Shown: piece by piece, positions 1 to 64,000 of the stretch
Layout of the letters: each line of letters begins with the position of its first letter
Numbering within the stretch: the first letter of the stretch is position 1
Assembly (NCBI GenBank): GCA_035516175.1
Contig: DATJAO010000062.1
Coordinates: forward strand, 14,040 to 78,039
From: Nitrospirota bacterium
GTDB lineage: Bacteria; Nitrospirota; UBA9217
Reading direction: 5' to 3'
DNA length: 64,000 nt
Notes under the pieces: model-generated
The model's input: only the letters and a program-made list of their open reading frames with translations
Databases searched by the model: none
Told to the model about the DNA's origin: nothing
Program-made: the position numbers and the translations under genes

Positions 1-2058
1 AAAGGTGCGATAGTGCTGGTCAGCAAGCAGGGTCGTCGGCACGAGCACCGCGACCTGTAAGCCATCCTCTACCGCCTTAAATGAAGCCCGGAGTGCGACC
101 TCGGTTTTGCCATAGCCAACGTCGCCACACACAAGCCGGTCCATGGGCCGCGGCTGCTGCATGTCGGCGAGCACCTCCTCGATGGCCTTCTGCTGGTCCG
201 GCGTCTCCTCGTAGGGGAAGGCGGCTTCGAACTCGCGGTAAAGGTTATCTGGCGGGGTGAAGGACGACCGCTGCATGGCTTCGCGTGCGGCGTAGATAGC
301 CGCGAGCGACCGCGCCATCTCGAGGATATCCTTCTTAACTTTCTCCTTGGTCTTGGCCCATATGAGGGCGCCAAGCCGGTCGAGCTTCGGCGCCGAGCCT
401 TCGACGCCGATATACTTCTGCACCTTGTCGAGGCTGTAGAGCGGGACATAGAGTTTCGCATCGGGTTCGTAGCGGAGCATAAGGAAGTCGGTCTCGAACC
501 CGTCGACATTGATGTGAGTTAGCCCCTGGTACTCTCCTACACCGTAGTCGGTGTGCACAACGAAATCGCCCGGCTTAAGCTCTTTAAACGTAGAGAGAAA
601 AGGAGCAATGACGGGCTTCTTCGCTGAAGGCCGGTGAACCTTTCTGCCGAAAATCTCTTCTTCAGTGATGAGAGTGAGGCCGAGTGCCTCCCAAGCAAAT
701 CCCTCCGAGAGCCTTCCGACCGTCACCGTGACCGGCCATGGTCCGGCTTCCTCGTTTGCGATCGGGGATCCGATGGCCACCCCGAGGCCGTATTCCGTGC
801 ACAGCCTCTTGAGCCGAGCGGCCGCTTCATCGGTGCCGCAGATGATCGAAACGCGGTTGAACCCCCTGAGCTGCTTCAGCTTTTCCACGAGCCCAGCCAT
901 GGTGCCATCGATCGGTTGACTGCCCTTGTTCTCCCTGTCGATCGGATTCGTAAGCCGGACCCCAAGCCATGCGGATGATTTTGTGTCCATTCGATATCCA
1001 CCGCCGGTGCCGAGCAGACGGATGTTCAGCACAGGAAAGTTCGATAGCTCAGCCTTGATATTCTCCTGATCAAGATAAAGTCCTGTGACCTCCGGCAGGG
1101 GTCGGCTCTCTCCGATCTCTTCTTGCCTCCCCTCGGCTATCTTGCGACCCTGCTCCTCAATCTCTTTGTTGATGTCATCTGGCTCTATGAGGGCAATAAT
1201 ACTGTTCTCCGGCAGATACTTGAACAGACCTTCCATATCATAAAAGAACGGTGCGAGGAACTCTCCTCCCGGGGGGAGCATCCCCTCCCTGATCTGGTCG
1301 GTCAAGGCTTTATCTTCCATACAGCGGCTAAATTGCTCGATCCCCTTCTCGTTGATGATAAGCTCCCGTACTGGGAGTACCACTGCTTCCTTGATCTCCG
1401 CTGTCGAGCGCTGGGTCTCAGGATCGAACGAGCGCAAGGACTCAACGGTATCACCGAAGAATTCCATTCGGATGGGATTCTCGTGAATCGGAGAGAAGAA
1501 GTCAATGATACCTCCCCTCCTGCTGAACTCTCCCACACGGGTGACCAGCGATGCGGATTCGTAGCCCGTGGAAACGAGGGCTGCAACGAGGCTTTCAGGG
1601 TCGATCTGTGTTGCGATTGTGATGGTCTTTACCGAGTCGGCAAACAGATCCCAGGGCGGTAGCTTCAGCATCAAGGCCTGGACAGGGGCTACATAAATGC
1701 CGGTCGTGCCGGAAATCAAGTTGTAGAGGAACCGCATGCGCTCGCCTACAGTGCGGCTGTCGGGAGAGTCTGCCTCAAAGGGAAGCACGCCCCAGGCCGG
1801 GAGTCCGAGGATTTCGGTCTTAGACGCCTCTATTCCGGCAATCCTTATCGTGCTCATAAAGAAGCGCAGATCTTCGAGCAACGTCGCCGCCTCTTCCTCG
1901 GTCGATGTAACAACCACGAGAGGCCGCCCCGATTCACGCTGCAGACCTGACAAAAAAAGGGCCTTCGATGCCCCCCAGAGCTCACTCACCTCTATGGTTT
2001 TGCTGTTGGCCTTGACTTCACCAATGATGGGCAGGAGTATGTCGCGTATGCTCTTCAT
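1..2058 (-). CDS. mfd: Transcription-repair coupling factor Mfd, N-terminal 686 codons; the 3' part lies beyond the window start
   Basis: Absent from the ORF track because the frame never reaches a stop inside the window. Hand translation from the reverse-strand ATG at 2058 gives MKSIRDILLPIIGEVKANSKTIEVSELWGASKALFLSGLQRESGRPLVVVTSTEEEAATLLEDLRFF. A mid-gene check near 1560 gives VTRVGEFSRRGGIID. The window edge reads RPMDRLVCGDVGYGKTEVALRASFKAVEDGLQVAVLVPTTLLADQHYRTF (SF2 helicase motif I). The frame was spot-checked at these three places only. Confidence 0.88.
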   Translation of the reverse strand, partial: MKSIRDILLPIIGEVKANSKTIEVSELWGASKALFLSGLQRESGRPLVVVTSTEEEAATLLEDLRFFMSTIRIAGIEASKTEILGLPAWGVLPFEADSPDSRTVGERMRFLYNLISGTTGIYVAPVQALMLKLPPWDLFADSVKTITIATQIDPESLVAALVSTGYESASLVTRVGEFSRRGGIIDFFSPIHENPIRMEFFGDTVESLRSFDPETQRSTAEIKEAVVLPVRELIINEKGIEQFSRCMEDKALTDQIREGMLPPGGEFLAPFFYDMEGLFKYLPENSIIALIEPDDINKEIEEQGRKIAEGRQEEIGESRPLPEVTGLYLDQENIKAELSNFPVLNIRLLGTGGGYRMDTKSSAWLGVRLTNPIDRENKGSQPIDGTMAGLVEKLKQLRGFNRVSIICGTDEAAARLKRLCTEYGLGVAIGSPIANEEAGPWPVTVTVGRLSEGFAWEALGLTLITEEEIFGRKVHRPSAKKPVIAPFLSTFKELKPGDFVVHTDYGVGEYQGLTHINVDGFETDFLMLRYEPDAKLYVPLYSLDKVQKYIGVEGSAPKLDRLGALIWAKTKEKVKKDILEMARSLAAIYAAREAMQRSSFTPPDNLYREFEAAFPYEETPDQQKAIEEVLADMQQPRPMDRLVCGDVGYGKTEVALRASFKAVEDGLQVAVLVPTTLLADQHYRTF

Positions 2059-2131
2059 GGAAGAGGCACTATAACACACCAAGCCAGTCAATTCAACCCA
2101 GCGGCTCAGTCGCGGCCGGAGCAGAATTGTC

Positions 2132-2160
2132 TTGATATTGGCGTCTTTCTTGGTTAGAAT
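2132..2160 (+). promoter_or_regulatory. Candidate sigma-70 promoter (TTGATA-17 nt-TAGAAT) upstream of the GIY-YIG gene
   Basis: TTGATA at 2132-2137, 17-nt spacer, TAGAAT at 2155-2160. The predicted transcript start falls only about 3 nt before the GTG at 2170. Confidence 0.35.
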
Positions 2161-2169
2161 CTCCACACA

Positions 2170-2460
2170 GTGATTTCGCTGAAAAACAAGAGCTCTGCTC
2201 AAAACCTGAACTGGTTTCTCTATATTCTCAAGTGCAGCGATGGCACGCTGTATACCGGCATCACTAATGACCTTTCCCGCCGCATGAACCAGCACAATAA
2301 CGGCAGCGCGTCCCGCTACACCCGGAGCCGTAGGCCTGTTCAGTGCTTGTACCATGAGACCTGTCCCAGCCGTTCCCACGCGCTGAAAAGAGAGCTCGCG
2401 GTAAAATCACTGCCGAAAAAAGAAAAAGAGAGGCTGATCAGTAAACTAAAGCGGAACTGA
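2170..2460 (+). CDS. GIY-YIG nuclease superfamily protein (YhbQ/UPF0213-like)
   Basis: 96 aa. The stretch WFLYILKCSDGTLYTGITNDLSRRMNQHNNGSASRYTRSRRPVQCLY matches the GIY-YIG small-protein pattern. GTG start. Confidence 0.75.
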   Translation: MISLKNKSSAQNLNWFLYILKCSDGTLYTGITNDLSRRMNQHNNGSASRYTRSRRPVQCLYHETCPSRSHALKRELAVKSLPKKEKERLISKLKRN

Positions 2461-2490
2461 TCTTTTGAACACTGGGAGGGCGGTCATCGT

Positions 2491-4407
2491 ATGGGCAGGT
2501 ACGAAGAAATATTTGCGAGAAGCATCCGGGACCCGCAGGGGTTCTGGGGAGAGGCTGCCGGAGCGATCTCATGGTACAAAAAATGGGACAGGGTGCTTGA
2601 TGACTCCAAACCACCGTTCTACCGTTGGTTCTCAGGCGCCGAACTGAACACCTGTTACAACGCCCTAGACCGACACGTGGAGGGCGGCCGCGCGGACCAG
2701 ACTGCCCTTATCTACGACAGTCCGGTTACAAAACAGATAGAGCGTTTCACCTACCGAGAGCTGCGCGATAAAACTGCAAAGTTCGCCGGTGTGCTCAGGG
2801 ACCAGGGTGTCAAAAAAGGAGATCCTGTCGTCATTTACATGCCGATGATACCTGAGGCTGTTGTAGCAATGCTCGCCTGTGCGCGCCTAGGCGCAGTGCA
2901 CTCCGTTGTCTTCGGCGGCTTCGCTCCGCACGAACTTGCCATCAGGATCGATGACGCCAAACCCAGCGTCGTCATTACGGCATCGGGTGCAATCGAAGTA
3001 ACACGGCCGATCCGGTACAAACCCATGGTTGACAAGGCCTTCGAGCTCGCATCGCACACGCCCAAGACATGCATCGTGTTCCAGCGGCCGCAGTTTAAGG
3101 CCGAGATGATGCCTGGCCGCGATGTTGATTGGGAACAGCTCATGGCAAAGACACAACCTGCAGACTGCGTGCCCGTCAAGGCCACGGACCCGCTTTACAT
3201 CCTCTATACCTCCGGCACCACAGGCTTGCCCAAGGGGGTGGTGCGCGACAACGGCGGCCACGCCGTGGCACTCCACTGGAGCATGGATCATATCTACGGA
3301 GTGAAGCCAGGCGACGTGTACTGGGCCGCGTCGGACGTGGGCTGGGTCGTGGGCCATTCCTACATCGTGTATGGTCCCCTTTTGGCCGGCTGTTCCACTA
3401 TTCTCTATGAAGGAAAATCCGTCGGAACCCCTGATCCGGGCGCGTTCTGGCGTGTCATCTGTGAGCATAAGGTCAAAGTGTTGTTCACCGCTCCCACAGC
3501 GTTCCGGGCGATCAAGAAGGAAGACCCGAACGGCGAGCATATCAGGAAATACGACCTTACGGGGTTTAAGTACCTCTTCCTGGCGGGTGAGCGGCTCGAC
3601 CCCGATACCTACCATTGGGCTACGAATTTACTCAACAAGCCGGTCATCGACCACTGGTGGCAGACCGAAACCGGTTGGCCTATCACGGCAAACCCCATGG
3701 GCATCGAGGATTTTCCGATCAAACCCGGTTCATCCACCAAACCCGTACCGGGATTCGATGTCCGTATTCTGGACGGCAGCGGCAGAGAGCAGGCGCCGAA
3801 CAATGAAGGCGTGGTCGTGGTAAAGATGCCGCTCCCGCCCGGAACTCTCCAGACCCTCTGGAACGCAGATGATCGGTTCGTGAAGTCCTACACGAACATT
3901 TATCCTGGTTACTACTACACGAGCGACGGCGGGTATAAGGATGGCGATGGATATGTCTATATTATGGGCCGCATTGACGACGTGATCAATGTCGCGGGCC
4001 ACCGTCTCTCCACGGGAGAGATGGAGGAGATCGTCTCGACACACCAGGCCGTGGCCGAGTGTGCGGTGATCGGAGCGGCTGATCCGCTCAAGGGCCAGCT
4101 CCCTCTCGGCTTTGTGGTCTTGAAGTCAGGCGTAAGCGCTCCTAAGGAGATCATCGAGGAAGAGCTTGTCCAGCTCGTGCGGAACGAGATCGGACCTATC
4201 GCCTGCTTCAGGAAGGTGGCTGTCGTGAATCGGCTGCCGAAGACGCGTTCCGGCAAGATCCTGCGCGGGACCATGAGGAAGATAGCAGATGGCGAAGCAT
4301 ACAAAATGCCCTCGACTATTGACGATCCAGCCATTCTTGGAGAGATCGAGACAGCACTTAAGGAAATCGGCTACGCACTGCACAACGGTGCAACCGGTTT
4401 TCAATAA
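2491..4407 (+). CDS. prpE: Propionate--CoA ligase-like acyl-CoA synthetase (AMP-forming)
   Basis: 638 aa. The N-terminus YEEIFARSIRDPQGFWGEAAGAISW...PPFYRWFSGAELNTCYNALDRHV follows the PrpE/Acs pattern. The AMP-binding motif YTSGTTGLPKG is present. PrpE versus Acs cannot be settled by eye. Confidence 0.8.
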   Translation: MGRYEEIFARSIRDPQGFWGEAAGAISWYKKWDRVLDDSKPPFYRWFSGAELNTCYNALDRHVEGGRADQTALIYDSPVTKQIERFTYRELRDKTAKFAGVLRDQGVKKGDPVVIYMPMIPEAVVAMLACARLGAVHSVVFGGFAPHELAIRIDDAKPSVVITASGAIEVTRPIRYKPMVDKAFELASHTPKTCIVFQRPQFKAEMMPGRDVDWEQLMAKTQPADCVPVKATDPLYILYTSGTTGLPKGVVRDNGGHAVALHWSMDHIYGVKPGDVYWAASDVGWVVGHSYIVYGPLLAGCSTILYEGKSVGTPDPGAFWRVICEHKVKVLFTAPTAFRAIKKEDPNGEHIRKYDLTGFKYLFLAGERLDPDTYHWATNLLNKPVIDHWWQTETGWPITANPMGIEDFPIKPGSSTKPVPGFDVRILDGSGREQAPNNEGVVVVKMPLPPGTLQTLWNADDRFVKSYTNIYPGYYYTSDGGYKDGDGYVYIMGRIDDVINVAGHRLSTGEMEEIVSTHQAVAECAVIGAADPLKGQLPLGFVVLKSGVSAPKEIIEEELVQLVRNEIGPIACFRKVAVVNRLPKTRSGKILRGTMRKIADGEAYKMPSTIDDPAILGEIETALKEIGYALHNGATGFQ

Positions 4408-4419
4408 AAGATTGTTTGC

Positions 4420-5568
4420 ATGAAAGACCGATCATTCGAACGTTACAGACGGGATTTTCCCATAACGGAGAAGTACATCTACCTCGACCACGCAGGCGTG
4501 GCACCGGCTTCGCTCAGGGTTAAAGCAGCGGTCGAAAAGTTCCTGGCGGAATCCGCTGAGTGCGGGGCGTTCCAATACCCGCAGTGGGTGCAGCGGGTCA
4601 ACGACATCAGAAGATCCTGCGCAAGACTCATCAATGCCGAAATCGACGAGATCGCCTTCGTCAGAAGCACGTCTCACGGTCTCTCCCTTGTTGCCGAGGG
4701 CCTCGACTGGGAACGGGGCGACAACCTCCTGATCTACGAAAAGGAATTTCCTTCCAATATATACCCTTGGACCAATCTCGCTAGAAAGGGAGTAGAGCGA
4801 AGGGTCATCCCCTCACGAGGGGGCAGAATCCGTATCGATGACATCGGGCGGCTCATGGATTCCCGGACGAGGCTGCTTGCGATAAGCTCGGTGCAGTTCG
4901 CGAACGGGTTCCGAATAGACCTGAAAAGTTTGGGCAACCTCTGTCGTAATAGAGGAGCTCTTCTCTGTGTTGACGCAATCCAGAGCCTTGGAGCATTTCC
5001 CATGGATGTCAAGGCGAGTCGTATCGATTTCCTCGCCGCCGACGCGCACAAGTGGCTCCTCGGCCCTGAAGGTATTGGAATATTTTACTGTAGAAAGGAA
5101 CTTGCCGAACAGCTTAATCCGCTGCTCATCGGATGGAAAAGTGTACAGAATGAGCTTGATTTTGATAACCCGGCCTTCCGTCTGAAGTCAGACGCTTTGA
5201 GATTCGAAGAGGGCTCGATGAATCTCATGGGCATTTTGGGACTCGGCGCCGCAATTGACCTTCTGTTCGAGGTCGGGATCGAAAACATCGAGCAGCGAGT
5301 GCTTTGTCTCGGAGATCTAATCACCCATGAAGCTGAAGAGAGAGGCTATACCTTGATGACGCCGAAGGTCCGCGAGGAACGGGGTGGAAATATAACAATT
5401 TGCGGGAAGTTCGACCCAGCAAAAATGAAGGATGCGTTACGAGAGGAAGGCATTATGGTGAACGTCCGCGGCGGCGGACTCCGGGTCTCACCACATTTTT
5501 ATAATACGGAAGAAGAAATACGAGCATTCTTCAAAACACTTGACCGCCTCCTTAACAGGTCGTTTTAA
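4420..5568 (+). CDS. Class V aminotransferase / cysteine desulfurase-like PLP enzyme
   Basis: 382 aa. Carries the LAADAHKWLLGPEGIGIFY lysine motif region typical of class V PLP enzymes. Starts 12 nt after prpE. Confidence 0.8.
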   Translation: MKDRSFERYRRDFPITEKYIYLDHAGVAPASLRVKAAVEKFLAESAECGAFQYPQWVQRVNDIRRSCARLINAEIDEIAFVRSTSHGLSLVAEGLDWERGDNLLIYEKEFPSNIYPWTNLARKGVERRVIPSRGGRIRIDDIGRLMDSRTRLLAISSVQFANGFRIDLKSLGNLCRNRGALLCVDAIQSLGAFPMDVKASRIDFLAADAHKWLLGPEGIGIFYCRKELAEQLNPLLIGWKSVQNELDFDNPAFRLKSDALRFEEGSMNLMGILGLGAAIDLLFEVGIENIEQRVLCLGDLITHEAEERGYTLMTPKVREERGGNITICGKFDPAKMKDALREEGIMVNVRGGGLRVSPHFYNTEEEIRAFFKTLDRLLNRSF

Positions 5569-5914
5569 CTTACTCCCTGGCCTGATGAGACGGTTTTTAC
5601 GGCGTAGATGATAATACACCAGCCGTTCCTCAGACTATGGTCAACTGTTCGACAAGGCCTTAACATCACTCGACCAGTGTTAGTGACAGTTCGCATACCG
5701 GGGTCTCACCGGCTCGGGCGGTATGGTCACAAGCCGTGATCGATCCCCGCCAGGGACAAGTGACGGCGAGGATCGGGAAGCTCCCGACCGGCCGCGTGCT
5801 GCAAGCATTGCTTTGTCTTGCCGAGATACCGCTGCCCAGTGAGATCGGCGCTTTAAATCATACCTTGCGCCATGAGACCCGCTCTGCCGACTTTTCAATT
5901 CGCCGTCAAATCTC

Positions 5915-5943
5915 TTGACAATGAACACGATCTCGGTATATAT
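5915..5943 (+). promoter_or_regulatory. Candidate sigma-70 promoter for htpG (TTGACA, 16-17 nt spacer, TATATA)
   Basis: TTGACA at 5915-5920 and TATATA/ATATAT at 5937-5943. This leaves a leader of about 90 nt before the htpG ATG at 6037. Confidence 0.5.
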
Positions 5944-6036
5944 AGACGGTTTGAAGAATGAGATCTGCCGTTATCGACAACGAGCGTCCGGGTGGCATGT
6001 CCGCGGCCTGCATGACAGCAAAGAATGAGGTGATCT

Positions 6037-7944
6037 ATGAGCGTTGAAAAAATGGAGTTCAAGACCGAGGTCAAAGAGCTTTTGGATCTCATGATCCACT
6101 CGCTCTATTCTCACAAGGAGATCTTCCTGAGGGAGCTCATTTCAAACGCATCCGATGCCATCGACAAGGCGCGTTACGAATCGCTAACAAACAAGGAGGT
6201 CCTCGAGAATTGCGGTGAATGGCGGATCAAGATCATCGTCGATAAGACCGCCGGCACGCTGACGGTCAGCGACAACGGCATCGGCATGAACCATGACGAG
6301 GTCATCGTGGAGCTCGGAACCATCGCGCACTCGGGCACGAAGGACTTCGTTCGCGCTCTTCAGAGCAAGGAGCTCAAGGACAAGCCGGAGCTCATCGGAC
6401 AATTCGGCGTAGGATTTTATTCATCATTCATGGTCGCTGACAAGGTCACGGTCATAACCAGAAAGGCGACGGAAAAAACCACAAAGGCCGTTAAATGGGA
6501 ATCCAATGCCGGCAGTTCTTTTACCATCGATGAGGCCGAGAAGGATCGGGCTGGGACCGATGTGATCCTCCACCTCAAGACGGAGGACAGGAATTATCTG
6601 GACGAATGGGAGATCCGATCGATTATCAGAAAATACTCGGATTACATCGAGCACCCCGTGGTCATGGACATTGAGCGGGAAAAGGAAGACCCGCTCGACA
6701 AGCACAAGAAGATCAAGGTCACTGAAGAAGAGACCATGAACGCCGGCAAGGCCCTCTGGCTTAAGGACCCGTCTGTTGTTAAAGCCGAAGAATACAATGA
6801 GTTCTACAAGCACATCTCCCATGATTTCGGCGATCCAGCGAAAGTCATCCATTACCGCGCCGAAGGAGCTTCGGAGTTCATTGCACTACTCTATATCCCC
6901 TCAAAGGCGCCCTACGGGATCCTCTACAAGGACTACAAGATCGGGCCGACGCTCTACGTCAAACGGGTCCAGATTATGGACCACTGCGAGCAGCTCATAC
7001 CCGAATACTTGCGCTTTGTGAGGGGCGTCGTGGACTCTTCAGACCTTCCGCTAAACGTTTCGCGGGAGATTCTGCAGTCGAACCGGCATGTTGAGGTCAT
7101 AAAAAGGAATATCACTAAGAAAGTGCTCGATACCTTGGCGGACATGAAAAAGAACGCTTTTGATACTTATGTCGATTTTCATAAGGAGTTCGGCAGGATC
7201 CTGAAGGAAGGCATCCATTTCGATTTTTCCCGAAAGGAGCAGATCGCCGATCTTCTCCTGTTTCCGTCCACCAAGACAGGGCCGGGTAAGTACACGACCT
7301 TCGACGACTACGTGAAGAACATGCCGATCGCGCAGGGCGAGATCTATTACATCACGGGTAAGCCCGATGAAAACGTTACACAGTCGCCCTATCTCGAGGC
7401 GTTCCGCGAAAAGGGGTATGAAGTCCTGATCATGACTGATGATATCGATGACTTCATCATGCTGGATCTGCAGGAATACAAGGACAAGAGAATCAAGTCG
7501 GTCATCAAGGGTGAGATCAGCCTCGACAAGGACAAGCAGGCGGAGAAAGAAAGATCGAAAGAGAGGTTCGAGAGGCTGCTTGCCGCGATAAAAGAGCAGT
7601 TAAAGGAAGAGGTAAAGGACGTGCGCCTTTCCGGCAGGCTCAAGGACTCGGCTTGCTGCCTCGTCGCCGACGAGGGAGGGCTCGATCCGCAGATGGAAAA
7701 ACTCCTGAAGTCCATGGGTCAGGAAGTGCCTTCTCAAAAGAGGATTCTGGAGATTAATCCCTCGCACCGGATCTTCGAGGCCATGAATGATCTCATTGCA
7801 CAGGGCGGACATGAAGCGATCGTGAAGGAGTATATCGACCTGCTGTATGACCAGGCGCTCCTCCTCGAAGGCTCCAAGGTCAAGGACCCTGCGGCATTTG
7901 CAAAATCCATAGCAAAGCTTATGCTCGAAAATGTGAAGCAGTAA
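6037..7944 (+). CDS. htpG: Molecular chaperone HtpG (Hsp90)
   Basis: 635 aa. Hsp90 signature stretch LLDLMIHSLYSHKEIFLRELISNASDAIDKARY and the motif GQFGVGFYSSFMVADKV. Confidence 0.97.
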   Translation: MSVEKMEFKTEVKELLDLMIHSLYSHKEIFLRELISNASDAIDKARYESLTNKEVLENCGEWRIKIIVDKTAGTLTVSDNGIGMNHDEVIVELGTIAHSGTKDFVRALQSKELKDKPELIGQFGVGFYSSFMVADKVTVITRKATEKTTKAVKWESNAGSSFTIDEAEKDRAGTDVILHLKTEDRNYLDEWEIRSIIRKYSDYIEHPVVMDIEREKEDPLDKHKKIKVTEEETMNAGKALWLKDPSVVKAEEYNEFYKHISHDFGDPAKVIHYRAEGASEFIALLYIPSKAPYGILYKDYKIGPTLYVKRVQIMDHCEQLIPEYLRFVRGVVDSSDLPLNVSREILQSNRHVEVIKRNITKKVLDTLADMKKNAFDTYVDFHKEFGRILKEGIHFDFSRKEQIADLLLFPSTKTGPGKYTTFDDYVKNMPIAQGEIYYITGKPDENVTQSPYLEAFREKGYEVLIMTDDIDDFIMLDLQEYKDKRIKSVIKGEISLDKDKQAEKERSKERFERLLAAIKEQLKEEVKDVRLSGRLKDSACCLVADEGGLDPQMEKLLKSMGQEVPSQKRILEINPSHRIFEAMNDLIAQGGHEAIVKEYIDLLYDQALLLEGSKVKDPAAFAKSIAKLMLENVKQ

Positions 7945-8017
7945 TCGCTTTGTTTTGACTCTGTTTCGCGTCTGTTTCGCCCAAATCAGGTTGTGACTTG
8001 CTTTCTAGACGAAAACC

Positions 8018-9139
8018 ATGAAAACAGCCTTTGTTTACTCTGATAAATTCGCCAAGTTCGATTACGGGTCAAGCCACCCATTAAAGCCTTTCCGCTTGAA
8101 GCTTACCTATGATTTAATCACGGCTTGCCACCTCCTTGCTTCTCCGGACCCGCGAGTGGTCGAACCTCCTCTGGCGAGAACCGAAGACCTGCTGACACAT
8201 CATACCAAAGATTATATCGACATCCTGCGGGCTGTAGACAACGGCGAGTACGTGGCAGGCGCCGAAGCATACGGGCTTGGTCCCGGCGACAATCCCGTCT
8301 TTCCCGGTGTGTTCAACTGGTCAAGACTCGTTGCAGGCGCATCACTCAAGGCAGCAGACCTCGTTGACAGCAATGAAGTCGCGATCGCGTTCAACATCGC
8401 GGGCGGACTCCATCACGCGCATGTTTCACAGGCCTCTGGTTTCTGTTATATCAACGATCCCGTGCTCGTTATCAAGTTTCTGGTTAACCGGGGAAGAAAG
8501 GTCGCTTATATCGATATCGACGCCCACCACGCCGACGGCGTCCAGGAGGCGTTTTACGGCACGGACAAGGTCCTGACCATTTCCCTGCATGAAACGGGAC
8601 AAGGGCTCTTCCCGGGCTCGGGATTCGAGCACGAGATTGGCGAGGGCGTGGGGAAAGGATATAGCGTGAACATCCCGCTGCCTCCGGAAACTGGCGACGA
8701 ACTCTTCACCCATGCATTTACCGAAATCATTCCTCAGCTCGTAGCTTCCTTCAAACCCGACATCGTCGTGAGCCAGCTCGGGGTAGATACGTTCCGGAGC
8801 GATCCGCTTGCCCACTTGAACATGACGACGAATGGCTTTTGCCACGTGGTCAGGATGATTAAGTCTATGGCCTCAAAGTGGGTTGCCTTGGGCGGTGGAG
8901 GTTATGACATCGCGAACGTGGCCCGAGCGTGGACTCTCGCATGGGCGATCATGAACGACGTTGATGCCCCTGAAGAGATCCCCGAAAACTTTCTCCTTCA
9001 GTATCCCGATGCCGGTTTCTTGAGCAGGAAACTGCGGGATAAACCGCCTGTTATGGAGGGAGGAAAGGAAGAATTGATGAGGATGGAAGTGGACAGGGTG
9101 ATCAAGTATATCAAAGAGCATATGACTAGTCGCATCTGA
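8018..9139 (+). CDS. acuC: Histone deacetylase family protein (acetoin utilisation AcuC-like)
   Basis: 373 aa. Motifs GGLHHA, FCYINDPV and DIDAHHADGVQEAFY of class I HDAC/AcuC enzymes. Confidence 0.88.
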   Translation: MKTAFVYSDKFAKFDYGSSHPLKPFRLKLTYDLITACHLLASPDPRVVEPPLARTEDLLTHHTKDYIDILRAVDNGEYVAGAEAYGLGPGDNPVFPGVFNWSRLVAGASLKAADLVDSNEVAIAFNIAGGLHHAHVSQASGFCYINDPVLVIKFLVNRGRKVAYIDIDAHHADGVQEAFYGTDKVLTISLHETGQGLFPGSGFEHEIGEGVGKGYSVNIPLPPETGDELFTHAFTEIIPQLVASFKPDIVVSQLGVDTFRSDPLAHLNMTTNGFCHVVRMIKSMASKWVALGGGGYDIANVARAWTLAWAIMNDVDAPEEIPENFLLQYPDAGFLSRKLRDKPPVMEGGKEELMRMEVDRVIKYIKEHMTSRI

Positions 9140-9452
9140 TCTTGGGCCGTGTCAGCACCTCTTTACTCTAATTATCATGCCACGCTCTGCTTTAAGCCCC
9201 CCCTGCTGTTCCATCGGACGCTCCATTCAACGTTTGGAACGCCGTAAACTCAGACAGCCACAAAAACCCACCTTGACATAGGCCGTCACTTGGTTTATCT
9301 ATAACCCTTGTAATTGACCCGGGACGACAAGACATCCCTCGAAGGAAATCTTATGCTAATATTAAAGAGTGGTATTTTTACGAGTATATATTGCAAGACA
9401 TTCTGTGTGAACAATAGTACCCATCAGGGCCAGGGACCTCAGGTGCCATTCA

Positions 9453-10019
9453 ATGTTTACTTCTATCTTTTTGAAAATACTGAACAGGGAAGCATCGTCT
9501 GCTAGGAGCAAGCCCGAAGAAATCCTCGAACGGCTTGACATTAGGGAGGGGCAGGCAATCGCGGACATCGGCTCGGGGGGCGGATATTTCACGCTTGCCT
9601 TTGCTCGGAAGGTAGGCAAGACTGGCCACGTATATGCGGTTGATATCAAAAAGAAGTACCTGGAATTCATCATGCGTCGTTCAGAGCAGGCGGGGCTCGA
9701 CAATATCATCTGCGTCCTCGCGGGGGAGGAAGAGATGAACCTGCCGGAAGCCGGTCTCGATCTTGTTTTCGCAAGGAACGTGTTTCATCATCTGCCCGAA
9801 CCGGCAAATTACTTCGCCAATCTTATTAAATATCTGAAGCGGGCCGGAAAAGCCGCTGTCATCGAGCACAAAAAGAAAGGCTTTGGCTTTGTCGCTCTCT
9901 TTGGGCATCATACATCCCGGCACGCTATCGTGCGGGAGATGGAGAGAGCGGGATACTGCCCGGCGGGGTCTTTCGATATCCTGCCGGACCAGTCCTTTAC
10001 CCTGTTCGCTGTGAAATAA
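9453..10019 (+). CDS. Class I SAM-dependent methyltransferase
   Basis: 188 aa. SAM motif I AIADIGSGGGYFTLAFA, followed by VFARNVFHHL. Confidence 0.75.
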   Translation: MFTSIFLKILNREASSARSKPEEILERLDIREGQAIADIGSGGGYFTLAFARKVGKTGHVYAVDIKKKYLEFIMRRSEQAGLDNIICVLAGEEEMNLPEAGLDLVFARNVFHHLPEPANYFANLIKYLKRAGKAAVIEHKKKGFGFVALFGHHTSRHAIVREMERAGYCPAGSFDILPDQSFTLFAVK

Positions 10020-10157
10020 ATGCCGATCATGTGAGGATTGCTGGTTATCGGGGGTGTGCGAGATTTACATGATCGGGGTGCATGTATACCACGTTAGTAA
10101 GATGTTTGCCCAAATATTTCTCATGGTTGGTCACAACTATCCCCCATCACATACAAT

Positions 10158-10991
10158 TCACTTCAGGCCCCGTGGAAGAATGATGCCAATAGCTCCTCCG
10201 TCGTATTTTTCTCTACGCCATTTGTACAATAGGTCGATGATCGTACCCGGTTCTTGTATAGTGTACAGTGCCCGCAGTGCTTCTGCCAGCACTACTCGCT
10301 GCTGTGCAGTGTTAAATGGCGCGCCAAATGGATGACCGAATGGCCATCTCAAAAAAATGGTCCTGGGAGGCTTGACCTTCTCGGAATATTCCCGGACGAT
10401 CGATACGCCGATTGTCGGGATCCCCTCTTTTTCTATTTCGCGCTGTATCAATCCCACGGATTGATTGCAGATGCCTCATCCGGGTGTCAAGATAACGATA
10501 TCTACATCATCTTTTTTCAATCGATCAGCGACCTCGGGTGCACTCTTATTAATCAGCGTAAGTAGATGCTTGCCTGTAATATGGCCCATGAATCCGTAAT
10601 GAAAATCGGCAATATTCCCAATGAACCCTTCCCTTGCGAATTCCTTGAGTCTTTCGATGGGAAAAACGATATTGATGTCCCTATCAGCATCGGAATGATC
10701 ATAGTAGTCATGGGTGATCATCAGACTCGAGAGCGGCTTCGTGATATCGATAATCCTGTATGACGGATCACCGTCGCGGTCTTTCATATCGAACGGCTCC
10801 TGATCTTTGTGATGGATGCCTGCCGTTGTCACTACTGCTATCTTGGAATTTTCGAGGCCGGTTGTTACCGGAGCCCAGGGGATATCAAGGGATTTCCACG
10901 GTTCATAGGCGGCAGTAAATTTCCTGGAGAGCGACGGGAAACGGGTTATTATTTTTGCGATTAATTTATTTATTACTCTGTCCATGCTCAT
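10158..10991 (-). CDS. Glycine/betaine/sarcosine/D-proline reductase selenoprotein B (GrdB) family protein with in-frame UGA (Sec); two track ORFs joined
   Basis: Track ORFs 10476..10991 and 10158..10457 are in the same frame, separated only by TGA (10476-10478) and six sense codons. The joined sequence reads ...DVDIVILTPG-U-GICNQSVGLIQREIEKEGIPTIGVS... (UxxC). N- and C-terminal halves both look GRDB-like. A hairpin follows the UGA. Confidence 0.8.
10447..10478 (-). promoter_or_regulatory. UGA (10476-10478) plus candidate bacterial SECIS hairpin (10447-10465)
   Basis: The mRNA reads UGA GGC AUC UGC A-AUCAAUCC-GUG-GGAUUGAU. This is a perfect 8-bp stem starting 11 nt after the UGA, with G and U in the apical loop. 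Confidence 0.7.
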
Positions 10992-11475
10992 ACGTCATAA
11001 GGTCTCTCGTGCGTTCGTTGATCGGCCCCAAAGGGTCAATCTCATTTGTCGACAGTCGTAAACCTGGGCGGTCGCGGAGATGTATAAAGGCACCGGTTAC
11101 GCCGAAGCGACAAGTTGCGAGGCTTCGGCATGGTCATTGAAAAAACATTGTACAAACAACATTACATAGCTAGTCGACAAACAGAACGGTGATTGACACA
11201 CGTCTCGACAGAAAACTGATGAAAGAGCGGGATGACATCAATTCTCCGTCGGGGATTGGAGCGGGCCTATGATGTTCGATTTTGGCGCAGGCGGTTTGAG
11301 TTAAACAGCATCAAACCCGACTCATCATCCGCCGGTCACAGAACCGGACACCGGCCCACTCCTCAAATTCATGTGTTTAGTGCAAAGGGAGGTCAAGTGA
11401 TATCCCCGATATCAATATCTATGAGCAACCAGAACTTTTTTCAGGTTTTCAATTATTTGTTCGCGTAAATGACTC

Positions 11476-13713
11476 TTAAATCGTTTCATGTTTGATAACA
11501 GCCGGATCATATGGTAGCACAAAAACCTCTTTATCTTTCACGACCAAGATGAGATTGTTTTTTTTCGCCAACCCATACAGGGCCTTATTCCAGGAACCGT
11601 TTGTCATGAGGGTAATTCTTCTCTCCATTTTTGAATCAATGTTGATAATATATCCGTCTTGAGAAGCTGTCTTCGCTATACGCCGCACAATATCGCTTAT
11701 TTTATTCTTTCTTGCTTTGATAGCAATTGCTCTCCCGTTCAAGGAAAGGAACGAATCAGGAATATATCCTTGACCAGGGTCGGCCCCATAGGCAAGAAGG
11801 ATTTTTACGGCATCAACATTCCCCATTCTGGTGGCTGCAGTCAAAGCAGTAAAGCCCCTCGTGGTCTTTGCATTAACAGTTACTCCCTTTTCGAGAAGCA
11901 TCTTGGCCGTGTCTACGTGACCTTCGTTAACAGCGCACATGAGCGGAGTCTTCCCATCAACTGATGCCATCTTCATATTTGCACCTTTTTCTAAAAGCAG
12001 CGCGACAAACCCGGAATGTCCTTTACACGCAGCGGACAGTAACGAAAAATTCCCTTTATCGTCCACGTCATTAACGTCTGCACCGTGCTCGATAAGCAAC
12101 CCGGCAACTTCTGTGCGCCCATGATCAGCAGCGAATATTAACGGGAAGCGCCCTGCTTTATTCCGGCCTTTCACATTCGCGCCATTTTGCAGGAGGTATT
12201 TTACAATTCTCATGTGTGCTTCTTTAAAATCAGAAGTATCCAAAGCAGCCTGCAATGCTGTAGCAGCGCCTTCACTGGAGGGGACCGTATAATTGACGTC
12301 TGCACCGTTTTCACAAAGTAATTTAACGATATTTTCATGCCCCTTGCCTGAGGCCGCCATCAATGCTGTATTACCGCTCTTATCAAAATAATTTAATGAT
12401 GCTGCCTTCAGCTTAATCAGCTTCTTGAGTACATTTACATATCCATTTTCGGAAGCGATAATAAGAGCTGTCTTTCCATTTTCATTTTTTGCATCTAAAT
12501 TTATTTCTGCCTTAATAAAGAGATCCACAGCCTCCTCGTTATTCTTTGACACTTCATCCAGGAAAGCTTGCTCGGAAAACTGGATGTTTTTGTTTTCTAG
12601 TTTCTTTGCAAAATACCATTTCGCGAGAGAACCTCTATTTACAACTATTGCGCCAATGAGAATTGCTATGATAAGCGCGACTACTGCATAGGTAGCTGTT
12701 TTCAGTCCCTTCTTTTTCAATTTAGGTGTTTCTAAATGACTGCTTTCATCAATTGGCAAACTGTCAGCTGCCTGCTCAAGGGGGGGACTATCTGGACTAA
12801 GCTCTGGAGCACTATCAGCAGGCTGCTTATCGTTTGTCTCCTCAGCCAATATTGTTTTGAGATTTCTTTTATGCCTGATTGGCTCTCCTGTCTTCCTTTT
12901 CAGCCGTAGTATATGAATATCGAGTTCAGGTAATGGTCCAATTTCATCTAGGTAGGTACGTATCTTCTTTTGCCATAAGAAAATGGAAAGATCGATAAGA
13001 AGCCCGGATATCACGCCGATTATGGCTGACAAGATAACAGCGCCGGAAAATAAGCCCAGCAGAATACCGACGCCTCCCAGTACGAGCGGAGGCAGCCACC
13101 AGAGCCTGGAATACGAAGTCAAAGAATCATGAATTCTTTGTTGTTTAAAGGGTTTCCCTTCAGGCGTGTTTAGGAAATCTTCCCATTCTCTGGCATCGAC
13201 TCGCAGCTTCTCCTGATACTTCTTGATTACACGAGCAATGTCACGATGACCTTTTTCTTCGGCAATATTAACGGCGGTCTTGCCGGACTTGTCCTTTGCC
13301 TCAAAATCAATACCTGATTGCAGGAGAAGATCAACAATATCGGTTCCTGTTTGATCAAATGCCGCCTTGTGCAACGCTGTCCAACCGTCATCACGTCTTG
13401 CATTAACGTTCACACCTGCTTGTATTAGGACCTCAGCGATCTCTGTTTGCCCTTTTGACGCAGCAACCATCAACGGCGTGACCCCGTCGCGACTTAAGTT
13501 TATATTAATCCCCTCTTCTATCAACTGCTTCACAACACTGACGTTTCCGATCTCGAGTGCCTCAATTAATTGAGGCCATTTCTTTGCTGTAGGTGAGGCA
13601 TAATCACGATTGTATTTCCCCGGACCTGCCTTTGATAACGGCTTTGCATCCCGCCCTTCTTTCTTGGTTTTCTTCTGATATCCCTTGGATGGCCCAGATA
13701 TTTTATTTTCCAT
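11476..13713 (-). CDS. Ankyrin-repeat membrane protein (about 745 aa) with ANK blocks on both sides of three predicted TM helices and an STN-like C-terminal domain
   Basis: I moved the start to the ATG at 13713 (MENKISGPSKG), which has AAGGAG 8 nt upstream. Many TALHxAA / GxTPLMxAxxxGH / DVNxxD ANK repeats are visible. Hydrophobic stretches are LWWLPPLVLGGVGILLGLFSGAVILSAIIGVISGLLIDLSIFLW and TATYAVVALIIAILIGAIVV. The sequence looks AT-richer than its neighbours by eye. Confidence 0.88.
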   Translation of the reverse strand: MENKISGPSKGYQKKTKKEGRDAKPLSKAGPGKYNRDYASPTAKKWPQLIEALEIGNVSVVKQLIEEGININLSRDGVTPLMVAASKGQTEIAEVLIQAGVNVNARRDDGWTALHKAAFDQTGTDIVDLLLQSGIDFEAKDKSGKTAVNIAEEKGHRDIARVIKKYQEKLRVDAREWEDFLNTPEGKPFKQQRIHDSLTSYSRLWWLPPLVLGGVGILLGLFSGAVILSAIIGVISGLLIDLSIFLWQKKIRTYLDEIGPLPELDIHILRLKRKTGEPIRHKRNLKTILAEETNDKQPADSAPELSPDSPPLEQAADSLPIDESSHLETPKLKKKGLKTATYAVVALIIAILIGAIVVNRGSLAKWYFAKKLENKNIQFSEQAFLDEVSKNNEEAVDLFIKAEINLDAKNENGKTALIIASENGYVNVLKKLIKLKAASLNYFDKSGNTALMAASGKGHENIVKLLCENGADVNYTVPSSEGAATALQAALDTSDFKEAHMRIVKYLLQNGANVKGRNKAGRFPLIFAADHGRTEVAGLLIEHGADVNDVDDKGNFSLLSAACKGHSGFVALLLEKGANMKMASVDGKTPLMCAVNEGHVDTAKMLLEKGVTVNAKTTRGFTALTAATRMGNVDAVKILLAYGADPGQGYIPDSFLSLNGRAIAIKARKNKISDIVRRIAKTASQDGYIINIDSKMERRITLMTNGSWNKALYGLAKKNNLILVVKDKEVFVLPYDPAVIKHETI

Positions 13714-14008
13714 AAGGCAACTCCTTGTTTTCAGTGTCACAAGAGCATGGTTCAGTATATCGTGAACGCTCTGTCTCGTCAACACTCTCCTCATTAAATT
13801 TGGCCCACGCATGCACATCGGATGAAATTTCCCTGCAACCTCTACCACACAAATCTTTCGTGGCATTAAAAAGACGAGCGTTTGCAAGGAAGACCAGGGC
13901 GCCTTATATCCCCCGCCCTGAAGAAACGGGATTTTACGGCGCGAAATGATAAAAATTTAGAAACCCGCTTGCGGCGTTTTCGAAACTATCTAAGGACCTC
14001 ATTTGCTG

Positions 14009-14037
14009 TTGACAGGCCATTTTAGTTTTGCTATGGT
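14009..14037 (+). promoter_or_regulatory. Candidate sigma-70 promoter (TTGACA-17 nt-TATGGT) upstream of ppsR
   Basis: TTGACA at 14009-14014, 17-nt spacer, TATGGT at 14032-14037. Confidence 0.4.
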
Positions 14038-14154
14038 CAATCGTACATGCAATACAAGGTCGAATAATCTTTCCTTCATCTTTGCCTGCACTGCGCACAG
14101 CGCTCTGTACCAGGCGGTGTATACACGTTCGCGTATCATATGATGTATTGAAGA

Positions 14155-14973
14155 ATGCCTACGAAAAAAATCTACATTATTTCCGATGCCACCGGCCAGA
14201 GCGGCCTGCACATTCTGAGGGCAGCCATCGTTCAGTTCGAACATTCCCGCACGAAAATGATGGTTTTCCATGATATCGATTCAAAGGCCGCTCTCAAAAA
14301 AATCCTCGACCAGGCCAAGTCGGACAAGGCACTCATCGCCTTTACCTTTGTCAGAAAAGAGATGAGGGACTATGCCAACGCATACTGCCTGAAGAGCAAT
14401 ATTTACCATCTTGACATTCTGGGCCCGCCCATCAGCAATCTCTCTTCCTATCTGCATCGGGAACCGCTCGAGACCCCTACCCTCCTCAGAAAGGTCGATG
14501 CGCGGTATTTTAAGCGTATCGACGCGATAGAGTACACGATCGGACACGATGACGGCAGGGGCGCCGAGCGCCTCAGGGAAGCTGATATCGTTCTGGTGGG
14601 TCTATCGCGGACATCCAAGACACCAACCTCGTTATTCCTTGCTCAGGAGGGCTATAAGGTTGCAAATGTCCCTATTGTTCCTGGTATTCCCTTACCAGAA
14701 GAGCTCTTCGAAATTGACCAGCACAAGATCGTCTGTCTAAATATAGACCCCGAAGTCCTCCAGAAAATCAGGAAGGTGCGTCAAAAAAATTCCAATCTTA
14801 AATCGAGTTACAGCGACTTGAAGAAGGTCTTTGCCGAGGTCGAGTACGTCTGGGACCTCGTCAAAAAACACAAGAACTGGAAGATCGTTGATACAACGAA
14901 CAAATCTATTGAGGAGACTGCATGGGAAATCATCCACCACATTTCCGGACATGGACATGACGAGTATAATTAG
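14155..14973 (+). CDS. ppsR: PEP synthase / pyruvate phosphate dikinase regulatory protein (bifunctional kinase-pyrophosphorylase, DUF299)
   Basis: 272 aa. Motifs IYIISDATGQSG, DIVLVGLSRTSKTPTSLFLAQEGYKVANVP and IDPEVLQKIR. Confidence 0.9.
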   Translation: MPTKKIYIISDATGQSGLHILRAAIVQFEHSRTKMMVFHDIDSKAALKKILDQAKSDKALIAFTFVRKEMRDYANAYCLKSNIYHLDILGPPISNLSSYLHREPLETPTLLRKVDARYFKRIDAIEYTIGHDDGRGAERLREADIVLVGLSRTSKTPTSLFLAQEGYKVANVPIVPGIPLPEELFEIDQHKIVCLNIDPEVLQKIRKVRQKNSNLKSSYSDLKKVFAEVEYVWDLVKKHKNWKIVDTTNKSIEETAWEIIHHISGHGHDEYN

Positions 14974-15213
14974 TCCCATTCTCGTTTTTGTCCCGAGTTT
15001 CGAATAAATACTACCTGGAGGGCTGCTCAGGCCAAACGTTCATTTGCGGATGTCCCCATCTGTTAACTCGAAACAACGCATATTCACACCTCGACCGCAT
15101 GCTGCTCCGCGGTCATCAAAGAGGAAATGGCCTTGTCGGGCTGCTTCATGCCATCGACGATCATACTCGTCCTGCTGTTACCAACGCACGTTTAAAAAAG
15201 ATTCAACAAACTG

Positions 15214-15234
15214 AAAAAGAGAAGAAATCTTCTC
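15214..15234 (-). terminator. Weak candidate intrinsic terminator downstream of pgi
   Basis: The reverse strand reads GAGAAG-AUUU-CUUCUC followed by UUUUU. The stem is short and AT-rich. Confidence 0.35.
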
Positions 15235-15319
15235 AACATGGAAAAAATGAAGGCGAGTTCAGTTTGGAAAGGATCGGCCTAGGAATTCATGAAATTCAGT
15301 AGCTTTGCGAGCTCTTTTA

Positions 15320-16918
15320 TCACAATAACTCTTTGATCAAATAGCGCGAATCGAATACGGGCGCGGTAGGCATCTTCTGCACCTTATGATCCTGATTTAC
15401 GCTCATGTGTTCGAGGATCATGAAGACCGTCTCGACACTATCTTCCGCGTTGATGGCTTTGGCGACCTCTTCGGCGGTGAAGGACGTTCCGGGATTTTCG
15501 CGCAGGTGTGCAAGTAACTTTCCCTGGAGGGCTATAACGGCACCAGCCATCTTCTTCCCTGCTTCGACGCCGGGCTGGTGATAGGCATTGATATTGACGA
15601 GTTTGGCGTAGAACCCCACCGCCCGTTCATAGAGAGCGATGAGCGCGCCGACGGACTGGGGATTGAGCCTTTCGATCGTAATAGAGACTGACTCACGACC
15701 ATTATCATACAAGGCGTTCCTCGTTCCCAGGAGATAGGCGTTCAGATAATCGCCGCTCGTGACGCCAGGATCGACTTCAAGGGAGGGCGCATCATGGTCA
15801 TGAAGCACCCCGATGAACGTAGCGAAAAAATTATTCACTCCCTCGCGGAGCTGCTGCACGTAAGCATGCTGGTCTGTCGAGCCCTTGTTGCCGTAAACCG
15901 CAATGCCCTGGTTTACCACTTTGCCACTGAGGTCTTTCTCCTTGCCGAGAGACTCCATGACAAGCTGCTGAAGGTATTTGGGAAAGAGCATCAGCCTGTC
16001 TTTATAAGGAAGGATAACCATGTCTTTGGCTCCGCAGCCATTGGTCGCATGATGCCAGGCAAGAGCCAAGAGCGCCGAAGGATTGGAGCGGGTCTCCTTG
16101 CGACGGGTAATCTCATCGCAAAGGGCGGCACCCTTTAACAATTCTTCTATAGATACACCCTGAAGTGCGGCCGGCAGAAGACCAACAGCAGACATTACCG
16201 ATGTCCTCCCACCTATCCAATCCCACATAGGGAACCTTGCTAGCCATCCCCCACTTTTTGATATATTATAAAGCTTGCTTCCCACTCCTGTTACGGCAAC
16301 AGCATGCCTCTCAAACGACAGGCCTGCTTTCCGATAGGCTGATGCAACTTCGAGCATACCGTTTCTCGTCTCGATTGTGCCACCACTCTTGGAGATTACA
16401 ATGGTTAGAGTATTGTCCAGATCATCACCGATTTCCGCAAGCACCCGGTCTATGCCGTCGGGGTCCGTGTTGTCAATGAAATAGGGTTTCATCTTGTCCG
16501 ATTTTGTGCCGAAGGAATCGGCAATGAACTGTGGACCCAGAGCCGAACCGCCGATACCGATACTTAATACATGCGTGAAGCGCTCCCGTTTGCGGGGATA
16601 GATCTTTCCTGCATGGACGGAGAATGCAAAGCCTTTGATCGCCTCGATGGTGTCTTTTATTTCCTGTCGGATCTCAGGCGTCGGCGCCCGATCAGGGCTG
16701 CGAAGCCAATAATGACCGACCATGCGGTTCTCGTCGGGATTGGCAATGGCACCTGCCTCGAGCTCCTCCATGACACTGTAAGCTTTCTGTATCTCAGGCT
16801 CCATGCAGGCAAGATAGTCGGCGGGAAAATTCATCCTGCTGATGTCGAGCGTCATGCCGATGGATGGACAGATACAAAGATATTGTTTGTACCGTTCCCA
16901 GGAGGTTTTGTCGGTCAT
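15320..16918 (-). CDS. pgi: Glucose-6-phosphate isomerase
   Basis: 532 aa. Motifs [25 protein letters not shown] and [14 protein letters not shown] of phosphoglucose isomerase. Confidence 0.93.
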
Positions 16919-16997
16919 GATCTTGTCCTTAATGGCATAAAAATCAAGGATCAGTGCCCTTTTCTCTCGAAAGCATTAAGTCCTCAGTTCCATATGG

Positions 16998-17291
16998 TCA
17001 GGATCTGCGACCGTCAGTCGAAGAGTCTGTCTTTGCGTTTTCTTCTTCATTTCCATACACAGCCCGTATCCTGCGGCCAAGCTCCCGTAATGCGTCGGAG
17101 AACTTCATTCCCTTGTCGATAAGCTCACGTACAACCTCCGCCTTGCTCAAGGCCGTGATCACCTCATTGGTCTGATCCACAATCTCGCACTGGTTCTCAC
17201 CCTTTTCGAGCTGCTGCCGGATACAGGACTCAAGCTGATCAGGCGTATACTTTTCTGCCAGTTTTCTTAATTCCTTGGTATCCATAGCCAA
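16998..17291 (-). CDS. Small acidic hypothetical protein
   Basis: 97-aa ORF filling the gap between pgi and mnmE. No motif recognised. Confidence 0.45.
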   Translation of the reverse strand: MAMDTKELRKLAEKYTPDQLESCIRQQLEKGENQCEIVDQTNEVITALSKAEVVRELIDKGMKFSDALRELGRRIRAVYGNEEENAKTDSSTDGRRS

Positions 17292-17442
17292 GTTTGATAA
17301 TGGACATATTCTATCATAAAATTTTTTCGAATATTAGAAAGAATCCTTTACATAAAAGGAATTTAATTGTGACGGGCGCGGATCTGATCAGGTGTTCCAA
17401 AAAGATGTTTTTAGACTTTGTGCTTTGTGGTAATATACGCCC

Positions 17443-18816
17443 ATGCAGGAACAGGATACGATCTGCGCGGTCTCGACGCCGCCGGGCGAAGGTGGGATCG
17501 GCATCATCCGGATGAGCGGGAAAGATGCGATCAGCATCGGTGCGAGAGTCTTCAAGCCGCGCCGCGATAATAATGATTTTGCGCTGACTGCTACCCATAC
17601 GGTCCACTATGGACACGTCATCGACCCGGGCACGGGGGAAATGGTTGATGAAGTGCTCATGAGCGTTATGCGCGGGCCTGCTACGTATACGCGGGAAGAT
17701 GTAGTCGAGATAAACTGCCATGGTGGCATGATGCCGCTCTGGCGCACCATGGCTCTGCTCATCAATGCAGGTGCGCGGCAGGCCGAGCCCGGAGAGTTCA
17801 CGAAGAGGGCGTTCCTGCACGGCAGGATAGATCTTGCCCAGGCAGAGGCTGTGATGGACATCATCAGGGCCAAGACCGATCTTTCGCACCGTGCGGCGAA
17901 TGAACTGCTCATGGGCGGTTTATCGATAGAAGTCTCAAACCTCCGGGACCGCCTTGTTTCACTTCTCGCTTCGGTGGAGGCGGGAATCGATTTCCCCGAG
18001 GAGGACATTGAGACCGAGTCCGGCACGCCGCTCGCGGATGAGGTATCCGACATTTTGGCGATGATAGAGGGATTGCTCTCGAGCTTTGCGTTCGGACGGA
18101 TTCTTCGCGACGGCTTTGCGACCGCCATTGTCGGCAAACCGAACGTGGGTAAGTCTTCGCTCTTGAATGCGCTGCTCAAACAGAATCGCGCAATCGTTAC
18201 CGAGATACCCGGTACGACGCGGGATGTGCTTGAGGAATATTTGAACGTCTCCGGCATCCCGATCAGAATTCTGGACACTGCGGGAATCAGGCACACCCAT
18301 GATGCGGTTGAGCAGGAGGGTGTCCGCCGGAGCCTTGCGGCAATCGAGTCCGCGGACATCGTGATCGTGGTCCTCGATGGCTCAGAGAAGCTCAAGGAAG
18401 AAGACCAGCGAGTATTGAAAGAGGTAGAGGGAAAGAGCGCGATCGCGGTAATCAATAAGTCCGATTTGCCACGCGAACTGGAGGTCCTTGATCGACCTCG
18501 ATTGCAGGTCTCTCTATCGTGCCGCACCGGAGACGGTTTAGATAGTTTGAAGCGTGCGGTTTCAGATATGATGAAGCAGGGGACCGTCAGAGCCCGAGAA
18601 CACGCCTGGGCCGTGAACCAGCGGCACAGGGGCGCGCTGGAAAATACAAGGATCAGTTTGGAAAAGTCACTTGAATCCGTCAAAGCCTGCCTGTCTCCCG
18701 AATTCATCGCCGTTGACTTGCGGGACGCTCTCGACAGTCTGGGTCTAATCCTCGGCGCGACATACACTGAGGATATCCTCGAGAGGATATTTAATGACTT
18801 CTGCATTGGAAAGTAG
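17443..18816 (+). CDS. mnmE: tRNA modification GTPase MnmE
   Basis: 457 aa. N-terminus DTICAVSTPPGEGGIGIIRMSG, G-domain GKPNVGKSSLLNAL...DTAG, and the C-terminal FCIGK motif. Confidence 0.97.
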   Translation: MQEQDTICAVSTPPGEGGIGIIRMSGKDAISIGARVFKPRRDNNDFALTATHTVHYGHVIDPGTGEMVDEVLMSVMRGPATYTREDVVEINCHGGMMPLWRTMALLINAGARQAEPGEFTKRAFLHGRIDLAQAEAVMDIIRAKTDLSHRAANELLMGGLSIEVSNLRDRLVSLLASVEAGIDFPEEDIETESGTPLADEVSDILAMIEGLLSSFAFGRILRDGFATAIVGKPNVGKSSLLNALLKQNRAIVTEIPGTTRDVLEEYLNVSGIPIRILDTAGIRHTHDAVEQEGVRRSLAAIESADIVIVVLDGSEKLKEEDQRVLKEVEGKSAIAVINKSDLPRELEVLDRPRLQVSLSCRTGDGLDSLKRAVSDMMKQGTVRAREHAWAVNQRHRGALENTRISLEKSLESVKACLSPEFIAVDLRDALDSLGLILGATYTEDILERIFNDFCIGK

Positions 18817-18930
18817 GCATGAAATTTTGAATAGGTGATTAGTCACGGATTAACACTGATCGACACGGATAAAAACTTTTTCCTCCGTGTACTCTATTGT
18901 ATCCGTGGTAATAAAGTCGAGGGCTGTTCT

Positions 18931-20808
18931 ATGTCCTTTGGGAAAAAATACGATGTAATCATAATCGGCGCAGGTCACGCTGGGTGCGAAGCGGCGCTGG
19001 CCGCGGCGCGCATGGGCTGTTCCACGCTCATGCTCACCATGAACCTCGACAGCATCGCGCTTATGTCCTGCAATCCTGCAATAGGCGGGCTCGCGAAGGG
19101 GCACCTTGTGAAAGAGATCGATGCCCTAGGCGGTAAGATGGCGAAGATCATTGACCGTACTGGTATTCAATTCAGAATTCTCAACCGGAGCAAGGGGCCG
19201 GCAGTCCGAGGCACGCGTGCGCAAGCAGACAAGCAGAAGTACCGGCTCGCCATGAAAGAATCCGTCGAGCAGCAGCCGGGACTTGATGTGAAGCAGGGTC
19301 TCGTCGAAAAGATTCTCGTTGAGGACAGCAGGATTGTCGGCGTTGAGACGAACATCGGCGTCCAGTACTGCTCTTCCGCCGTGATCGTAACTACCGGTAC
19401 GTTTTTGAAGGGCCTCATCCATATCGGGCTAATACATTATCCTTCAGGCAGGGCAGGGGAGTTCCCTTCAGAAGGCCTCTCCGGCAGCCTCAGAGACCTC
19501 GGCTTCGAGCTTGGCCGTCTCAAAACCGGGACGCCTGCAAGAGTCAATGGAAGGACGATTGATTTTTCCAGGACTAGAGCACAGTATGGTGACGATCCTG
19601 CGCCGTTCTTTTCTTTTTCAGAGAAAGAACACCCATTAAGACAATTACCGTGCTATTTGACATTTACCACCCCACTTACACATAAATATATAAAGAATAA
19701 TCTTGATCGCTCCCCACTTTATACTGGGTTAATAAAAGGCATTGGCCCGCGCTATTGTCCGTCTATCGAGGACAAAGTAATGAGATTCCCGGATCGGGAG
19801 CGACATCAGATATTTCTCGAACCGGAAGGTCTTGATACAGAAGAATATTATGCTAATGGTGTCTCCACGAGCTTACCATATGACGTCCAGGTCCAGATTT
19901 ATCGAACCATACCGGGGCTTGAAGAAGCTGAGATAATGAGGCCTGCCTATGCCATTGAGTACGATTTCGCTCCGCCCATGCAGATCATGCACACGCTCGA
20001 GACGAAGAAAATCTTCGGGCTTTACTTCGCTGGGCAGATCAACGGCACGTCGGGTTACGAGGAAGCCGCGGCCCAGGGGTTAATGGCGGGGATCAATGCC
20101 GCGCTCAAGATCCAGAAGCGGCCGCCGCTCATTCTCAACCGCGCGGAAGCATACATCGGCGTACTGATTGACGACCTCGTGACGAGAGGCACGTCGGAAC
20201 CATACCGCATGTTCACGTCCCGGGCTGAGTATCGGCTCATCCTGCGCGAGGATAATGCGGACTTGCGGCTCAGGGACAAGGGACATGAGATTGGCCTCGT
20301 GACTGATGAAGAGTACCGATGTTTTTTAAAGAAGAAAAAAGCGGCGGAACAGGAGATAGTCAGGCTCGGGAAGACATGGGTAAAGCCGACACCAGAGATT
20401 AATGCCGTGCTTACGAATGCCGGATCCGCGGGTCTTGTGGGGGAGGCAGTGATGGAGCAGGTCCTCAAGCGGCCGGAGCTGCGGTATGAAGATATCGCGA
20501 AGATCAGCCCACCACCCCAACCGCTCGATCCGGCAATCGCGGAACAAGTGGAGATACAGGTGAAATATTCAGGCTATATCCAACGCCAGCTCCAGCAGGT
20601 GGAAAGGTTTTCATCGCTAGAACAGAAGGACATCCCCTCTGAAATGGATTACGATGGCGTAACTGGCCTCGGCACCGAGGTGCGCCAGAAGCTCAAGGAA
20701 GTGCGGCCCGTCTCGCTCGGCCAGGCATCACGTATAGCAGGTGTGACCCCCGCGGCGATATCGCTTCTTATGGTCGCGCTCGAAAAAAGGAAGAGGGGAA
20801 GGGCATAG
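18931..20808 (+). CDS. mnmG: tRNA uridine 5-carboxymethylaminomethyl modification enzyme MnmG (GidA)
   Basis: Start moved to the ATG at 18931 ([32 protein letters not shown] fold). The track start at 18835 adds 32 non-conserved residues. Confidence 0.96.
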
Positions 20809-20921
20809 AGATTGCGACCATTGTCGTGCATACTGCAAAAGCATGAAGAACAGGTTCTATCTTCCTCCGGAAAGAGGATTTAGACGAGAGGAACTCAGAG
20901 TAGGACAACAGAGAGGGCATC

Positions 20922-21566
20922 GTGACTCCGCGAGAAATATTAAAGACAGGTGCACAAGAGCTTGGCATCGCTCTGACCGTCGAGCGGATCAACTCTTTAT
21001 TCATATATTTGGCGGAATTGAAAAAGTGGAACCGGCAGATAAACCTCACGGCCATAACAGAAGAGCGGGACATGGTTATCAAACATGTTCTAGACTCCCT
21101 GTCCTACCTGAAAGGATTTACGCCGGCACCAGGGCTGCTGCTCCTCGATATGGGATCAGGGGCAGGCTTTCCGGCACTGCCGCTCAAAATCGCGTTCCCC
21201 GAGATTGCCGTCACGCTCGTCGAGTCCGCAAAGAAGAAGGCTTCATTTCTCCGCCACGTCATGAGGACACTGAAGCTTACGGGTGCTGAAATCATTGACA
21301 AGAGGACGGAGGAGCTTCCCGTTTCCCTATCCGCTTTCTTTGACGTAGTTACTGCCCGTGCCTTTGCAGATATGGAAAAAGCTCTTTCGGTAGGCGTTCC
21401 CTTCCTGAAGGAGGGCGGGCTCATGGTCCTGAGCAGGGGTCCGGAAGAAGCGATTACAGAGCCGGAGATTGCCAAAGCCGGCGTCACTCTGAAAAAAAGG
21501 ATCGAGCAGACCCTGCCACATTCAGATTATAAAAGGGCAATCTGGGTATTCAAAAAGACATCGTAG
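20922..21566 (+). CDS. rsmG: 16S rRNA (guanine527-N7)-methyltransferase RsmG (GidB)
   Basis: 214 aa. Motifs LKKWNRQINLTAI, HVLDSL and LLDMGSGAGFPALPLKI. Confidence 0.92.
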   Translation: MTPREILKTGAQELGIALTVERINSLFIYLAELKKWNRQINLTAITEERDMVIKHVLDSLSYLKGFTPAPGLLLLDMGSGAGFPALPLKIAFPEIAVTLVESAKKKASFLRHVMRTLKLTGAEIIDKRTEELPVSLSAFFDVVTARAFADMEKALSVGVPFLKEGGLMVLSRGPEEAITEPEIAKAGVTLKKRIEQTLPHSDYKRAIWVFKKTS

Positions 21567-21567
21567 A

Positions 21568-21583
21568 TGTTCCACGTGGAACC
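21568..21583. other. parS-type centromere site TGTTCCACGTGGAACc (15 of 16 palindromic)
   Basis: Read directly, starting 1 nt after the rsmG stop. It fits the canonical TGTTNCACGTGNAACA parS pattern. Confidence 0.8.
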
Positions 21584-21757
21584 CTGTTACACTTTGAACT
21601 TTTTTTGTGCCGTCATTGGGAAAAGGCGCCCAGCCTATTCTGAAGAGTTTAGGAATCCTGCGGCAAATAGCCGTTACGGTGCGGAACATGCGTGTGCGTA
21701 ATGTGGAATAAAAAAAGGAAGATCATAAAAAATTATAGCCAATGCTGAGAATTATTC

Positions 21758-22825
21758 ATGCTAGAAGGAGCACTTAAAATACCTCCTGAATGGAGAGAGG
21801 CAGCCGAAGAGGTCGGCGCTCAAGGCGGGCCTGTGCTGGTAATGGGCGCACCGGGCTCGGGCAAAACCACATTCTGCCTGTACCTCGCCGGGCTGTACTG
21901 CCGGGCCGGCAAAAGATTGGCATGGCTAGATGCCGACCCCGGCCAGCCTTTTATCGGTCCGCCCGCAGTCATATCACTCACTCCGTATGCCGAAGCTGCG
22001 GACCTGCTGAAGAGAAAGAATGCATTCGCAATGAGCTTCATCGGCAATACCTCACCCGTCGGCCGCCTGCTCGAGATGATGTCGGGCCTCCAGAAACTTT
22101 ACACGCTGGCTCAGTCGCTGCAGCCTGACCTTATCCTGATCAATACGTGCGGCCTAGTGAACGGGGGGGCAGCGAGAGAGCTCAAGTTTCACGAAATAGA
22201 CATGATCGCGCCCCGGTATGTGATTGCCCTGCAAAAAGAGAACGAGGTCGACCACCTTCTCTCGCCGCACTCGCATCGGGCTGGACTACTTATCCAGAGG
22301 CTTCCTGTGTCGCCCGATGCAAAGGTCTCGACCCGCGAGGCGCGTCAGGCCGTGCGGGAACAACGCTTTAAAGAATACTTTCGGGGAGCTGACTTTCATG
22401 ACATCAACCTGAACGATGTCGGCGTCCATGGTCCGGGCCTGGGAACTGGCGAGCGGTTGGGGTTCCGTGACATCAACCGGCTTTCAAAGATTGTCAAGGG
22501 CATCGTGGTCCATGCGGAGCTCTCCGCTGACAGGCTGTTTCTCGTGGTTGAAGGTGAGTATGCTGGCGATGAGCTTTTCACGGCCAAGGAGCAATACAAG
22601 GTTCGTGAGGTCGAAGTTCTCAGGCGGTCGGAAATAGACCATCTGCTCGTGGGGCTGAACGATGACCGGAACATCTGCCTGGGCATCGGCATCCTGCGCG
22701 CCATTGACCTGAGGGAGCTGGCCATCAGGGTGATCACACCAGTCCGAGACACGGCGCAGGTCCGGAATGTATCGCTGGGTTCCATCCGCGTGAGCCCTGC
22801 CGGTGGCGAGCTTGGACAGATATGA
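21758..22825 (+). CDS. Clp1/Grc3/Nol9-like P-loop polynucleotide kinase family protein
   Basis: 355 aa. Walker A VMGAPGSGKTTF, then WLDADPGQPFIGPP and ILINTCGLVNGGA, in the order and spacing I recall for the Clp1 P-loop domain (GxxxSGKS/T ... DxDxGQ ... NTxGW). Confidence 0.68.
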   Translation: MLEGALKIPPEWREAAEEVGAQGGPVLVMGAPGSGKTTFCLYLAGLYCRAGKRLAWLDADPGQPFIGPPAVISLTPYAEAADLLKRKNAFAMSFIGNTSPVGRLLEMMSGLQKLYTLAQSLQPDLILINTCGLVNGGAARELKFHEIDMIAPRYVIALQKENEVDHLLSPHSHRAGLLIQRLPVSPDAKVSTREARQAVREQRFKEYFRGADFHDINLNDVGVHGPGLGTGERLGFRDINRLSKIVKGIVVHAELSADRLFLVVEGEYAGDELFTAKEQYKVREVEVLRRSEIDHLLVGLNDDRNICLGIGILRAIDLRELAIRVITPVRDTAQVRNVSLGSIRVSPAGGELGQI

Positions 22826-22933
22826 TTAAAAGTCCCATCCCATAACGGCAACGCGTCACCGTACTCTTATACTCTTCAAATAGGCTGGACGCCTTTTCTT
22901 AGGTAGTACAAAAAAGTTTAAAGTGTTTTACCG

Positions 22934-22949
22934 TGTTCCACGTGGAACA
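22934..22949. other. parS-type centromere site TGTTCCACGTGGAACA (perfect 16-bp palindrome)
   Basis: Read directly. It lies in the AT-rich spacer upstream of parA. Confidence 0.85.
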
Positions 22950-23206
22950 TTGTTGCGGAAATGCGAAGGAGAAAAAAAATACGCTATGTATGCTGGTTCA
23001 AGCATATTTTTATATTCATCTTTACTGATTTAACCATTCCCAACTTGCCATTTCTGACCTTTTTCCTGATGTTTATCTGTGTTCATCCGCAGTTCACAAA
23101 GAGGTCGTCGACTCCAGCCTTTCTCAATTTTTTCTTCCTTTTATCATCATCCTATGGTAAAGTAATGACGTTCTGAACCGACAGTATGCGGAGGATATAG
23201 GGAAGC

Positions 23207-23983
23207 ATGGGCAGAGTCATAGCAATTGCCAATCAGAAGGGGGGCGTGGGCAAGACAACGACCACCGTGAACATAGCAGCATCGCTTGCCGCAGCTGAAA
23301 AAAAGGTGCTCCTCATCGACTCAGACCCCCAGGGCAACTCCACAAGCGGCATGGGGATCGACCGGAACGGGATAACCAGCAGCACTTACGATCTCTTCAC
23401 CGGCAGGCGGACGCTCGAGGAGATAAAAAAATCAACACATTTTCCCTGGCTCGAGGTCATTCCATCGAAGATAGATCTGGTGGGTGTTGAAGTGGAGCTC
23501 ATCCAGATGCTTGCTCGGGAGCGGGTGCTCAAGAAGGCGCTCGCACCAATCCGTGACGATTATGATTACATCTTCATCGACTGCCCGCCGTCTCTGGGCC
23601 TCCTTACCGTGAACGCCCTAACAGCTGCCGACGGCGTGATAATCCCGGTGCAGTGCGAATACTATGCGCTCGAGGGTCTTACGGCACTTATGAACACCAT
23701 CAAGCTCATTAAGCAGGACCTAAACCCAGACCTCTCCATTGAAGGAGTGCTCCTCACCATGTATGATAGCAGGAACAACCTCGCTGAACAAGTGGCCCAG
23801 GAAGTGCGCAAGTATTTTGGCGACAAGGTGTACACGACGATCATTCACCGGAACGTGGCTTTGAGCGAAGCGCCAAGTCATGGCAAGCCAGTGCTGCTGT
23901 ACGACATCCGGTCTCGTGGCGCGCAGAGTTACCTGGAACTGGCCAAGGAGGTTATCAGTCATGCAAAAACAAGCACTCGGTAA
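23207..23983 (+). CDS. parA: Chromosome partitioning ATPase ParA (Soj)
   Basis: 258 aa. Deviant Walker [19 protein letters not shown], plus DCPPSLG. Confidence 0.95.
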
Positions 23984-24806
23984 GGGACTTGGCGCGCTCA
24001 TTCCGGACCTGTCAGCGCTCGACGATAAGGAGAAGAAAGCTCTCGGTATCAACGAGATCGAGCTGGACAAGATCGTTCCGAACGAGTACCAGCCCCGCAA
24101 AGTCTTCAATGATGAAAAGATGAAAGAGCTCGCGGCATCGATAAAAGAGCAGGGTGTTATCCAGCCCGTGATCGTACACCGGGCTGGCGGCGGCTATCAG
24201 TTGATCGCTGGTGAGCGCCGATGGCGTGCCTCTCGGCTTGCGGGACTCAAGACCATTCCAGCTCTCGTCAAGGAAGCCACCAAGCGGGAGCTCCTCGAGA
24301 TGGCCCTGATCGAGAACATCCAGCGCGAGGACCTGAACCCGCTAGAAGCAGCCGAGGCATACAAGCGACTCCAGGACGAATTCAAGCTCACGCAGGAAGA
24401 CCTCGCGAAGAGGGTCGGCAAAGAGCGCTCCACAGTCACGAATTTCCTGCGTCTTCTTGGGCTGCCCAAAGAGATAAAACAGGAGCTGGCAACGGGCTCC
24501 CTCAGCATGGGACACGCCAAGGCACTCCTGTCCCTTGAGCGCGTGCGAGACCAGATGCAGGCCGCGGTGATGATCGTGAAGAAGGGTCTCTCGGTGCGCG
24601 AGGCCGAGGCGCTCGCCGCCCGGTTTAAGAATCCGCCAAAGGAGAAAAAGGCAAGGCTGAGCCACGAGCTCAAATCGGTTGAAGAAAAGCTCAAGAAAGC
24701 GCTCGGCACCAAAGTGAGCATAATCGCGAAGTCCAAGGGTGGCAGGATCGTCATTGAGTATTATTCTGCGGAAGAGCTGGATAGGATCATTGATAAGATT
24801 TGTTAA
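23961..24806 (+). CDS. parB: Chromosome partitioning protein ParB (Spo0J)
   Basis: Start moved to the ATG at 23961 ([15 protein letters not shown]), with AAGGAGG at 23945-23951. Motifs [27 protein letters not shown] and [10 protein letters not shown]. Confidence 0.95.
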
Positions 24807-25002
24807 CTACGAATTATACAACTAACAGTAAAAACATAAGGTGAGATGGAGAAGCGGGGGAAAGGGAAAAACGGCCATTGTGTTCTGGTTCGATTCCTCA
24901 TCCTTCCATATTCTATCTTTCTTTTTCTAATTGTTTGGGTGAATTAATCCATGGCTATTTTACGGATATAAATTTTGAAATCACGTGGAGGAGGATGTAT
25001 TC

Positions 25003-25398
25003 ATGTTGAAAAAAGGTTCAGGATCACCAGAGCAGGCGGAGATCACGGCATTTTTGGGAAAGGGCACGGGGTTCAAGGGTGTACTCAGTTTCGAGGGCAC
25101 CATCCGTGTCGACGGGAAGGTGGAGGGAGAGGTGATTTCCAAAGATACCCTCATCGCCGGTGACGGCGCGTTCCTCCAGGGGGAGATCACTGTGGGTACA
25201 ATCATCTGTAGCGGGAAGATCGTCGGGAACGTCAACGCGAGCCAGAAGGTGCATATCATCGCACCTGGAATCGTCCAGGGTAATATCAAGACGCCCAAGC
25301 TCATCATAGAAGAGGGTGTCACGTTTGACGGCAAGAGCGAGATGGCAGGCGAGAAGAAGACCGCTGAACAGAAGGTTGTGTCGCTGACGGAGCGATAG
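25003..25398 (+). CDS. Bactofilin (DUF583) cytoskeletal protein
   Basis: Start moved to the ATG at 25003, with GGAGGAGG 8 nt upstream. Repetitive beta-helix pattern FKGVLSFEGTIRVDGKVEGEVIS...LQGEITVGTIICSGKIVGNVNAS.KVHI...VQGNIKTPKLIIEEGVTFDG. Confidence 0.88.
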   Translation: MLKKGSGSPEQAEITAFLGKGTGFKGVLSFEGTIRVDGKVEGEVISKDTLIAGDGAFLQGEITVGTIICSGKIVGNVNASQKVHIIAPGIVQGNIKTPKLIIEEGVTFDGKSEMAGEKKTAEQKVVSLTER

Positions 25399-25559
25399 AT
25401 ACTTTTCGCCCAGCCACGCATTACCGCGGATATACAAACAGGAGGAGAAAGAGAGGCGGGAGAAGGGCCATTGCAATACAATTTTCCCTTCCTATTTCAC
25501 CAAACTCTCTAGTTCTCCTTAATTAATTTTTTCCGCAACAGCATCTTAACGAGACAATT

Positions 25560-28500
25560 ATGGTCCTCTTTCATCTCTACCGCACACCCGCGCTCTCAGC
25601 CTACCAGGCCGCGGGCCTGCTCGCGGCCGCACAGAAAAAGGTCTCTCCCGCAATCCGCGGGATCGAGACCGAATTCTGCTTCAATGTCGCCACCGACAGC
25701 CCGCTCACGCAGGACGAAATGAGCCTGCTTCGGTGGCTCCTGGCCGAGACCTTCGAGCCGGGAAATTTCTCCGACAAGAGCTTCGTAGCTCGTCCCGCGC
25801 TCCGCATTTCTCGTGCATTGATTTTTGAAGTAGGCCCCCGCATGAACTTCATGACAGCTTGGTCAACGAATGCGGTCTCGGTCTGCCATGCTTGCGGCCT
25901 CGGAAAGATTACAAGAATTGAACGTTCCCGCCGATACCGTCTGGAGCTCGCCAATCAAGGGGCCATGAGCCAAGCGCAACGAGCTTCTTTCCTCTGGCTC
26001 GTCCACGACCGCATGACCGAATGCCCATATCCGAAACCGCTCGCGACCTTCGAGACCGGCATCAAACCCGAGCCGGTTCGCATCGTCCCGGTCATGGAGC
26101 AGGGAAGGACCGCCCTCGAAAAAATCAACCGTGAAATGGGCCTGGGACTCGATGACTGGGATCTTGATTATTACACAAACCTTTTCAAGAACGAGATCAA
26201 ACGCAACCCCACGAATGTAGAGTGCTTCGACCTGTCACAGTCGAACAGCGAACACTCCCGCCACTGGTTCTTCCGCGGGAGGCTCATCGTCGATGGCAAG
26301 GAAGTCCCAGAGACCTTGATGAAGATCGTGAAGTCAACCTACGAAGCGAACAGAAACAACAGCGTCATTGCCTTCAGGGATAATTCGAGTGCTATCAAGG
26401 GTTACGAGATAACAACTCTTATTCCGAAGGACCCCGCCTTCCCGTCTGCATTCAAGGAATCACGGCGAATTCACAATATCATCTTCACGGCCGAGACACA
26501 TAACTTCCCCTCTGGCGTTGCTCCTTTCCCGGGCGCCGAGACCGGTACCGGCGGACGCATCCGCGATGTGCAAGCAACGGGCACTGGAGGCCTTGTCGTC
26601 GCGGGCACGGCAGCCTACTGCGTGGGCAACCTCCGCATCCCTGGCTACCCGCTCTCGTGGGAAGATGCTTCGTATACATATCCGAACAACCTCGCATCTC
26701 CTCTTCAGATCGAGATCGAGGCGAGTAACGGCGCTTCGGACTACGGTAACAAGTTTGGCGAACCCGTGATTCAGGGCTTTACACGCTCTTTCGGTCTCCT
26801 GCTGCCCGACGGTGAGCGGCGGGAATGGATCAAACCGATCATGTTCAGCGGGGGTGTGGGCCAGATGGACATTCGCCATACCGAGAAGACAGTCGCACGG
26901 AAGGGAATGCTCGTGGTCAAGATCGGGGGCCCCGCATACCGCATTGGCATGGGTGGTGGTGCAGCCTCATCCATGATCCAGGGCGAGAACATCGCCGAGC
27001 TTGACTTTAACGCAGTGCAGCGCGGCGACGCCGAGATGGAGCAGAAACTGAACCGCGTCATACGCGCCTGTGTGGAGCTCGGGAAGAAGAACCCGATCCA
27101 GAGCATTCACGATCAGGGGGCGGGCGGCAACTGTAACGTGGTGAAGGAGATCGTGTACCCGGCGGGTGCGAGGATCGATATCAGGAAGATCCAGATCGGC
27201 GACAACACGCTCTCGGTGCTCGAGATCTGGGGCGCTGAGTACCAAGAACAGAATGCGCTCCTGATTAAACCGGAACACGAATCGCTGTTTCGCTCGTTCT
27301 GTGTGCGCGAGAAGGTGCCTGTTACCGTGATCGGCACGGTCACGGGCAACGGTTACATCCTGCTCTACGACGAGATCGACAATTCCACGCCCGAAAACCT
27401 TGAGCTGGCAAAAATCCTCGGCGACATGCCGCAGAAGATTTTCAAGCTCGATCGAAAGCAAACCGCGCTCATGCCCCTCGCACTTCCCAAGGACCTTACC
27501 ATACGCAAAACCCTTGACAAAGTGATGCGACTTCTCTCGGTCGGCTCCAAACGCTTCTTGACGAACAAAGTTGACCGTTCCGTCACCGGCCTCATCGCAC
27601 GCCAGCAGTGCGCTGGCCCGCTTCAACTTACGGTCGCTGATGTCGCCGTAATCGCCCAATCACATTTAGGGGTCACGGGTGCTGCTATCGCCATCGGCGA
27701 GCAGCCGGTAAAGGAGCTGATCGATCCAGCGGCCATGGCGCGTATGAGCGTGTGTGAGGCGCTCACAAACATCGTATGGGCAGAGGTCAGCTCGCTCGAG
27801 GACATTCGATGTTCGGCTAACTGGATGTGGGCACCGAAGCTCTCGGGTGAGGGAAGCCGGCTCTATGATGCTGCTGTTGCCATGCGGGACATCATGATCA
27901 AGCTCGGCATTGCGATCGACGGCGGAAAGGACAGCCTTTCCATGGCAGCCAGGGTCACAAAACCCGACGGCACGATTGAGACCGTGAAGTCGCCTGGTAC
28001 ACTTGTCATCTCGGCCTATGTCAGCTGTCCTGATATCACCAAAACCGTTACGCCTGACCTTAAGGCACCGGGAAGAGGAAAGCTGCTGTTCATTGATCTC
28101 GCGCGCGGAAAGAACCGTGTTGGTGGCTCTGCCCTTGCCCAGGTCTTCAATCAGGTGGGGAGCGAGTCACCGGACATTGACGATCCTAAACTTCTCAAGC
28201 AAGCGTTCAATGCCGTCCAGAAACTGATCAAGAAAGGGCTGATACTCTCAGGTCATGACCGCTCCGACGGTGGGCTCATCACAACGCTCCTTGAAATGGC
28301 ATTCGCCGGGAATTGCGGAATAGAGGTCAACCTCCCGTCTGAAATCACGCATGGTAAGGACCCGATCTCGGTTCTGTTCTCCGAGGAGGCCGGTCTCGTC
28401 ATCGAATATCTTCCGGAGAACGAGTCCGTGATATGCCAGCTCCTGAACAAGGCAGCAGTGCCGAATTGGGTCATAGGAAATTCAATCGTTGAAAAACGAA

Positions 28501-29510
28501 TCAAGACATCAATCAGCTGGAAGAATGTCCTCGATGAAGACATGCGCGTGCTCCGGGACGTCTGGGAGGAGACGAGTCATCAGCTTGACTTGCTGCAGAG
28601 AAACCCCGGGAACATACTCGAGGAGCGAAAGAATATCTATGACCGAAAGGGACCGTCCTTCGTCATTCCCTTCAACCCGAAACCAACGAATCCTGCGATC
28701 CTCCAGCGTACTGACAAACTCAGGGTCGCGGTCATCCGCGAAGAGGGGAGCAACGGCGACCGCGAGATGGTCTCGGCCTTCTACCTTGCCGGTTTCGAGC
28801 CCTGGGACGTGACCATGACGGACCTGCTCGAGGGTCGCGTCACGCTTGACCAGTTCCGCGGTGTGGTCTTTGTTGGGGGATTCAGCTACGCCGATGTGCT
28901 CGATTCGGCAAAAGGCTGGGCTGCATCCATCCGGTTCAACAAAAAGGTCTGGGACCAGTTCGAACAATTCTACTTCCGGCATGATACCTTTAGTCTCGGC
29001 GTTTGCAATGGCTGTCAGCTGATGGCACTCTTGGGCTGGGTGCCGTGGCGCGGTATCTCGGATGAGCTTCAGCCGCGCTTTATTCACAACCTTTCCGGCC
29101 GTTTCGAGTCCCGCTTTTCGACGGTGAAGATTTTAAAGAGCCCCTCCATTATGCTCAGGGATATGGACAGCTCCGTACTTGGTATCTGGGTGGCTCACGG
29201 CGAGGGTCAGGCGTATTTTCCGGACAAGAAGATTTTTGACGAGGCCGAATACGGTCTCGCACCGATCAGATACGTGGACGACGACGACACAATCACCGAA
29301 GCCTATCCCTTCAATCCCAACGGCTCGCCAGCCGGCATCGCGGGCCTCTGTTCGCCCGATGGCCGCCACCTTGCCATGATGCCGCACCCTGAGCGTACTG
29401 TGCTCACCTGGCAGTGGGGATGGCTACCCGAAGATCTCAAGAAATCGCTCCCCGCCTCTCCCTGGCTAAGAATGTTCCAGAATGCCCGGGTGTGGTGTGA
29501 ACAGTCCTAA
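25560..29510 (+). CDS. purL: Phosphoribosylformylglycinamidine synthase, single-chain large type
   Basis: 1316 aa. Contains FGAM synthase domains and a C-terminal glutaminase with GVCNGCQLM and MPHPER. Confidence 0.97.
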   Translation: MVLFHLYRTPALSAYQAAGLLAAAQKKVSPAIRGIETEFCFNVATDSPLTQDEMSLLRWLLAETFEPGNFSDKSFVARPALRISRALIFEVGPRMNFMTAWSTNAVSVCHACGLGKITRIERSRRYRLELANQGAMSQAQRASFLWLVHDRMTECPYPKPLATFETGIKPEPVRIVPVMEQGRTALEKINREMGLGLDDWDLDYYTNLFKNEIKRNPTNVECFDLSQSNSEHSRHWFFRGRLIVDGKEVPETLMKIVKSTYEANRNNSVIAFRDNSSAIKGYEITTLIPKDPAFPSAFKESRRIHNIIFTAETHNFPSGVAPFPGAETGTGGRIRDVQATGTGGLVVAGTAAYCVGNLRIPGYPLSWEDASYTYPNNLASPLQIEIEASNGASDYGNKFGEPVIQGFTRSFGLLLPDGERREWIKPIMFSGGVGQMDIRHTEKTVARKGMLVVKIGGPAYRIGMGGGAASSMIQGENIAELDFNAVQRGDAEMEQKLNRVIRACVELGKKNPIQSIHDQGAGGNCNVVKEIVYPAGARIDIRKIQIGDNTLSVLEIWGAEYQEQNALLIKPEHESLFRSFCVREKVPVTVIGTVTGNGYILLYDEIDNSTPENLELAKILGDMPQKIFKLDRKQTALMPLALPKDLTIRKTLDKVMRLLSVGSKRFLTNKVDRSVTGLIARQQCAGPLQLTVADVAVIAQSHLGVTGAAIAIGEQPVKELIDPAAMARMSVCEALTNIVWAEVSSLEDIRCSANWMWAPKLSGEGSRLYDAAVAMRDIMIKLGIAIDGGKDSLSMAARVTKPDGTIETVKSPGTLVISAYVSCPDITKTVTPDLKAPGRGKLLFIDLARGKNRVGGSALAQVFNQVGSESPDIDDPKLLKQAFNAVQKLIKKGLILSGHDRSDGGLITTLLEMAFAGNCGIEVNLPSEITHGKDPISVLFSEEAGLVIEYLPENESVICQLLNKAAVPNWVIGNSIVEKRIKTSISWKNVLDEDMRVLRDVWEETSHQLDLLQRNPGNILEERKNIYDRKGPSFVIPFNPKPTNPAILQRTDKLRVAVIREEGSNGDREMVSAFYLAGFEPWDVTMTDLLEGRVTLDQFRGVVFVGGFSYADVLDSAKGWAASIRFNKKVWDQFEQFYFRHDTFSLGVCNGCQLMALLGWVPWRGISDELQPRFIHNLSGRFESRFSTVKILKSPSIMLRDMDSSVLGIWVAHGEGQAYFPDKKIFDEAEYGLAPIRYVDDDDTITEAYPFNPNGSPAGIAGLCSPDGRHLAMMPHPERTVLTWQWGWLPEDLKKSLPASPWLRMFQNARVWCEQS

Positions 29511-29766
29511 ATAAACTTACCAGGGCGTGGCATTGTCCTTGCTTTCAATATAATTGCCCCATTGTGGCAATATCGTTGTGTTTACATAAATGTAATCCTC
29601 CCTTTATAATTTTGTTCTATACAATGGGACCGCTTCATTCTTCTTTCCTGTACTCATAGCTCATTCCTGTAGCAAGTCCTCGTCGAGTTGTATTGCTTTT
29701 TTTTAAATTTTCAATCCACTCGCCCGGTGAAACGAAATTTAATATTTGTTTGAGGAGGGAACGACC

Positions 29767-30148
29767 ATGGCAAAGGCGAAAAAAGTAAAACAGTCTAGTT
29801 TTATGATACCGGATAGGGCTGGGCTGTTTTCATAAGCTACTATCGCTCTCGCAGGTGAAAAAAGTGAAGATCAGCACTATGTGTGCCTGCGGCATGCGGG
29901 GTGAAGCAAACTTCATGCTGACTGCGGACAGCAATGCGAAGGCAAAAAACGCGCTTTTGCCTCTAGTTGCTGAGATCAGGGCGCATGATGTGCTTGTAGT
30001 GGATATGCCGAATAAGCCTATCGAGTTGCAGGAAGTAGCGAAAAAGATTGCCGTGCAGGAATCAAAATTACTTATATGCATTAAACGACAATCTGATGCA
30101 GATGGGCGACCTGTATCTTTACAACCTCGGATAATGCAAAAGAAGTGA
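29767..30148 (+). pseudogene. ACT-domain protein interrupted by a one-base frameshift in a T run (or a sequencing error)
   Basis: Strong RBS GAGGAGG at 29752-29758, then an ATG at 29767. That ORF stops after 22 codons (MAKAKKVKQSSFMIPDRAGLFS*). Removing one T from tttt at 29827-29830 joins it to the frame of track ORF 29855..30148. The joined product reads ...IPDRAGLFHKLLSLSQVKKVKISTM...AKAKNAL...HDVLVVDMPNKP..., which resembles tandem ACT half-domains. Confidence 0.45.
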
Positions 30149-30459
30149 AGTAAATTAAATGAAATAATCCCTCAGGCAAGAGGAGATGGGGGCTCTTTAG
30201 GTTACGAGTAAGCTTGTCGCAACTATGACTCCGGACTTTCATCTGGAGGTATAATGGCCCAATAACATACGAACAAAGCATTGCCCTCCAAAACCAAAAA
30301 CAACCTTTTTTAGCCAGCCTTAATTTTTGAGCTATATTTATTAAAGAGGACAGAATACATCTATTACGTCTGCAATCTGATATTGTGATACTAAAGATAA
30401 TGCAATATTATCCGGTCGGGTAGCATGAACATTGCTATCATCAAGGAAGGTTTTTTGAT

Positions 30460-31590
30460 ATGAAGGCGCGGTTACTGATTTCAGCATCCCGGACCATCCT
30501 GTTGTTATCTATGATGTTTCTCTCAGCATGTGGAGGGAACGAAGTTGGGAAGACACTGGCATTACCCGCTACATCCATGACCGTTGGCGTTCCGATAACA
30601 GACACGGTAGTATTAAACGGGTTCAATGCCTATACCGTGCCCGTGATTCCGGGTGGACTTTATAAGATGAGTATTACTGGTCTCACCGATGATGCCGATC
30701 TCCTGTTCTTTGGCACAGATAGCACCTTCACATTCCTCTCATCATGCGCCGTTGATAATACCAGACTCATCGGATTATCGTCCGAAGACTGTATCATAAA
30801 CGCGCCTGGAAATGCTCTCTATTTCGAAGTTGACGGGACATTCCTGTCAACCTCATCAGCGACCTTCAATATCGATGTGGAATTGCTAAGCCCGCCGGTC
30901 AATCTGATTCTCTCACTACCCTCATCCGACATGACTACCCAGACCAGCGCAGCGGCCTATGTTGTACCAGTCACGCCCGGTGTAGCCTACACAATCAGCA
31001 TCACCGGTCTTACGGATGACGCTGATCTTTTTATATTTGGAGATGACGTTACCTTTTCGTCGCCGGCGACATGCTCCATCGACAACACGCGCTTCATCGG
31101 AACGACGCCTGAGGACTGCACACTGACCTCCACGGGCGGGATGTTATATTTTATTGTTGACGGAATATTCAGTACGGCCCAATCGGTTACCTATACGACT
31201 CTCGTGACACCAGCTCCTTCAATAAGCAACGCTGTAAATGAGGGCTCAATTACTACTCCGGTAATCGTAAGCGTTGGCACCGCTTCATCTGGACAAGTGG
31301 GCCCAGCAGGAATCAGCTATTATGTCGCGAGCAATTTGACGCCGAACACGCGTTACACAGTAAGCATAACGGGTCTTACTAATGACGCCGATCTCAAGGC
31401 CTACACTGATAACACGTTTACGAATCCCGTGACCTGTTTACCTAATAGAAATAATACTGGCTTTGCAGGCACGACACCTGAGGATTGTTCGATATTTATC
31501 TCTGGCGGATCTTTGTATTTCTCTGTTAGCGCAGGCTCCGGAAACCTGAAGGGAGCTGGGTTTATTAATCTTGTTAATCTCGGGCCGTAG
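30460..31590 (+). CDS. Secreted lipoprotein with three tandem PPC (pre-peptidase C-terminal)-like domains
   Basis: 376 aa. Signal peptide with lipobox LSAC-GG. The block Y.VPV.PG..Y.ISITGLT(D/N)DADL..(F/Y)...TF.....C..DNT.F.G.(T/S)PEDC........LYF.V.G recurs three times. Confidence 0.75.
   Translation: MKARLLISASRTILLLSMMFLSACGGNEVGKTLALPATSMTVGVPITDTVVLNGFNAYTVPVIPGGLYKMSITGLTDDADLLFFGTDSTFTFLSSCAVDNTRLIGLSSEDCIINAPGNALYFEVDGTFLSTSSATFNIDVELLSPPVNLILSLPSSDMTTQTSAAAYVVPVTPGVAYTISITGLTDDADLFIFGDDVTFSSPATCSIDNTRFIGTTPEDCTLTSTGGMLYFIVDGIFSTAQSVTYTTLVTPAPSISNAVNEGSITTPVIVSVGTASSGQVGPAGISYYVASNLTPNTRYTVSITGLTNDADLKAYTDNTFTNPVTCLPNRNNTGFAGTTPEDCSIFISGGSLYFSVSAGSGNLKGAGFINLVNLGP
30580..31575 (+). 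repeat. Three protein-level tandem repeats of about 100 aa inside the lipoprotein gene (about 30580-30882, 30907-31206, 31243-31575)
   Basis: Aligned by eye from the translation. Repeats 1 and 2 are closest to each other. The ITGLTDDADL cores sit at aa 72-81, 181-190 and 302-311. Confidence 0.7.
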
Positions 31591-31635
31591 GGATGTTAAG
31601 GATAGCAAGCAATGACGGAAGAGCTCGCAGCTTGA

Positions 31636-32418
31636 TCAATCAAGCGATACGACGAAACTCCCCGGATATCCATGCTCGGAAAAGTTCGTCTCCGCCGCCT
31701 CTGCCGACTTCAACGACGTATGGTTGCCTGCATAGACACGATAAAATAATTCACCATAAACTATTGCGGGATGAATTTCGGAGAATCCTACAGCCTTCTT
31801 CATCTCCTCAGAGAGCTTCACCGCATTCTGGTAATCCTTAAAAGCGCCCACCTGAACAGTATAGTTTCCAGCATCATAGTTAACTTGGCTCGAATATTCC
31901 TCACGGCCTGCGGGGCCACCTACCCGGTACCCTAGCGCCTCGATCCGGACAGATGCGGTGCCGGCGACATCGATACCCAGCTTTTTCGCCGCGCCATAGG
32001 AGAGGTCGATGATTCTGCCTTTTACAAAGGGCCCTCGATCATTGATACGGACGATCGCCTCCCGCCCGTTGTCTCTATTGTATACCTTTACGTACACGCC
32101 AAGCGGGAGGGTCTTGTGTGCCGCTGTCATTGCGTTCATATCATAGATCTCGCCGTTGCTCGTGGTCTTGCCGTGAAAATCCTTTCCATACCAGCTTGCG
32201 ACCCCTGTCTGGACGAACCCCTCATGACTCTCGAGCGGCTCATATCGCTGACCATATACAGTGTATGGTCTCTGCGATGCGTTGGTTCCGCGCCTCGAGG
32301 GTTCCGGAGGTCTGGCAACATTCGTTCGTTTTACTCCGCAGGCGGAGAGTACCAGCGTACAACACAGAAGCAAAATAATACGTTTGACCATCCTTACCGT
32401 ACTCATTTGAACCCGCAT
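31636..32418 (-). CDS. rlpA: Septal ring lytic transglycosylase RlpA family lipoprotein (DPBB domain plus C-terminal SPOR domain)
   Basis: 260 aa. Lipobox LSAC-G, then ASWYGKDFHGKTTSNGEIYDMNAMTAAHKTLPLGVYVKVYN...IVRINDRGPF, and a SPOR-like C-terminus YTVQVGAFKDYQNA. An alternative start at M10 (32391) is possible. Confidence 0.9.
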   Translation of the reverse strand: MRVQMSTVRMVKRIILLLCCTLVLSACGVKRTNVARPPEPSRRGTNASQRPYTVYGQRYEPLESHEGFVQTGVASWYGKDFHGKTTSNGEIYDMNAMTAAHKTLPLGVYVKVYNRDNGREAIVRINDRGPFVKGRIIDLSYGAAKKLGIDVAGTASVRIEALGYRVGGPAGREEYSSQVNYDAGNYTVQVGAFKDYQNAVKLSEEMKKAVGFSEIHPAIVYGELFYRVYAGNHTSLKSAEAAETNFSEHGYPGSFVVSLD

Positions 32419-32565
32419 CTATGCATGGCACATATTTCCGGAACGAAATTGTTCATAATCTTCGCAAGCGGTGATATAATACAAACTATCTCCTCATAGA
32501 GCAATAAGAAAATCAGGTTCTTTTTTTTAATGAAAAACACAGCTAAAAAAATGTAAGAGCCCACC

Positions 32566-32870
32566 ATGAACAGGACCATCAAGCCCCTGGACCTCAGGTC
32601 TATGCTCTGATCACGTCAGGATATCGCCATTCTCGATGTTCCGAGGAAGGCAGATTACGATGCTGGTCATGATGTTCTCCCCGATGCCGAGTGGCGCGAA
32701 CCTGACAAAGTGGCAGCATGGATCATGGACCTGCCGAGGGACAAAGAAATCGTGATCTACTGTGGGCGCGGCGGTTCAGTGCGCAATCCTTGATCAGCTC
32801 TTTCGCAAGAAGACGACATTACCGCGTGAAAAAGGCCGATGGCAAAATCATAGAAACGCTTTCTAGGCGA
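32566..32870 (+). pseudogene. Decayed rhodanese-domain gene with in-frame stops and a likely frameshift
   Basis: Hand translation from the ATG at 32566 gives MNRTIKPLDLRSML*SRQDIAILDVPRKADYDAGHDVLPDAEWREPDKVAAWIMDLPRDKEIVIYCGRGGSVRNP*... The TGA codons are at 32608 and 32791. The rhodanese-like pattern, including the active-site loop YCGRGG, is still readable. The C-terminal part only continues in another frame. Confidence 0.55.
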
Positions 32871-32884
32871 ATATTGGGGTAACT

Positions 32885-34513
32885 ATGAACGAGAGCGAAA
32901 AGGGTGCTCCAGCACAGCTCAAGGTGTATCGTCCGGTCCGTCCGCCTGCCGGGCAGGACTCCCCGGATGAACTCCTCGTCAAATTCCGCATCTACCTGCC
33001 CGACCGACCCGGTTCTCTGGCCGGTTTCGCCACCACCATCGCCCGTGTCGGCGGGAACATCTCGTTCTTTCACTATGACCGTTCAACGGACAGCAGCCGT
33101 GTTGCCGTTGAGGTGCAGCTCGAAGGAGAAGACAGCCTTAGCGTACTCCTGCAATACCTCCGGGAGAACCAGTACGGATTCGAAATCGTGAGGGGCGGAC
33201 CGGACGAGGTGCTGGTCACGACTGTTGAAAGCATTCTCGAAATTAATGTCCGGCTGGTCAACAGGTCTGGTTCCCTCGCCTCTTTTGCCCGGCTCCTTGC
33301 CGGGCACGACGCAAACGTCATCTACATGCTTTACGACGAAGACATCGACCCCGAATCCGCGGACATCGTTATGGCCACGGCGAACCCGCAGGAGGTCAAC
33401 GCGCTCCTGCAGGCCGTTAATGAAGACGGATATCACTACCGCGTCGTTTACCGGGGCAGCAACGAGCAGGAGGCAGCGCATATCATCGGTCTCAAGATGG
33501 TGGAGAAGTTTTTCCTGCGCCTCAAGAAGCTCCTCCCGTCGAGCGATGTTGCGGAGATCAAATCCCTCGTGGAATCATCCCGGGAGTTGTATCAGGACCT
33601 GGTACACTTCGCTGCTGAAGCCGGAAACAATCTTGAGGCAGGCGATGTGTTCGAGACGGTTCTTACCTTCGCGTCGCGCGCGCGGAGCCGGACCGGAGAA
33701 AATTTCTCGGCAACGGCGATGCTACCGCTGCGCTTCCACAACTGGGTGACGCTCCACGGCTTCCGCCTGCCATCGAGCGAGAACTTCTATCTGCTGCGCG
33801 ACGGCGACGACCTGACCATGATCGACGCCGGTCACGGTATATATTACGAGGACATCAAGCGGCTAATCAGGAATCTGGGGATGGACCCAGCATGGGTAAG
33901 AAGGATCTACGTCACCCATCCCGATACGGACCACGCCGGCACGTCCGGATACTTCGAACAGGAGTTCGGGACTGCGGTCTTCATGCACCCGGGCAGCGCA
34001 GATGTCATCACGCACATGAATCGGGCGCACGGGATTTCAGGCAGCCTGCTGAACCTGAATAAGTACTACACCCGGCTTTCAAGCAGATTTACGGAGTGCC
34101 GGTTCCCCTCCCGGCCGCACCATTTCTCCACCAACGAGCGGGAAGAAAGAGGATCATTCTGGATCATCGACACCTTTAAGGTCGGCCCGCTCCTGTTCGA
34201 GGTGCTCGAAAGCCACGGCGGCCATACGCCCGGGCTTGTCTTTTACCTGAATCGAGAATTCGGGCTGCTCTTCACCTCGGACTTTCTCTTGAACGTGCGG
34301 AGCCTCTCACCCGAAGAGAAAGAACACCTGGGCATCTACCGGTATCTGCTCACGAGCCCGAACAGCGATTCCCGGGTCTATAAAGAAGAGACTGCGGCAT
34401 TGAAAGAAATGATGCTCTCTCTTGATCGTGAATTGGGGGCTCACGGCAGGCAAGGGTACATTTTTCCGGGTCACGGCGATTATTATCCTGTTTCGGGCCT
34501 GATAGATAAGTGA
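32885..34513 (+). CDS. Two N-terminal ACT domains fused to an MBL-fold metallo-hydrolase domain
   Basis: 542 aa. ACT-like segments are FRIYLPDRPGSLAGFATTIARVGGNISFFHY and INVRLVNRSGSLASFARLLAGHDANVIYMLY. The MBL segment is LTMIDAGHG...IYVTHPDTDHAGTSGYF...HGGHTPG. Confidence 0.72.
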   Translation: MNESEKGAPAQLKVYRPVRPPAGQDSPDELLVKFRIYLPDRPGSLAGFATTIARVGGNISFFHYDRSTDSSRVAVEVQLEGEDSLSVLLQYLRENQYGFEIVRGGPDEVLVTTVESILEINVRLVNRSGSLASFARLLAGHDANVIYMLYDEDIDPESADIVMATANPQEVNALLQAVNEDGYHYRVVYRGSNEQEAAHIIGLKMVEKFFLRLKKLLPSSDVAEIKSLVESSRELYQDLVHFAAEAGNNLEAGDVFETVLTFASRARSRTGENFSATAMLPLRFHNWVTLHGFRLPSSENFYLLRDGDDLTMIDAGHGIYYEDIKRLIRNLGMDPAWVRRIYVTHPDTDHAGTSGYFEQEFGTAVFMHPGSADVITHMNRAHGISGSLLNLNKYYTRLSSRFTECRFPSRPHHFSTNEREERGSFWIIDTFKVGPLLFEVLESHGGHTPGLVFYLNREFGLLFTSDFLLNVRSLSPEEKEHLGIYRYLLTSPNSDSRVYKEETAALKEMMLSLDRELGAHGRQGYIFPGHGDYYPVSGLIDK

Positions 34514-34527
34514 TCAGGCGGTTCGTG

Positions 34528-35481
34528 TTACAGAGTCGCCCGTATTGTGTCGAGCCCGTCGTTGTAATGATCTCGCCCTGGATGAATCTGGGCGATCAGG
34601 TGGGGAGAAAATATCTTTTCCTGCGCTATCTCCGACCCAATATATCCGAGTTTCTTTAAAACCGTAACAAACTTCATGGTCGATTTTATGTAGCCTTCGG
34701 TAAGCTGGGCGCAGTACTTTGGGGAAAGCATGAGCGTTTCGAGAACGAAGCGCTCATCAACGATGCCGACGTAATCGGCAATCAACCGCGCAGCGTCAGC
34801 TGGACGTCTCCTGATGAATTCGGTTGCTTCCTCATGGAGTCCGATAAATTTCTCTACCGTCGTCGTTTCCCGTGTTAAATATCCGCTGTCCACAACAATC
34901 CCGTAGCTTGGGTTATCGGGCCAGAGCCTCGACGGCGGGTAGAGCACCCTGCCGCCGGCGAAACGCTTGATCGCGATGGCCAGAGCGGGTGTGCCGACGG
35001 CAGCAGATACGTCGTTGTTGACCACAGCCTCGGTCACCAGATCCGCCCAGGGATAATTGATAATCTCGATCTCCCTCGCGAAGCCGAATCGGTTAATGCA
35101 GTCAAATAAGATAACGTCGTGGATGGAACCCTTTCCTGGTACGCCGATCCTGCGCCCCCGGAACTGCCTCAGTATCATTCCCAGGTCCTCGGTCTCCGGA
35201 AATCCTGTCCACTGCGCCTTCCCAGCCATGACCGTACCTTCCACATGTCCGCCTGCCACGCAGGTCACCTTGATCCCCTGGTCTATGCCGATTATAGCGG
35301 GCGGTAGCCCGATGTACGCCATATCAAGTTCGCCCCTGCTGAAGGCCTTCATGATCGCTGGACCGGTGCCCATGAGCTTCCATTCTATCTCTGCGCCAAC
35401 TCGAGAATCCGTGTCTCCCTTTGCCATCAATAGAATCGCAGTATGGTAGAAGGTTGAGAGATGTCCAATCCGGATTTTCAT
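34528..35481 (-). CDS. NMT1/THI5-like (SsuA/TauA-type) periplasmic-binding-protein fold protein without a signal peptide
   Basis: 317 aa. It starts MKIRIGHLSTFYHTAILLMAKGD with no hydrophobic leader or lipobox. The type II PBP-like pattern GELDMAYIGLPPAIIG is present. Confidence 0.6.
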   Translation of the reverse strand: MKIRIGHLSTFYHTAILLMAKGDTDSRVGAEIEWKLMGTGPAIMKAFSRGELDMAYIGLPPAIIGIDQGIKVTCVAGGHVEGTVMAGKAQWTGFPETEDLGMILRQFRGRRIGVPGKGSIHDVILFDCINRFGFAREIEIINYPWADLVTEAVVNNDVSAAVGTPALAIAIKRFAGGRVLYPPSRLWPDNPSYGIVVDSGYLTRETTTVEKFIGLHEEATEFIRRRPADAARLIADYVGIVDERFVLETLMLSPKYCAQLTEGYIKSTMKFVTVLKKLGYIGSEIAQEKIFSPHLIAQIHPGRDHYNDGLDTIRATL

Positions 35482-35579
35482 TGGTTATGTCATTCCTCGC
35501 AGATTGAGTGCAGGTGCCTGTAAATATAATAATCGCCATGACCGTCGGAGTCAAGCACTGTAAAACGGCTGCTTTCCTA

Positions 35580-35608
35580 TTGATGGGGCAGGTGCAGTGT
35601 GTTAATAT
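35580..35608 (+). promoter_or_regulatory. Candidate sigma-70 promoter (TTGATG-17 nt-TAATAT) for the histidine kinase gene
   Basis: TTGATG at 35580-35585, 17-nt spacer, TAATAT at 35603-35608. The ATG at 35617 lies about 9 nt after the -10 element. Confidence 0.4.
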
Positions 35609-35616
35609 GATAACGT

Positions 35617-37647
35617 ATGAAAATTATGATCGACAGGGACAGTTCAGAGTTATTAAAAGCGCTCGATGTTCTGAGCATGCCTGCCTTCGTTGTCGACAAA
35701 GAATGGACTATCCTTTCCTGTAATGACAATGTTCACGCGTTCTTCGATTACGATCGCGTTGAGGTTATCGGTCGGAATCTCGATAAATTCATATCCCTTG
35801 ACAATATTCTCCGGGAGCGCGAGTCCACCGCCCTTTCTCCATCTGCAAATGACGCGACCGAGGGAGAAGCCTCATCGTCCCTGCGAACCTTCTGTTTCCC
35901 CAAGAACGGCAGTCCCATGGCATCCCGGATAGCGGTTATCCCGATTAGAAACCATCGTCCGGACAGGATGATCATCGCAGTCCGTGACGCGCCCGGCCAA
36001 AAGGCCGCGTCTGCCGATACCGGATCCAAGCTGCACCGGGAGAGGACTACGCAAGGTGAGCTGATCAACGAGCTGAGCAGCATCATCAATTCCAGCCTGA
36101 GCATCGGGACGATCTTCCGAATGGTTGTCTCCGAGTTGCGGAAAATCATCGACTACAATAGGGCAAGTCTGTTGCTTTATAATGAAAAGGACGACAATCT
36201 CCTGATCTTCGCCCTGGATACGGAGATGAAGACGGTAATGAAAAAAGGAGTGAAGGCCCCGATTGAAGGGACCAGCGCCGGCTGGGTCGTGCAGAATAAC
36301 AAGCCCTGGATCAGCTACGATTTGAACGACACGGTATTCCCCCTGGACAGGAAGCTGTTGAGCGAGGGCATCCGTTCGACGATCAGCATCCCCTTATTCC
36401 ATGACCGTATGCTCGGGGTATTCAATTTTGACAGCACCAAGCCTTCACACTACTCGGAGAAGGACTTCAATATTCTGCTCCCCGTGGCAAAGCATATTGC
36501 CGTCGCTCTTGAGAACGCGCTCCTGTTTGAAGAGATCTCGAAGGAAAAGAAGGAGTGGGAGCGTACCTTCGACGCCATTACCGACATGGTCTGGATCGAG
36601 GACGGCAGGCAGCAGGTGATCCGTGCGAACCACACCCTGTTGATGAGAACAGGGTATTCCAAGACGGAGATCACGGACAAGCACTGCGCGGAGATCCTCG
36701 AGAGAATCGGCGTCGTGCTGACCGGCGGGTGTCTTTGTTCCGAGACGCTCTCGTGCAAAAGACCGTCGTTCCAGGAGCTGAAAAACGGCATTGGCAGCAT
36801 TTTCCATTTCTGGGCCTATCCACTCATCGACGAGGAGGGCAGTCTCTATGCCATTGTTCACTACCTCAAGGACGTGACATCACAGAAGAGGCTCGAACAG
36901 CAGCTCATCCGGTCGGACAAACTCGCTTCCTTGGGCACACTCGTCGCGGGTATCGCCCACGAGATCAACAACCCCCTAGGGATCATCGCGGGCTACTCCG
37001 AGGCACTCCTCGACCGGGCCCGTGACAAGTCTCTTGCCGGCATCCGAGAATTTGAGGATTTTCCCGAGTATCTCAAGACCATCCACAATGAAATCTTCCG
37101 TTGTAAAACGATCCTCAAGAGCCTGCTTGAGTTCGCACGTCCGTCCGGAGGGACCTTCCGCGAGATCGATATTAACGAGCTAATCAAGGAAGTACTTCTC
37201 CTGCTCCAGCACCGGACAGCCCGGCTGAAGCACACGATCGAACTCAATTTGAACCGCGCTGTCCCGAAGATCTATGCCGATGCAGGCAGCCTCCGACAGC
37301 TCCTCATGAACCTCCTGCTGAACGCCATTTACTTCACGCCCGAGGGCGGAAACATCTTCATCAAGACTGAACTGGACGATACCTCACAGGATCAGGGAGT
37401 CAAGGGTTGTCGGAGCCGGATCCGGCTGTCCGTCAGAGACACAGGCACAGGAATCCCCAGCGACCTCATCGACAAAATCTTTGATCCGTTCTTCACCACC
37501 AAGCCTGTTGGTGAAGGCACGGGCCTTGGCCTTACGATCTGTCACAAAATCGTGGAAGAGCACGGTGGCACCATCGATGTGGAAAGCGAACCCGAAAAGG
37601 GCGCAACCTTCATCATCACTCTGCCGACGATCCTATGCAGGGAGTAA
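35617..37647 (+). CDS. Cytoplasmic PAS-GAF-PAS sensor histidine kinase
   Basis: 676 aa with no TM segment. H box [17 protein letters not shown] box [15 protein letters not shown] boxes RDTGTGIP and GEGTGLGL. Confidence 0.9.
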
Positions 37648-37768
37648 AAAAAGAATAATGCGAATCGCGGAGACACTAAGTACGCAGAGATTTTTAAGGG
37701 CTTTAAAAATAAAAAGCTTAAGGATTTTCTTGTTGCCTTGGTGTCTGAGCTGCATATGAAATTTCGTT

Positions 37769-39100
37769 ATGATCAACGTACTTGTCGTCGATGACGAAGA
37801 GCCGTTCAGAAGGCTCCTGAAGAAAGAACTTACTCGAAAAGGTTATGCTGTCGAGGTTGCGCCCGACGGTAGTGAGGCCTTGCGTCTCCTTCACGACAAA
37901 TCTTTCGACGTGATCCTCTTGGACGTTGTTATGCCCGGCATTGACGGCATATCGCTCATGAAAAAGCTGAAGGACGATTCGGGTACTCCGGCGATCATCG
38001 TCCTTACGGGCAAGGCCACGGTCGAGACGGCAGTCGAGGCCATGAAAAATGGGGCCTACGACTACCTCACCAAGCCGTACAAGCTGGATGAACTGGTGAT
38101 TGTCATCGATCGAGCGTACGAATACAGCCGCCTAAGCGTCAAGAGCAAGCTGCTGGAGCAGGAGCTGGTCCGGAAAGAATCGCCGTTCGAATTCATCGGA
38201 AGGTCCAGACAGCTCCGTGACATCCTCGCGCTTATCCAGAAAGTTGCGCCCACCGACTCACCGGTGTTCATCCAGGGCGAAAGCGGGACAGGCAAGGAAC
38301 TCGTGGCAAACACAGTCTGGCACTTCAGCACGCGGAAGGACGCGCCGTTCATTGCGCTGAACTGCGCCTCCTTGACGGAGAACCTCATGGAGTCCGAGAT
38401 CTTTGGTCACGAGAAGGGCGCCTTCACCAGCGCCTACCAGATGAAGCATGGTCTCGTCGAAGTGGCGGACAAGGGAACGCTCTTCCTTGACGAGATCGGC
38501 GAGATGCCCATCGGGCTCCAGGCAAAGCTTCTCCGGTTCCTCGATTCCGGCGAGTTCCGGAGGGTGGGCGGGAATAAAACTCTCTCCGTGGACGTGCGCA
38601 TGATCGCTGCCACGAACAAAGATCTCACAGGCATGATCAAAACGGGGAAATTCCGGGAAGACCTGTACTACCGTTTGAACGTGATCAACCTCACGATCCC
38701 TGCGCTCCGGGAGCGGAAGGAAGATATACCCGAGCTGTCGCGGCATTTTCTCAAGAAGTATGCCAATAAGTTGTCCAAAGCCATTATGGATTTCACACCT
38801 GAGGCGCTTGAGTTGCTGGCTGGGTATCACTGGCCGGGCAATGTACGAGAACTCGAGAACGTGGTGGAGCGGGCGGTGATCCTCTGCGAATCCGATCGCA
38901 TCGAGGCCATTGACCTCTCCATCCCGTCCTCTGCGTCCGTAGCGGAACTCGGTACCAACCCGTCCCTCGAAGAAATGGAGAAAGCCTTTATCCTCAGGAT
39001 CCTGAAAGAAGCAGGCAACAACCAGTCCAAGGCGAGCCAGCTCCTCGGTATTGACCGAAAGACCCTTTATCTCAAACTAAAAAAATACGGGATCAATTGA
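37769..39100 (+). CDS. Sigma-54-dependent response regulator (NtrC/AtoC family: receiver, AAA+ and HTH domains)
   Basis: 443 aa. Receiver VLVVDDE...DVILLDVVMPG. AAA+ domain GESGTGKELVA, GAFTSA (GAFTGA variant) and ESEIFGHEKG. C-terminal Fis-type HTH QSKASQLLGIDRKTLYLKLKKYGI. Confidence 0.95.
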   Translation: MINVLVVDDEEPFRRLLKKELTRKGYAVEVAPDGSEALRLLHDKSFDVILLDVVMPGIDGISLMKKLKDDSGTPAIIVLTGKATVETAVEAMKNGAYDYLTKPYKLDELVIVIDRAYEYSRLSVKSKLLEQELVRKESPFEFIGRSRQLRDILALIQKVAPTDSPVFIQGESGTGKELVANTVWHFSTRKDAPFIALNCASLTENLMESEIFGHEKGAFTSAYQMKHGLVEVADKGTLFLDEIGEMPIGLQAKLLRFLDSGEFRRVGGNKTLSVDVRMIAATNKDLTGMIKTGKFREDLYYRLNVINLTIPALRERKEDIPELSRHFLKKYANKLSKAIMDFTPEALELLAGYHWPGNVRELENVVERAVILCESDRIEAIDLSIPSSASVAELGTNPSLEEMEKAFILRILKEAGNNQSKASQLLGIDRKTLYLKLKKYGIN

Positions 39101-39962
39101 TTGCGCTTCGAAAGGCCTCTTGCTTCAATCCCTCGCCTATGATCACAATTCTGCTGTCCTCAATATCCCTCTCAAACGGAACTCTGTCCACTTTCCCAAG
39201 GACAATATCGAATCGATACGGACCTTTCTCTGTCTGAACCAAAGCCTTTGCCCTCACGATGGTTCCGTACTTTCCCCGAGCCAATTCATTGAACCGCTTA
39301 TTAAAAGAGTCAAAATCCACGGTCTTCTCCAGTCTGATCGCCATTGTATTAAAATTGAAATGAGCATGATGGCTTCTCGGGTCTCTTGCCATACGTGGTA
39401 TCTCGGTCATGGGTTCCCTGATTTCAGCATTCACGGTGCGGAATAGGACTGCCCGGGGGTTGATGGTTCCGATGCGGTTGATTGCCTCGACGGTCATCTC
39501 TTCCCTTACAAGGTCCGTCTTGTTGACCAGGATAACGTCGGCGCACGTGATTTGGTCCTCGAAAAAGCTGCCATACATCCCTGAATCGTAAAGCTCCGTG
39601 AATTCCGTGGCATCGATAATTCCGACCACACTTACCAATTCGGCACCAGCGCTCGCGAGTGCTTCGAGTACGCCGGAGGGCGATGCCACACCGCTCGGCT
39701 CAATCAACAAATGTTCCGGCGAGAACTCCTTGGCGATCTTATTGATCGTCGTGATCAAATCAAATTTGAGCGTGCAGCACACGCATCCGCTCGGCAGCTC
39801 GACGGATTCTATACCGCCTGCGGAAAAGATCTCACCATCGATGCCGGCTGTGCCGAAGTCATTCACCAGCACCACGGCCTTCTCTGTCATGCCTTTCACG
39901 AAGTTCCTGATGAAAGTCGTCTTACCTGACCCCAGTAAGCCGCACACAACCGTTATCTTCAT
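39093..39962 (-). CDS. CobW/YjiA-type G3E family metallochaperone GTPase
   Basis: 289 aa. Motifs VVCGLLGSGKTTF, the CxCC motif GCVCCTL, and LVNKTDL. Confidence 0.85.
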   Translation of the reverse strand: MKITVVCGLLGSGKTTFIRNFVKGMTEKAVVLVNDFGTAGIDGEIFSAGGIESVELPSGCVCCTLKFDLITTINKIAKEFSPEHLLIEPSGVASPSGVLEALASAGAELVSVVGIIDATEFTELYDSGMYGSFFEDQITCADVILVNKTDLVREEMTVEAINRIGTINPRAVLFRTVNAEIREPMTEIPRMARDPRSHHAHFNFNTMAIRLEKTVDFDSFNKRFNELARGKYGTIVRAKALVQTEKGPYRFDIVLGKVDRVPFERDIEDSRIVIIGEGLKQEAFRSAIN

Positions 39963-40223
39963 AAATATCAGCCCTTTTCCCTAACTCGAATTCATCCCAC
40001 GACAGGCAACACGCAATAGAACTAAAATCATGGAACTGCCGCTGCGCGGAGGTCCTCAAGTTTTATGAAGGTGGAAAGCATGGCTTCAAGAACTTCTTCG
40101 CGTTCTTTGCGTCTTCGCAGGAAATAGTATTTCTTGCCTTAGTTAGAATATTGCAATGATGATGCCAGAGCGCGGGACTTTGCCACAACGATAGAGACAT
40201 GCGCTTCGAAAAAGAGGGATAAT

Positions 40224-41114
40224 ATGTTTAAGGAAATAGCTATGAATGTCAGCGACAAATTTAAAAAGCGGGGGCAGGGGGTATCCCTCGAATTTTTCCC
40301 ACCCAAGTCCTCGGAGGCGAAAGATGCCTTCATGAAGGTAGTGAATGAGCTGAAGGCCTTTGACCCCCTCTACGTATCCGTGACCTATGGAGCAGGCGGA
40401 ACGACTCAGGACCGGACGCTTAACACCCTCAAATGGATCAAAAAAGAAACGGACCTGACGGTGATGTCGCATCTTACCTGTATTGGTGCAACGAAGATGT
40501 CCATGAGTGCACTCCTGAAGGAATATCAAGGCAGCGGAATCGATAACATCTTAGCCCTGCGCGGTGATCCACCGATGAACCGGCCTGACTTCGACCCAAC
40601 TCAGGGCGAGTTCAAATACGCCCGGAACCTTGTTGATTTCGTCAAGAAATATGATTATTTCTCCATCGCCGTGGCTGTGTATCCCGAAGGACACGCTCAG
40701 TCGCCGAGCATCGAGAAGGATATGGAATATACGAAGCAAAAGATCGACGCAGGGGCGGACTTCGGGATCACCCAAATGTTCTTCGACAATAGATACTACT
40801 ACGACTTCCTCGATCGGGCTGCGAAGCTCGGCATCACGATTCCCATCCTGCCGGGCATTATGCCGATCGTTGACTGCAAAAAGATCGTACAGCTTGCTGA
40901 GTTCTGCAATGCTTCCGTACCGAAGGCAATTCTGGACAGAATGGAGCCTGCTATGGACATGCCCGAGGAGATGAGGAAGCTGGGAGTCGAATACGCGGTG
41001 AAACAGTGCGAGGACCTGATAAAAAACGGCGTAAACTACCTTCACTTTTACACCATGAACCGCTCCGATTCAGTAAGTGAGATACTGAAAGCACTTCGAA
41101 TAGAAAGGCGATAG
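40224..41114 (+). CDS. metF: 5,10-methylenetetrahydrofolate reductase
   Basis: 296 aa. Motifs SLEFFPPK, YVSVTYGAGGTT, HLTCIG, ILALRGDPP, ITQMFFD and LHFYTMNR. An alternative start at 40242 (MNVSDKF) is possible. Confidence 0.9.
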   Translation: MFKEIAMNVSDKFKKRGQGVSLEFFPPKSSEAKDAFMKVVNELKAFDPLYVSVTYGAGGTTQDRTLNTLKWIKKETDLTVMSHLTCIGATKMSMSALLKEYQGSGIDNILALRGDPPMNRPDFDPTQGEFKYARNLVDFVKKYDYFSIAVAVYPEGHAQSPSIEKDMEYTKQKIDAGADFGITQMFFDNRYYYDFLDRAAKLGITIPILPGIMPIVDCKKIVQLAEFCNASVPKAILDRMEPAMDMPEEMRKLGVEYAVKQCEDLIKNGVNYLHFYTMNRSDSVSEILKALRIERR

Positions 41115-41437
41115 ATGAGAGAACAATGCCCTCATCGCCTCCCTAGGGGTGAGGAAAAATGCCACAGACGATGGGAAATTTTTCAGCTACTTTACAATTG
41201 AAGATAATCTCAATCAGTAGCTTTACGCTTTGCGTGCAGTGTCGTCACGCCTGTGCTTTTGATTATTGAACATGCATCTCAGGCGTTTAGTGCAAGAATG
41301 CGGGACGGAATATCTTCGAATTTCCGGTGATTTCAGTCTTGAGCAGACTGCCAGCATCCAGCTCTGCATGATCCCATGCTTATGCGGGACAAGCGTCAGC
41401 AACACTGATGGCGGCTTCACCGGACCGCCTTTTGGTC

Positions 41438-41453
41438 TGGCATCGCAAATGCA
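41438..41453 (+). promoter_or_regulatory. Sigma-54-type -24/-12 motif TGGCAT-N5-ATGCA
   Basis: TGGCATCGCAAATGCA has the GG-to-GC spacing of the TGGCAC-N5-TTGCW consensus. Caveat: the predicted transcript start (about 41464) is only about 4 nt before the ATG at 41468. Confidence 0.3.
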
Positions 41454-41467
41454 CATACTTTCTTGTC

Positions 41468-41797
41468 ATGAAAGAAATTATCCTCTGTTCGTCTAATCCC
41501 ATATTGATCAAAAACCTCTACTGCATTCTAAGAGACGAAGGGTACAACGTGGAAACCGTCGAACACCCCGCCCTCGCTGTCCAGATGGTTATGCTCAAGC
41601 AGTATGACTTCATCATCGTCGATTCGGAACCCTTTGGTCTCTCTGCGGAGGACGCGGTGCAGATCATCAAGACCGTGGTTCCCGGCATGCCTGTCCTTTT
41701 CGTAGGGAAAAAATGCGGCAAGGAATATACGCAGGCCGTTGAACCACCAGTCGACCTCGAGGAATTCAAGCGAACTATCCATGTCATGTCAGTCTGA
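41468..41797 (+). CDS. Stand-alone receiver (CheY-like) domain protein
   Basis: Start moved to the ATG at 41468 (MKEIILCSSNPILIKNLYCILRDEGYNVETV...YDFIIVDSEP). 109 aa with a receiver-like alternation. The acidic pocket is incomplete (no DD pair near the N-terminus). Confidence 0.55.
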   Translation: MKEIILCSSNPILIKNLYCILRDEGYNVETVEHPALAVQMVMLKQYDFIIVDSEPFGLSAEDAVQIIKTVVPGMPVLFVGKKCGKEYTQAVEPPVDLEEFKRTIHVMSV

Positions 41798-41831
41798 GTA
41801 GGTGATATCTCATTGTGCGAAGGGAGATGCT

Positions 41832-42860
41832 ATGAAACCGAAAGAAGTGATTTTCAAGGCATTCGAAGGGGGTAAGCCGGACAGACTTCCGGTGACCCTG
41901 TTTGGCGCAGGCATGTGGAGCATCAAGGGCTGGGGTACATCGTTCGAGGCTCTTTCACGGGACGCCGATAAGATGACCTCTATGCTCATCGACATGAGCG
42001 GGAAGCTCCAGTGTGACATCGTCTATCCGGGCTCGGGTTACAATAACTTTCATGCGTCGGCCCTGGGTGGGAAAATCAAGTGGCGGGAAATTGGCGCGCC
42101 GGACCTGGAGGACCATTTCGTCTCCTCCGAGGAGGATCTCGCGAAGCTTAGAATCAGCGACCTCGACAAGGACGAGGTCATCAACACCGTAAAGAAGGCC
42201 CTGCACAAAACGAAGGCGAAGATCGGCGACACCTACGCCGTGACGATGACGGCCTGGGGCCCTTTCACCCTCGGTGCGCGGCTGGTGGGTGAAGAGGCCA
42301 TGATGAAGGCCACGTTCAAGAAGCCCGCCTTCGTGGAGAAAGTTGTGGACTTCGCCACTGACGTACTGATCCATCTCTACGAGCCCATCGTCGCCGATAA
42401 GACGCTCGAGCTCATCAGCTTGGCCGACCCTACGGCGTCAGGCGACCTTATTTCCCGGAAACAGTTCGAGAAGTTCGCCGTGCCCTATCTCAAGAAATTC
42501 ACCGACTGGGCGAAGGCCCGGGGCGTCCATACTCTGGTGCACATCTGCGGCAACACAACGGACAGGCTGGACCTGTTCCCGCTTACCGGCGCCAGTTGCA
42601 TCAGCCTCGATCACAAGACTGACATCACCAAGGCCAAGGAGACGCTCCAAGGCAAAATGTGCTTCGGCGGGAACGTGGACCCCGTAAAGATCATGCTCAA
42701 CGGCTCTGTTCTGGACGTCGAGAATTGCTGCAAGGAGATCATCAAGGCCGCCGGTACCGACGGCGGATTCGTTCTCATGCCGGGGTGCGACATACCCCCA
42801 ACCGTTCCGTACGAGAATATCCAGAAGTTCATCCAAGTCGCGCGGGAATGGAAACTATGA
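41832..42860 (+). CDS. URO-D family methyltransferase, MtaA/CmuA-like (methylcobamide:thiol type), paralogue 1
   Basis: Start moved to the ATG at 41832 (MKPKEVIFKAFEGGKPDRLPV). H-x-C is in LVHICGNT (His codon at 42540). The distal Cys is in LMPGCDIPPTVP. Confidence 0.8.
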   Translation: MKPKEVIFKAFEGGKPDRLPVTLFGAGMWSIKGWGTSFEALSRDADKMTSMLIDMSGKLQCDIVYPGSGYNNFHASALGGKIKWREIGAPDLEDHFVSSEEDLAKLRISDLDKDEVINTVKKALHKTKAKIGDTYAVTMTAWGPFTLGARLVGEEAMMKATFKKPAFVEKVVDFATDVLIHLYEPIVADKTLELISLADPTASGDLISRKQFEKFAVPYLKKFTDWAKARGVHTLVHICGNTTDRLDLFPLTGASCISLDHKTDITKAKETLQGKMCFGGNVDPVKIMLNGSVLDVENCCKEIIKAAGTDGGFVLMPGCDIPPTVPYENIQKFIQVAREWKL

Positions 42861-42980
42861 ACAAAGGAGGTGAACCGATACTAGTTGTAGTGAGGGGAGA
42901 TTATCAAAGTGGGTATTTTGTAAGAGTTGAAAAAATTGTTTTCCCGGGCACAGAACGCGTCCGGGCAAGGGGAGGAAAAC

Positions 42981-43424
42981 ATGGCTGACAAGAAGATGAC
43001 AGTGGAAGAAGTGAACGAGTACATGAAAAAGCAGTGCGGCTTTGTGCCGAGAATGTTCCAGATCATCAACACCGTAACGCCGGAACCGGGCAGGACCTTC
43101 GCCGATTTCTACGCCAGCATCTTCGGCGATGGGGCCCTTTCCCGCAAGGTGAAAGAGCTGATGTTCATGTCCGGCGGAGTAGGTTACTGCTCGCCTCGCT
43201 GCATTATCCACGTGATCCCCGCGATCAATGCGGGTGCGACCACGGGAGAGATTTTCGAAGCGGCGTCGGTCGGCATGATCCTCGCGGGCTTTGTTCCCGG
43301 CGGGCCCGGCATTCCCTACGCCTTCGAGTACGCCCTGAAGTGCCTGGACATCGAGGCGAAGTACCGCAAGGGCGAGAAGTGGGAATACTTGCCGCAGCCG
43401 AAGTTCGATCATGGTGTGTTTTAA
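42981..43424 (+). CDS. Carboxymuconolactone decarboxylase (AhpD-like) family protein
   Basis: Start moved to the ATG at 42981, with GGAGGA upstream. Contains GALSRKVKELMFMSGGVGYCSPRCIIHVIPA, the AhpD/CMD-like helix with paired Cys and His. Confidence 0.7.
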   Translation: MADKKMTVEEVNEYMKKQCGFVPRMFQIINTVTPEPGRTFADFYASIFGDGALSRKVKELMFMSGGVGYCSPRCIIHVIPAINAGATTGEIFEAASVGMILAGFVPGGPGIPYAFEYALKCLDIEAKYRKGEKWEYLPQPKFDHGVF

Positions 43425-43438
43425 ATCCATTATTTAAT

Positions 43439-43462
43439 GGGGGAGCGTCGAAAAACTCCCCC
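43439..43462 (+). other. GC-rich hairpin GGGGGAG-N10-CUCCCCC immediately after the CMD gene
   Basis: Read directly. It has a 7-bp G/C stem but no U tract follows, so it is not a canonical intrinsic terminator. Confidence 0.3.
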
Positions 43463-43596
43463 GATTCTGACTCATACATTCATTCTTAAGCGATAGCGAC
43501 CTTCAAAGTAACTTGTGCACTTCATAATCACGCATTTGCTCCGGCCTACCCCGCATCTTACGGCGCTTGTCCGGGCAAGAGAAAAGGGGAGCGGTG

Positions 43597-44544
43597 ATGT
43601 TTCGGTTTAAACGAGATCAGAAAGTATATGTACTCGACGGGATTCGGGTCGGAGGGCAGGCCGGTGAGAACCCTCCGCTGTTGATTGCATCCATGTTTCA
43701 TAACAAGGACCGAATTGTTACAGACCGGAAAGGCAATTTCGACCACCAGAAAGCTGCAGAACTCATCAAGCAGCAGGAAAAACTTTCAACCTCCACCGGC
43801 ATCCCGTCCATGGTGGCCATGGTGGCGAACACCCCAGATGAGGCAAAGATCTACATCGACTTCTACCGTGAAACGACCACCATGCCCTTCGGCATCGACA
43901 TGTGGGTCGCCGAGAAGAGAGCCGAGGCCACGGAGTACGTGGCGAAGTTGGGACTGCAGGACAAGTTCTTGTACAACAGCATCACCCCCTGGGACAAGGA
44001 CATCAAGGGTCAGGTCCAGAAACTCAAAGACCTCGGAATCAAGCACGTTGTGGTCCAGGCCTTCGACGACGCTGACCAATCGCCCCTTGGGCGCCTGAAG
44101 TCATTGGAAAAAATTCTTGCCCAGGGCGCGGACAGCTTCAAGACCATCATCGTCGACACCTCCGTCATGAATCTGCCTGCCACATCGTTCTCGCTCGTTG
44201 CCAACCGCTTGATCAAAGAGACGCTCGGGCTTCCCTGCGGCGGCGCCTACTCCAACGGCACGCACATGTGGAAGGATGCGAAGACCATCTGGAGCCTCGA
44301 CGGTTTCAAGGCCATGGACGCCGTTGTCCAGGGCATGGCATCGGTGATCTGGAGCGATTTCAATTTCTACGGCCCCATCGTTACGGCGCCGCGCATCTTC
44401 CCGGCGGTAGCGGCAGCGCATATCCTGCTTACAACGCTGTTGTATGACGAAACTAAAAGAATTCCCGACAATCCCAATATCCCGATCAAGAAGTACTTCG
44501 GTGATTTTCTGGGCAAGCTAACGTCGGGGGCGGCGAGGAAATAG
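43597..44544 (+). CDS. MtrH-like methyltransferase (tetrahydromethanopterin S-methyltransferase subunit H family; pterin:corrinoid methyl transfer)
   Basis: Start moved to the ATG at 43597. MFRFKRDQKVYVLDGIRVGGQAGENPPLLIASMFHNKDRIVTDRKGNFDHQKAAELIKQQE follows the N-terminal pattern I recall for MtrH (MFRF..EQ.V.eigGvk.GGqpGE.PtvLigsiFy......D..G.FD...AE.Li). LYNSI is also present. Confidence 0.83.
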   Translation: MFRFKRDQKVYVLDGIRVGGQAGENPPLLIASMFHNKDRIVTDRKGNFDHQKAAELIKQQEKLSTSTGIPSMVAMVANTPDEAKIYIDFYRETTTMPFGIDMWVAEKRAEATEYVAKLGLQDKFLYNSITPWDKDIKGQVQKLKDLGIKHVVVQAFDDADQSPLGRLKSLEKILAQGADSFKTIIVDTSVMNLPATSFSLVANRLIKETLGLPCGGAYSNGTHMWKDAKTIWSLDGFKAMDAVVQGMASVIWSDFNFYGPIVTAPRIFPAVAAAHILLTTLLYDETKRIPDNPNIPIKKYFGDFLGKLTSGAARK

Positions 44545-44560
44545 AAAAAGGGAATTTTGG

Positions 44561-44661
44561 GGTAACCGCGGGTCAACTTCGTGGACTCACGGTTCGAACC
44601 AGATTCAGACAGTTGTCCGATTTTATCTGTGTGTCCTGACGAAGTCGGGACCCGTGGTTAC
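44561..44661 (+). other. About 100-nt element closed by a 13-bp inverted repeat, in the mtrH-like / mtaA-like intergenic spacer
   Basis: GTAACCGCGGGTC (44562-44574) pairs with GACCCGTGGTTAC (44649-44661) with one G-U pair. It stacks on a second helix, CTTCGTGGAC (44577-44586) with GTCC-TG-ACGAAG (44633-44644). Confidence 0.4.
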
Positions 44662-44705
44662 AGAAAGTCCTGTATTTGACTTTCGATCTGCACTAAGGAG
44701 GAACT

Positions 44706-45734
44706 ATGGCAACAATGAATGCGCGAGAACGGGTACTGAAGATGTTCGCCGGTGAAGAGATCGATCGGCCTCCCTGCTTCAGCGGGATGGGCAATGTGAC
44801 TACGGAGGGCCTCAAGGGGCTCGGGCAGAACTTTGCGGCGACGCATCTCAACGCGAAGATGATGGCCGCGGCCGCGGCTTCGACCTACAAGCTCTTCGGC
44901 TTCGAATGCGGCGTGGCCCCCTTCGACCTCTGCATCGAGGCCGAGGCCATGGGATGCGAGATCAACGTGTATGCCCATTCAGAGGACCTGCTGTATCCCA
45001 CGATCAAGAAGAAGCTGATCCACAACGAAGCGGAATTGGACATCTCCATACCCTCCAATCTCACAACGCGCGGAAGGGTGCCGCTCATGAAGGAGACGAT
45101 CCAACTGCTCAAGAAGGATATCGGCAGCGAAGCGCCCATCGGTTCCTACGTGCTCGGGCCCTTCACGCTGGCCGGACAAATCATGGAACTGAACGATTTG
45201 CTGAAGCTGTCCTTCAAAAAGCCGGACAAGATCGGGAAGCTTCTCGATCAGATGGCGGACGTGATCATCCGGGTGGCGAAGGAGTACGAACAGGCCGGTG
45301 TGGACTTCATAACGGTGCGGGAGATGGGGGCGACGTCGGACGTTCTGAGCCCGCGGGTGTTCAAGAGCCTGATCCTGCCGTACCTCAAAAAGATCTTCGA
45401 AAAACTGAACGTGCCGAGCGTGCTCCACATCTGCGGCAAGACGAATGACATCGTCCCGTTCATGGCCGAGAGCGGTTCGAAAGCGATCAGCGTGGACCAG
45501 AAGAACGACGTTGCCGAGACACGCAAGAAGCTCGGCCCCAAGGCGCTGGTCTTCGGGAACTATGACCCTTACAACGTGTTGGTAGCGGGCTCGCCGGACC
45601 TGGTGCGCCAGACCATCAAGAAATGCATGGATGACGGAGTGACCGCAGTCTGGCCCGGCTGCGACATCTGGCCGACGGTGCCGCCGGATAACATGAAGGC
45701 CATGATGGACGAAGTTAAAAATTACCGGAGGTGA
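44706..45734 (+). CDS. URO-D family methyltransferase, MtaA/CmuA-like (methylcobamide:thiol type), paralogue 2
   Basis: 342 aa. N-terminus ERVLKMFAGEEIDRPPCFSG. H-x-C is in VLHICGKT (His codon at 45426). The distal Cys is in VWPGCDIWPTVP. Confidence 0.8.
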   Translation: MATMNARERVLKMFAGEEIDRPPCFSGMGNVTTEGLKGLGQNFAATHLNAKMMAAAAASTYKLFGFECGVAPFDLCIEAEAMGCEINVYAHSEDLLYPTIKKKLIHNEAELDISIPSNLTTRGRVPLMKETIQLLKKDIGSEAPIGSYVLGPFTLAGQIMELNDLLKLSFKKPDKIGKLLDQMADVIIRVAKEYEQAGVDFITVREMGATSDVLSPRVFKSLILPYLKKIFEKLNVPSVLHICGKTNDIVPFMAESGSKAISVDQKNDVAETRKKLGPKALVFGNYDPYNVLVAGSPDLVRQTIKKCMDDGVTAVWPGCDIWPTVPPDNMKAMMDEVKNYRR

Positions 45735-45738
45735 TCCT

Positions 45739-46431
45739 ATGGTTACGGAAGAAAAAAAGGCGGAGCTCTTGGCGAAACTGCGGAACGCCGTGATCCAGTA
45801 CGATGAGGATACGGCCAAGGAAGCGGCTCAAGAGGCACTGGACGTTGGCATGGAAGCGAACGACGCCATTTTCAACGGTTTGGTGAGCGGCATGGTGGAA
45901 GTGGGAAAAATGTTCGAGGCGCAGGAATACTTCGTGCCCGAACTGCTCATGTGCGCCGACGCGCTGTACGCCGGCCTGGATATCCTGAAGCCCCATGTGA
46001 AACAGCTGGACCTGGGGGTGAAGGGCTCGGTCGTGATCGGGACCGTGGAAGGCGACGTTCACGATATCGGCAAGAACATCGTGAAGATGATGTTCGACGT
46101 GGCCGGTTTCACGGTCTATGACCTAGGCAGGGACGTGCCGCTCGACAAGTTTGTGCAAGAGCAGCTCCGGACCGATTCCGACCTTGTCTGCCTTTCGGCC
46201 ATGATGACTACAACGATGACGGGAATGAAGAAAGTGATCGACGACCTTCGGACCAGAAACCCCAATGTGAAGATCATGATCGGCGGAGCTCCCGTTTCCC
46301 AGGACGTGGCGGACAAGTACGGCGCAGACGGATACGCAAAAGACGCGACCAACGCATTGAAGGACGCCATCAACATGATCGCGTCCCTCAAGAAGATGAA
46401 GGATGAGGTGGAAGCCAAGAAGGCGAAATGA
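45739..46431 (+). CDS. Methyltransferase cognate corrinoid protein (B12-binding, MtaC/MtbC/MttC-like)
   Basis: 230 aa. N-terminal helical cap, then the DxHxxG motif in VEGDVHDIGKNIV, followed by LSAMMTTTM and IMIGGAPV. Confidence 0.9.
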   Translation: MVTEEKKAELLAKLRNAVIQYDEDTAKEAAQEALDVGMEANDAIFNGLVSGMVEVGKMFEAQEYFVPELLMCADALYAGLDILKPHVKQLDLGVKGSVVIGTVEGDVHDIGKNIVKMMFDVAGFTVYDLGRDVPLDKFVQEQLRTDSDLVCLSAMMTTTMTGMKKVIDDLRTRNPNVKIMIGGAPVSQDVADKYGADGYAKDATNALKDAINMIASLKKMKDEVEAKKAK

Positions 46432-47078
46432 AGACCTCGCTGAAGCGGGAGCTGCTGGACCACGGCGCCGCGGTTGTGGGAATCGCTGGCCTCCGCGGGT
46501 ACCTGAGCGGCGAGATCAGCCACTTGGACCGGGCGGTGTCCATCGGTGTGGACCGGAAGCTAAATGAGGACACCCTCAGCCAGCTGGTGAGTCTCCAGAA
46601 GCGCGCCGTCCGGTTCCTGAAGGCCCGGGGACACCGGACTCTGGCCATACCGCCGGACTCGGACCGCAAGAAGGACACGTTCATCTCGAAGCTCTACTCC
46701 CTGTTCAATCACAAGATGGCCGCCACGTCGGCGGGGCTGGGCTGGATCGGGAAGAACGGTCTTCTCATAAGCCCCCGCTACGGGCCGCGGTTGTCCCTGG
46801 CCACAGTGCTGACGGACGCCCGGCTCAAGCCGGACGCGCCCGTCGAACACTGCCTCTGTGGAGAATGCATGCTCTGCATTGAGCACTGCCCTTCGAAGGC
46901 CATAACCGGGTCGGAATGGTCGCGGTCATCGCCTTTCGCGGAACTGGTAAAGCTCAATGCCTGCAGAAGTCATAAAGCTGCGAAAAGAGCAACGGACAAC
47001 AAACCCAATTGCGGGCTATGCATCAACATATGCCCATATGGAAGAAGAAATTCTGACATGAAGAATGCGGAACGCTGA
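46428..47078 (+). CDS. 4Fe-4S double-cluster protein related to the epoxyqueuosine reductase (QueG) / reductive dehalogenase core
   Basis: 216 aa. Contains HKMAATSAGLGWIGKNGLLISPRYGPRLSLATVLTDARL, then CGECMLCIEHCP and CGLCINICP. The start overlaps the corrinoid protein stop (ATGA). Confidence 0.68.
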   Translation: MKTSLKRELLDHGAAVVGIAGLRGYLSGEISHLDRAVSIGVDRKLNEDTLSQLVSLQKRAVRFLKARGHRTLAIPPDSDRKKDTFISKLYSLFNHKMAATSAGLGWIGKNGLLISPRYGPRLSLATVLTDARLKPDAPVEHCLCGECMLCIEHCPSKAITGSEWSRSSPFAELVKLNACRSHKAAKRATDNKPNCGLCINICPYGRRNSDMKNAER

Positions 47079-47184
47079 GTGCGGAAAGAAAAACGTCATT
47101 CCCGCATAAATGGGAATCCAAGGTGTCATCTGTGATCATCTGTGGCTAACCATTGCAGATGTGTTTTTATTATCGGGAGGAAGA

Positions 47185-49161
47185 ATGTCGAAGAAACATA
47201 AGGTCATTTTCCAGCCCTCGGGCAGGCGCGGCGAGATCGAGGAAGGTAAGACCATCCTCGAGGCAGCCCAGGCCCTGGGCGTTGACATCGAAGGGCTCTG
47301 CGGCAATAAGAAGGTCTGCGGCAAATGCAAGGTGAGGATCGAGGAGGGCTACTTCGAGAAGGACAACATCGACTCGGGAATGACACACCTCTCGCCGCTA
47401 ACCGAGGCGGAGAAGAAGCACATCAAACCCGAGGATGGGCCCGGCATCCGGCTGTCCTGCACCGCGGAAGTACACGGCGATATCAAGGTCTTCGTGCCCG
47501 AGCGGTCGCGGGCCGGCAAGCAGGTGGTGCGCAAGGCTGCTAAGGAGCTGACGATCAAGCTCGATCCGGCGGTGAAGAAGTACAACGTGGACCTCGTGCC
47601 GCCGACACTCCACGATATGACTACGGGAGACTGGGAGCGAGTGCTCAAGTTCCTCGAGGACGACTACGGACTCAAGGGGCTCACCTTCGATTACCTCGTC
47701 CTGAAGGACCTCCAGGACCTCCTGCGTAAGGGCGAATGGAAGGCCACGGTCACGGTCTGGATGGACAAGGAGATCATCAAGGTGGAACCGGGGTTCGTCG
47801 AAGAGAGCTACGGGCTGGCCGTGGACATCGGCACCACGACCTGCGTGGGCTACCTCACGGACCTCAGCACAGGCAAGGTGGTAAACACCGAGTCCATGAT
47901 GAACCCCCAGGTTCCCTACGGCGAGGACGTGATGTCCCGCATCACCTACGCGATGAGCAATCCCCGCGGGCTCGAGACCATGCAAAAGGCGATAATCCAG
48001 GGCCTGAACGAGATCATCGAGCGAGTGGTGACCGAGATCAGGAAGGACGGTCCCAACCCGGGGCATATCATCGATGATCTCACGATCGTGTTCAACACGG
48101 CAATGCACCACATCTTTCTGGGTCTGAACCCCGAGTATATCGGCCGTTCACCCTTCATTCCCGCGGTCCAGAGCTCGCTCGACCTGAAGGCGCGCGACCT
48201 AGGGCTCCGGATCAATCCTGCGGCGTACATCCACGTCCTGCCCATCGAAGCGGGCTTTGTGGGCGCGGACAACGTGGGCGTGCTGATTGCTGAGGAGCCT
48301 TACAACCAGGACGAGAACGTGCTGATCATTGACATTGGAACGAACGGCGAGCTGCTCATGGGGAACCGGAACAAGGTCTGCTCCACGTCCTGCGCAACGG
48401 GACCGGCCTTCGAAGGCGCCCAGATCAAGTTCGGCATGCGCGCAGCGCCAGGCGCCATCGAGACCGTGGAGATCGATCCCGCGACCAAGGAGCCCCGCTA
48501 CAAGGTCATCGGCAAGGCGGACTGGCACACACACATCGAGAACGTGAACGCCAAGGGCCTCTGTGGCTCCGCCATCATACAGGTCGTCGCCGAGATGTTC
48601 AGGGCGGGTATCGTGGACAAAAGCGGACGGTTCGTCATGGATCTGGGAACACCGCGCGTTCGGAAGGACGCCGATGGCAAGCCGGAGTACGTGCTCGCTT
48701 GGGCCTCCGAAACCTCCATCGGCCAGGACATCACCATTACCCAGGGCGACGTGCGGGCGCTCCAGCTGGCCAAAGGTGCACTTTACACCGGCGCGAAGCT
48801 CATGATGAAACGGCTCGGTATTGCCACGCTGGACCGGGTGATCCTCGCCGGCGCCTTCGGGAGCCACATCGACCGCGAGGCGTCCATGACGCTCGGCATG
48901 TTCCCGGACTGTTCTCTCGACAAGGTCTACGCCGTGGGCAACGCGGCCGGAGACGGTTCGCGTATGGCGCTCCTGAATCGGGACAAGCGGCGCGAAGCGA
49001 ACGAGCGTGCTCGGTGGGTCGAGTTCGTCGAGATCGCCACAGATCCGCTGTTCGAGAGGGAGTTCATGCAGGCGATGCACATCCCGCACATGAAGGACAT
49101 GTTCCCGAACTTGAAGGAGCTTCTTGCAAAGAAGGGGAGCACAGTGGAGATCAAGGGGTAG
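47185..49161 (+). CDS. RamA-type corrinoid reductive activase (N-terminal 2Fe-2S ferredoxin plus ASKHA/DUF4445 ATPase)
   Basis: Start moved to the ATG at 47185, with GGGAGGA upstream. Plant-type ferredoxin Cys pattern LCGNKKVCGKCKV...RLSCTA. ASKHA motifs GLAVDIGTTT, IIDIGTNGE, CATGPAFEG and GNAAGDG. Confidence 0.85.
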   Translation: MSKKHKVIFQPSGRRGEIEEGKTILEAAQALGVDIEGLCGNKKVCGKCKVRIEEGYFEKDNIDSGMTHLSPLTEAEKKHIKPEDGPGIRLSCTAEVHGDIKVFVPERSRAGKQVVRKAAKELTIKLDPAVKKYNVDLVPPTLHDMTTGDWERVLKFLEDDYGLKGLTFDYLVLKDLQDLLRKGEWKATVTVWMDKEIIKVEPGFVEESYGLAVDIGTTTCVGYLTDLSTGKVVNTESMMNPQVPYGEDVMSRITYAMSNPRGLETMQKAIIQGLNEIIERVVTEIRKDGPNPGHIIDDLTIVFNTAMHHIFLGLNPEYIGRSPFIPAVQSSLDLKARDLGLRINPAAYIHVLPIEAGFVGADNVGVLIAEEPYNQDENVLIIDIGTNGELLMGNRNKVCSTSCATGPAFEGAQIKFGMRAAPGAIETVEIDPATKEPRYKVIGKADWHTHIENVNAKGLCGSAIIQVVAEMFRAGIVDKSGRFVMDLGTPRVRKDADGKPEYVLAWASETSIGQDITITQGDVRALQLAKGALYTGAKLMMKRLGIATLDRVILAGAFGSHIDREASMTLGMFPDCSLDKVYAVGNAAGDGSRMALLNRDKRREANERARWVEFVEIATDPLFEREFMQAMHIPHMKDMFPNLKELLAKKGSTVEIKG

Positions 49162-49389
49162 ACGAAGTGTGGAATACGGACTACGGCATGAGAAAAGCAA
49201 TTCTTGATGTTCTCTGTGACTGCTGTTGATGAGAAGATATTTTGCAACCGCATCAAAAGGTATAATAGGATTATTACCGCGGACTCCCTCCCGGTGATAA
49301 TGTGGCGCAGGGGCGGGAAGGCATTCCCCGGACGTCGTTTCTTCCCGCCCCTCTTTCTAAGGGGAATACGGCTTGAGGACAAGAGGCAC

Positions 49390-49707
49390 ATGACAACGGT
49401 CGTCGTCAACTCCGGAGCGTGCGGTTTTACGATCACTATAAAGGCCAAGAAGGGAAAAGAAAGGAAGATCGACATATCCCTGAACACGGCCTGTGAGATG
49501 GTGCAGAAGATGCTTGCCGATATCGCGACCGTGGACCATAGGGTGACGCTCATAGGTTTCCGCGACAATCCGGTCTATGTGTCCGCGGCGAAGCACCTCA
49601 AACACGTAGCTTGTCCGGTTCCGTCGGCGATACTGAAAGCCATTGAGACGGAAACAGGCATGAACGTGCCAAAGGATGCTCGGATAGAGTTCGTCCGGGA
49701 GGAATGA
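49390..49707 (+). CDS. Small Cys-containing hypothetical protein
   Basis: Start moved to the ATG at 49390 (MTTVVVNSGACGFTITIKAKKGK), with GAGGA about 11 nt upstream. 105 aa. No motif recognised. Confidence 0.45.
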   Translation: MTTVVVNSGACGFTITIKAKKGKERKIDISLNTACEMVQKMLADIATVDHRVTLIGFRDNPVYVSAAKHLKHVACPVPSAILKAIETETGMNVPKDARIEFVREE

Positions 49708-49785
49708 CGGTGCTGGTGGCTTTCCCATTATCCCGTACGAAGCCAATGTGTTATACTGATATTACCACTTTGGGAATGGGCGGCC

Positions 49786-50472
49786 ATGGGTACGATAGTG
49801 ATTGTTGCTGCATATGGTGTGTATGCGGCGTTCTGGATACGGTTCTTGCTGCATGCACTGCTTTGGTGGAAGGCGGTGACACGGCCCGCCACGATCGTCG
49901 GACCTTTGTCGCCATCGTCTGTCAAGGCATGGGCCTTTTCGGCACGGGACGTGGTCCTTTTCTGGAGACTTTTAAAAGTCAACCCAGCGCTGTGGTTCGG
50001 CGAATGGCTGTTCCATGTGTCGTTCCTGTTCGTTATCATGCGGCACCTGCGCTATGTTTTTCTCCCCGTCCCGGAGTGGGTATGGTGGTTCCAGATTCCC
50101 GGGCTGATCGCCGGATATATCCTTCCTCTGTCCCTGCTCTATATCTTCATCGTCCGGATGTTCTCGGTCCGGGAAAAATATTCTACGCCTGCCAACATGG
50201 TTCTGTTGGGCCTGCTGTTCGTGATCAGTTCCCTTGGCCTGCTGATGGTCACTCTGTTCAGGACCGATGTCGTGGCGGTAAAATTGTTCACCATCGGCAT
50301 CCTGAGCGTTACACCGGCCGCTGTGCCGGGCAGCATCCTGTTCCTGCTGCATTTTTCCCTGGTCTTGATCCTGATCCCTTTACTCCCGACCCACATCCTG
50401 ACCGCTCCGTTGGTGATGCTGGAGGCGAGGAAACGGGATTTGGGGCTTCCCCTGGTGATGCATGAAGAATAA
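49786..50472 (+). CDS. NarI/HdrE/DsrM-like integral membrane cytochrome b-type subunit
   Basis: 228 aa with about five hydrophobic helices. Conserved-looking His residues sit in helices (FLLHALLWW, WLFHVSFLFVIMRHL, LLHFSL, PTHIL). The 3' end overlaps the HdrD-like gene by 11 nt. Confidence 0.6.
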   Translation: MGTIVIVAAYGVYAAFWIRFLLHALLWWKAVTRPATIVGPLSPSSVKAWAFSARDVVLFWRLLKVNPALWFGEWLFHVSFLFVIMRHLRYVFLPVPEWVWWFQIPGLIAGYILPLSLLYIFIVRMFSVREKYSTPANMVLLGLLFVISSLGLLMVTLFRTDVVAVKLFTIGILSVTPAAVPGSILFLLHFSLVLILIPLLPTHILTAPLVMLEARKRDLGLPLVMHEE

Positions 50473-51664
50473 GCAGTCATTTACCGAAGATCTTTCGCCC
50501 CGGCAAATCCTTGAAATCGACGCTTGCACCCAGTGTGGCGAGTGCCTGAAGCACTGCCCCGTACAGGACGTGACGGGCAACCCCGCGGTTTCACCACCGG
50601 AGAAGATCCGCATGTTCCGTGAGTTCATCCGTGCCTCTGACGGTCTTAAGGCCAAGCTCTTCGGGCCGGGCGAGGTGGACCGTAAACTGCTTGAGGATTT
50701 CACCCGGGCAGTATTTGAATGTACTACCTGCGGAGCCTGCGGCCAGAACTGCCCCGTCGGCATTTTCACACAGCGGCTCTGGCCCATGCTCAGGAAAGAG
50801 ATGGTAAAGCGGGGCCTCGGCCCCATCGGCATCCAGGCGAACTTGCCGAAGGCCATTACGAGCAGCGGCAATCCCTATGATAAGCCTGCAGCCGATCGTT
50901 ACCGGCCCTGGTTCCCGGAGAATGCAAAGGTGGCCGACCGGGCGGACGTGGCCTATTACGCCGGATGCACGGGCTCCTATGAGGCGCAGCCCATGGTGCG
51001 CGGAGACGCCCTCGTGCTGGGCGCCATGGGTGAGCCATTCACCATGCTGCCACCGGACGAGGAGGTCTGCTGTGGATTCCCGCTCTTCATCACGGGACAG
51101 CACGACCTGCTCGAGGACCTGGTCAAGAGGCTTGTGGAAGGATACAAGGCCAAGGGCGTACGGACGCTCGTCTGTTCGTGCCCCTGCTGCGTGAACATCA
51201 TGTCGCGGGACTGGCCAGCGATCTACGGCCATGAGCTGCCCTTCACGATACGGCATATTACCCAGTTCGTTGCTACAGCCATGGAGCAGGGAAAACTTCG
51301 TATCTCGAAAGAACTGCACGAACGGGTGATCTACCACGACCCCTGCTATCTCAGCAGGGGAGTTGGAGTCATTGAGGAGCCCCGTGAGGTGCTCCGGCGC
51401 ATCCCCGGGCTCACGCTGCTTGAGTTCGAGCGGCACGGCCTGAACTCGCGCTGCTGCGGCTCCGGCGGCGCCGCACGGAAGGTGTTTCATGAGAATGCCA
51501 TCAAGATGGGAAGGCTGACGATCGACGAGGCTGTCAAAAAAAAGGCGGATCGGTTGATCCTGTCCTGTCCCGCGTGCTACGCCAAGGTGAACGAGGCAAT
51601 GCAGGAGCATGACAAGCAGATCAGGATCACCGACATCATGGAACTGATTTCAAGTTTGATTTAA
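50462..51664 (+). CDS. HdrD/DsrK-like Fe-S oxidoreductase (two 4Fe-4S motifs plus two CCG domains)
   Basis: 400 aa. Cluster motifs CTQCGECLKHCP and CTTCGACGQNCP. CCG motifs EVCCGFP and SRCCGSGG, with DPCY between them. Confidence 0.85.
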   Translation: MKNKQSFTEDLSPRQILEIDACTQCGECLKHCPVQDVTGNPAVSPPEKIRMFREFIRASDGLKAKLFGPGEVDRKLLEDFTRAVFECTTCGACGQNCPVGIFTQRLWPMLRKEMVKRGLGPIGIQANLPKAITSSGNPYDKPAADRYRPWFPENAKVADRADVAYYAGCTGSYEAQPMVRGDALVLGAMGEPFTMLPPDEEVCCGFPLFITGQHDLLEDLVKRLVEGYKAKGVRTLVCSCPCCVNIMSRDWPAIYGHELPFTIRHITQFVATAMEQGKLRISKELHERVIYHDPCYLSRGVGVIEEPREVLRRIPGLTLLEFERHGLNSRCCGSGGAARKVFHENAIKMGRLTIDEAVKKKADRLILSCPACYAKVNEAMQEHDKQIRITDIMELISSLI

Positions 51665-51756
51665 AATGGCGACTTGCCTGCTTACAGGCTTTAAAGCTTT
51701 TACTATGTTCATCCGTGGTTAATGTGGGTTCCGGATTTTGTCGAAGGTGAGACATC

Positions 51757-53013
51757 ATGAGCCATTATTCCATACGATGCAGGAAGTGCGGAAAGATCCT
51801 TGGGAATTCCTACTGCGCCGACTGCGAGCACTGTAAAGATGCTCTCCTCGTGACCGAGTATCGCAATCACCTCTTCATGGAGAGCGGGGCGAAGGGCGTC
51901 TGGAGGTTTAACTGGCTTCCAGTCCATCAGCCTCATTCCGTCCAACCGGGACCAGTCGTGTATCGTTCCATCGGTCTCGCGGAGCATCTCAGCCTCAAGG
52001 AGCTCTTCATCGCTTTCAACGGCTACTGGCCAGAGAAAGGGGCGCTGCTCGAGACCTGTACCTTCAAGGAGTTTGAGGCCGCCGTAGTGCTCCAGAACGC
52101 CCGGGAGAACGGTGTCGGTGGCCTGATCGTCGCATCGGCGGGGAACACTGCGCGGGCCTTCGCGCACCTTTCGGCGAAGAAGGGCTTGCCGGTGGTCATC
52201 GTTGTGCCGCGGATGTGTCTGACAGAAATGTGGTATCTCGAAAGCTCTTCCTTGGTGCCCACGCTGGCCGTGGGAGACGGCGACTACTCGGACTCCATCG
52301 ATGTGGCGAAGCGCATCGCCCTGACCACGGGCTTCCCGTTTGAGGGAGGAGTAAAGAATATCGCAAAACGAGACGGCCTCGGTATCGTGATGCTTGAGGC
52401 GGTTTCGAAGATAGGAAAACTGCCGGACCACTATGTCCAGGCCGTAGGAAGCGGCACCGGCGCAGTCGGAGGCTGGGAAATGGCAGAGCGGCTCGTCAGG
52501 GACGGTAGGTTCGGTACGCGCCTGCCGAAACTCCACCTGGGGCAAAACGTGCCCTTTGTGCCCATGCTCCATGCCTGGGAGAAAGGTAGCAGGTCTTTGT
52601 TTCGCGAGGACCTGAATCCCGAGCTTATCGGCCACATCACAACGCGCGTGCTTTCGACCCGCTACCCGGCCTATTCGGTGCAAGGCGGCGTGTTCGATGC
52701 CCTTACCTCGGCCGGCGGCGGAATGTACGGCGTTGAGAACGAGGCGGTATATGCAGCAATGGACGAGTTCCTCAAGACCGAGGGGATCGACCTTGTTCCT
52801 GCATCGGGTGTCGCCGTAGCTGTGCTCAAAGATGCCGTGCGGAAAGGCACGATCGGGAAGAGCGATACCATCCTTCTGAACATCACCGGCGGTGGCGAGG
52901 CGCGGTTACGGAAGGATAAGCAGACCCATATGGTCATCCCGAAGTTCATATCGAAGAACGCGACGGAGAAAGATATCGAGGACCTGCTGTGCCACGACCT
53001 GAAGAAGAGTTAA
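51757..53013 (+). CDS. Cysteate synthase-like PLP enzyme (threonine synthase fold)
   Basis: 418 aa. N-terminal Cys-rich ribbon RCRKCGK...CADCEHC. The lysine region TCTFKEFEA replaces the PTGSFKDRG motif of true threonine synthases. SAGNTARAFA is present. The 3' end overlaps a ComDE-like gene. Assigned from recalled family features and gene context. Confidence 0.6.
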   Translation: MSHYSIRCRKCGKILGNSYCADCEHCKDALLVTEYRNHLFMESGAKGVWRFNWLPVHQPHSVQPGPVVYRSIGLAEHLSLKELFIAFNGYWPEKGALLETCTFKEFEAAVVLQNARENGVGGLIVASAGNTARAFAHLSAKKGLPVVIVVPRMCLTEMWYLESSSLVPTLAVGDGDYSDSIDVAKRIALTTGFPFEGGVKNIAKRDGLGIVMLEAVSKIGKLPDHYVQAVGSGTGAVGGWEMAERLVRDGRFGTRLPKLHLGQNVPFVPMLHAWEKGSRSLFREDLNPELIGHITTRVLSTRYPAYSVQGGVFDALTSAGGGMYGVENEAVYAAMDEFLKTEGIDLVPASGVAVAVLKDAVRKGTIGKSDTILLNITGGGEARLRKDKQTHMVIPKFISKNATEKDIEDLLCHDLKKS

Positions 53014-54134
53014 TAGCAATACTGAAAAGGAACGGTGTAGATTTCACCGCATCGCTCCCCTGTGAGAAGATCAAGACCTTGCTCGAGATGGTAGGCCGGT
53101 CCTTCACTCACCTTCCGCTGACGAGGGAAGAGGAGGGCGTGGGCATCTGCGCCGGCGCGGCCCTCGCTTGCAGGAAGCCGGCTATGTTTGTTCAAAGTTC
53201 AGGAATCGGGAACATGATCAATGCCCTGCTCTCCCTCACGGCGTTCTATGAACTTCCCCTTGCCCTGTTCGTGAGTCGGAGGGGAATTTACAAGGAGAAG
53301 ATCGAGGCTCAGTTCCCCATGGGCCGGCGGCTCCCTAGCATCCTGACAGGCGCAGGGATCAATCATGCCGAAATAAACAGCAGAGAAGATTTCAGTATTG
53401 TGGAACAGAAGCTTCAGCACGTGTATCCCAAGAGCAGCATCCATGCATTTCTGTTAAGCCCGGCTATATGGGAAAATTCCGAGTGCGAAGTGTCTAGTGT
53501 GGAGTGCGGGATTAAAAAAGACAAAAAAACTCCTGAGACTTTGGGCGAAAGGCGAGAAGCAAAAGTAAGGCAACATGCGCAGTTGACCCGGTACGAGATC
53601 ATCAGGCTAATCGCATCGTACCTTGACAGGAAAGTCGTTGTCAGTAATCTCGGCTGGCCTTCCAAGGAACTCTATGCTCTAAAGCATCAGCCCTCGAATT
53701 TCTACATGCTGGGAAGTATGGGGATGGTCACGCCCATCGGACTAGGCATCGCGCTTACGTCATCTAAAGAAATCATCGTGATCGACGGCGACGGCAGCCT
53801 GCTCATGAATCCCGGCAGCCTCGCAACGGCAGCCTCTGTTGCGCCATACAATCTAACCATCATCGCCATCGATAACGGTGCATACGGCTCAACAGGAAAC
53901 CAGCCGACGCTGGCTGGGACCTGCGTAGATCTTGAATACGTGGCGCAGGGGTTCGGGATCAGGAATACCGTGAAAGTGGCGAGTGAAGAGCAGATTGTTG
54001 GAGTGATGCAGAAACCGCGGTCTGGGCTGACTTTTATTCACGTCTTGGCTATTCCGGGAAACAGGGACGTGCCGAATATCCCCCTGCACCATCTGGAAAT
54101 TAAAAAGCAGGTGCAGGAATTTTTGAAGAGATGA
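52989..54134 (+). CDS. comDE: Sulfopyruvate decarboxylase, fused alpha-beta (ComDE-like, ThDP-dependent)
   Basis: 381 aa. LPLTREEEGVGICAGAALA and RRGIYKEKIEAQFPMGRRL match what I recall of ComD (PVTREEEGIGICAGAYLAG, RG...EKI.AQ.PMGR), not phosphonopyruvate decarboxylase. The C-terminal half has the ThDP motif VIDGDGSLLMN...IDNGAYGSTG. GTG start, uncertain. Confidence 0.78.
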   Translation: MPRPEEELIAILKRNGVDFTASLPCEKIKTLLEMVGRSFTHLPLTREEEGVGICAGAALACRKPAMFVQSSGIGNMINALLSLTAFYELPLALFVSRRGIYKEKIEAQFPMGRRLPSILTGAGINHAEINSREDFSIVEQKLQHVYPKSSIHAFLLSPAIWENSECEVSSVECGIKKDKKTPETLGERREAKVRQHAQLTRYEIIRLIASYLDRKVVVSNLGWPSKELYALKHQPSNFYMLGSMGMVTPIGLGIALTSSKEIIVIDGDGSLLMNPGSLATAASVAPYNLTIIAIDNGAYGSTGNQPTLAGTCVDLEYVAQGFGIRNTVKVASEEQIVGVMQKPRSGLTFIHVLAIPGNRDVPNIPLHHLEIKKQVQEFLKR

Positions 54135-54293
54135 TCCGAATGCATCGGAACGGAAAAAGATTACACGACGAGTCTCGAAGAGCACAGAAGAAAAGCATTT
54201 GAATCTTCTTATGTTTTCTCTTTTTTCTCCATTAGCCCCGTGACTTCATGGGAGATCTTCTTTCCTTTCGTCAATAAGTTATACTGTTCATTA

Positions 54294-54917
54294 CTACAAT
54301 CTTCCCGTCTTCTGGTACTCCTGAACATAAAGCCTGATCGCCCGCAGCATGATCCAGTCCAAGGTAACGCTGTTGTCCGTTGCAATCCGGATGAGTTCGT
54401 CAATCAGCTCCTTATCGATGGTAGGTTGACCAACAGGTTGAGATGCGGAAACTTCTTCTTCTGTCTTTGTCTCCGTGCCGTGCCTCCCTTTCTGGTGTTC
54501 CCGGCGAAGAAGGTCCATAAGCTCCCTTACATCACCGCCTTGTATCGCTTGTCTAACATCATCCGGTATCTCTTCTGCTGACGGTCTCTGCCCTGAAGTC
54601 GCGTTTTCCGATGAAAGCGGCTGCTCCCTGTTCTCAGGTGTATGCGATGAGACTGCAGTGTTGCCCGCAGGCATTATCCCCGTCATACCCATCATCATGG
54701 TTGCAAGGTTTCGGGCATATTCATTGTCCGGCATTTCCTGCTGGAGAAATTCCTCGAGCTTTCCCTCTGACATGGCAGCGGCCATGCGATCTGCCATGAG
54801 TGTTGTCTGCTCTTCCTGTTCAGACCGTTTTTTTCTGCCGAAGGCGGTTGTCAGTGGCTTTGGTAAAGGCTTTTCTTTATCGGTTTTTTTCATGTTCTCC
54901 TTTGGACCAGTTTCCAT
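54294..54917 (-). CDS. Hypothetical protein, low-complexity with a possible ribbon-helix-helix-like C-terminus
   Basis: 207 aa. It has a charged, disordered-looking body. The C-terminal segment is TIDKELIDELIRIATDNSVTLDWIMLRAIRLYVQEYQ. Confidence 0.4.
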   Translation of the reverse strand: METGPKENMKKTDKEKPLPKPLTTAFGRKKRSEQEEQTTLMADRMAAAMSEGKLEEFLQQEMPDNEYARNLATMMMGMTGIMPAGNTAVSSHTPENREQPLSSENATSGQRPSAEEIPDDVRQAIQGGDVRELMDLLRREHQKGRHGTETKTEEEVSASQPVGQPTIDKELIDELIRIATDNSVTLDWIMLRAIRLYVQEYQKTGRL

Positions 54918-55228
54918 CGCAGCTGCAGAACGGCATTACTGCTTCCCGGGGTCTGTTTACAGTCAGGAGGCAAAGTTTTGGACTTATATTCGTACTCAAA
55001 GGTAACGGATCCCGCCATGCACTTCTCCGCGGTATGCAGATACAATATATCACGGTCAAGACATTGTCAAGACGGTTCGCTTAATTAACCCTCTGCTGCT
55101 GTTAATTTAATTATTGCAGTAATTGAAAAGAAAAGGTAAATTGGATTCAAGCAATTCCTCTCGCAGCCGCATAGGAATTCAGCGTTCTTATGATCCGGCT
55201 CCAATATCATAAAGATTAAAAGGAGAAA

Positions 55229-55660
55229 ATGATGGCGCAGGCAAAGCAAGGTGACACCGTAAATGTACACTACACCGGGAAGCTTGAGGACGGGACGGTG
55301 TTTGACTCATCCCGGGACCGGCATCCGCTGCAGTTTGTCCTCGGCAAGGGCCAGGTCATTGCCGGCTTCGAGCAGGCCGTGATCGGGATGAACACCGGAG
55401 AATCAAGAACAGTAAACATCCCCATGGAGCAGGCATACGGGCCCCATCGTTCAGATATGATCGTGACCATGGACCGGAGCCAGCTTCCTGCGGATCTAAA
55501 CCCCCGGGTCGGACAGCGGCTGGAACTCACCCAGATGGACGATCAGACCATTCTAGTGACGGTGACCGATATCAGCGAATCAAGCATGACGCTCGATGCA
55601 AACCATCCTCTTGCAGGCAAGACCCTAACGTTCGATATCGAGCTTATCGGAATCAGGTAG
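55229..55660 (+). CDS. slyD: FKBP-type peptidyl-prolyl cis-trans isomerase (SlyD/FkpB-like, no His-rich tail)
   Basis: 143 aa. Motifs GDTVNVHYTGKLEDGTVFDSS, GKGQVIAGFEQAVIGM and NHPLAGKTLTFDIELIGI. Confidence 0.9.
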   Translation: MMAQAKQGDTVNVHYTGKLEDGTVFDSSRDRHPLQFVLGKGQVIAGFEQAVIGMNTGESRTVNIPMEQAYGPHRSDMIVTMDRSQLPADLNPRVGQRLELTQMDDQTILVTVTDISESSMTLDANHPLAGKTLTFDIELIGIR

Positions 55661-55685
55661 AACGATCCTTTTCCCATATCTGCGC

Positions 55686-56030
55686 TTGATATCCTCAATG
55701 TCCCGCTTGTTTATCCGAGATGATATGGACCTTGCATTCAGCCAGACGAACGGGGTGCTTAAACTGGTTGGCACATTCGTTATTGGGTTTGTCGATAAGA
55801 ACGGCCCTCTCGGAAAGGCATATGAGCAGTACAAAAAAAAGTGCGTATTCTACAAAGATGCAACATTTTATGCTGTCGACGATCGTCTTGCCCATCTTAC
55901 GACGGCCGGCTTCGGTGAATTCAGCATTGCACAGACAGTTTTCGGTATGCCTTCCGATTTTCCCGTCGATGAACCAATAAAGCCGGGTTGCTGTGAAGGC
56001 TCCTTTGTGGTGATCAAGGCGATGAAATAG
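55686..56030 (+). pseudogene. C-terminal remnant of a class I SAM-dependent methyltransferase (SAM-binding half missing)
   Basis: 114-aa ORF with a TTG start only 25 nt after slyD. Only the distal half-pattern is present (LVGTFVIGFVDKNGPLGKAYEQYKKK.VFYKDATFY...LAHLTTAGFGEF...GSFVVIKAMK). Confidence 0.45.
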
Positions 56031-56176
56031 CTCAGAAATATCATGATGGCTCGTGGGACGGAAGAGAGGATTGGTCTCAATCAGACAGCCTGCCTCATCA
56101 CGGGAATTCCCGCGGCGGCAAGCAATCCCAAAAAAAGCGAGATTATAAGTACCGGCTCTGCTCTGAACTCGATTCG

Positions 56177-56668
56177 CTAAAAGGTTATACCAAGAGAGAA
56201 GGTCGGAAAGTCCTCGCCGTTGTTCGGCCCCGGCCAGTTAAATATGAGTTTTCCGTTCGAATAATGGACGAAACCCAGCGAAAGATCGAAAGATCCTACT
56301 TTGATGCCGAAGGCAAATCTGAAATAAAACTGAAACGGTGTACCGAGATTAGCCGTCGTTCTGTTGATATGGCCGACGCCGAAGTCAGCGCTGCCGTAGG
56401 TGTTCGCTGCAACGGTCCAGCGCAGGCCCCGAGCAAAACTGAGTGCATTATTATTGTTCGGACCGTTCCAGGAGGCATAGGTAATTTCATAAAAACTGTC
56501 GGTGTCGAAAAGCTTGGAGGTCTCCTTTTGATACCGAACGGCCGTATAGGTGCTGCCCTGCGAGCTAATGACGCCCGGCCCGGCCTCTAAAAAAAGTCCA
56601 TTGGCACAAGCAGTCCAAGCATAAAAAATAAAAAAAAAGAAGGCAACCAGAGTGATCCGTAGTTTCAT
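56177..56668 (-). CDS. Outer-membrane acyloxyacyl hydrolase (PagL-like lipid A deacylase family)
   Basis: Start moved to the ATG at 56668 (MKLRITLVAFFFFIFYAWTACA signal peptide). Alternating beta-strand pattern, the HYSNG motif, and a terminal aromatic residue (ITF). Confidence 0.68.
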   Translation of the reverse strand: MKLRITLVAFFFFIFYAWTACANGLFLEAGPGVISSQGSTYTAVRYQKETSKLFDTDSFYEITYASWNGPNNNNALSFARGLRWTVAANTYGSADFGVGHINRTTANLGTPFQFYFRFAFGIKVGSFDLSLGFVHYSNGKLIFNWPGPNNGEDFPTFSLGITF

Positions 56669-56755
56669 GGTAACGCCTCTCTTAGAGGAATAATCACATG
56701 AAAAGGAACCACGGAAGCTCATCCCTCCCGGATTGCCGCTGGGAGGGGCAGGTCG

Positions 56756-58447
56756 TTAACTGATTAACGGCGATGTGCTCGCTGATGTCCCGAGCAGTTT
56801 CCTCACATAGAGCTGCTGCACGATTGAGAGCACGTTGCTCAAGGTGATGTAAAGCAGCAGGCCGGCAGGCAGCCAGGCGAAAAGGAAAATGAACGCGATA
56901 TTCATGAACATCATGATCTTGGCCTGCGACGGGTCCGGCGTGGCCGATGTCATCTTCATCGTGAGGATCATGCTCACGCCCATGAGAACCGGAAGGATAT
57001 AGTACGGGTCGTAAACCGAAAGGTCCTTAATCCAGAAAGAGATAAAGGGCGACTGGCGGAGCTCAATCGAGACGGACAACACGTTGTAAAGAGCAACGAA
57101 AAATGGCAGCTGAAGGAGCATAGGCAAGCACCCACCGACTGGGTTCACTTTGTGCTCCTTGTACAGCTTCATCATCTCCTGATTCATGCGCTGAGGGTCT
57201 TTTTTATACTTTTCGCGGAGCGCTGTCAGTTGAGGCTGGAGTTTTTTCATTTCCTCCATGGCTGTTGCGCTCTTGAGCGAGGGGTAGAACAGAAGAATCC
57301 GAACCACGATGGTGAGGAGGATGATCGCCACACCATAATTGTTGGTAATCGCATAGAACTGTCGCAGGAGCCAGAACATCGGCTTTGCGAGGACACCGAA
57401 CCAGCCATAATCGACTAACTGCTCTAATCCATGGCCAGAGGCCTGGAGGAGCGTATAGCTCTTTGGGCCGGCATAGAGACCGAAGGAGTGCGACTCGGGT
57501 TTTTCCTTTACCGTCAGGTCCGTGGTGAGCAGGTCACCTACGTCTTTGGGGGCGGACACCCGTCTTGCGGTGATGATCCCCGCCCCCCCATACAGCATTG
57601 TAGCGGTAAAGTACTTGTCTGCCTGCCCGAACCATTCAATGGTCCCTGCGTACTGTGTCTCGCCCTTGATACTCCCGAGCTTTTCTGAAATCTTTTTGCC
57701 CTCGAGGAGCGCGACCAAACCGACACGTCCGCTTGCGTCCTTGCTCACCTTGTCTGCGAGGCCGAAGTCAGTGCCAAGCGACAGGCGGTAACCGTCGAGT
57801 CCCTTTGTCACGATGGTCATGTCTACCTTGTAATCGCTGTTCGTAAAGGTCAGGCGTTTTTCTATCATGATGCCTTGCGGGCCTGTATAGGTGAGGATTA
57901 ACGTCTGAGAAGGATTGTCCTTGTCAAGGCGTATGGATTCGTGGTTCGCGTGGAACTCGACGTTCGCAAGTTTGTCCAGCGCCTTATCAAGCGGTATGAG
58001 AGTCAGCGGGGCAACCATTTCCTCTCGCTCAACCCCTTCGTACTGGGAGAGAAGCTGAACGTTCCCGAGCTCCTTTTTCGGCTTCTCCTCCCTCTTGGCC
58101 TCACCGGTGATCTTCTTCCAGAGCGCGCCGATGCCGGTCTCGGTCTTGTCCGCTTCGCGGTACCGCTTCAGTTCCCAACGCTTGATCACGCCGCCAGCGG
58201 TATTCACAACAGCCTTCACGATATCGGTCTCGATGATGATATCCTTGCCACCAGCTGCCGCTTGAATCTTGCCTGCGACGGATTCCGGCTTGACTGGCAT
58301 TGGTGCCGGTTTCTGCTGCGTCATTTCCTGCTTCGCAGTCTCCGTGACCGGCGGTTTTGGCGGCGGTTTGGGAGCAAAGAACTTTATGTACACCAGAAAC
58401 ACCAGCAACGATAAAGAAAGTGCCAGTATGAATCTTCGTGTTTCCAT
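56756..58447 (-). CDS. yidC: Membrane protein insertase YidC
   Basis: 563 aa. N-terminal TM segment, large periplasmic domain, then AIILLTIVVRILLFYP...KVNPVGGCLPMLLQLPFFVALY. Confidence 0.95.
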   Translation of the reverse strand: METRRFILALSLSLLVFLVYIKFFAPKPPPKPPVTETAKQEMTQQKPAPMPVKPESVAGKIQAAAGGKDIIIETDIVKAVVNTAGGVIKRWELKRYREADKTETGIGALWKKITGEAKREEKPKKELGNVQLLSQYEGVEREEMVAPLTLIPLDKALDKLANVEFHANHESIRLDKDNPSQTLILTYTGPQGIMIEKRLTFTNSDYKVDMTIVTKGLDGYRLSLGTDFGLADKVSKDASGRVGLVALLEGKKISEKLGSIKGETQYAGTIEWFGQADKYFTATMLYGGAGIITARRVSAPKDVGDLLTTDLTVKEKPESHSFGLYAGPKSYTLLQASGHGLEQLVDYGWFGVLAKPMFWLLRQFYAITNNYGVAIILLTIVVRILLFYPSLKSATAMEEMKKLQPQLTALREKYKKDPQRMNQEMMKLYKEHKVNPVGGCLPMLLQLPFFVALYNVLSVSIELRQSPFISFWIKDLSVYDPYYILPVLMGVSMILTMKMTSATPDPSQAKIMMFMNIAFIFLFAWLPAGLLLYITLSNVLSIVQQLYVRKLLGTSASTSPLIS

Positions 58448-58460
58448 GGATCCTCCGGAA

Positions 58461-58670
58461 TTATTTTACAGGATCGTATCCGCCGGGATGGAACGGATGA
58501 CACTTTGCAATCCGCACGACCGTCATCCAAATCGCTGTCACGGTGCTCTTTTTTTCGAAGGCTTCAATCGCGTACTCGGAACAGGTCGGGACGAACCTGC
58601 AGGCAGGCGGGAAAATTGGTGAAAGATAACGCCGGTACAGGCGGATGATGGAGATAAACAATGTCTTCAC
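58461..58670 (-). CDS. yidD: Membrane protein insertion efficiency factor YidD
   Basis: 69 aa. Contains YRRYLSPIFPPACRFVPTCSEYAIEA...CHPFHPGGYDPV. Confidence 0.9.
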   Translation of the reverse strand: MKTLFISIIRLYRRYLSPIFPPACRFVPTCSEYAIEAFEKKSTVTAIWMTVVRIAKCHPFHPGGYDPVK

Positions 58671-59035
58671 GGTGCTGTGCCTTCCGACTTCTCGCTGTGA
58701 AGGACCGCTCTCTGGAGAACGGTCTCAACGGTCCTCAGAATCTTTTCGTAAGGGGCCGCGGAGAGTTCCTTCCGAACCACGAACACCATGTCATAACCCG
58801 CCGCATGATCTTTTAACACCCTCATGATGCAGTCCCTGATCTGACGCTTTAACCGGTTTCTCTTGACCGCGTTTGCCAGTTTCTTGCTGACAGAAATTCC
58901 GACTCGGAAACTACCTGCTTTGTTTTTTGTATAAAAAAGAGAAAGACCGTCAACTGACAGTCTTTTTCCTTTCATGGTCGAAATAAACTCTGTGTTTTTC
59001 CGTAACCGCTCGCTTTTCCGGTATGCGTACGGCAT
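58667..59035 (-). CDS. rnpA: Ribonuclease P protein component
   Basis: 122 aa, basic. Contains SVSKKLANAVKRNRLKRQIRD. The 3' end overlaps the yidD start by 4 nt. Confidence 0.9.
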   Translation of the reverse strand: MPYAYRKSERLRKNTEFISTMKGKRLSVDGLSLFYTKNKAGSFRVGISVSKKLANAVKRNRLKRQIRDCIMRVLKDHAAGYDMVFVVRKELSAAPYEKILRTVETVLQRAVLHSEKSEGTAP

Positions 59036-59055
59036 TGCGTTTGCCCACGCAGGAG

Positions 59056-59193
59056 TTATACAGCGAGACGCTTTCTTCCCTTTGCCCTGCGACGGTTTAT
59101 TGCCTTTCTGCCTCCGACGGTGCTCATTCGTTTTCTGAAGCCCTGAAGCCGCTTCTGCTTAAGATTGCTTTTTTGTGCTGTTGTCTCCGACAT
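59056..59193 (-). CDS. rpmH: 50S ribosomal protein L34
   Basis: Too short for the ORF track. Hand translation of the reverse strand from the ATG at 59193 gives [45 protein letters not shown], the L34 pattern. Confidence 0.92.
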
Positions 59194-59252
59194 TGTACCT
59201 GCTCCTTCAATGAATGGCGTTGCTATAAATGCGCATGAATTGGTAGAGGCGT

Positions 59253-59280
59253 ATTATAATCGAAACGAGGAATAAGTCAA
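59253..59280 (-). promoter_or_regulatory. Candidate sigma-70 promoter for rpmH-rnpA-yidD-yidC (TTGACT-16 nt-TATAAT)
   Basis: The reverse strand has TTGACT (59280-59275), a 16-nt spacer, then TATAAT (59258-59253). This leaves a leader of about 55 nt to rpmH. Confidence 0.6.
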
Positions 59281-59356
59281 GCAAAAAACCCGCCATACCC
59301 GCAGCTTTGACTTTCGAAACCTTTTTTGGTAAAGTGCAACAACCGGATTACATGAT

Positions 59357-59791
59357 ATGAAACTGGGTGTTGACTATATCGGCGTTGGCGTGGGTGCGAT
59401 CATCCTTGACGCGGAGGGCAGGGTCTTCCTCGCCAAACGCGGGTCTCTGGCACGGAACGAAAGGAACCGGTGGGAATTCCCGGGAGGCGGTGTCGAATTC
59501 GGCGAGACGCTCGTGTATGCCCTTGTGCGCGAGATCGCGGAAGAATACGGATGCGAAATCGAAGTGCAGGAACTCCTCGGGGTCGTTGATCACATCATTC
59601 CGAACGAAGGGCAGCACTGGGTCTCGCCCATGTTCATCTGCAGGGTGAAAAGCGGGACACCGCACATCCGAGAACCCCACAAATGCGAAGAGATTGGCTG
59701 GTTTTCTATCGATGAAATACCTGAGGCAAAGCTAACCATCGCATCCAGGAAGGGGCTTGAAAGCCTAAAGAAGAAAATATGTGCGAGTTAA
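59357..59791 (+). CDS. NUDIX hydrolase
   Basis: 144 aa. Nudix box GGGVEFGETLVYALVREIAEEYG. Confidence 0.9.
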   Translation: MKLGVDYIGVGVGAIILDAEGRVFLAKRGSLARNERNRWEFPGGGVEFGETLVYALVREIAEEYGCEIEVQELLGVVDHIIPNEGQHWVSPMFICRVKSGTPHIREPHKCEEIGWFSIDEIPEAKLTIASRKGLESLKKKICAS

Positions 59792-59822
59792 GCATGAGTG
59801 TTTGCGGCCCAATCCGGTCATT

Positions 59823-60500
59823 ATGAAAAATATTTACTCATACCCTGTTGATTCAATCCTCCTCCTCGGCCCGACCGGTGTCGGAAAGAGCCCGCTCGGT
59901 GATGCTATTGGTGGCAGAGGTCTGTTCGAACGAAGGTGCCATCACCTGGACTTCGGAGCTGAGCTGCGTAGTGCCTTGTCAGACAGGGAGCGTTCTGCTG
60001 CTTACTCGTCTATAGAGCTCGATTTCATTCATGGTGTTCTTGAGCGTAGTCTCCTTCTTGAAAACGAGCATTTCCCGCTCGCGGAGAAGATCATCTCTCT
60101 GTTCCTAGACCGTGTGGGATTCTCGCAAGGAAATGTGCTCGTATTGAACGGCATACCACGCCATTCGGGGCAGGCACAAGACATCGCGACCATTGCTGAT
60201 ATTCATGCTCTTATTGTTCTGGATTGTTCTGCGGAAACTGTTTTTTGCCGTATCCGTGATAATGTGGGAGGGGACAGAATATCGCGGGTGGATGATAATA
60301 AAGAAATGATAGAGAAAAAAATGATGATCTTCCGGGAGAGAACCGCGCCGCTCATTGAGCATTATACGAGAGCAGGGGGTTTCATCTACCGGCTTGAAAT
60401 ATCCAGCATAACCACGACTGATCAAGCATATCTGCGGCTTTTATCGCTTACCGCCGCTCACCCACCAATCACTCTTATCGCTGAACCACCACAGCGATGA
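59823..60500 (+). CDS. Adenylate kinase-family P-loop protein
   Basis: Start moved to the ATG at 59823. P-loop LLLGPTGVGKSP, plus LNGIPRHSGQAQ resembling the GFPR..QA motif of nucleoside monophosphate kinases. Confidence 0.55.
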   Translation: MKNIYSYPVDSILLLGPTGVGKSPLGDAIGGRGLFERRCHHLDFGAELRSALSDRERSAAYSSIELDFIHGVLERSLLLENEHFPLAEKIISLFLDRVGFSQGNVLVLNGIPRHSGQAQDIATIADIHALIVLDCSAETVFCRIRDNVGGDRISRVDDNKEMIEKKMMIFRERTAPLIEHYTRAGGFIYRLEISSITTTDQAYLRLLSLTAAHPPITLIAEPPQR

Positions 60501-61016
60501 GTCCGTTTCGAGGATCACTTTTGCGAGATCGCGCGCCGTGTCCGTTTGAAGTCGTTTGAGCGAGAACTCCAGCCATTCGTCTGCGTATTTGTTTCCTACG
60601 TCCTTGTACTCCTTGAGCGCCAGGATCATCTCTAGCTGGTCCGCATCGCGTGCCAACCGCGCTTCCTCGGTCCTTCCTTCGATAAACTCCAGTATCAGTT
60701 CCTGAATCTCGTTTCCAAAGGGTAAGGTCTGCGCAAGGTCTTCAATCGCCTTTTTCTCATTTGCCTCGACATATTTTTTGTTCACGTAGTTTAGGTCACC
60801 TGTCCTGGCTTCCGGCAGATCGTGGAATAGGCACATCTTGATTAAACGCTCTACATTAATATTTTTTAACAGCTTTCCGAGTGCGTATCCAATGTACGAA
60901 GTCCTTAAGATGTGCTCAGCCACTGACTCCGCGCCGGTGCCGAGGAATTGGAACCCGCTCCGGGGTGTTCGTTTGAGCATTCCCGCTTCGAATAAAAAAT
61001 TTGCAATGTTCTTCAT
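60441..61016 (-). CDS. HD-domain phosphohydrolase (YfbR-like 5'-deoxynucleotidase family)
   Basis: 191 aa. Contains ESVAEHILRTSYIG, LFHDLPEARTGDLN and DADQLEMILA. Confidence 0.83.
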   Translation of the reverse strand: MKNIANFLFEAGMLKRTPRSGFQFLGTGAESVAEHILRTSYIGYALGKLLKNINVERLIKMCLFHDLPEARTGDLNYVNKKYVEANEKKAIEDLAQTLPFGNEIQELILEFIEGRTEEARLARDADQLEMILALKEYKDVGNKYADEWLEFSLKRLQTDTARDLAKVILETDSSLWWFSDKSDWWVSGGKR

Positions 61017-61362
61017 GGCAGTGCTTTTATACCATGTTTTACTTTATCTGTAAATAATATATCTGTTAGTGATGTCACTCCATTGTGGGTCTATGGCTTT
61101 CCTGAAATGGGGTAAGTTGACCAAATCATGTTGGGAAAAAATGAGAATAAAGACAAGAAAGTGTCGATGAAGTAAAGTGATCCTCGCGAGTCTTAATATA
61201 AATCGCTAATATGATTATTACAAACGCCAAAATCATGCTATGCAGTCATTGCGTTAGACCGAAGAGAGCATGGCATTCTCGCATTTTAAACATGAATCGC
61301 TTCATCGTGGCCCTCTTTGCAATGACGCGATGACAGACAAGCCCTTACATTTTTATTAATCA

Positions 61363-61731
61363 TCAGAACGTTGCATTCTGACGCTTCATAAGTAGCTCAC
61401 CGAGATAAGAACCTGGTTTGACCTCCGCGTTCTTTATCCATTCCGCTCCCTCTAGGCCATATGGTTTCACGCAGGATGCGCAGATATAAAACTTACAGTC
61501 GAAGTCTTCCACCAGACTTTTCATGAGCTCAGCAACAGGAGAAAAACCCTTCTGCCAAGTGACCGACTCGGCAAACCCCTTACGCGCGAGATGGACCCCT
61601 TCATTTATGAGGAAGAAATCAATCTTGGCATCGAATGCAGCCATGTTGGTTGCCAGCTGAAGCGCCGCAGCCGCGCGCTCAATCGCATCATAAGAGTGAG
61701 TGATAACAAATACGAATTCCTTGTTTTCCAT
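61363..61731 (-). CDS. DsrE/DsrF-like sulfur-relay family protein
   Basis: 122 aa. Contains FVFVITHS...IDFFLINEGVHLA...FYICASCV. Confidence 0.65.
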   Translation of the reverse strand: MENKEFVFVITHSYDAIERAAAALQLATNMAAFDAKIDFFLINEGVHLARKGFAESVTWQKGFSPVAELMKSLVEDFDCKFYICASCVKPYGLEGAEWIKNAEVKPGSYLGELLMKRQNATF

Positions 61732-61918
61732 AATGTCTTGCCTCCAATTGTTATTAGATCAAACTGCACGTGCGTCATCGGTGAAATAATGATACCACGG
61801 GTCGTGCAAGTTACTGAAGAAATTTCTTTTATGATTGAAACATAGCATTGTATAAAAAAGATGTTTGTTCCATAGGTTTCGATTGGTTTAATTACTATTA
61901 ATATATATAAATAAAATT

Positions 61919-61933
61919 AGTAGTAGTAGTAGT
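61919..61933. repeat. (TAG)5 microsatellite in an AT-rich spacer
   Basis: The sequence tagtagtagtagtag was read directly. Confidence 0.9.
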
Positions 61934-62101
61934 AAGTAATGTGAATATGTTGAAAGTGCGAAGAAGGTCTTGAAAATGAAAACAAATGAATAATGGAAAA
62001 GCTGTCGACTTGTTTGTGAGATGAAACGATAAGAGATGTTGACAACTAAATGCTCTGAGTTTTGCACAGCTTATCATTAGGCAGTTCACAGGAATATGTT
62101 A

Positions 62102-62455
62102 TTATCCTGGAGGCCAGGAAAACCGACGACCGGAAAGAATATGAAGGTGAATGTGGAATACGGTCTGGCCGGCCCCGGCGCCGTTATTGATGACCATCCG
62201 GTATCCCTTCGAGTCTAGACCCTTTTTGTCAGCGATTTTCTTTGCGGTCAAAAAAAGGTGCCCAATAAGATCTTTATCGGCTTCGGTCATGCTATGAATC
62301 TCGGGGATATGTTTCTTCGGAACTACGAGGAGATGGACGGGCGCTTGTGGATTTACATCTTCAAAGGCGGTCACGAGATGGTCATCATATATGGTTTTTG
62401 AAGGGATCTTTTTCTCGATGATCTTGCAGAATATGCAATTGGGCTCTAAACTCAC
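62102..62455 (-). CDS. HIT family (HinT-like) nucleotide hydrolase
   Basis: Start moved to the GTG at 62455, which forms a GTGA overlap with the hisI stop. Contains [13 protein letters not shown] and the histidine triad FHIHLHIL. Confidence 0.88.
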
Positions 62456-62811
62456 TTTTTCCCCTCTTGGTTTCCGGAAAAACTTCTGAAAAAACAGGAG
62501 CGCTCGCCGGTGTGGCATGCAGGGCCGGTCTGCTCCACCTTAATGAGCAACGTGTCCTGGTCGCAGTCGTACAGGATCTCCTTTACACGCTGAATATTGC
62601 CGGACGTCTCGCCCTTTTGCCAGAACTTGTGACGCGAGCGGCTCCAGAAACACGTCAGGCCGCTCTCCACGGTCCTCTTCAAAGACTCAGCGTTCATGTA
62701 CGCCACCATCAAGACCTCACCGGTCCTCCAGTCCTGGATGACGGCGGGGATGAGGCCCTTTTCATCGTATTTCAAATTATCTGGAATCTGCATAGTGATA
62801 GTTTTTATCAT
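62452..62811 (-). CDS. hisI: Phosphoribosyl-AMP cyclohydrolase (monofunctional HisI)
   Basis: 119 aa. Contains [47 protein letters not shown] and [12 protein letters not shown]. Confidence 0.93.
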
Positions 62812-63142
62812 AAACAGGAAGAAATGTCCAGAGCACCATTAACAGCGACCGTATTTCCTGAAAAGTTTAACACGATTTGGGACAACCACTTCGCACGAGT
62901 AAGAGTCCCGAGAATGTTGAATTTTCAATTACTGTTACGGGACAAAAGGAAGGGAAACAAAGAACCGGCTTCACGTTATCATGAAACAGGTTCTCTATCG
63001 AATCATAAAAGTAATTATCATTAGCCCATGAACTCGGGACGCGGCAAATATCTCTGCCGCATCGACAAATAAAATTAGCAGTGGCTCTCAGCAGATGTAA
63101 AGTCTGATTCGGGAATCCTCGGTCGTCAGGCTAAAGAGAATG

Positions 63143-63616
63143 TCAAATAAACAAATTGATCTGAGCGTCAGCAGCAGCGTCCATCCACATTGCCGCCCCG
63201 CCGAACTCAACACCATCAATGACATCTTCCTGCTTAACCCCCATCACATCCATGGTCATCTGGCAGGCAATGAGCTTTACACCGCTTTCCTTCGCGAGTT
63301 CGAGCAACTGACCGATGGTCGCGACGCCGTGCTTTTTGAACATGGATTTCATCATAGCCGTTGCCATTGCCTCCATGCCGGGAAGCGAGCCGACGAGAGT
63401 TGGAATCGGCACAGGCATGGGCATTGCAGGATTGCCGATGGGCGATATTTTAAGATTGTCAGCGTTGCCTTTTTTTATGATGTCGAGCCCGAAGAATGTG
63501 AAAAAAATCGTTACATCCATATCCATAGCTGCTGCGGTTGTGGCTAGGATCAGCGGAGGATAGGCCATATCCAGTGAGCCCTTTGATGCAATGATCGTCA
63601 TTTTTTTTTGCGCCAT
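63143..63616 (-). CDS. DsrE2-like / DsrE-DsrF-DsrH family sulfur-carrier protein
   Basis: 157 aa. Contains MTIIASKGSLDMAYPPLILATTAAAMDMDVTIFFTFFGL...LIACQMTMDVMG. It lies next to a TusA-like gene. Confidence 0.68.
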   Translation of the reverse strand: MAQKKMTIIASKGSLDMAYPPLILATTAAAMDMDVTIFFTFFGLDIIKKGNADNLKISPIGNPAMPMPVPIPTLVGSLPGMEAMATAMMKSMFKKHGVATIGQLLELAKESGVKLIACQMTMDVMGVKQEDVIDGVEFGGAAMWMDAAADAQINLFI

Positions 63617-63628
63617 GAGAATAACTCC

Positions 63629-63871
63629 TTACGCGGTTTTTTTGATATAGAATGTGAACGTTCCCGAGCCTTCATCAACTTTTAAAATCTCGTTGCCCGT
63701 TCTCTTAGCCCAGGAAGCCATATCGTTCTTGGAACCGGGATCCGTGGTCTCCACTTTAAGAACCTGATCTTTCGAGAGTGCCTCAACAGCCTTTTTTGTT
63801 TTTAAGATTGGCAAGGGGCAGCTCATACCTTTACAGTCTAAAATCTGATCTACCTTAATTTCTCCTGACAT
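63629..63871 (-). CDS. tusA: TusA/SirA-like sulfurtransferase
   Basis: Start moved to the ATG at 63871, with GGAGGTG upstream. Contains LDCKGMSCPLPILKTKKAVEAL with the CPxP motif. Confidence 0.85.
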   Translation of the reverse strand: MSGEIKVDQILDCKGMSCPLPILKTKKAVEALSKDQVLKVETTDPGSKNDMASWAKRTGNEILKVDEGSGTFTFYIKKTA

Positions 63872-63923
63872 GGTTCGGTCACCTCCGTTTGTATTGTTGA
63901 CAAAACACAGAAACAAGTGTTTT

Positions 63924-63953
63924 ATTGTATGGCAGGAACAGTTGCAAAGTCAA
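63924..63953 (-). promoter_or_regulatory. Candidate sigma-70 promoter for tusA (TTGACT-18 nt-TACAAT)
   Basis: The reverse strand has TTGACT (63953-63948), an 18-nt spacer, then TACAAT (63929-63924). Confidence 0.4.
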
Positions 63954-64000
63954 GCAATTTTTTATATGTTGATTCTTCTAGCCTTTGTTCATAAATTGAT

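What the first reader, a model, noticed from the sequence alone, without database searches (positions are those of the whole stretch)
40224..54134. Single-strand 14-gene block joining MetF, MtrH-like/MtaA-like corrinoid methyl transfer, an HdrED-like membrane module and coenzyme M precursor enzymes in a bacterium
Seen in sequence: all 14 ORFs from 40224 to 54134 are on the + strand. Junctions range from 4-25 nt overlaps to gaps of at most about 350 nt.
Gene order: metF, receiver-like protein, MtaA/URO-D paralogue 1, AhpD-like protein, MtrH-like protein, MtaA/URO-D paralogue 2, corrinoid protein (DxHxxG), QueG-like Fe-S protein, RamA-type activase, small Cys protein, NarI/HdrE-like protein, HdrD-like protein (2x CCG), cysteate synthase-like protein, fused ComDE-like protein.
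Context: the flanking genes (parAB, mnmEG, yidC, sigma-54 activator, lipoproteins) are bacterial.
Established knowledge: in methanogens, MtrH, MtaA-type methylcobamide:CoM methyltransferases, RamA, HdrDE and cysteate synthase/ComDE all serve methyl-CoM and heterodisulfide chemistry.
Inference: this could be a corrinoid-dependent methyl shuttle between a pterin (MtrH-like, MetF) and a self-made sulfonate thiol (CoM-like), redox-linked to the quinone pool through the HdrED-like pair, without MCR.
Alternative: it could be an Mto-like O-demethylase (URO-D, MtrH-like, corrinoid, RamA) whose neighbours are only coincidentally adjacent.
I do not recall this combination being described as a unit in bacteria.
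Basis: partly seen in the sequence, partly recalled or inferred. Interest (0 to 1): 0.9.

Follow-up and report, generated by a model that had tools for sequence, protein, structure and literature searches.

The report
Bacterial coenzyme M-linked methyl-transfer operon
An uncultured Nitrospirota bacterium, like about a hundred related species, carries one operon joining vitamin B12-dependent methyl-transfer enzymes, a membrane disulfide reductase and two archaeal-type coenzyme M synthesis genes, which suggests an anaerobic bacterial use of a cofactor known mainly from methanogens.

Summary
All 14 + strand genes are present and every family call was confirmed. Corrections: the membrane gene is 49786-50472, and the activase is bacterial RACo-type.

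The block is a conserved unit. Across 80 species-level Nitrospirota genomes and further metagenome contigs the order is receiver-URO-D1-AhpD-like-MtrH-URO-D2-corrinoid protein-FeS-RACo-DUF6951-NarI-like-HdrD-cysteate synthase-ComDE. Nearly every locus with enough sequence keeps it. A conserved sigma-54 promoter precedes the receiver gene. metF lies outside this operon and is optional.

Cysteate synthase and ComDE pass their curated cut-offs. Both URO-D paralogues keep the His-Cys-Cys zinc site of thiol methyltransferases, which disfavours an O-demethylase.

Related clusters in other phyla share the methyltransferase core. The URO-D1/AhpD-like pair, usually with a NarI/HdrD pair, appears only where there is a sulfonate supply: cysteate synthase/ComDE, or an embedded Ssu-type ABC importer. 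Methanosarcina imports CoM with a transporter of that type.

Best reading (about 0.5): a split methionine-synthase-like machine moves methyl groups between tetrahydrofolate and a self-made CoM-like sulfonate thiol. A quinone-linked HdrDE-like reductase keeps that thiol reduced. Direction, physiological substrate and the final CoM-forming step are unknown. I found no published description.

The parts
34528..35481 (-). Cytoplasmic SsuA-family (NMT1_2) ligand-binding protein without a signal peptide. Candidate sulfonate sensor.
   Evidence: Pfam NMT1_2. Its only NCBIfam hit is SsuA_fam. The N-terminus MKIRIGHLST has no signal peptide. Homologues lie downstream of the block, next to a kinase and a sigma-54 regulator, in L013, L020, L025 and L143; NMT1_2 homologues also follow the block in L017 and about nine other loci.
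35617..37647 (+). PAS/GAF histidine kinase
   Evidence: Pfam families listed. It travels with the block in other loci.
37769..39100 (+). Sigma-54-dependent response regulator (receiver, AAA+ and Fis HTH domains)
   Evidence: Pairs with the conserved sigma-54 promoter.
39093..39962 (-). CobW/COG0523 GTPase metallochaperone, divergent from the block
   Evidence: Present upstream in 8 of 11 metagenome relatives and in L018 and L019. A COG0523 subfamily is known to co-localise with corrinoid methyltransferases (PMC2770081).
40224..41114 (+). MetF, methylene-tetrahydrofolate reductase. Accessory gene outside the sigma-54 operon.
   Evidence: TIGR00676, 342 against 294. Found at this position in 4 of 11 relatives with coverage.
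41438..41453 (+). Sigma-54 -24/-12 promoter element TGGCATCGCAAATGCA
   Evidence: The same element, TGGCA[CT]-N5-[AT]TGCA, was found in all 14 related loci with upstream coverage. In 12 it lies 358-388 nt before URO-D1, as in the window (364 nt); in L042 and L104 it lies at 254 and 592 nt.
41469..41797 (+). Small degenerate receiver-domain protein, first gene of the operon. The ORF opens at 41408; the likely start is 41469.
   Evidence: Response_reg, 27 bits against a cut-off of 30. Conserved in 11 of 11 loci.
41802..42860 (+). URO-D/MtaA-like zinc methyltransferase, paralogue 1
   Evidence: Pfam URO-D. Below all NCBIfam cut-offs. H247-x-C249 and C329 are invariant in 24 of 24 sequences. Orthologues (48% identity) occur only in clusters with an Ssu-type transporter.
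42981..43424 (+). AhpD/CMD-like protein with a CxxCxxH motif
   Evidence: It is the most conserved protein of the block, typically 83-100% identical across the Nitrospirota relatives, with a few distant loci at 60-76%. Orthologues of 68-72% identity occur in L087 and L088.
43567..44544 (+). MtrH-family methyl-pterin:corrinoid methyltransferase
   Evidence: NF002142, 320 against 287. Solved relatives include the D. hafniense methylcorrinoid:tetrahydrofolate methyltransferase 6sj8. It is fused to the URO-D2 orthologue in L087.
44706..45734 (+). URO-D/MtaA-like zinc methyltransferase, paralogue 2
   Evidence: PRK06252, 281 against 244; TIGR01463, 251 against 235. M. mazei MtaA 4ay7, E 4e-48. H241-x-C243 and C319 are invariant in 49 of 49 sequences.
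45739..46431 (+). Corrinoid protein (B12-binding_2 plus B12-binding, DVHDIG)
46428..47078 (+). QueG/RDH-like 2x[4Fe-4S] protein, found only in the Nitrospirota version
   Evidence: Present in 52 of 53 loci. Absent from the out-group clusters.
47110..49161 (+). RACo-type ATP-dependent reductive activator of corrinoid proteins
   Evidence: Fer2, RACo_linker, Raco_middle and RACo_C_ter domains. AcsV-like, 475 bits.
49393..49707 (+). DUF6951, about 105 aa, with three invariant cysteines and a conserved histidine
   Evidence: It accompanies MtrH/URO-D/corrinoid/RACo clusters in several phyla.
49786..50472 (+). NarI/DsrM/HdrE-like membrane protein, putative di-haem cytochrome b
   Evidence: Hydrophobic 228-aa product. 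H77, H87, H189 and H203 are invariant. hhalign to the Nitrate_red_gam-positive homologues gives 95.7% probability, E 8.5e-9.
50462..51664 (+). HdrD-like iron-sulfur protein (two [4Fe-4S] motifs plus two CCG domains)
   Evidence: The best curated match is thiol:fumarate reductase TfrB, 183 bits, below its cut-off. Present upstream of cysteate synthase in 73 of 75 loci.
51757..53013 (+). Cysteate synthase
   Evidence: TIGR03844, 463 against 325. Solved cysteate synthase 9k3c, E 5e-89, against threonine synthases at about 1e-11.
52989..54134 (+). Fused sulfopyruvate decarboxylase ComDE
   Evidence: Alpha 179 against 148; beta 222.1 against 221.5; phosphonopyruvate decarboxylase 210 against 312.5, which fails. 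It follows cysteate synthase in 74 of 74 loci.
54294..54917 (-). Conserved convergent neighbour of unknown family (207 aa)
   Evidence: No Pfam or NCBIfam hit. Homologues lie just downstream in 32 or more loci.

Best explanation
The block is a sigma-54-controlled operon (about 41469-54134) of an uncultured Nitrospirota bacterium. metF and a CobW-type metallochaperone gene sit beside it. It combines three modules.

1. A cobamide methyl-transfer machine built like a split methionine synthase.
- An MtrH-family enzyme exchanges methyl groups between methyl-tetrahydrofolate and the corrinoid protein.
- Two MtaA-like zinc (His-Cys-Cys) enzymes exchange methyl groups between the corrinoid protein and thiols or thioethers.
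- RACo, perhaps fed by the QueG-like FeS protein, restores Co(I) at the cost of ATP.

2. A sulfonate-thiol supply.
- Cysteate synthase makes cysteate from phosphoserine and sulfite.
- A general aminotransferase gives sulfopyruvate.
- ComDE gives sulfoacetaldehyde.
- Sulfoacetaldehyde is then converted with sulfide and two electrons to coenzyme M or a close analogue. The enzyme for this step was not identified. The reaction may be uncatalysed.

3. A thiol/disulfide module.
- The AhpD-like CxxC protein, together with a NarI-like di-haem cytochrome b and an HdrD-like CCG protein, forms an HdrDE- or DsrMK-like quinol:disulfide oxidoreductase.
- This module keeps the sulfonate thiol reduced, or recovers it from its disulfide.

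Net function: methyl exchange between the tetrahydrofolate C1 pool and a CoM-like thiol. URO-D paralogue 1 is probably specific for the sulfonate thiol. Paralogue 2 probably serves a second methylated sulfur or other C1 substrate.

Shown here: the gene families, the operon-level conservation, the promoter, the zinc ligands, and the pattern of cysteate synthase/ComDE versus Ssu-type importer.

Inferred: that the thiol is CoM, that it is a methyl acceptor or donor, the substrate of the HdrD-like enzyme, and the direction and physiological purpose of the flux.
For: Conservation.
- ComDE follows cysteate synthase in 74 of 74 loci, and HdrD precedes it in 73 of 75.
- Among the 53 loci with at least 9.9 kb upstream, MtrH, URO-D2, the corrinoid protein and RACo are present in 53, and DUF6951 and the FeS protein in 52.
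- Among DUF6951-anchored metagenome contigs, 16 of 16 have HdrD, the membrane gene and ComDE, and 15 of 16 have cysteate synthase.
- A sigma-54 promoter is conserved in 14 of 14 loci. The SsuA-like protein, kinase and sigma-54 regulator trio travels with the block, upstream or downstream.

Enzyme identity.
- Cysteate synthase and ComDE pass their equivalog cut-offs, and cysteate synthase matches the solved enzyme.
- The gene pair is adjacent as in the M. acetivorans cs-comDE-MMP16 operon (PMC12068725).
- Zinc ligands of the thiol-methyltransferase type are invariant in both paralogues (criterion).
- MtrH and URO-D2 are fused in L087.
- FolD is inserted in 8 loci, and MetF is adjacent in some.

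Out-group clusters.
- The core (MtrH, URO-D, corrinoid protein, RACo, DUF6951, often CobW) occurs in Desulfotomaculum, a Deltaproteobacteria-labelled contig, Dehalococcoidales and Anaerolineae.
- URO-D1 and AhpD-like orthologues occur only together with an Ssu-type ABC importer (L087, L088, L174).
- NarI/HdrD pairs occur in four of the five Ssu-importer clusters: L087, L173, L174 and L163, which keeps ComDE.

Transporter type.
- These substrate-binding proteins best match SsuA_fam.
- They have homologues of 58-59% identity in Methanocellales.
- M. acetivorans uses an SsuABC-type transporter specifically for CoM. CoM starvation there induces ssuAC, cs, comDE and hdrABC together.
Against: - No ComF/MMP16 or other COG1900 protein is encoded in the window or in any fetched locus. 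The last step to CoM is therefore unsupported, and the rest of the genome could not be searched.
- The beta-subunit model of ComDE is passed by only 0.6 bits. The nearest solved TPP enzyme is labelled putative phosphonopyruvate decarboxylase.
- Neither URO-D reaches the MtaA or MtbA equivalog cut-offs. Their nearest relatives are bacterial, at 40-59% identity, and the first archaeal relative is at about 36%.
- MtaA accepts many short thiols (PMC13618148), so similarity does not fix the substrate.
- Without MCR, methyl-CoM has no known sink. Thioether-to-folate methyl transfer is thermodynamically uphill (general knowledge). The physiological purpose is therefore unexplained.
- The pattern of cysteate synthase/ComDE versus Ssu-type importer rests on five out-group clusters with an importer and three without.
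- Two GTDB loci and one metagenome locus (L018, L019, L164) lack the NarI/HdrD pair.
Confidence: 0.5

Rival explanations
1. The methyltransferase genes form an ordinary bacterial methyl-X:tetrahydrofolate system for methylated sulfur or selenium compounds such as methanethiol, dimethylsulfide or methylselenides. The sulfonate made by cysteate synthase/ComDE is not a methyl carrier. It would be a co-regulated low-molecular-weight thiol, redox buffer or osmolyte. The AhpD-like protein and HdrD/NarI would service that thiol pool, or reduce disulfides of the methylthiol substrates.
For: - The same core, without any sulfonate genes, exists in Desulfotomaculum, a Deltaproteobacteria-labelled contig and Dehalococcoidales. 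In L170 it comes with a thioredoxin and a reductase-like protein.
- Kountz and Balskus link MtaA-like clusters to methyl-sulfur and methyl-selenium metabolism.
- Extra CoM protects methanogens from oxidative stress (abstract of PMC12713407).
- The window encodes a probable selenoprotein.
Against: - The URO-D1 and AhpD-like pair appears only where a sulfonate supply is present. This points to a direct enzymatic link rather than parallel functions.
- Cysteate synthase and ComDE lie inside the same sigma-54 operon in essentially every locus with coverage.
Confidence: 0.25
2. The system is a halomethane (chloromethane or dichloromethane) dehalogenating methyltransferase system like Cmu or the mec cassette, feeding C1 units to tetrahydrofolate.
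For: - The mec cassette also combines an MtaA/CmuA-family enzyme, an MtrH-family enzyme, a corrinoid protein, a reductive activator and a kinase/regulator pair.
- The habitats overlap (peat, groundwater).
Against: - It gives no role to cysteate synthase, ComDE, the Ssu-type importers, the AhpD-like protein or HdrD/NarI.
- The remaining mec proteins listed (MecC, MecI, MecG and the MecJ cation transporter/antiporter) were not recognised among the block's Pfam families, and no ion transporter or antiporter gene is present. This is a domain-level check only.
- The nearest relatives were not labelled as known dichloromethane degraders.
Confidence: 0.05
3. The system is an Mto/Odm-like aryl methyl ether O-demethylase whose HdrD and cysteate synthase/ComDE neighbours are coincidental.
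For: The component types (URO-D, MtrH-like, corrinoid protein, activase) match O-demethylase systems. The habitats are rich in lignin-derived methoxylated aromatics.
Against: - The neighbours are not coincidental: 73 of 75 and 74 of 74 loci.
- Both URO-D paralogues have invariant His-Cys-Cys ligands. UroD-family O-demethylases replace the cysteines by carboxylates or non-ligands (PMC10418091).
Confidence: 0.04
4. The ThrC-like and TPP enzymes are a threonine-synthase-like enzyme and a phosphonopyruvate decarboxylase that make a phosphonate. This would be unrelated to CoM.
For: Phosphonopyruvate decarboxylase is the second-best model (210 bits), and the nearest solved structure carries that label.
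Against: - The score is below the phosphonopyruvate decarboxylase cut-off of 312.5, while both sulfopyruvate decarboxylase models are passed.
- The partner is clearly a cysteate synthase.
- No PEP mutase appears in the window or in the annotated loci.
Confidence: 0.03

Closest known systems
Methanosarcina CoM methyl-transfer and CoM homeostasis set: MtaA/MtbA/MtsA with their corrinoid proteins, HdrDE, the cs-comDE-MMP16 operon and the SsuABC CoM importer
   Same: - MtaA-like zinc methyltransferases with His-Cys-Cys ligands, and a corrinoid protein.
- An HdrD-type CCG protein with a cytochrome b partner.
- Cysteate synthase next to a fused ComDE.
- In related bacterial clusters, an Ssu-type importer.
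   Different: - The host is bacterial.
- There is no MCR, no MtrA-G, no ComF/MMP16 and no sign of CoB.
- The pterin partner is presumably tetrahydrofolate, given MetF and FolD.
- The activase is RACo, not RamA.
- All functions sit in one sigma-54 operon.
- The methyltransferases are only about 30-40% identical to the archaeal enzymes.
Bacterial corrinoid methyl-X:tetrahydrofolate systems, such as Desulfitobacterium hafniense MtgABC with RACE
   Same: An MtrH-family methylcorrinoid:tetrahydrofolate methyltransferase (solved relative 6sj8), a corrinoid protein and a RACo-type activase.
   Different: - The substrate-side enzymes are two MtaA-like thiol-type URO-D proteins rather than an MttB-family enzyme.
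- The Nitrospirota operon adds a sulfonate biosynthesis pair, an AhpD-like protein, DUF6951 and an HdrDE-like module.
Type 1 mlp gene clusters (Kountz and Balskus 2023, PMC10418091)
   Same: Several MtaA-like proteins with His-Cys-Cys sites, a corrinoid protein and a bacterial RACE. Both are found in strict anaerobes. Sulfur or selenium methyl metabolism is proposed.
   Different: - Type 1 clusters lack a folate methyltransferase. This operon has an MtrH-family enzyme.
- That paper does not mention cysteate synthase, sulfopyruvate, MtrH or Nitrospirota (term search).
- Whether the URO-D proteins here fall in the Mlp1-3 clades was not tested.
mec cassette of anaerobic dichloromethane degraders
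   Same: An MtaA/CmuA-family enzyme, an MtrH-family enzyme, a corrinoid protein, a reductive activator and a two-component regulator in one cassette.
   Different: - The other mec components were not recognised.
- This operon has sulfonate biosynthesis and disulfide-reductase genes that mec lacks.
DsrMK(JOP)/DsrC and HdrDE quinol-linked disulfide or trisulfide reductases
   Same: A NarI-type di-haem b membrane subunit plus a cytoplasmic CCG-domain FeS subunit. Small cysteine proteins are encoded alongside.
   Different: - The score is below the DsrK equivalog cut-off (86 against 400).
- The best curated match is TfrB, the CoM/CoB thiol:fumarate reductase subunit.
- The membrane subunit is too divergent to hit Pfam Nitrate_red_gam directly.
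Cobalamin-dependent methionine synthase MetH (functional analogy)
   Same: The logic of a zinc-thiolate module, a pterin module, a B12 module and a reactivation module. It is echoed by the MtrH::URO-D fusion in L087.
   Different: - The components are separate polypeptides from different families.
- Reactivation is ATP- and electron-dependent (RACo), not SAM-dependent.
- There are two thiol modules.
Bacterial CoM pathway of Xanthobacter autotrophicus Py2 (PMC9457059)
   Same: It would also give a bacterium CoM.
   Different: - It is a different, PEP-based pathway (ComA plus Xcb enzymes).
- It operates in aerobic alkene metabolism.
- No cysteate synthase or ComDE is involved.

Membership tests
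Cysteate synthase (TIGR03844) | Scores above the curated equivalog cut-off and well above the threonine synthase models | tested here: met
   463 bits against a cut-off of 325. The best threonine synthase model gives 87 bits against 303.
Cysteate synthase (TIGR03844) | Closer to an experimentally solved cysteate synthase than to threonine synthases | tested here: met
   9k3c 'Cysteate synthase', E 4.8e-89 and 302 bits. Threonine synthases give E of about 1e-11 and about 46 bits.
Cysteate synthase (TIGR03844) | Catalyses phosphoserine + sulfite -> cysteate | not testable with these tools
   Needs an enzyme assay.
Sulfopyruvate decarboxylase ComDE | Passes the alpha and beta subunit equivalog models and fails the phosphonopyruvate decarboxylase model | tested here: met
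   Alpha 179.1 against 147.95. Beta 222.1 against 221.5, which is marginal. Phosphonopyruvate decarboxylase 209.6 against 312.5.
Sulfopyruvate decarboxylase ComDE | Genomic partner is a sulfopyruvate-forming route, not PEP mutase | tested here: met
   It directly follows cysteate synthase in 74 of 74 loci. No PEP mutase appears among the annotated genes.
Complete archaeal type 2 CoM pathway (cysteate synthase, aminotransferase, ComDE, ComF/MMP16) | A ComF/MMP16 (COG1900 with ferredoxin insert) CoM synthase is present | tested here: inconclusive
   None was recognised among the Pfam-annotated genes of the window or among the recurrent, annotated ORF families of the 80 GTDB loci; many rare ORFs in those loci were not annotated. 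The rest of the genomes could not be searched. Methanosarcina lacking MMP16 still makes CoM at 0.4 mM sulfide or more.
Methylcobamide:CoM methyltransferases MtaA/MtbA/MtsA | URO-D fold with His-x-Cys...Cys zinc ligands | tested here: met
   Aligned to M. mazei MtaA 4ay7. The ligands are invariant in 24 of 24 and 49 of 49 orthologues.
Methylcobamide:CoM methyltransferases MtaA/MtbA/MtsA | Reaches the curated MtaA or MtbA equivalog scores | tested here: not met
   URO-D2 scores 252 against 400 (MtaA) and 191 against 600 (MtbA). URO-D1 scores 143 and 155. Only the broad subfamily models are passed, and only by URO-D2: 281 against 244 and 251 against 235.
Methylcobamide:CoM methyltransferases MtaA/MtbA/MtsA | CoM is the methyl acceptor | not testable with these tools
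   Only contextual evidence is available: cysteate synthase/ComDE or Ssu-type importers in the same clusters.
HdrDE heterodisulfide reductase | HdrD architecture of two [4Fe-4S] motifs plus two CCG domains | tested here: met
   Fer4_8/Fer4_17 plus two CCG stretches. The motifs are visible in the sequence.
HdrDE heterodisulfide reductase | Membrane di-haem cytochrome b partner of the NarI fold, encoded adjacently | tested here: met
   The gene overlaps HdrD by 11 nt. Four histidines are invariant. hhalign to Nitrate_red_gam-positive homologues gives 95.7% probability. Haem binding is inferred.
HdrDE heterodisulfide reductase | Substrate is CoM-S-S-CoB, which requires CoB | not tested
   No CoB biosynthesis genes were seen, but whole genomes were not searchable. 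A homodisulfide or mixed disulfide is assumed instead.
Mtr complex (MtrA-H) | Membrane subunits MtrA-G accompany MtrH | tested here: not met
   Only an MtrH-family protein is present. The block is therefore not an Mtr complex.
Type 1 mlp gene cluster | Two or more MtaA-like proteins plus a corrinoid protein plus a RACE | tested here: met
Type 1 mlp gene cluster | No folate methyltransferase in the cluster, and Mlp2 and Mlp3 clade membership | tested here: not met
   An MtrH-family folate-type methyltransferase is present in every locus. Clade membership was not tested because no reference sequences were available.
UroD-family aryl ether O-demethylases (OdmB, VdmB) | One or both zinc cysteine ligands replaced by carboxylate or non-ligand residues | tested here: not met
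   Both cysteines are invariant in both paralogues. The criterion comes from PMC10418091.

The most novel reading that the evidence does not exclude
A widespread clade of uncultured anaerobic Nitrospirota makes coenzyme M by the archaeal cysteate route. It uses CoM as a methyl carrier between tetrahydrofolate and methylated substrates, and cycles CoM disulfide at a quinone-linked HdrDE-like complex. This would be an MCR-free bacterial counterpart of the methanogen Mtr/Mta/Hdr core. Relatives in Chloroflexota and other phyla would run the same chemistry on imported CoM.
Probability: 0.3. Interest if true: 0.9.

Novelty: new variant of a known kind. Interest (0 to 1): 0.8.

Why it matters
[quoted passage not shown] In bacteria it is known only from aerobic alkene oxidation, where a different pathway makes it.

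A conserved operon in about a hundred species-level lineages of anaerobic Nitrospirota would change that picture. It couples archaeal-type CoM precursor synthesis to MtaA/MtrH-type methyl transfer and an HdrDE-like reductase. This would point to:
- a new anaerobic bacterial use of CoM or a close analogue;
- an unrecognised route in methyl-sulfur and C1 cycling in groundwater, peat and sediments;
- a source or sink of CoM shared with methanogens;
- gene exchange between methanogens and bacteria for a whole functional set.

It also gives testable roles to two orphan families, DUF6951 and the AhpD-like protein. It matters for metagenome annotation too, because cysteate synthase, comDE, mtaA, mtrH and hdrD hits in these bacteria could be misread as methanogen signals.

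Tried and rejected
- Wrong-frame ORF. The ORF 49704-50465 that I first used for the membrane protein gave a proline-, arginine- and cysteine-rich nonsense product. I replaced it with 49786-50472.
- DUF6951 structure. The AlphaFold2 model from a 38-sequence alignment reached a mean pLDDT of only 50.8, so I ran no fold search.
- Membrane protein against solved structures. A profile search of PDB sequences found nothing meaningful. Only the profile-profile link to NarI-like homologues worked.
- Rfam scan. No match at the gathering threshold, so no cobalamin riboswitch was found.
- Terminator and sigma-70 promoter scans. Counts were at chance level.
- Sigma-54 pattern. The count in the window alone was also at chance, 27 against 28 expected. 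Only its conservation across 14 loci made it meaningful.
- Literature. Six full-text searches and targeted reads found no description of cysteate synthase/ComDE with methyltransferases in Nitrospirota or other bacteria. The library is incomplete, so this is not proof of absence.
- DUF6951 homologue search. It returned almost only close relatives and no functional names.
- Whole-genome questions. I could not ask whether mcr, comABC, MMP16, CoB or H4MPT genes exist elsewhere in these genomes.
- Reference phylogeny. I considered a phylogeny of the URO-D paralogues with Mlp1-3, MtaA, MtbA, MtsA and O-demethylases. No reference sequences could be fetched. I used curated model scores, the ranking of 50% representatives and source names instead.

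Full report
**Observation.** The region 40224-54134 holds 14 consecutive + strand ORFs.
- MetF (TIGR00676, 342 bits against a cut-off of 294).
- A weak receiver domain.
- Two URO-D/MtaA-CmuA proteins.
- An AhpD/CMD-like protein with CSPRCIIH.
- An MtrH-family protein (NF002142, 320 against 287).
- A corrinoid protein with DVHDIG.
- A QueG/RDH-like double-cluster ferredoxin.
- A RACo-type activase with an N-terminal 2Fe-2S domain.
- DUF6951.
- An HdrD-like protein with two ferredoxin motifs and two CCG domains.
- Cysteate synthase (TIGR03844, 463 against 325).
- A fused sulfopyruvate decarboxylase (alpha 179 against 148; beta 222.1 against 221.5; phosphonopyruvate decarboxylase model 210 against 312.5).

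Three corrections are needed. First, the ORF 49704-50465 is a wrong-frame artefact. The real membrane gene is 49786-50472. Second, DUF6951 most likely starts at 49393, because its homologues are about 105 aa long. Third, the activase is the bacterial RACo/AcsV type rather than archaeal RamA. The flanks are bacterial housekeeping genes. The window is part of a 98.9-kb metagenome contig.

**Whose genome, and is the block a unit?** Close homologues of the cysteate synthase (75-94% identity) are numerous. Where they are named, they come from Nitrospirota or Nitrospiraceae MAGs, with one labelled Betaproteobacteria. A scan of one genome per GTDB species found 143 relatives. The best 80 are labelled almost without exception Nitrospirota, Thermodesulfovibrionia or Candidatus Sulfobium.

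tblastn and ORF maps of these loci show one order throughout: receiver, URO-D1, AhpD-like, MtrH, URO-D2, corrinoid protein, FeS, RACo, DUF6951, membrane protein, HdrD, cysteate synthase, ComDE.

The counts are as follows:
- ComDE follows cysteate synthase in 74 of 74 loci.
- HdrD precedes cysteate synthase in 73 of 75 loci.
- Of the 53 loci with at least 9.9 kb upstream, all have MtrH, URO-D2, the corrinoid protein and RACo. Fifty-two have DUF6951 and the FeS protein, and 51 have HdrD.

An independent scan of metagenome contigs anchored on DUF6951 found 445 relatives. Where the contig is long enough:
- HdrD, the membrane gene and ComDE are present in 16 of 16, and cysteate synthase in 15 of 16.
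- All upstream genes from the receiver to RACo are present in 11 of 11.
- The divergent CobW gene is present in 8 of 11, and MetF in only 4 of 11.

Eight loci carry FolD between DUF6951 and the membrane gene. Some loci carry a second membrane/HdrD pair. Three loci (L018, L019, L164) lack the pair.

**Regulation.** A -24/-12 element, TGGCATCGCAAATGCA, lies at 41438-41453, just before the receiver gene. In the window alone such matches occur at the chance rate. However, the same element, TGGCA[CT]-N5-[AT]TGCA, is present in all 14 related loci with upstream sequence. In 12 it lies 358-388 nt before URO-D1, as in the window (364 nt); in L042 and L104 it lies at 254 and 592 nt.

The window encodes a sigma-54 response regulator, a PAS/GAF kinase and a cytoplasmic SsuA-family protein just upstream (34528-39100). 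In other loci the same trio lies downstream of the block. The unit is thus a 13-gene sigma-54 operon. metF and cobW are neighbours, and the likely sensor belongs to the sulfonate-binding-protein family.

**Individual proteins.**
- Both URO-D paralogues align to M. mazei MtaA (4ay7). They keep its H-x-C...C zinc ligands. The ligands are invariant in 24 of 24 and 49 of 49 orthologues. According to Kountz and Balskus (PMC10418091), His-Cys-Cys marks sulfur or selenium methyltransferases of this superfamily. O-demethylases replace the cysteines.
- URO-D2 passes only the broad MtaA/CmuA and 'methylcobalamin:CoM methyltransferase' subfamily models. Neither paralogue reaches the MtaA or MtbA equivalog scores.
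- In a search of 1.8 billion 50%-identity representatives, the nearest relatives of URO-D2 are bacterial: Anaerolineae 55%, Desulfotomaculum 54%, Desulfobacterales 45%, Dehalococcoidales 40%. The first archaeal relative, Methanonatronarchaeum, is at 36%.
- The MtrH-like protein's solved relatives include true MtrH subunits and the D. hafniense methylcorrinoid:tetrahydrofolate methyltransferase.
- The membrane protein has four invariant histidines. It is linked by profile-profile comparison (95.7% probability, E 8.5e-9) to homologues in sister loci that hit Pfam Nitrate_red_gam.
- The best curated match of HdrD is TfrB, the CoM/CoB thiol:fumarate reductase subunit, below its cut-off.
- The cysteate synthase matches the solved cysteate synthase 9k3c at E 5e-89, against about 1e-11 for threonine synthases.
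- The nearest solved relative of ComDE is labelled putative phosphonopyruvate decarboxylase. Its assignment therefore rests on the curated cut-offs and on its invariable partner.

**Comparison outside the phylum.** The contexts of the nearest non-Nitrospirota URO-D2 relatives show a wider family of clusters. The shared core is MtrH, one to four URO-D genes, a corrinoid protein, RACo and DUF6951, often with CobW.
- Without any sulfonate genes: Desulfotomaculum L085 and L086, a Deltaproteobacteria-labelled contig L170, and Dehalococcoidales L171.
- With an Ssu-type ABC importer embedded in the cluster: Anaerolineae L088, L087, L173 and L174.

Several points follow.
- Orthologues of URO-D1 (48% identity) and of the AhpD-like protein (68-72%) occur only in the importer-containing clusters (L174 by domain content).
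- A NarI/HdrD pair is present in L087, L173 and L174.
- One Nitrospirota-like contig, L163, has RACo, SsuABC, DUF6951, the membrane protein, HdrD and ComDE, but no cysteate synthase.
- In L087 the MtrH and URO-D2 orthologues are one fused protein. In L173 the corrinoid protein and the binding protein are called as one gene.
- The binding proteins best match the SsuA family. They have homologues of 58-59% identity in Methanocellales MAGs, where they form a stand-alone ssuABC-like operon.
- In M. acetivorans an SsuABC-type transporter is CoM-specific. CoM starvation there induces ssuAC, cs, comDE and hdrABC together. The genes cs, comDE and MMP16 are adjacent (PMC12068725).

The bacterial clusters thus attach, in alternative combinations, the same functions that serve CoM supply and redox state in a methanogen. 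They do so together with a specific methyltransferase paralogue.

**Mechanism proposed.**
- MtrH-like enzyme plus corrinoid protein plus a zinc URO-D plus RACo is a split analogue of methionine synthase. It moves a methyl group between methyl-tetrahydrofolate and a thiol.
- Cysteate synthase and ComDE supply sulfoacetaldehyde. Its thiolation gives CoM or a near analogue.
- URO-D2 is common to all clusters. It probably handles another methyl donor or acceptor.
- The NarI-like/HdrD pair links the thiol/disulfide couple to the quinone pool.
- CobW is a plausible metallochaperone, because a COG0523 subfamily co-localises with corrinoid methyltransferases (PMC2770081).

The gene content, conservation, motifs and co-occurrence are shown. 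The identity of the thiol, its role as a methyl carrier, the HdrD substrate and the direction of flux are inferred.

**Weak points.**
- No ComF/MMP16 is seen, and whole genomes could not be searched.
- MtaA-type enzymes accept many short thiols (PMC13618148).
- There is no known sink for methyl-CoM without MCR.
- Methyl transfer from a thioether to folate is uphill.
- The out-group sample is small.

**Rivals.**
1. The sulfonate is a redox buffer or osmolyte that is merely co-regulated with a methyl-sulfur or methyl-selenium:folate system. This remains possible, at about 0.25. It is weakened by the exclusive association of URO-D1 and the AhpD-like protein with a sulfonate supply.
2. A halomethane system like mec shares the core. 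It explains none of the sulfonate or disulfide genes.
3. The O-demethylase and phosphonate readings are contradicted by the tests above.

**Novelty.** Six full-text searches and several targeted reads found no description of this combination. The closest published concept, the type 1 mlp gene cluster, lacks a folate methyltransferase. That paper does not mention cysteate synthase, sulfopyruvate, MtrH or Nitrospirota. The three recognised CoM pathways are two archaeal ones and the unrelated Xanthobacter one. I therefore rate the finding as a new variant of known kinds (corrinoid methyltransferase systems and the archaeal CoM pathway). It has high interest because it makes the question of anaerobic bacterial CoM use directly testable.

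Noticed in passing
window about 10191-10991 (-), in-frame TGA at 10476-10478: A GrdB-family (PF07355) ORF called as 171 aa continues in frame through a TGA ('...LTPG*GICNQ...') for about 95 more residues. It is probably a selenocysteine-containing protein, so this organism probably decodes Sec.
   Followed up: partly
window 16998-17285 (-): A small ORF matches DUF6952, the Pfam family numbered next to DUF6951. It sits between pgi and mnmE, away from the operon.
   Followed up: no
window 10000-16000, including 11476-13887 (-): The GC content dips to 0.45-0.49 around a 745-803 aa ankyrin-repeat protein. This may be horizontally acquired.
   Followed up: no
L002 (JGI 3300032783 contig, 6.2 kb), 4864-6057: This contig has essentially the same HdrD, cysteate synthase, ComDE and orf207 proteins as the window (99-100% by tblastn). 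After orf207 it carries a Transposase_mut gene where the window has FKBP. This is strain-level variation at the operon's 3' border.
   Followed up: no
L087 9900-11888: A single 662-aa protein fuses an MtrH-family domain to the URO-D2 orthologue. This links the folate and thiol half-reactions physically.
   Followed up: partly
L173 4456-6201 (P0496): A 581-aa gene product carries B12-binding_2 and B12-binding domains followed by an SsuA-like (NMT1_2) domain. It could be a real fusion of corrinoid protein and binding protein, or a gene-calling artefact.
   Followed up: no
L172 10001-12624 (Methanocellales MAG GCA_038850275.1): A stand-alone ssuABC-like operon has a binding protein 58% identical to the one embedded in the bacterial methyltransferase cluster L087. 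This is unusually high identity across domains.
   Followed up: partly
L004, L045, L059, L069, L074, L075, L078, L079, between DUF6951 and the membrane gene: FolD (methylene-tetrahydrofolate dehydrogenase/cyclohydrolase) is inserted inside the operon in eight species.
   Followed up: partly
L170 15180-19283: A Deltaproteobacteria-labelled relative of the methyltransferase core carries a thioredoxin, a thioredoxin-reductase-like flavoprotein, DUF2284 and three CobW genes. It has no AhpD-like protein or HdrD.
   Followed up: no
L087 12622-18590 and L174 15470-21032: In the importer-type clusters, a Rieske protein, a cytochrome b and a c-type cytochrome lie between the corrinoid protein and the NarI/HdrD pair. 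This resembles a bc-complex-like module.
   Followed up: no
L015 (JBLMWN010000096.1): The only locus labelled Betaproteobacteria carries the typical Nitrospirota operon at 78-89% identity. The contig was probably mis-binned.
   Followed up: no
window 54294-54917 (-): A conserved convergent gene has no family match. Its C-terminal end looks like a small DNA-binding domain. Homologues follow the operon in more than 30 loci.
   Followed up: partly

What the first reader, a model, noticed from the sequence alone, without database searches (positions are those of the whole stretch)
49390..51664. HdrE/NarI-like cytochrome b and an HdrD/DsrK-like CCG protein sit between the corrinoid activase and the sulfonate genes
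Seen in sequence: a 228-aa membrane protein with about five helices and helix-embedded His residues overlaps by 11 nt a 400-aa protein. That protein has two CxxCxxCxxxCP ferredoxin motifs and two CCG motifs. A 105-aa Cys-containing ORF of unknown family precedes the pair.
Established knowledge: this two-subunit layout is that of HdrED, DsrMK and HmeCD, which couple quinol or methanophenazine to reduction of a disulfide or trisulfide.
Inference: possible roles are re-reducing a thiol cofactor disulfide used by the neighbouring methyltransferases, or passing electrons from MetF-catalysed methyl-THF oxidation to menaquinone. Neither coupling is established for a locus like this.
Basis: partly seen in the sequence, partly recalled or inferred. 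Interest (0 to 1): 0.65.

Follow-up and report, generated by a model that had tools for sequence, protein, structure and literature searches.

The report
HdrDE-like membrane redox module, Nitrospirota
Three real genes encode a membrane cytochrome b, a heterodisulfide-reductase-D-like iron-sulfur protein and a small cysteine/histidine protein; in anaerobic Nitrospirota they are always embedded in one operon with methanogen-like methyl-transfer genes and coenzyme-M-type sulfonate genes, an association I found no description of in the literature I could search and whose chemistry is still unproven.

Summary
Window 49390-51664 holds DUF6951 (105 aa), a 228-aa five-helix cytochrome-b-like protein and a 400-aa protein with two CxxCxxCxxxCP motifs and two complete CCG motifs. 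The last two overlap by 11 nt.

The cytochrome is a small, fast-evolving subfamily of the NarI/DsrM/HdrE superfamily. It has four invariant His residues, which align with the four NarI heme ligands.

The CCG protein keeps all ten Cys of the HdrB/HdrD non-cubane cluster sites. Its best model match is TfrB (thiol:fumarate reductase). It is not DsrK, GlpC or LldE.

In about 35 related loci, nearly all labelled Nitrospirota, the order MtaA-like, AhpD-like, MtrH-like, MtaA-like, corrinoid protein, ferredoxin-like, RACo, DUF6951, cytochrome b, CCG, cysteate synthase, ComDE is conserved. A conserved sigma-54-type motif sits upstream. The block cytochrome b-CCG-cysteate synthase-ComDE is never interrupted. 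MetF is not a fixed neighbour.

Best reading (about 0.4): a menaquinone-linked thiol/disulfide oxidoreductase serving a CoM-like thiol made by the co-transcribed genes. Main rival (about 0.25): an EtfD/EMO-like, non-catalytic electron wire from C1 oxidation or RACo to menaquinone.

It is a new variant of a known kind. The function is inferred, not shown.

The parts
49390..49707 (+). DUF6951 protein, 105 aa. C11, C35, H72 and C75 are conserved across all clades, which suggests a metal or Fe-S site.
   Evidence: Pfam PF22263, E 5.8e-30. Conservation. AlphaFold2 pLDDT 71.5. Weak but coherent Foldseek hits to IscU/SufU/SufE/CsdE (E 0.13-0.9, TM about 0.45-0.54). No sequence-profile support against IscU.
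49786..50472 (+). Five-TM cytochrome-b-like subunit, 228 aa, of the NarI/DsrM/HdrE superfamily but in its own subfamily. Putative heme ligands are H77 and H87 (TM2) and H189 and H203 (TM5).
   Evidence: NCBIfam DsrM E 3.2e-12, but 46 bits against cut-off 300. No Pfam hit. Invariant His residues. P-T-H replaces the PFSKLxH motif of distant relatives. AlphaFold2 model. Top Foldseek hit is the EtfD membrane domain. NarI register.
50462..51664 (+). HdrD-like subunit, 400 aa, with two cubane [4Fe-4S] motifs and two complete CCG (non-cubane cluster) domains. No signal peptide motif, so presumably cytoplasmic.
   Evidence: NCBIfam bit scores: TfrB 183, LdhH 127, GlpC 103, DsrK 86, all below their cut-offs. 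PDB: EtfD 9ojn at E 7e-33, HdrB weakly. IMG names homologues 'heterodisulfide reductase subunit D'.
51757..53013 (+). Cysteate synthase.
   Evidence: TIGR03844, 463 bits against cut-off 325. Always immediately downstream of the CCG gene.
52989..54134 (+). Fused sulfopyruvate decarboxylase (ComDE).
   Evidence: TIGR03845, 179 bits against 148; TIGR03846, 222.1 against 221.5. The phosphonopyruvate decarboxylase model is below its cut-off. Overlaps cysteate synthase by 25 nt.
47185..49161 (+). RACo-type reductive activator of corrinoid proteins. The likely start is M26 of ORF 47110-49161.
   Evidence: Pfam Fer2, RACo_linker, Raco_middle and RACo_C_ter. Homologues are 657-663 aa.
46428..47078 (+). 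216-aa protein with a two-[4Fe-4S] domain of the RdhA/QueG type.
45739..46431 (+). Corrinoid (B12-binding) protein.
   Evidence: Pfam B12-binding and B12-binding_2; TIGR02370.
44706..45734 (+). MtaA/CmuA-family methyltransferase (called MT1b here), with Zn motif H241-x-C243...C319.
   Evidence: TIGR01463, 251 bits against cut-off 235. Best PDB hit is MtaA 4AY7, E 4.4e-48. Motif.
43567..44544 (+). MtrH-family methyl-corrinoid:pterin methyltransferase.
   Evidence: Pfam MtrH, E 2.4e-49. NF002142, 320 bits against cut-off 287.
42927..43424 (+). CMD/AhpD-like protein with C88-x3-C92-x2-H95. It is the most conserved small gene of the cluster.
   Evidence: Pfam CMD, E 2.2e-5. 59-97% identity across loci. 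Sequence.
41802..42860 (+). Second URO-D/MtaA-like methyltransferase (called MT1a here), with H247-x-C249...C329.
41468..41797 (+). Receiver-only response-regulator-like protein, 109 aa.
   Evidence: Pfam Response_reg, E 3.2e-6, below the gathering score. Present at this position in most loci.
41438..41453 (+). Sigma-54-type -24/-12 motif, TGGCATCGCAAATGCA, at the head of the cluster.
   Evidence: The same motif lies at the same distance from MT1a in 20 of 23 loci with enough upstream DNA. None is found upstream of DUF6951, the cytochrome gene or cysteate synthase.

Best explanation
Genes 49786-51664 encode a two-subunit, menaquinone-interacting membrane oxidoreductase of the HdrDE type.

The parts:
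- A five-helix, probably di-heme cytochrome b sits in the membrane.
- It passes electrons through two cubane [4Fe-4S] clusters to two non-cubane clusters in the cytoplasmic HdrD-like subunit.
- DUF6951 is an accessory three-Cys, one-His metalloprotein encoded just upstream.

The module is a fixed component of an operon of about 13 kb in anaerobic Nitrospirota. That operon also encodes a corrinoid methyl-transfer chain and the first and third enzymes of the archaeal type-2 coenzyme M route (cysteate synthase and ComDE).

Most likely mechanism: the non-cubane clusters are catalytic, as in HdrD and TfrB. They interconvert a sulfonate thiol (CoM or a CoM-like product of the co-transcribed genes) and its disulfide, with menaquinol/menaquinone as the redox partner. 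This would keep the thiol reduced for the MtaA-type thiol methyltransferases and the AhpD-like protein. Run in reverse, it would deliver thiol-borne electrons to the quinone pool.

Shown here:
- gene reality, family membership and cofactor-ligand motifs;
- translational coupling of the two subunits;
- conserved synteny, promoter motif and taxonomic range.

Inferred:
- heme and cluster loading, and the quinone partner;
- that a thiol is actually made, since no ComF was seen;
- the disulfide chemistry and the direction of electron flow.
For: (1) Both CCG domains keep all five Cys (C169, C203, C204, C240, C243; C295, C331, C332, C369, C372). All are invariant in homologues. Mycobacterial EtfD, a pure electron wire, has Thr in place of the second Cys of CCG-1 and His in place of our C242 (alignments; structure paper PMC13083937).

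(2) The best curated model is TfrB, the CoM/CoB thiol-using enzyme: 183 bits over residues 13-398. Others score lower: LdhH 127, GlpC 103, DsrK 86, TmcB 75, HmcF 62. IMG assigns the name hdrD.

(3) Cytochrome b. H77, H87, H189 and H203 are invariant in 29 and in 59 sequences. They align with NarI H56, H66, H187 and H205. The model has five TM helices, and there is a DsrM profile hit at E 3e-12.

(4) The cytochrome and CCG genes overlap by 11 or 4 nt in most loci.

(5) Linkage. In every locus where the region is present, cytochrome b-CCG-cysteate synthase-ComDE is contiguous and uninterrupted. CCG-to-cysteate-synthase gaps are -4 to +246 nt. This holds even where the cytochrome is only 34-48% identical. 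In contrast, the DUF6951/cytochrome junction tolerates insertions.

(6) The operon contains thiol-related partners:
- MT1b is MtaA-like (PDB 4AY7, E 4e-48; TIGR01463 above cut-off), with the HxC...C Zn motif.
- MT1a has the same motif.
- The AhpD/CMD-family protein is highly conserved.

(7) There is a single conserved sigma-54-type motif at the operon head and none internally. No convincing terminators lie inside the cluster.

(8) CoM can act as a general low-molecular-weight thiol, and its oxidised forms need re-reduction (PMC12713407).
Against: - No CoB pathway and no MCR are visible in the window or loci, so no known reaction generates a heterodisulfide. This was not checked genome-wide.
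- No COG1900/MMP16 (ComF) CoM synthase lies in the window or in the loci flanks. Production of a thiol from sulfoacetaldehyde is therefore unproven.
- The closest solved structure is EtfD, and EMO shows that non-cubane clusters can be non-catalytic even when largely intact.
- All curated model scores are far below their cut-offs, so this is not an orthologue of any characterised enzyme.
- No proper phylogeny with authentic HdrD could be built, because no HdrD sequence was available.
- FolD inserted next to the cytochrome gene in five loci points to C1 oxidation rather than thiol chemistry.
Confidence: 0.4

Rival explanations
1. Electron-wire model (EtfD/EMO-like). The non-cubane clusters are not catalytic. 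The complex only connects a soluble redox protein to the menaquinone pool. That partner could be MetF during methyl-THF oxidation, or the RACo/ferredoxin-like/DUF6951 set. Flow would run towards menaquinone for methyl oxidation, or in reverse, driven by proton-motive force, to supply electrons for corrinoid reactivation.
For: - The best PDB match is EtfD 9ojn (E 7e-33). The top Foldseek hit of the cytochrome model is also EtfD.
- Recent work shows that HdrD-like modules serve as wires from a flavoprotein to (methyl)menaquinone.
- FolD is inserted directly between DUF6951 and the cytochrome gene in L008, L030, L033, L034 and L037.
- MetF lies just upstream in the window and in L002, L003, L004 and L006.
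- DUF6951 has a three-Cys, one-His set suited to a redox cluster and sits 3 nt after RACo in L030 and L034.
- Methyl-THF oxidation (about -200 mV) needs an acceptor more positive than NAD+. MetFV-HdrABC-MvhD complexes in acetogens are a precedent for MetF pairing with Hdr modules (established knowledge, from memory).
Against: - MetF is absent from the neighbourhood in most loci and lies outside the conserved promoter.
- No flavoprotein or ETF is a conserved member of the cluster.
- Both CCG sites are complete, unlike EtfD and EMO, whose distal site is degenerate.
- This model does not explain the invariant, uninterrupted linkage to cysteate synthase/ComDE.
Confidence: 0.25
2. Biosynthetic model. 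The HdrD-like enzyme replaces the archaeal CoM synthase ComF (MMP16). It would work with electrons from menaquinol via the cytochrome, and possibly with DUF6951 as an IscU/SufE-like sulfur carrier. The reaction would be the reductive thiolation of sulfoacetaldehyde, the ComDE product, to CoM.
For: - Gene order DUF6951-cytochrome b-CCG-cysteate synthase-ComDE, with the last four never separated.
- In Methanosarcina the same two genes are followed by MMP16 (MA3297-3299). No COG1900 protein is in the window or flanks here.
- ComF is itself a sulfurtransferase domain plus a ferredoxin domain for electron supply.
- DUF6951 gives coherent though weak fold hits to IscU, SufU, SufE and CsdE.
- DsrK acting on the DsrC trisulfide is a precedent for a CCG enzyme working on a carrier-bound sulfur (established knowledge).
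Against: - The fold similarity is not significant (E >= 0.13), and the profile comparison with IscU finds nothing.
- A respiratory-type membrane complex for cofactor synthesis would be unusual.
- A COG1900 enzyme may be encoded elsewhere in the genome. L-ASST can substitute for ComF when sulfide is present.
- DUF6951 is separated from the pair by insertions in about 10 loci.
Confidence: 0.15
3. The pair is a DsrMK (or HmeCD/TmcBC) paralogue working in dissimilatory sulfur metabolism on DsrC or a similar protein trisulfide, and is only accidentally next to the methyltransferase genes.
For: - The hosts belong to an anaerobic, sulfur-cycling Nitrospirota lineage (locus titles include Thermodesulfovibrio and Dissulfurispiraceae).
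- The cytochrome's only curated hit is DsrM.
- IMG sometimes names homologues DsrM.
Against: - DsrK scores 86 bits against cut-off 400, and DsrM 46 against 300.
- No dsr genes are in any locus.
- Linkage to the methyltransferase and sulfonate genes is invariant across deep divergence, so it is not accidental.
Confidence: 0.05
4. The CCG protein is a GlpC/LldE/GlcF/LdhH-type subunit of a hydroxy-acid or glycerol-3-phosphate dehydrogenase.
For: LdhH (127 bits) and GlpC (103 bits) models give partial matches.
Against: - Both are far below their cut-offs (800 and 278) and cover only the CCG half. TfrB scores higher and over the full length.
- No GlpAB, LutBC or FAD-dehydrogenase partner is in any locus.
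Confidence: 0.03

Closest known systems
HdrDE, the membrane-bound heterodisulfide reductase of Methanosarcinales
   Same: - Two subunits: a NarI-like five-TM cytochrome b and a cytoplasmic protein with two cubane motifs and two complete CCG domains.
- Adjacent, coupled genes.
- Occurs with MtaA-, MtrH- and MtaC-like genes, a corrinoid activator, and type-2 CoM biosynthesis genes.
   Different: - Bacterial host, with menaquinone rather than methanophenazine expected as partner.
- No MCR or CoB genes seen nearby.
- The cytochrome belongs to a separate small subfamily with a 4-residue deletion in the TM5 PFSKLxH motif and a conserved C-terminal His-Glu.
- Orthology to HdrD was not tested by phylogeny.
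TfrB of thiol:fumarate reductase (Methanothermobacter)
   Same: Best-scoring curated profile: 183 bits over the whole HdrD-like part (residues 13-398 against model positions 127-486). The non-cubane clusters are used catalytically with CoM/CoB thiols.
   Different: - TfrB has an extra N-terminal SdhB-like part and pairs with the flavoprotein TfrA, not with a cytochrome b.
- The score is below the family cut-off of 385.
EtfD (Mycobacterium, PDB 9OJN) and EMO (Syntrophus), ETF:menaquinone oxidoreductases
   Same: - Closest solved structure by sequence (E 7e-33).
- Same chain of cofactors: NarI-like heme domain, two cubane clusters, two CCG-domain clusters.
- Menaquinone is the partner.
   Different: - Those are single fused polypeptides that accept electrons from ETF, and their distal CCG site is degenerate (linear 3Fe-4S or 4Fe-5S).
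- Here the subunits are split, both CCG sites are complete, and no ETF genes are nearby.
DsrMK, the core of DsrMKJOP
   Same: - Cytochrome b plus CCG protein coupling the menaquinone pool to cytoplasmic sulfur chemistry on a small Cys protein (DsrC).
- DUF6951 could be a formal analogue of that small partner.
   Different: - Profile scores are far below the DsrM and DsrK cut-offs.
- No dsr context.
- DUF6951 is unrelated to DsrC.
mec cassette of anaerobic dichloromethane degraders, and Mto/O-demethylase systems
   Same: The surrounding operon has the same parts list: MtaA/CmuA-type and MtrH-type methyltransferases, a corrinoid protein, and a RACo activator preceded by an accessory protein.
   Different: - None of those cassettes is reported to carry a cytochrome b/HdrD-like pair or cysteate synthase/ComDE.
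- Gene order differs.

Membership tests
NarI/DsrM/HdrE di-heme cytochrome b superfamily | Five transmembrane helices | tested here: met
   The AlphaFold2 model (pLDDT 84.9, pTM 0.80) has long helices at 2-32, 67-90, 103-126, 135-158 and 184-224.
NarI/DsrM/HdrE di-heme cytochrome b superfamily | Two His in TM2 spaced i, i+10, and two His in TM5, serving as the four heme axial ligands | tested here: met
   H77, H87, H189 and H203 are invariant. TM5 spacing is 14 rather than 18 because of a 4-residue deletion.
NarI/DsrM/HdrE di-heme cytochrome b superfamily | Significant match to a family profile | tested here: inconclusive
   NCBIfam DsrM gives E 3.2e-12 but 46 bits against cut-off 300. Pfam Nitrate_red_gam gives no hit at E <= 0.01, although the paralogue in L032 does hit it. 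The Foldseek top hit is the EtfD membrane domain, prob 0.84, E 0.29.
NarI/DsrM/HdrE di-heme cytochrome b superfamily | Binds heme b and reacts with quinone | not testable with these tools
   Needs spectroscopy or a structure.
HdrD (subunit of HdrDE) | Two CxxCxxCxxxCP cubane [4Fe-4S] motifs at the N-terminus | tested here: met
   C22, C25, C28, C32-P33 and C87, C90, C93, C97-P98. Pfam Fer4_8, E 8e-13.
HdrD (subunit of HdrDE) | Two complete CCG domains (CX31-39CCX35-36CXXC), giving two non-cubane cluster sites | tested here: met
   C169-X33-C203C204-X35-C240xxC243 and C295-X35-C331C332-X36-C369xxC372. All are invariant in homologues.
HdrD (subunit of HdrDE) | Encoded next to, and working with, an HdrE-type cytochrome b | tested here: met
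   11-nt overlap with the cytochrome gene in the window. The overlap is conserved as -11 or -4 nt in most loci.
HdrD (subunit of HdrDE) | Phylogenetic placement within the authentic HdrD clade | not tested
   No authentic HdrD sequence or HdrD-specific profile was available. Proxies only: TfrB is the best NCBIfam hit, and IMG names homologues hdrD.
HdrD (subunit of HdrDE) | Reduces CoM-S-S-CoB; the organism has MCR and CoB | not testable with these tools
   No mcr or CoB genes are in the window or loci.
DsrK/DsrM (DsrMKJOP) | Reaches the equivalog profile cut-offs and lies in a dsr gene context | tested here: not met
   DsrK 86 bits against 400; DsrM 46 against 300. No dsr genes in any locus.
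EtfD/EMO (ETF:menaquinone oxidoreductase) | Membrane and Fe-S domains fused in one polypeptide, a degenerate distal CCG site, and an ETF partner | tested here: not met
   The genes are split. CC is retained where EtfD has CT, and Cys where EtfD has His583. No etf genes in the loci.
GlpC / LldE / GlcF / LdhH | Reaches the family profile cut-off and has a cognate dehydrogenase partner gene | tested here: not met
   GlpC 103 bits against 278; LdhH 127 against 800; GlcF 36 against 333. No partner genes present.
DUF6951 (Pfam PF22263) | Full-length match above the gathering score | tested here: met
   104 bits against 27, covering model positions 1-101 of 101.
IscU/SufU/SufE-like fold (for DUF6951) | Significant structural or profile similarity, with Cys ligands in equivalent positions | tested here: inconclusive
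   Foldseek top hits are IscU, SufE, CsdE and SufU, but at E 0.13-0.9 and TM 0.36-0.54, from a model of only pLDDT 71.5.
Archaeal type-2 CoM biosynthesis (context genes) | Cysteate synthase, ComDE and ComF (MMP16/COG1900) | tested here: inconclusive
   Cysteate synthase and ComDE pass their curated cut-offs. No COG1900 protein is in the window or flanks.

The most novel reading that the evidence does not exclude
Anaerobic Nitrospirota (class Thermodesulfovibrionia) make coenzyme M, or a close sulfonate thiol, by the archaeal phosphoserine/cysteate route. They would use it in a methanogen-style methyl-thiol/HdrDE cycle wired to menaquinone, without methyl-CoM reductase.

Within this reading, the DUF6951/cytochrome b/HdrD-like set may also be the missing, non-COG1900 enzyme that turns sulfoacetaldehyde into the thiol.
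Probability: 0.25. Interest if true: 0.85.

Novelty: new variant of a known kind. Interest (0 to 1): 0.64.

Why it matters
If the module really handles a CoM-type thiol, several things follow.
- A whole bacterial lineage common in soils, peat and aquifers would carry the cofactor chemistry thought to be specific to methanogens and alkane-oxidising archaea, plus a few alkene-oxidising bacteria.
- That chemistry would be coupled to the quinone pool through a new HdrDE relative.
- It would offer a bacterial, possibly more tractable, system for studying non-cubane cluster catalysis.
- It would also offer a candidate route for anaerobic methyl-group oxidation in sulfur-cycling Nitrospirota.

If the module is instead an electron wire, it would be the first split, fully Cys-ligated relative of EtfD/EMO. 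It would also be a candidate answer to the old question of where electrons from methyl-THF oxidation go.

Either way, the conserved 12-gene operon gives DUF6951 and an unannotated cytochrome b subfamily a defined genomic context.

Tried and rejected
- **Loci search with broad alignments.** Searches failed because no conserved stretch was found. A 4-sequence alignment worked, but it probably biases recovery towards Nitrospirota.
- **PDB sequence search with the cytochrome.** No hits even at E 10.
- **Foldseek.** No hit at E <= 0.001 for either model. The results are used only as weak leads.
- **hhalign of DUF6951 against IscU.** Nothing beyond three residues aligned, so the IscU-like idea stays a hypothesis.
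- **hhalign of the cytochrome against NarI and against the L032 paralogue.** Low probability, because the template was a single sequence. Only the alignment register is used.
- **Rfam scan of 34-56 kb.** No riboswitch or other RNA.
- **Sigma-70 promoter and terminator scan.** Not above shuffled expectation.
- **Literature searches.** DUF6951, Nitrospirota with cysteate synthase, Nitrospirota with MtrH and corrinoid, and Thermodesulfovibrionia with corrinoid and methyltransferase found nothing describing this cluster.
- **DsrMK and GlpC/LldE membership.** Rejected on profile cut-offs and context.
- **MetF as a fixed partner.** Rejected, because it is missing from most neighbourhoods.
- **An apparent 2-kb gap between RACo and DUF6951 in L030 and L034, and a 798-nt gap in L036.** These were artefacts of split BLAST hits and frameshifted assembly.
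- **A proper phylogeny among HdrD, DsrK, TmcB, GlpC and LldE.** Could not be built, because reference sequences could not be fetched.

Full report

Yes. The ORF list shows three genes on the + strand:
- 49390-49707, 105 aa, using the internal ATG of ORF 49204-49707. Homologues are almost all 103-107 aa.
- 49786-50472, 228 aa.
- 50462-51664, 400 aa. It overlaps the previous gene by 11 nt (ATGAAGAATAA).

The 400-aa protein has two ferredoxin motifs: C22/25/28/32-P33 and C87/90/93/97-P98. It also has two CCG triplets inside two complete CCG domains: C169-X33-C203C204-X35-C240xxC243 and C295-X35-C331C332-X36-C369xxC372. Pfam reports CCG twice (E 9.5e-26) plus Fer4_8.

The 228-aa protein has no Cys. 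Its His residues are at 23, 77, 87, 189, 203 and 226.

The 105-aa ORF is not familyless. It is a full-length member of Pfam DUF6951 (E 5.8e-30).

- Upstream: a RACo-type corrinoid activase.
- Downstream: cysteate synthase (TIGR03844, 463 bits against cut-off 325) and a fused sulfopyruvate decarboxylase.

The window comes from a Nitrospirota MAG. An identical protein is named that way. Housekeeping genes around the cluster (mnmE, mnmG, parB, yidC) suggest that it lies near the chromosome origin.

**2. The membrane subunit**

An exhaustive HMMER search of 1.84 billion representative proteins found only 218 clusters at E <= 0.001, and only 39 at E <= 1e-30. This is a small family.

Conservation:
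- Among 29 diverse full-length members (31-58% identical), the invariant residues include H77, H87, H189 and H203.
- The same holds in a second set of 59 sequences.

More distant relatives carry the canonical PFSKLxH motif of NarI, DsrM and HdrE. The close family instead reads L-P-[ST]-H, a 4-residue deletion that keeps the His.

An AlphaFold2 model (pLDDT 84.9) has five long helices. H77 and H87 lie on the second helix, and H189 and H203 on the fifth.

A profile alignment to E. coli NarI puts the four His residues opposite the four known heme ligands, H56, H66, H187 and H205. The gap falls exactly at PFSR.

Other independent support:
- An NCBIfam DsrM hit at E 3.2e-12.
- The EtfD membrane domain as the top Foldseek hit, prob 0.84, E 0.29.

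The protein does not reach the DsrM cut-off (46 bits against 300), and it misses Pfam Nitrate_red_gam. I therefore file it as a divergent subfamily of the NarI-type superfamily, not as DsrM, HdrE or NarI proper. Heme binding is inferred.

**3. The CCG subunit**

NCBIfam scores:

| Model | Bits | Cut-off |
|---|---|---|
| TfrB (full-length alignment of the HdrD-like part) | 183 | 385 |
| LdhH | 127 | 800 |
| GlpC | 103 | 278 |
| DsrK | 86 | 400 |
| TmcB | 75 | 735 |
| HmcF | 62 | 750 |

None reaches its cut-off. IMG names many homologues 'heterodisulfide reductase subunit D'.

The only good PDB match is 9ojn (E 7e-33), with HdrB far weaker. 9ojn is mycobacterial EtfD, an ETF:menaquinone oxidoreductase (PMC13083937).

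That paper and a 2026 preprint on Syntrophus EMO show that HdrD-like modules can be pure electron wires. In those enzymes the distal CCG site is degenerate: EtfD has CT instead of CC, and a His completes the other cluster.

In the alignments, our protein keeps CC (C203, C204) and has Cys (C242) where EtfD has His583. Both five-Cys sets are therefore intact, as in the catalytic HdrB, HdrD and TfrB. All are invariant among homologues.

This favours a catalytic site but does not prove one.

**4. DUF6951**

Across all clades C11, C35, H72 and C75 are conserved. This is a three-Cys, one-His set typical of a metal or [2Fe-2S] site.

The AlphaFold2 model is only moderate (pLDDT 71.5). Its Foldseek hits are weak (E 0.13-0.9) but strikingly uniform: IscU, SufU, SufE and CsdE. 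A profile comparison with IscU finds nothing.

I treat 'IscU/SufE-like' as a lead only.

**5. Context is the strongest evidence**

A scan of one genome per GTDB species returned 37 loci. Nearly all are labelled Nitrospirota, including Thermodesulfovibrio and Dissulfurispiraceae. Two short contigs carry other labels and are probably mis-binned.

Mapping the window's proteins onto these loci and two more shows the same order everywhere the DNA extends far enough:

receiver-like protein, MtaA-like MT1a, CMD/AhpD-like, MtrH-like, MtaA-like MT1b, corrinoid protein, ferredoxin-like protein, RACo, DUF6951, cytochrome b, CCG, cysteate synthase, ComDE.

The order holds even in the most divergent loci. 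Identity to the window's proteins there:

| Protein | Identity in the most divergent loci |
|---|---|
| Cytochrome b | 34-48% |
| DUF6951 | 38-50% |
| CCG protein | 60-73% |
| Methyltransferases | 60-78% |
| CMD/AhpD-like | 59-97% |

Gene spacing:
- The cytochrome and CCG genes overlap by 11 or 4 nt in most loci.
- CCG-to-cysteate-synthase gaps are -4 to +246 nt.
- Cysteate synthase and ComDE always overlap.

The four-gene block cytochrome b-CCG-cysteate synthase-ComDE is never interrupted. The junction between DUF6951 and the cytochrome gene is a soft spot. It holds:
- FolD in L008, L030, L033, L034 and L037;
- an MCP-like gene in L023, while in L010 the MCP-like gene lies between RACo and DUF6951;
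- a second, canonical NarI-type cytochrome plus CCG pair in L032 and L036;
- 500-700 nt of non-coding DNA in L004 and L009.

DUF6951 follows RACo by 3 nt in L030 and L034. By linkage it belongs with RACo at least as much as with the pair.

MetF is adjacent only in the window and four loci. Elsewhere cobW directly precedes the cluster.

DNA downstream of ComDE is variable and contains no COG1900/MMP16 gene.

A sigma-54-type motif (TGGCAY-N5-WTGCA; window 41438-41453) lies at the same distance upstream of MT1a in 20 of 23 loci. It never occurs upstream of DUF6951, the cytochrome gene or cysteate synthase. A PAS-GAF histidine kinase and a sigma-54 activator are encoded just upstream in the window.

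The whole set is therefore most simply one inducible operon. Transcription itself was not tested.

**6. What the neighbours say**

- MT1b is a bona fide MtaA/CmuA-family enzyme. TIGR01463 scores above cut-off, and its best PDB hit is Methanosarcina MtaA 4AY7 (E 4e-48). It has an HxC...C motif at the positions I recall for the MtaA zinc site.
- MT1a carries the same motif.
- Together with an MtrH-type enzyme, a corrinoid protein and RACo, the operon resembles a soluble methyl-pterin:thiol methyl-transfer chain. It also resembles bacterial O-demethylase, Mto and mec cassettes.
- Cysteate synthase and ComDE are the type-2 archaeal route to sulfoacetaldehyde. In Methanosarcina they are followed by MMP16/ComF, the CoM synthase (PMC12068725 and PMC12713407). 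ComF is missing here.

**7. Mechanism**

Best-supported reading, confidence about 0.4. This is an HdrDE-type menaquinol:disulfide (or thiol:menaquinone) oxidoreductase. Its substrate would be the sulfonate thiol made with the help of the co-transcribed cysteate synthase and ComDE. That thiol would be used by the MtaA-type methyltransferases and perhaps the AhpD-like protein. The reasons are:
- the complete catalytic-type Cys sets;
- the TfrB/HdrD-like profile;
- the unbroken linkage to the sulfonate genes.

Weaknesses:
- There is no known source of a disulfide without MCR and CoB.
- There is no ComF in view.
- No authentic HdrD was available for a tree.

Rival 1, about 0.25. This is an EtfD/EMO-like wire that links MetF-type methyl-THF oxidation, or the RACo/ferredoxin-like/DUF6951 set, to menaquinone.
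- For: the FolD insertions, the EtfD similarity and thermodynamic sense.
- Against: it leaves the sulfonate genes unexplained, and no flavoprotein partner is conserved.

Rival 2, about 0.15. The module replaces ComF in the reductive thiolation of sulfoacetaldehyde.

DsrMK-type and GlpC/LldE-type readings are disfavoured by profile cut-offs and context.

**8. Novelty**

Searches of the paper library found no description of this cluster, of DUF6951, or of CoM-type genes in Nitrospirota. The library is incomplete.

The fold and cofactor plan are known from HdrDE, DsrMK and EMO. What is new:
- the cytochrome subfamily;
- the split, fully ligated HdrD-like partner in bacteria;
- its fixed place in a methanogen-like methyl-transfer and sulfonate operon.

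I rate it a new variant of a known kind, with interest 0.64.

Noticed in passing
window 41438-41453 (+); the same motif in L001-L034: A sigma-54-type -24/-12 motif (TGGCAY-N5-WTGCA) is conserved at a fixed distance upstream of the first methyltransferase gene in 20 of 23 loci. It ends only about 14 nt before the ATG of the small receiver-like gene, so the transcript would be nearly leaderless.
   Followed up: partly
L008 8970-9923; L030 8301-9242; L033 8993-9934; L034 7931-8878; L037 3708-4649: FolD (methylene-THF dehydrogenase/cyclohydrolase, confirmed with Pfam) is inserted exactly between DUF6951 and the cytochrome b gene in two separate sub-lineages. This ties the operon to C1-THF oxidation.
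   Followed up: partly
L032 7781-9825 (also L036): A second cytochrome b/CCG pair lies directly upstream of the conserved pair. The cytochrome is canonical: 279 aa, with PHSKLIH and a Pfam Nitrate_red_gam hit. The CCG protein is 417 aa and 31% identical to the window's. This suggests an old duplication, with the conserved pair being the diverged copy.
   Followed up: partly
window 42927-43424 (+): A CMD/AhpD-family protein with C88-x3-C92-x2-H95 is among the most conserved genes of the cluster (59-97% identity where the cytochrome is 34-60%). Its role next to corrinoid methyltransferases is unknown.
   Followed up: no
window 50457-50472 (cytochrome b C-terminus): The extreme C-terminus of the cytochrome (…V-M-H226-E-x-stop) is invariant. 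It is encoded by the same nucleotides as the start of the CCG gene, so this stretch is under a double constraint. H226 could also be a contact or ligand at the subunit interface.
   Followed up: no
window 34528-39100: An NMT1/SsuA-like periplasmic binding protein (minus strand), a PAS-GAF histidine kinase and a sigma-54-dependent response regulator lie just upstream of the cluster. They are a likely sensory system for the operon. In L009, L012 and L013 the activator gene lies downstream instead.
   Followed up: no
window 54294-54917 (-): A conserved 207-aa protein without a Pfam match lies on the opposite strand near ComDE in most loci (34-86% identity). It is acidic and disordered at the N-terminus. 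By eye the C-terminus looks like a ribbon-helix-helix, so it may be a regulator.
   Followed up: no
window 11476-13887 (-), GC about 0.45 against about 0.55 elsewhere: An 803-aa protein made almost entirely of ankyrin repeats sits in a low-GC stretch (10-14 kb). This suggests horizontally acquired DNA.
   Followed up: no
window 21758-22825 (+): A 355-aa protein matches the CLP1 P-loop domain (polynucleotide kinase type, E 7e-36), which is uncommon in bacteria. It lies between mnmG and parB.
   Followed up: no
window 46428-47078 (+): A 216-aa protein between the corrinoid protein and RACo carries only the two-[4Fe-4S] part typical of reductive dehalogenases and QueG. It occupies the position of the accessory protein (MecG) that precedes RACo in the mec cassette.
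   Followed up: no
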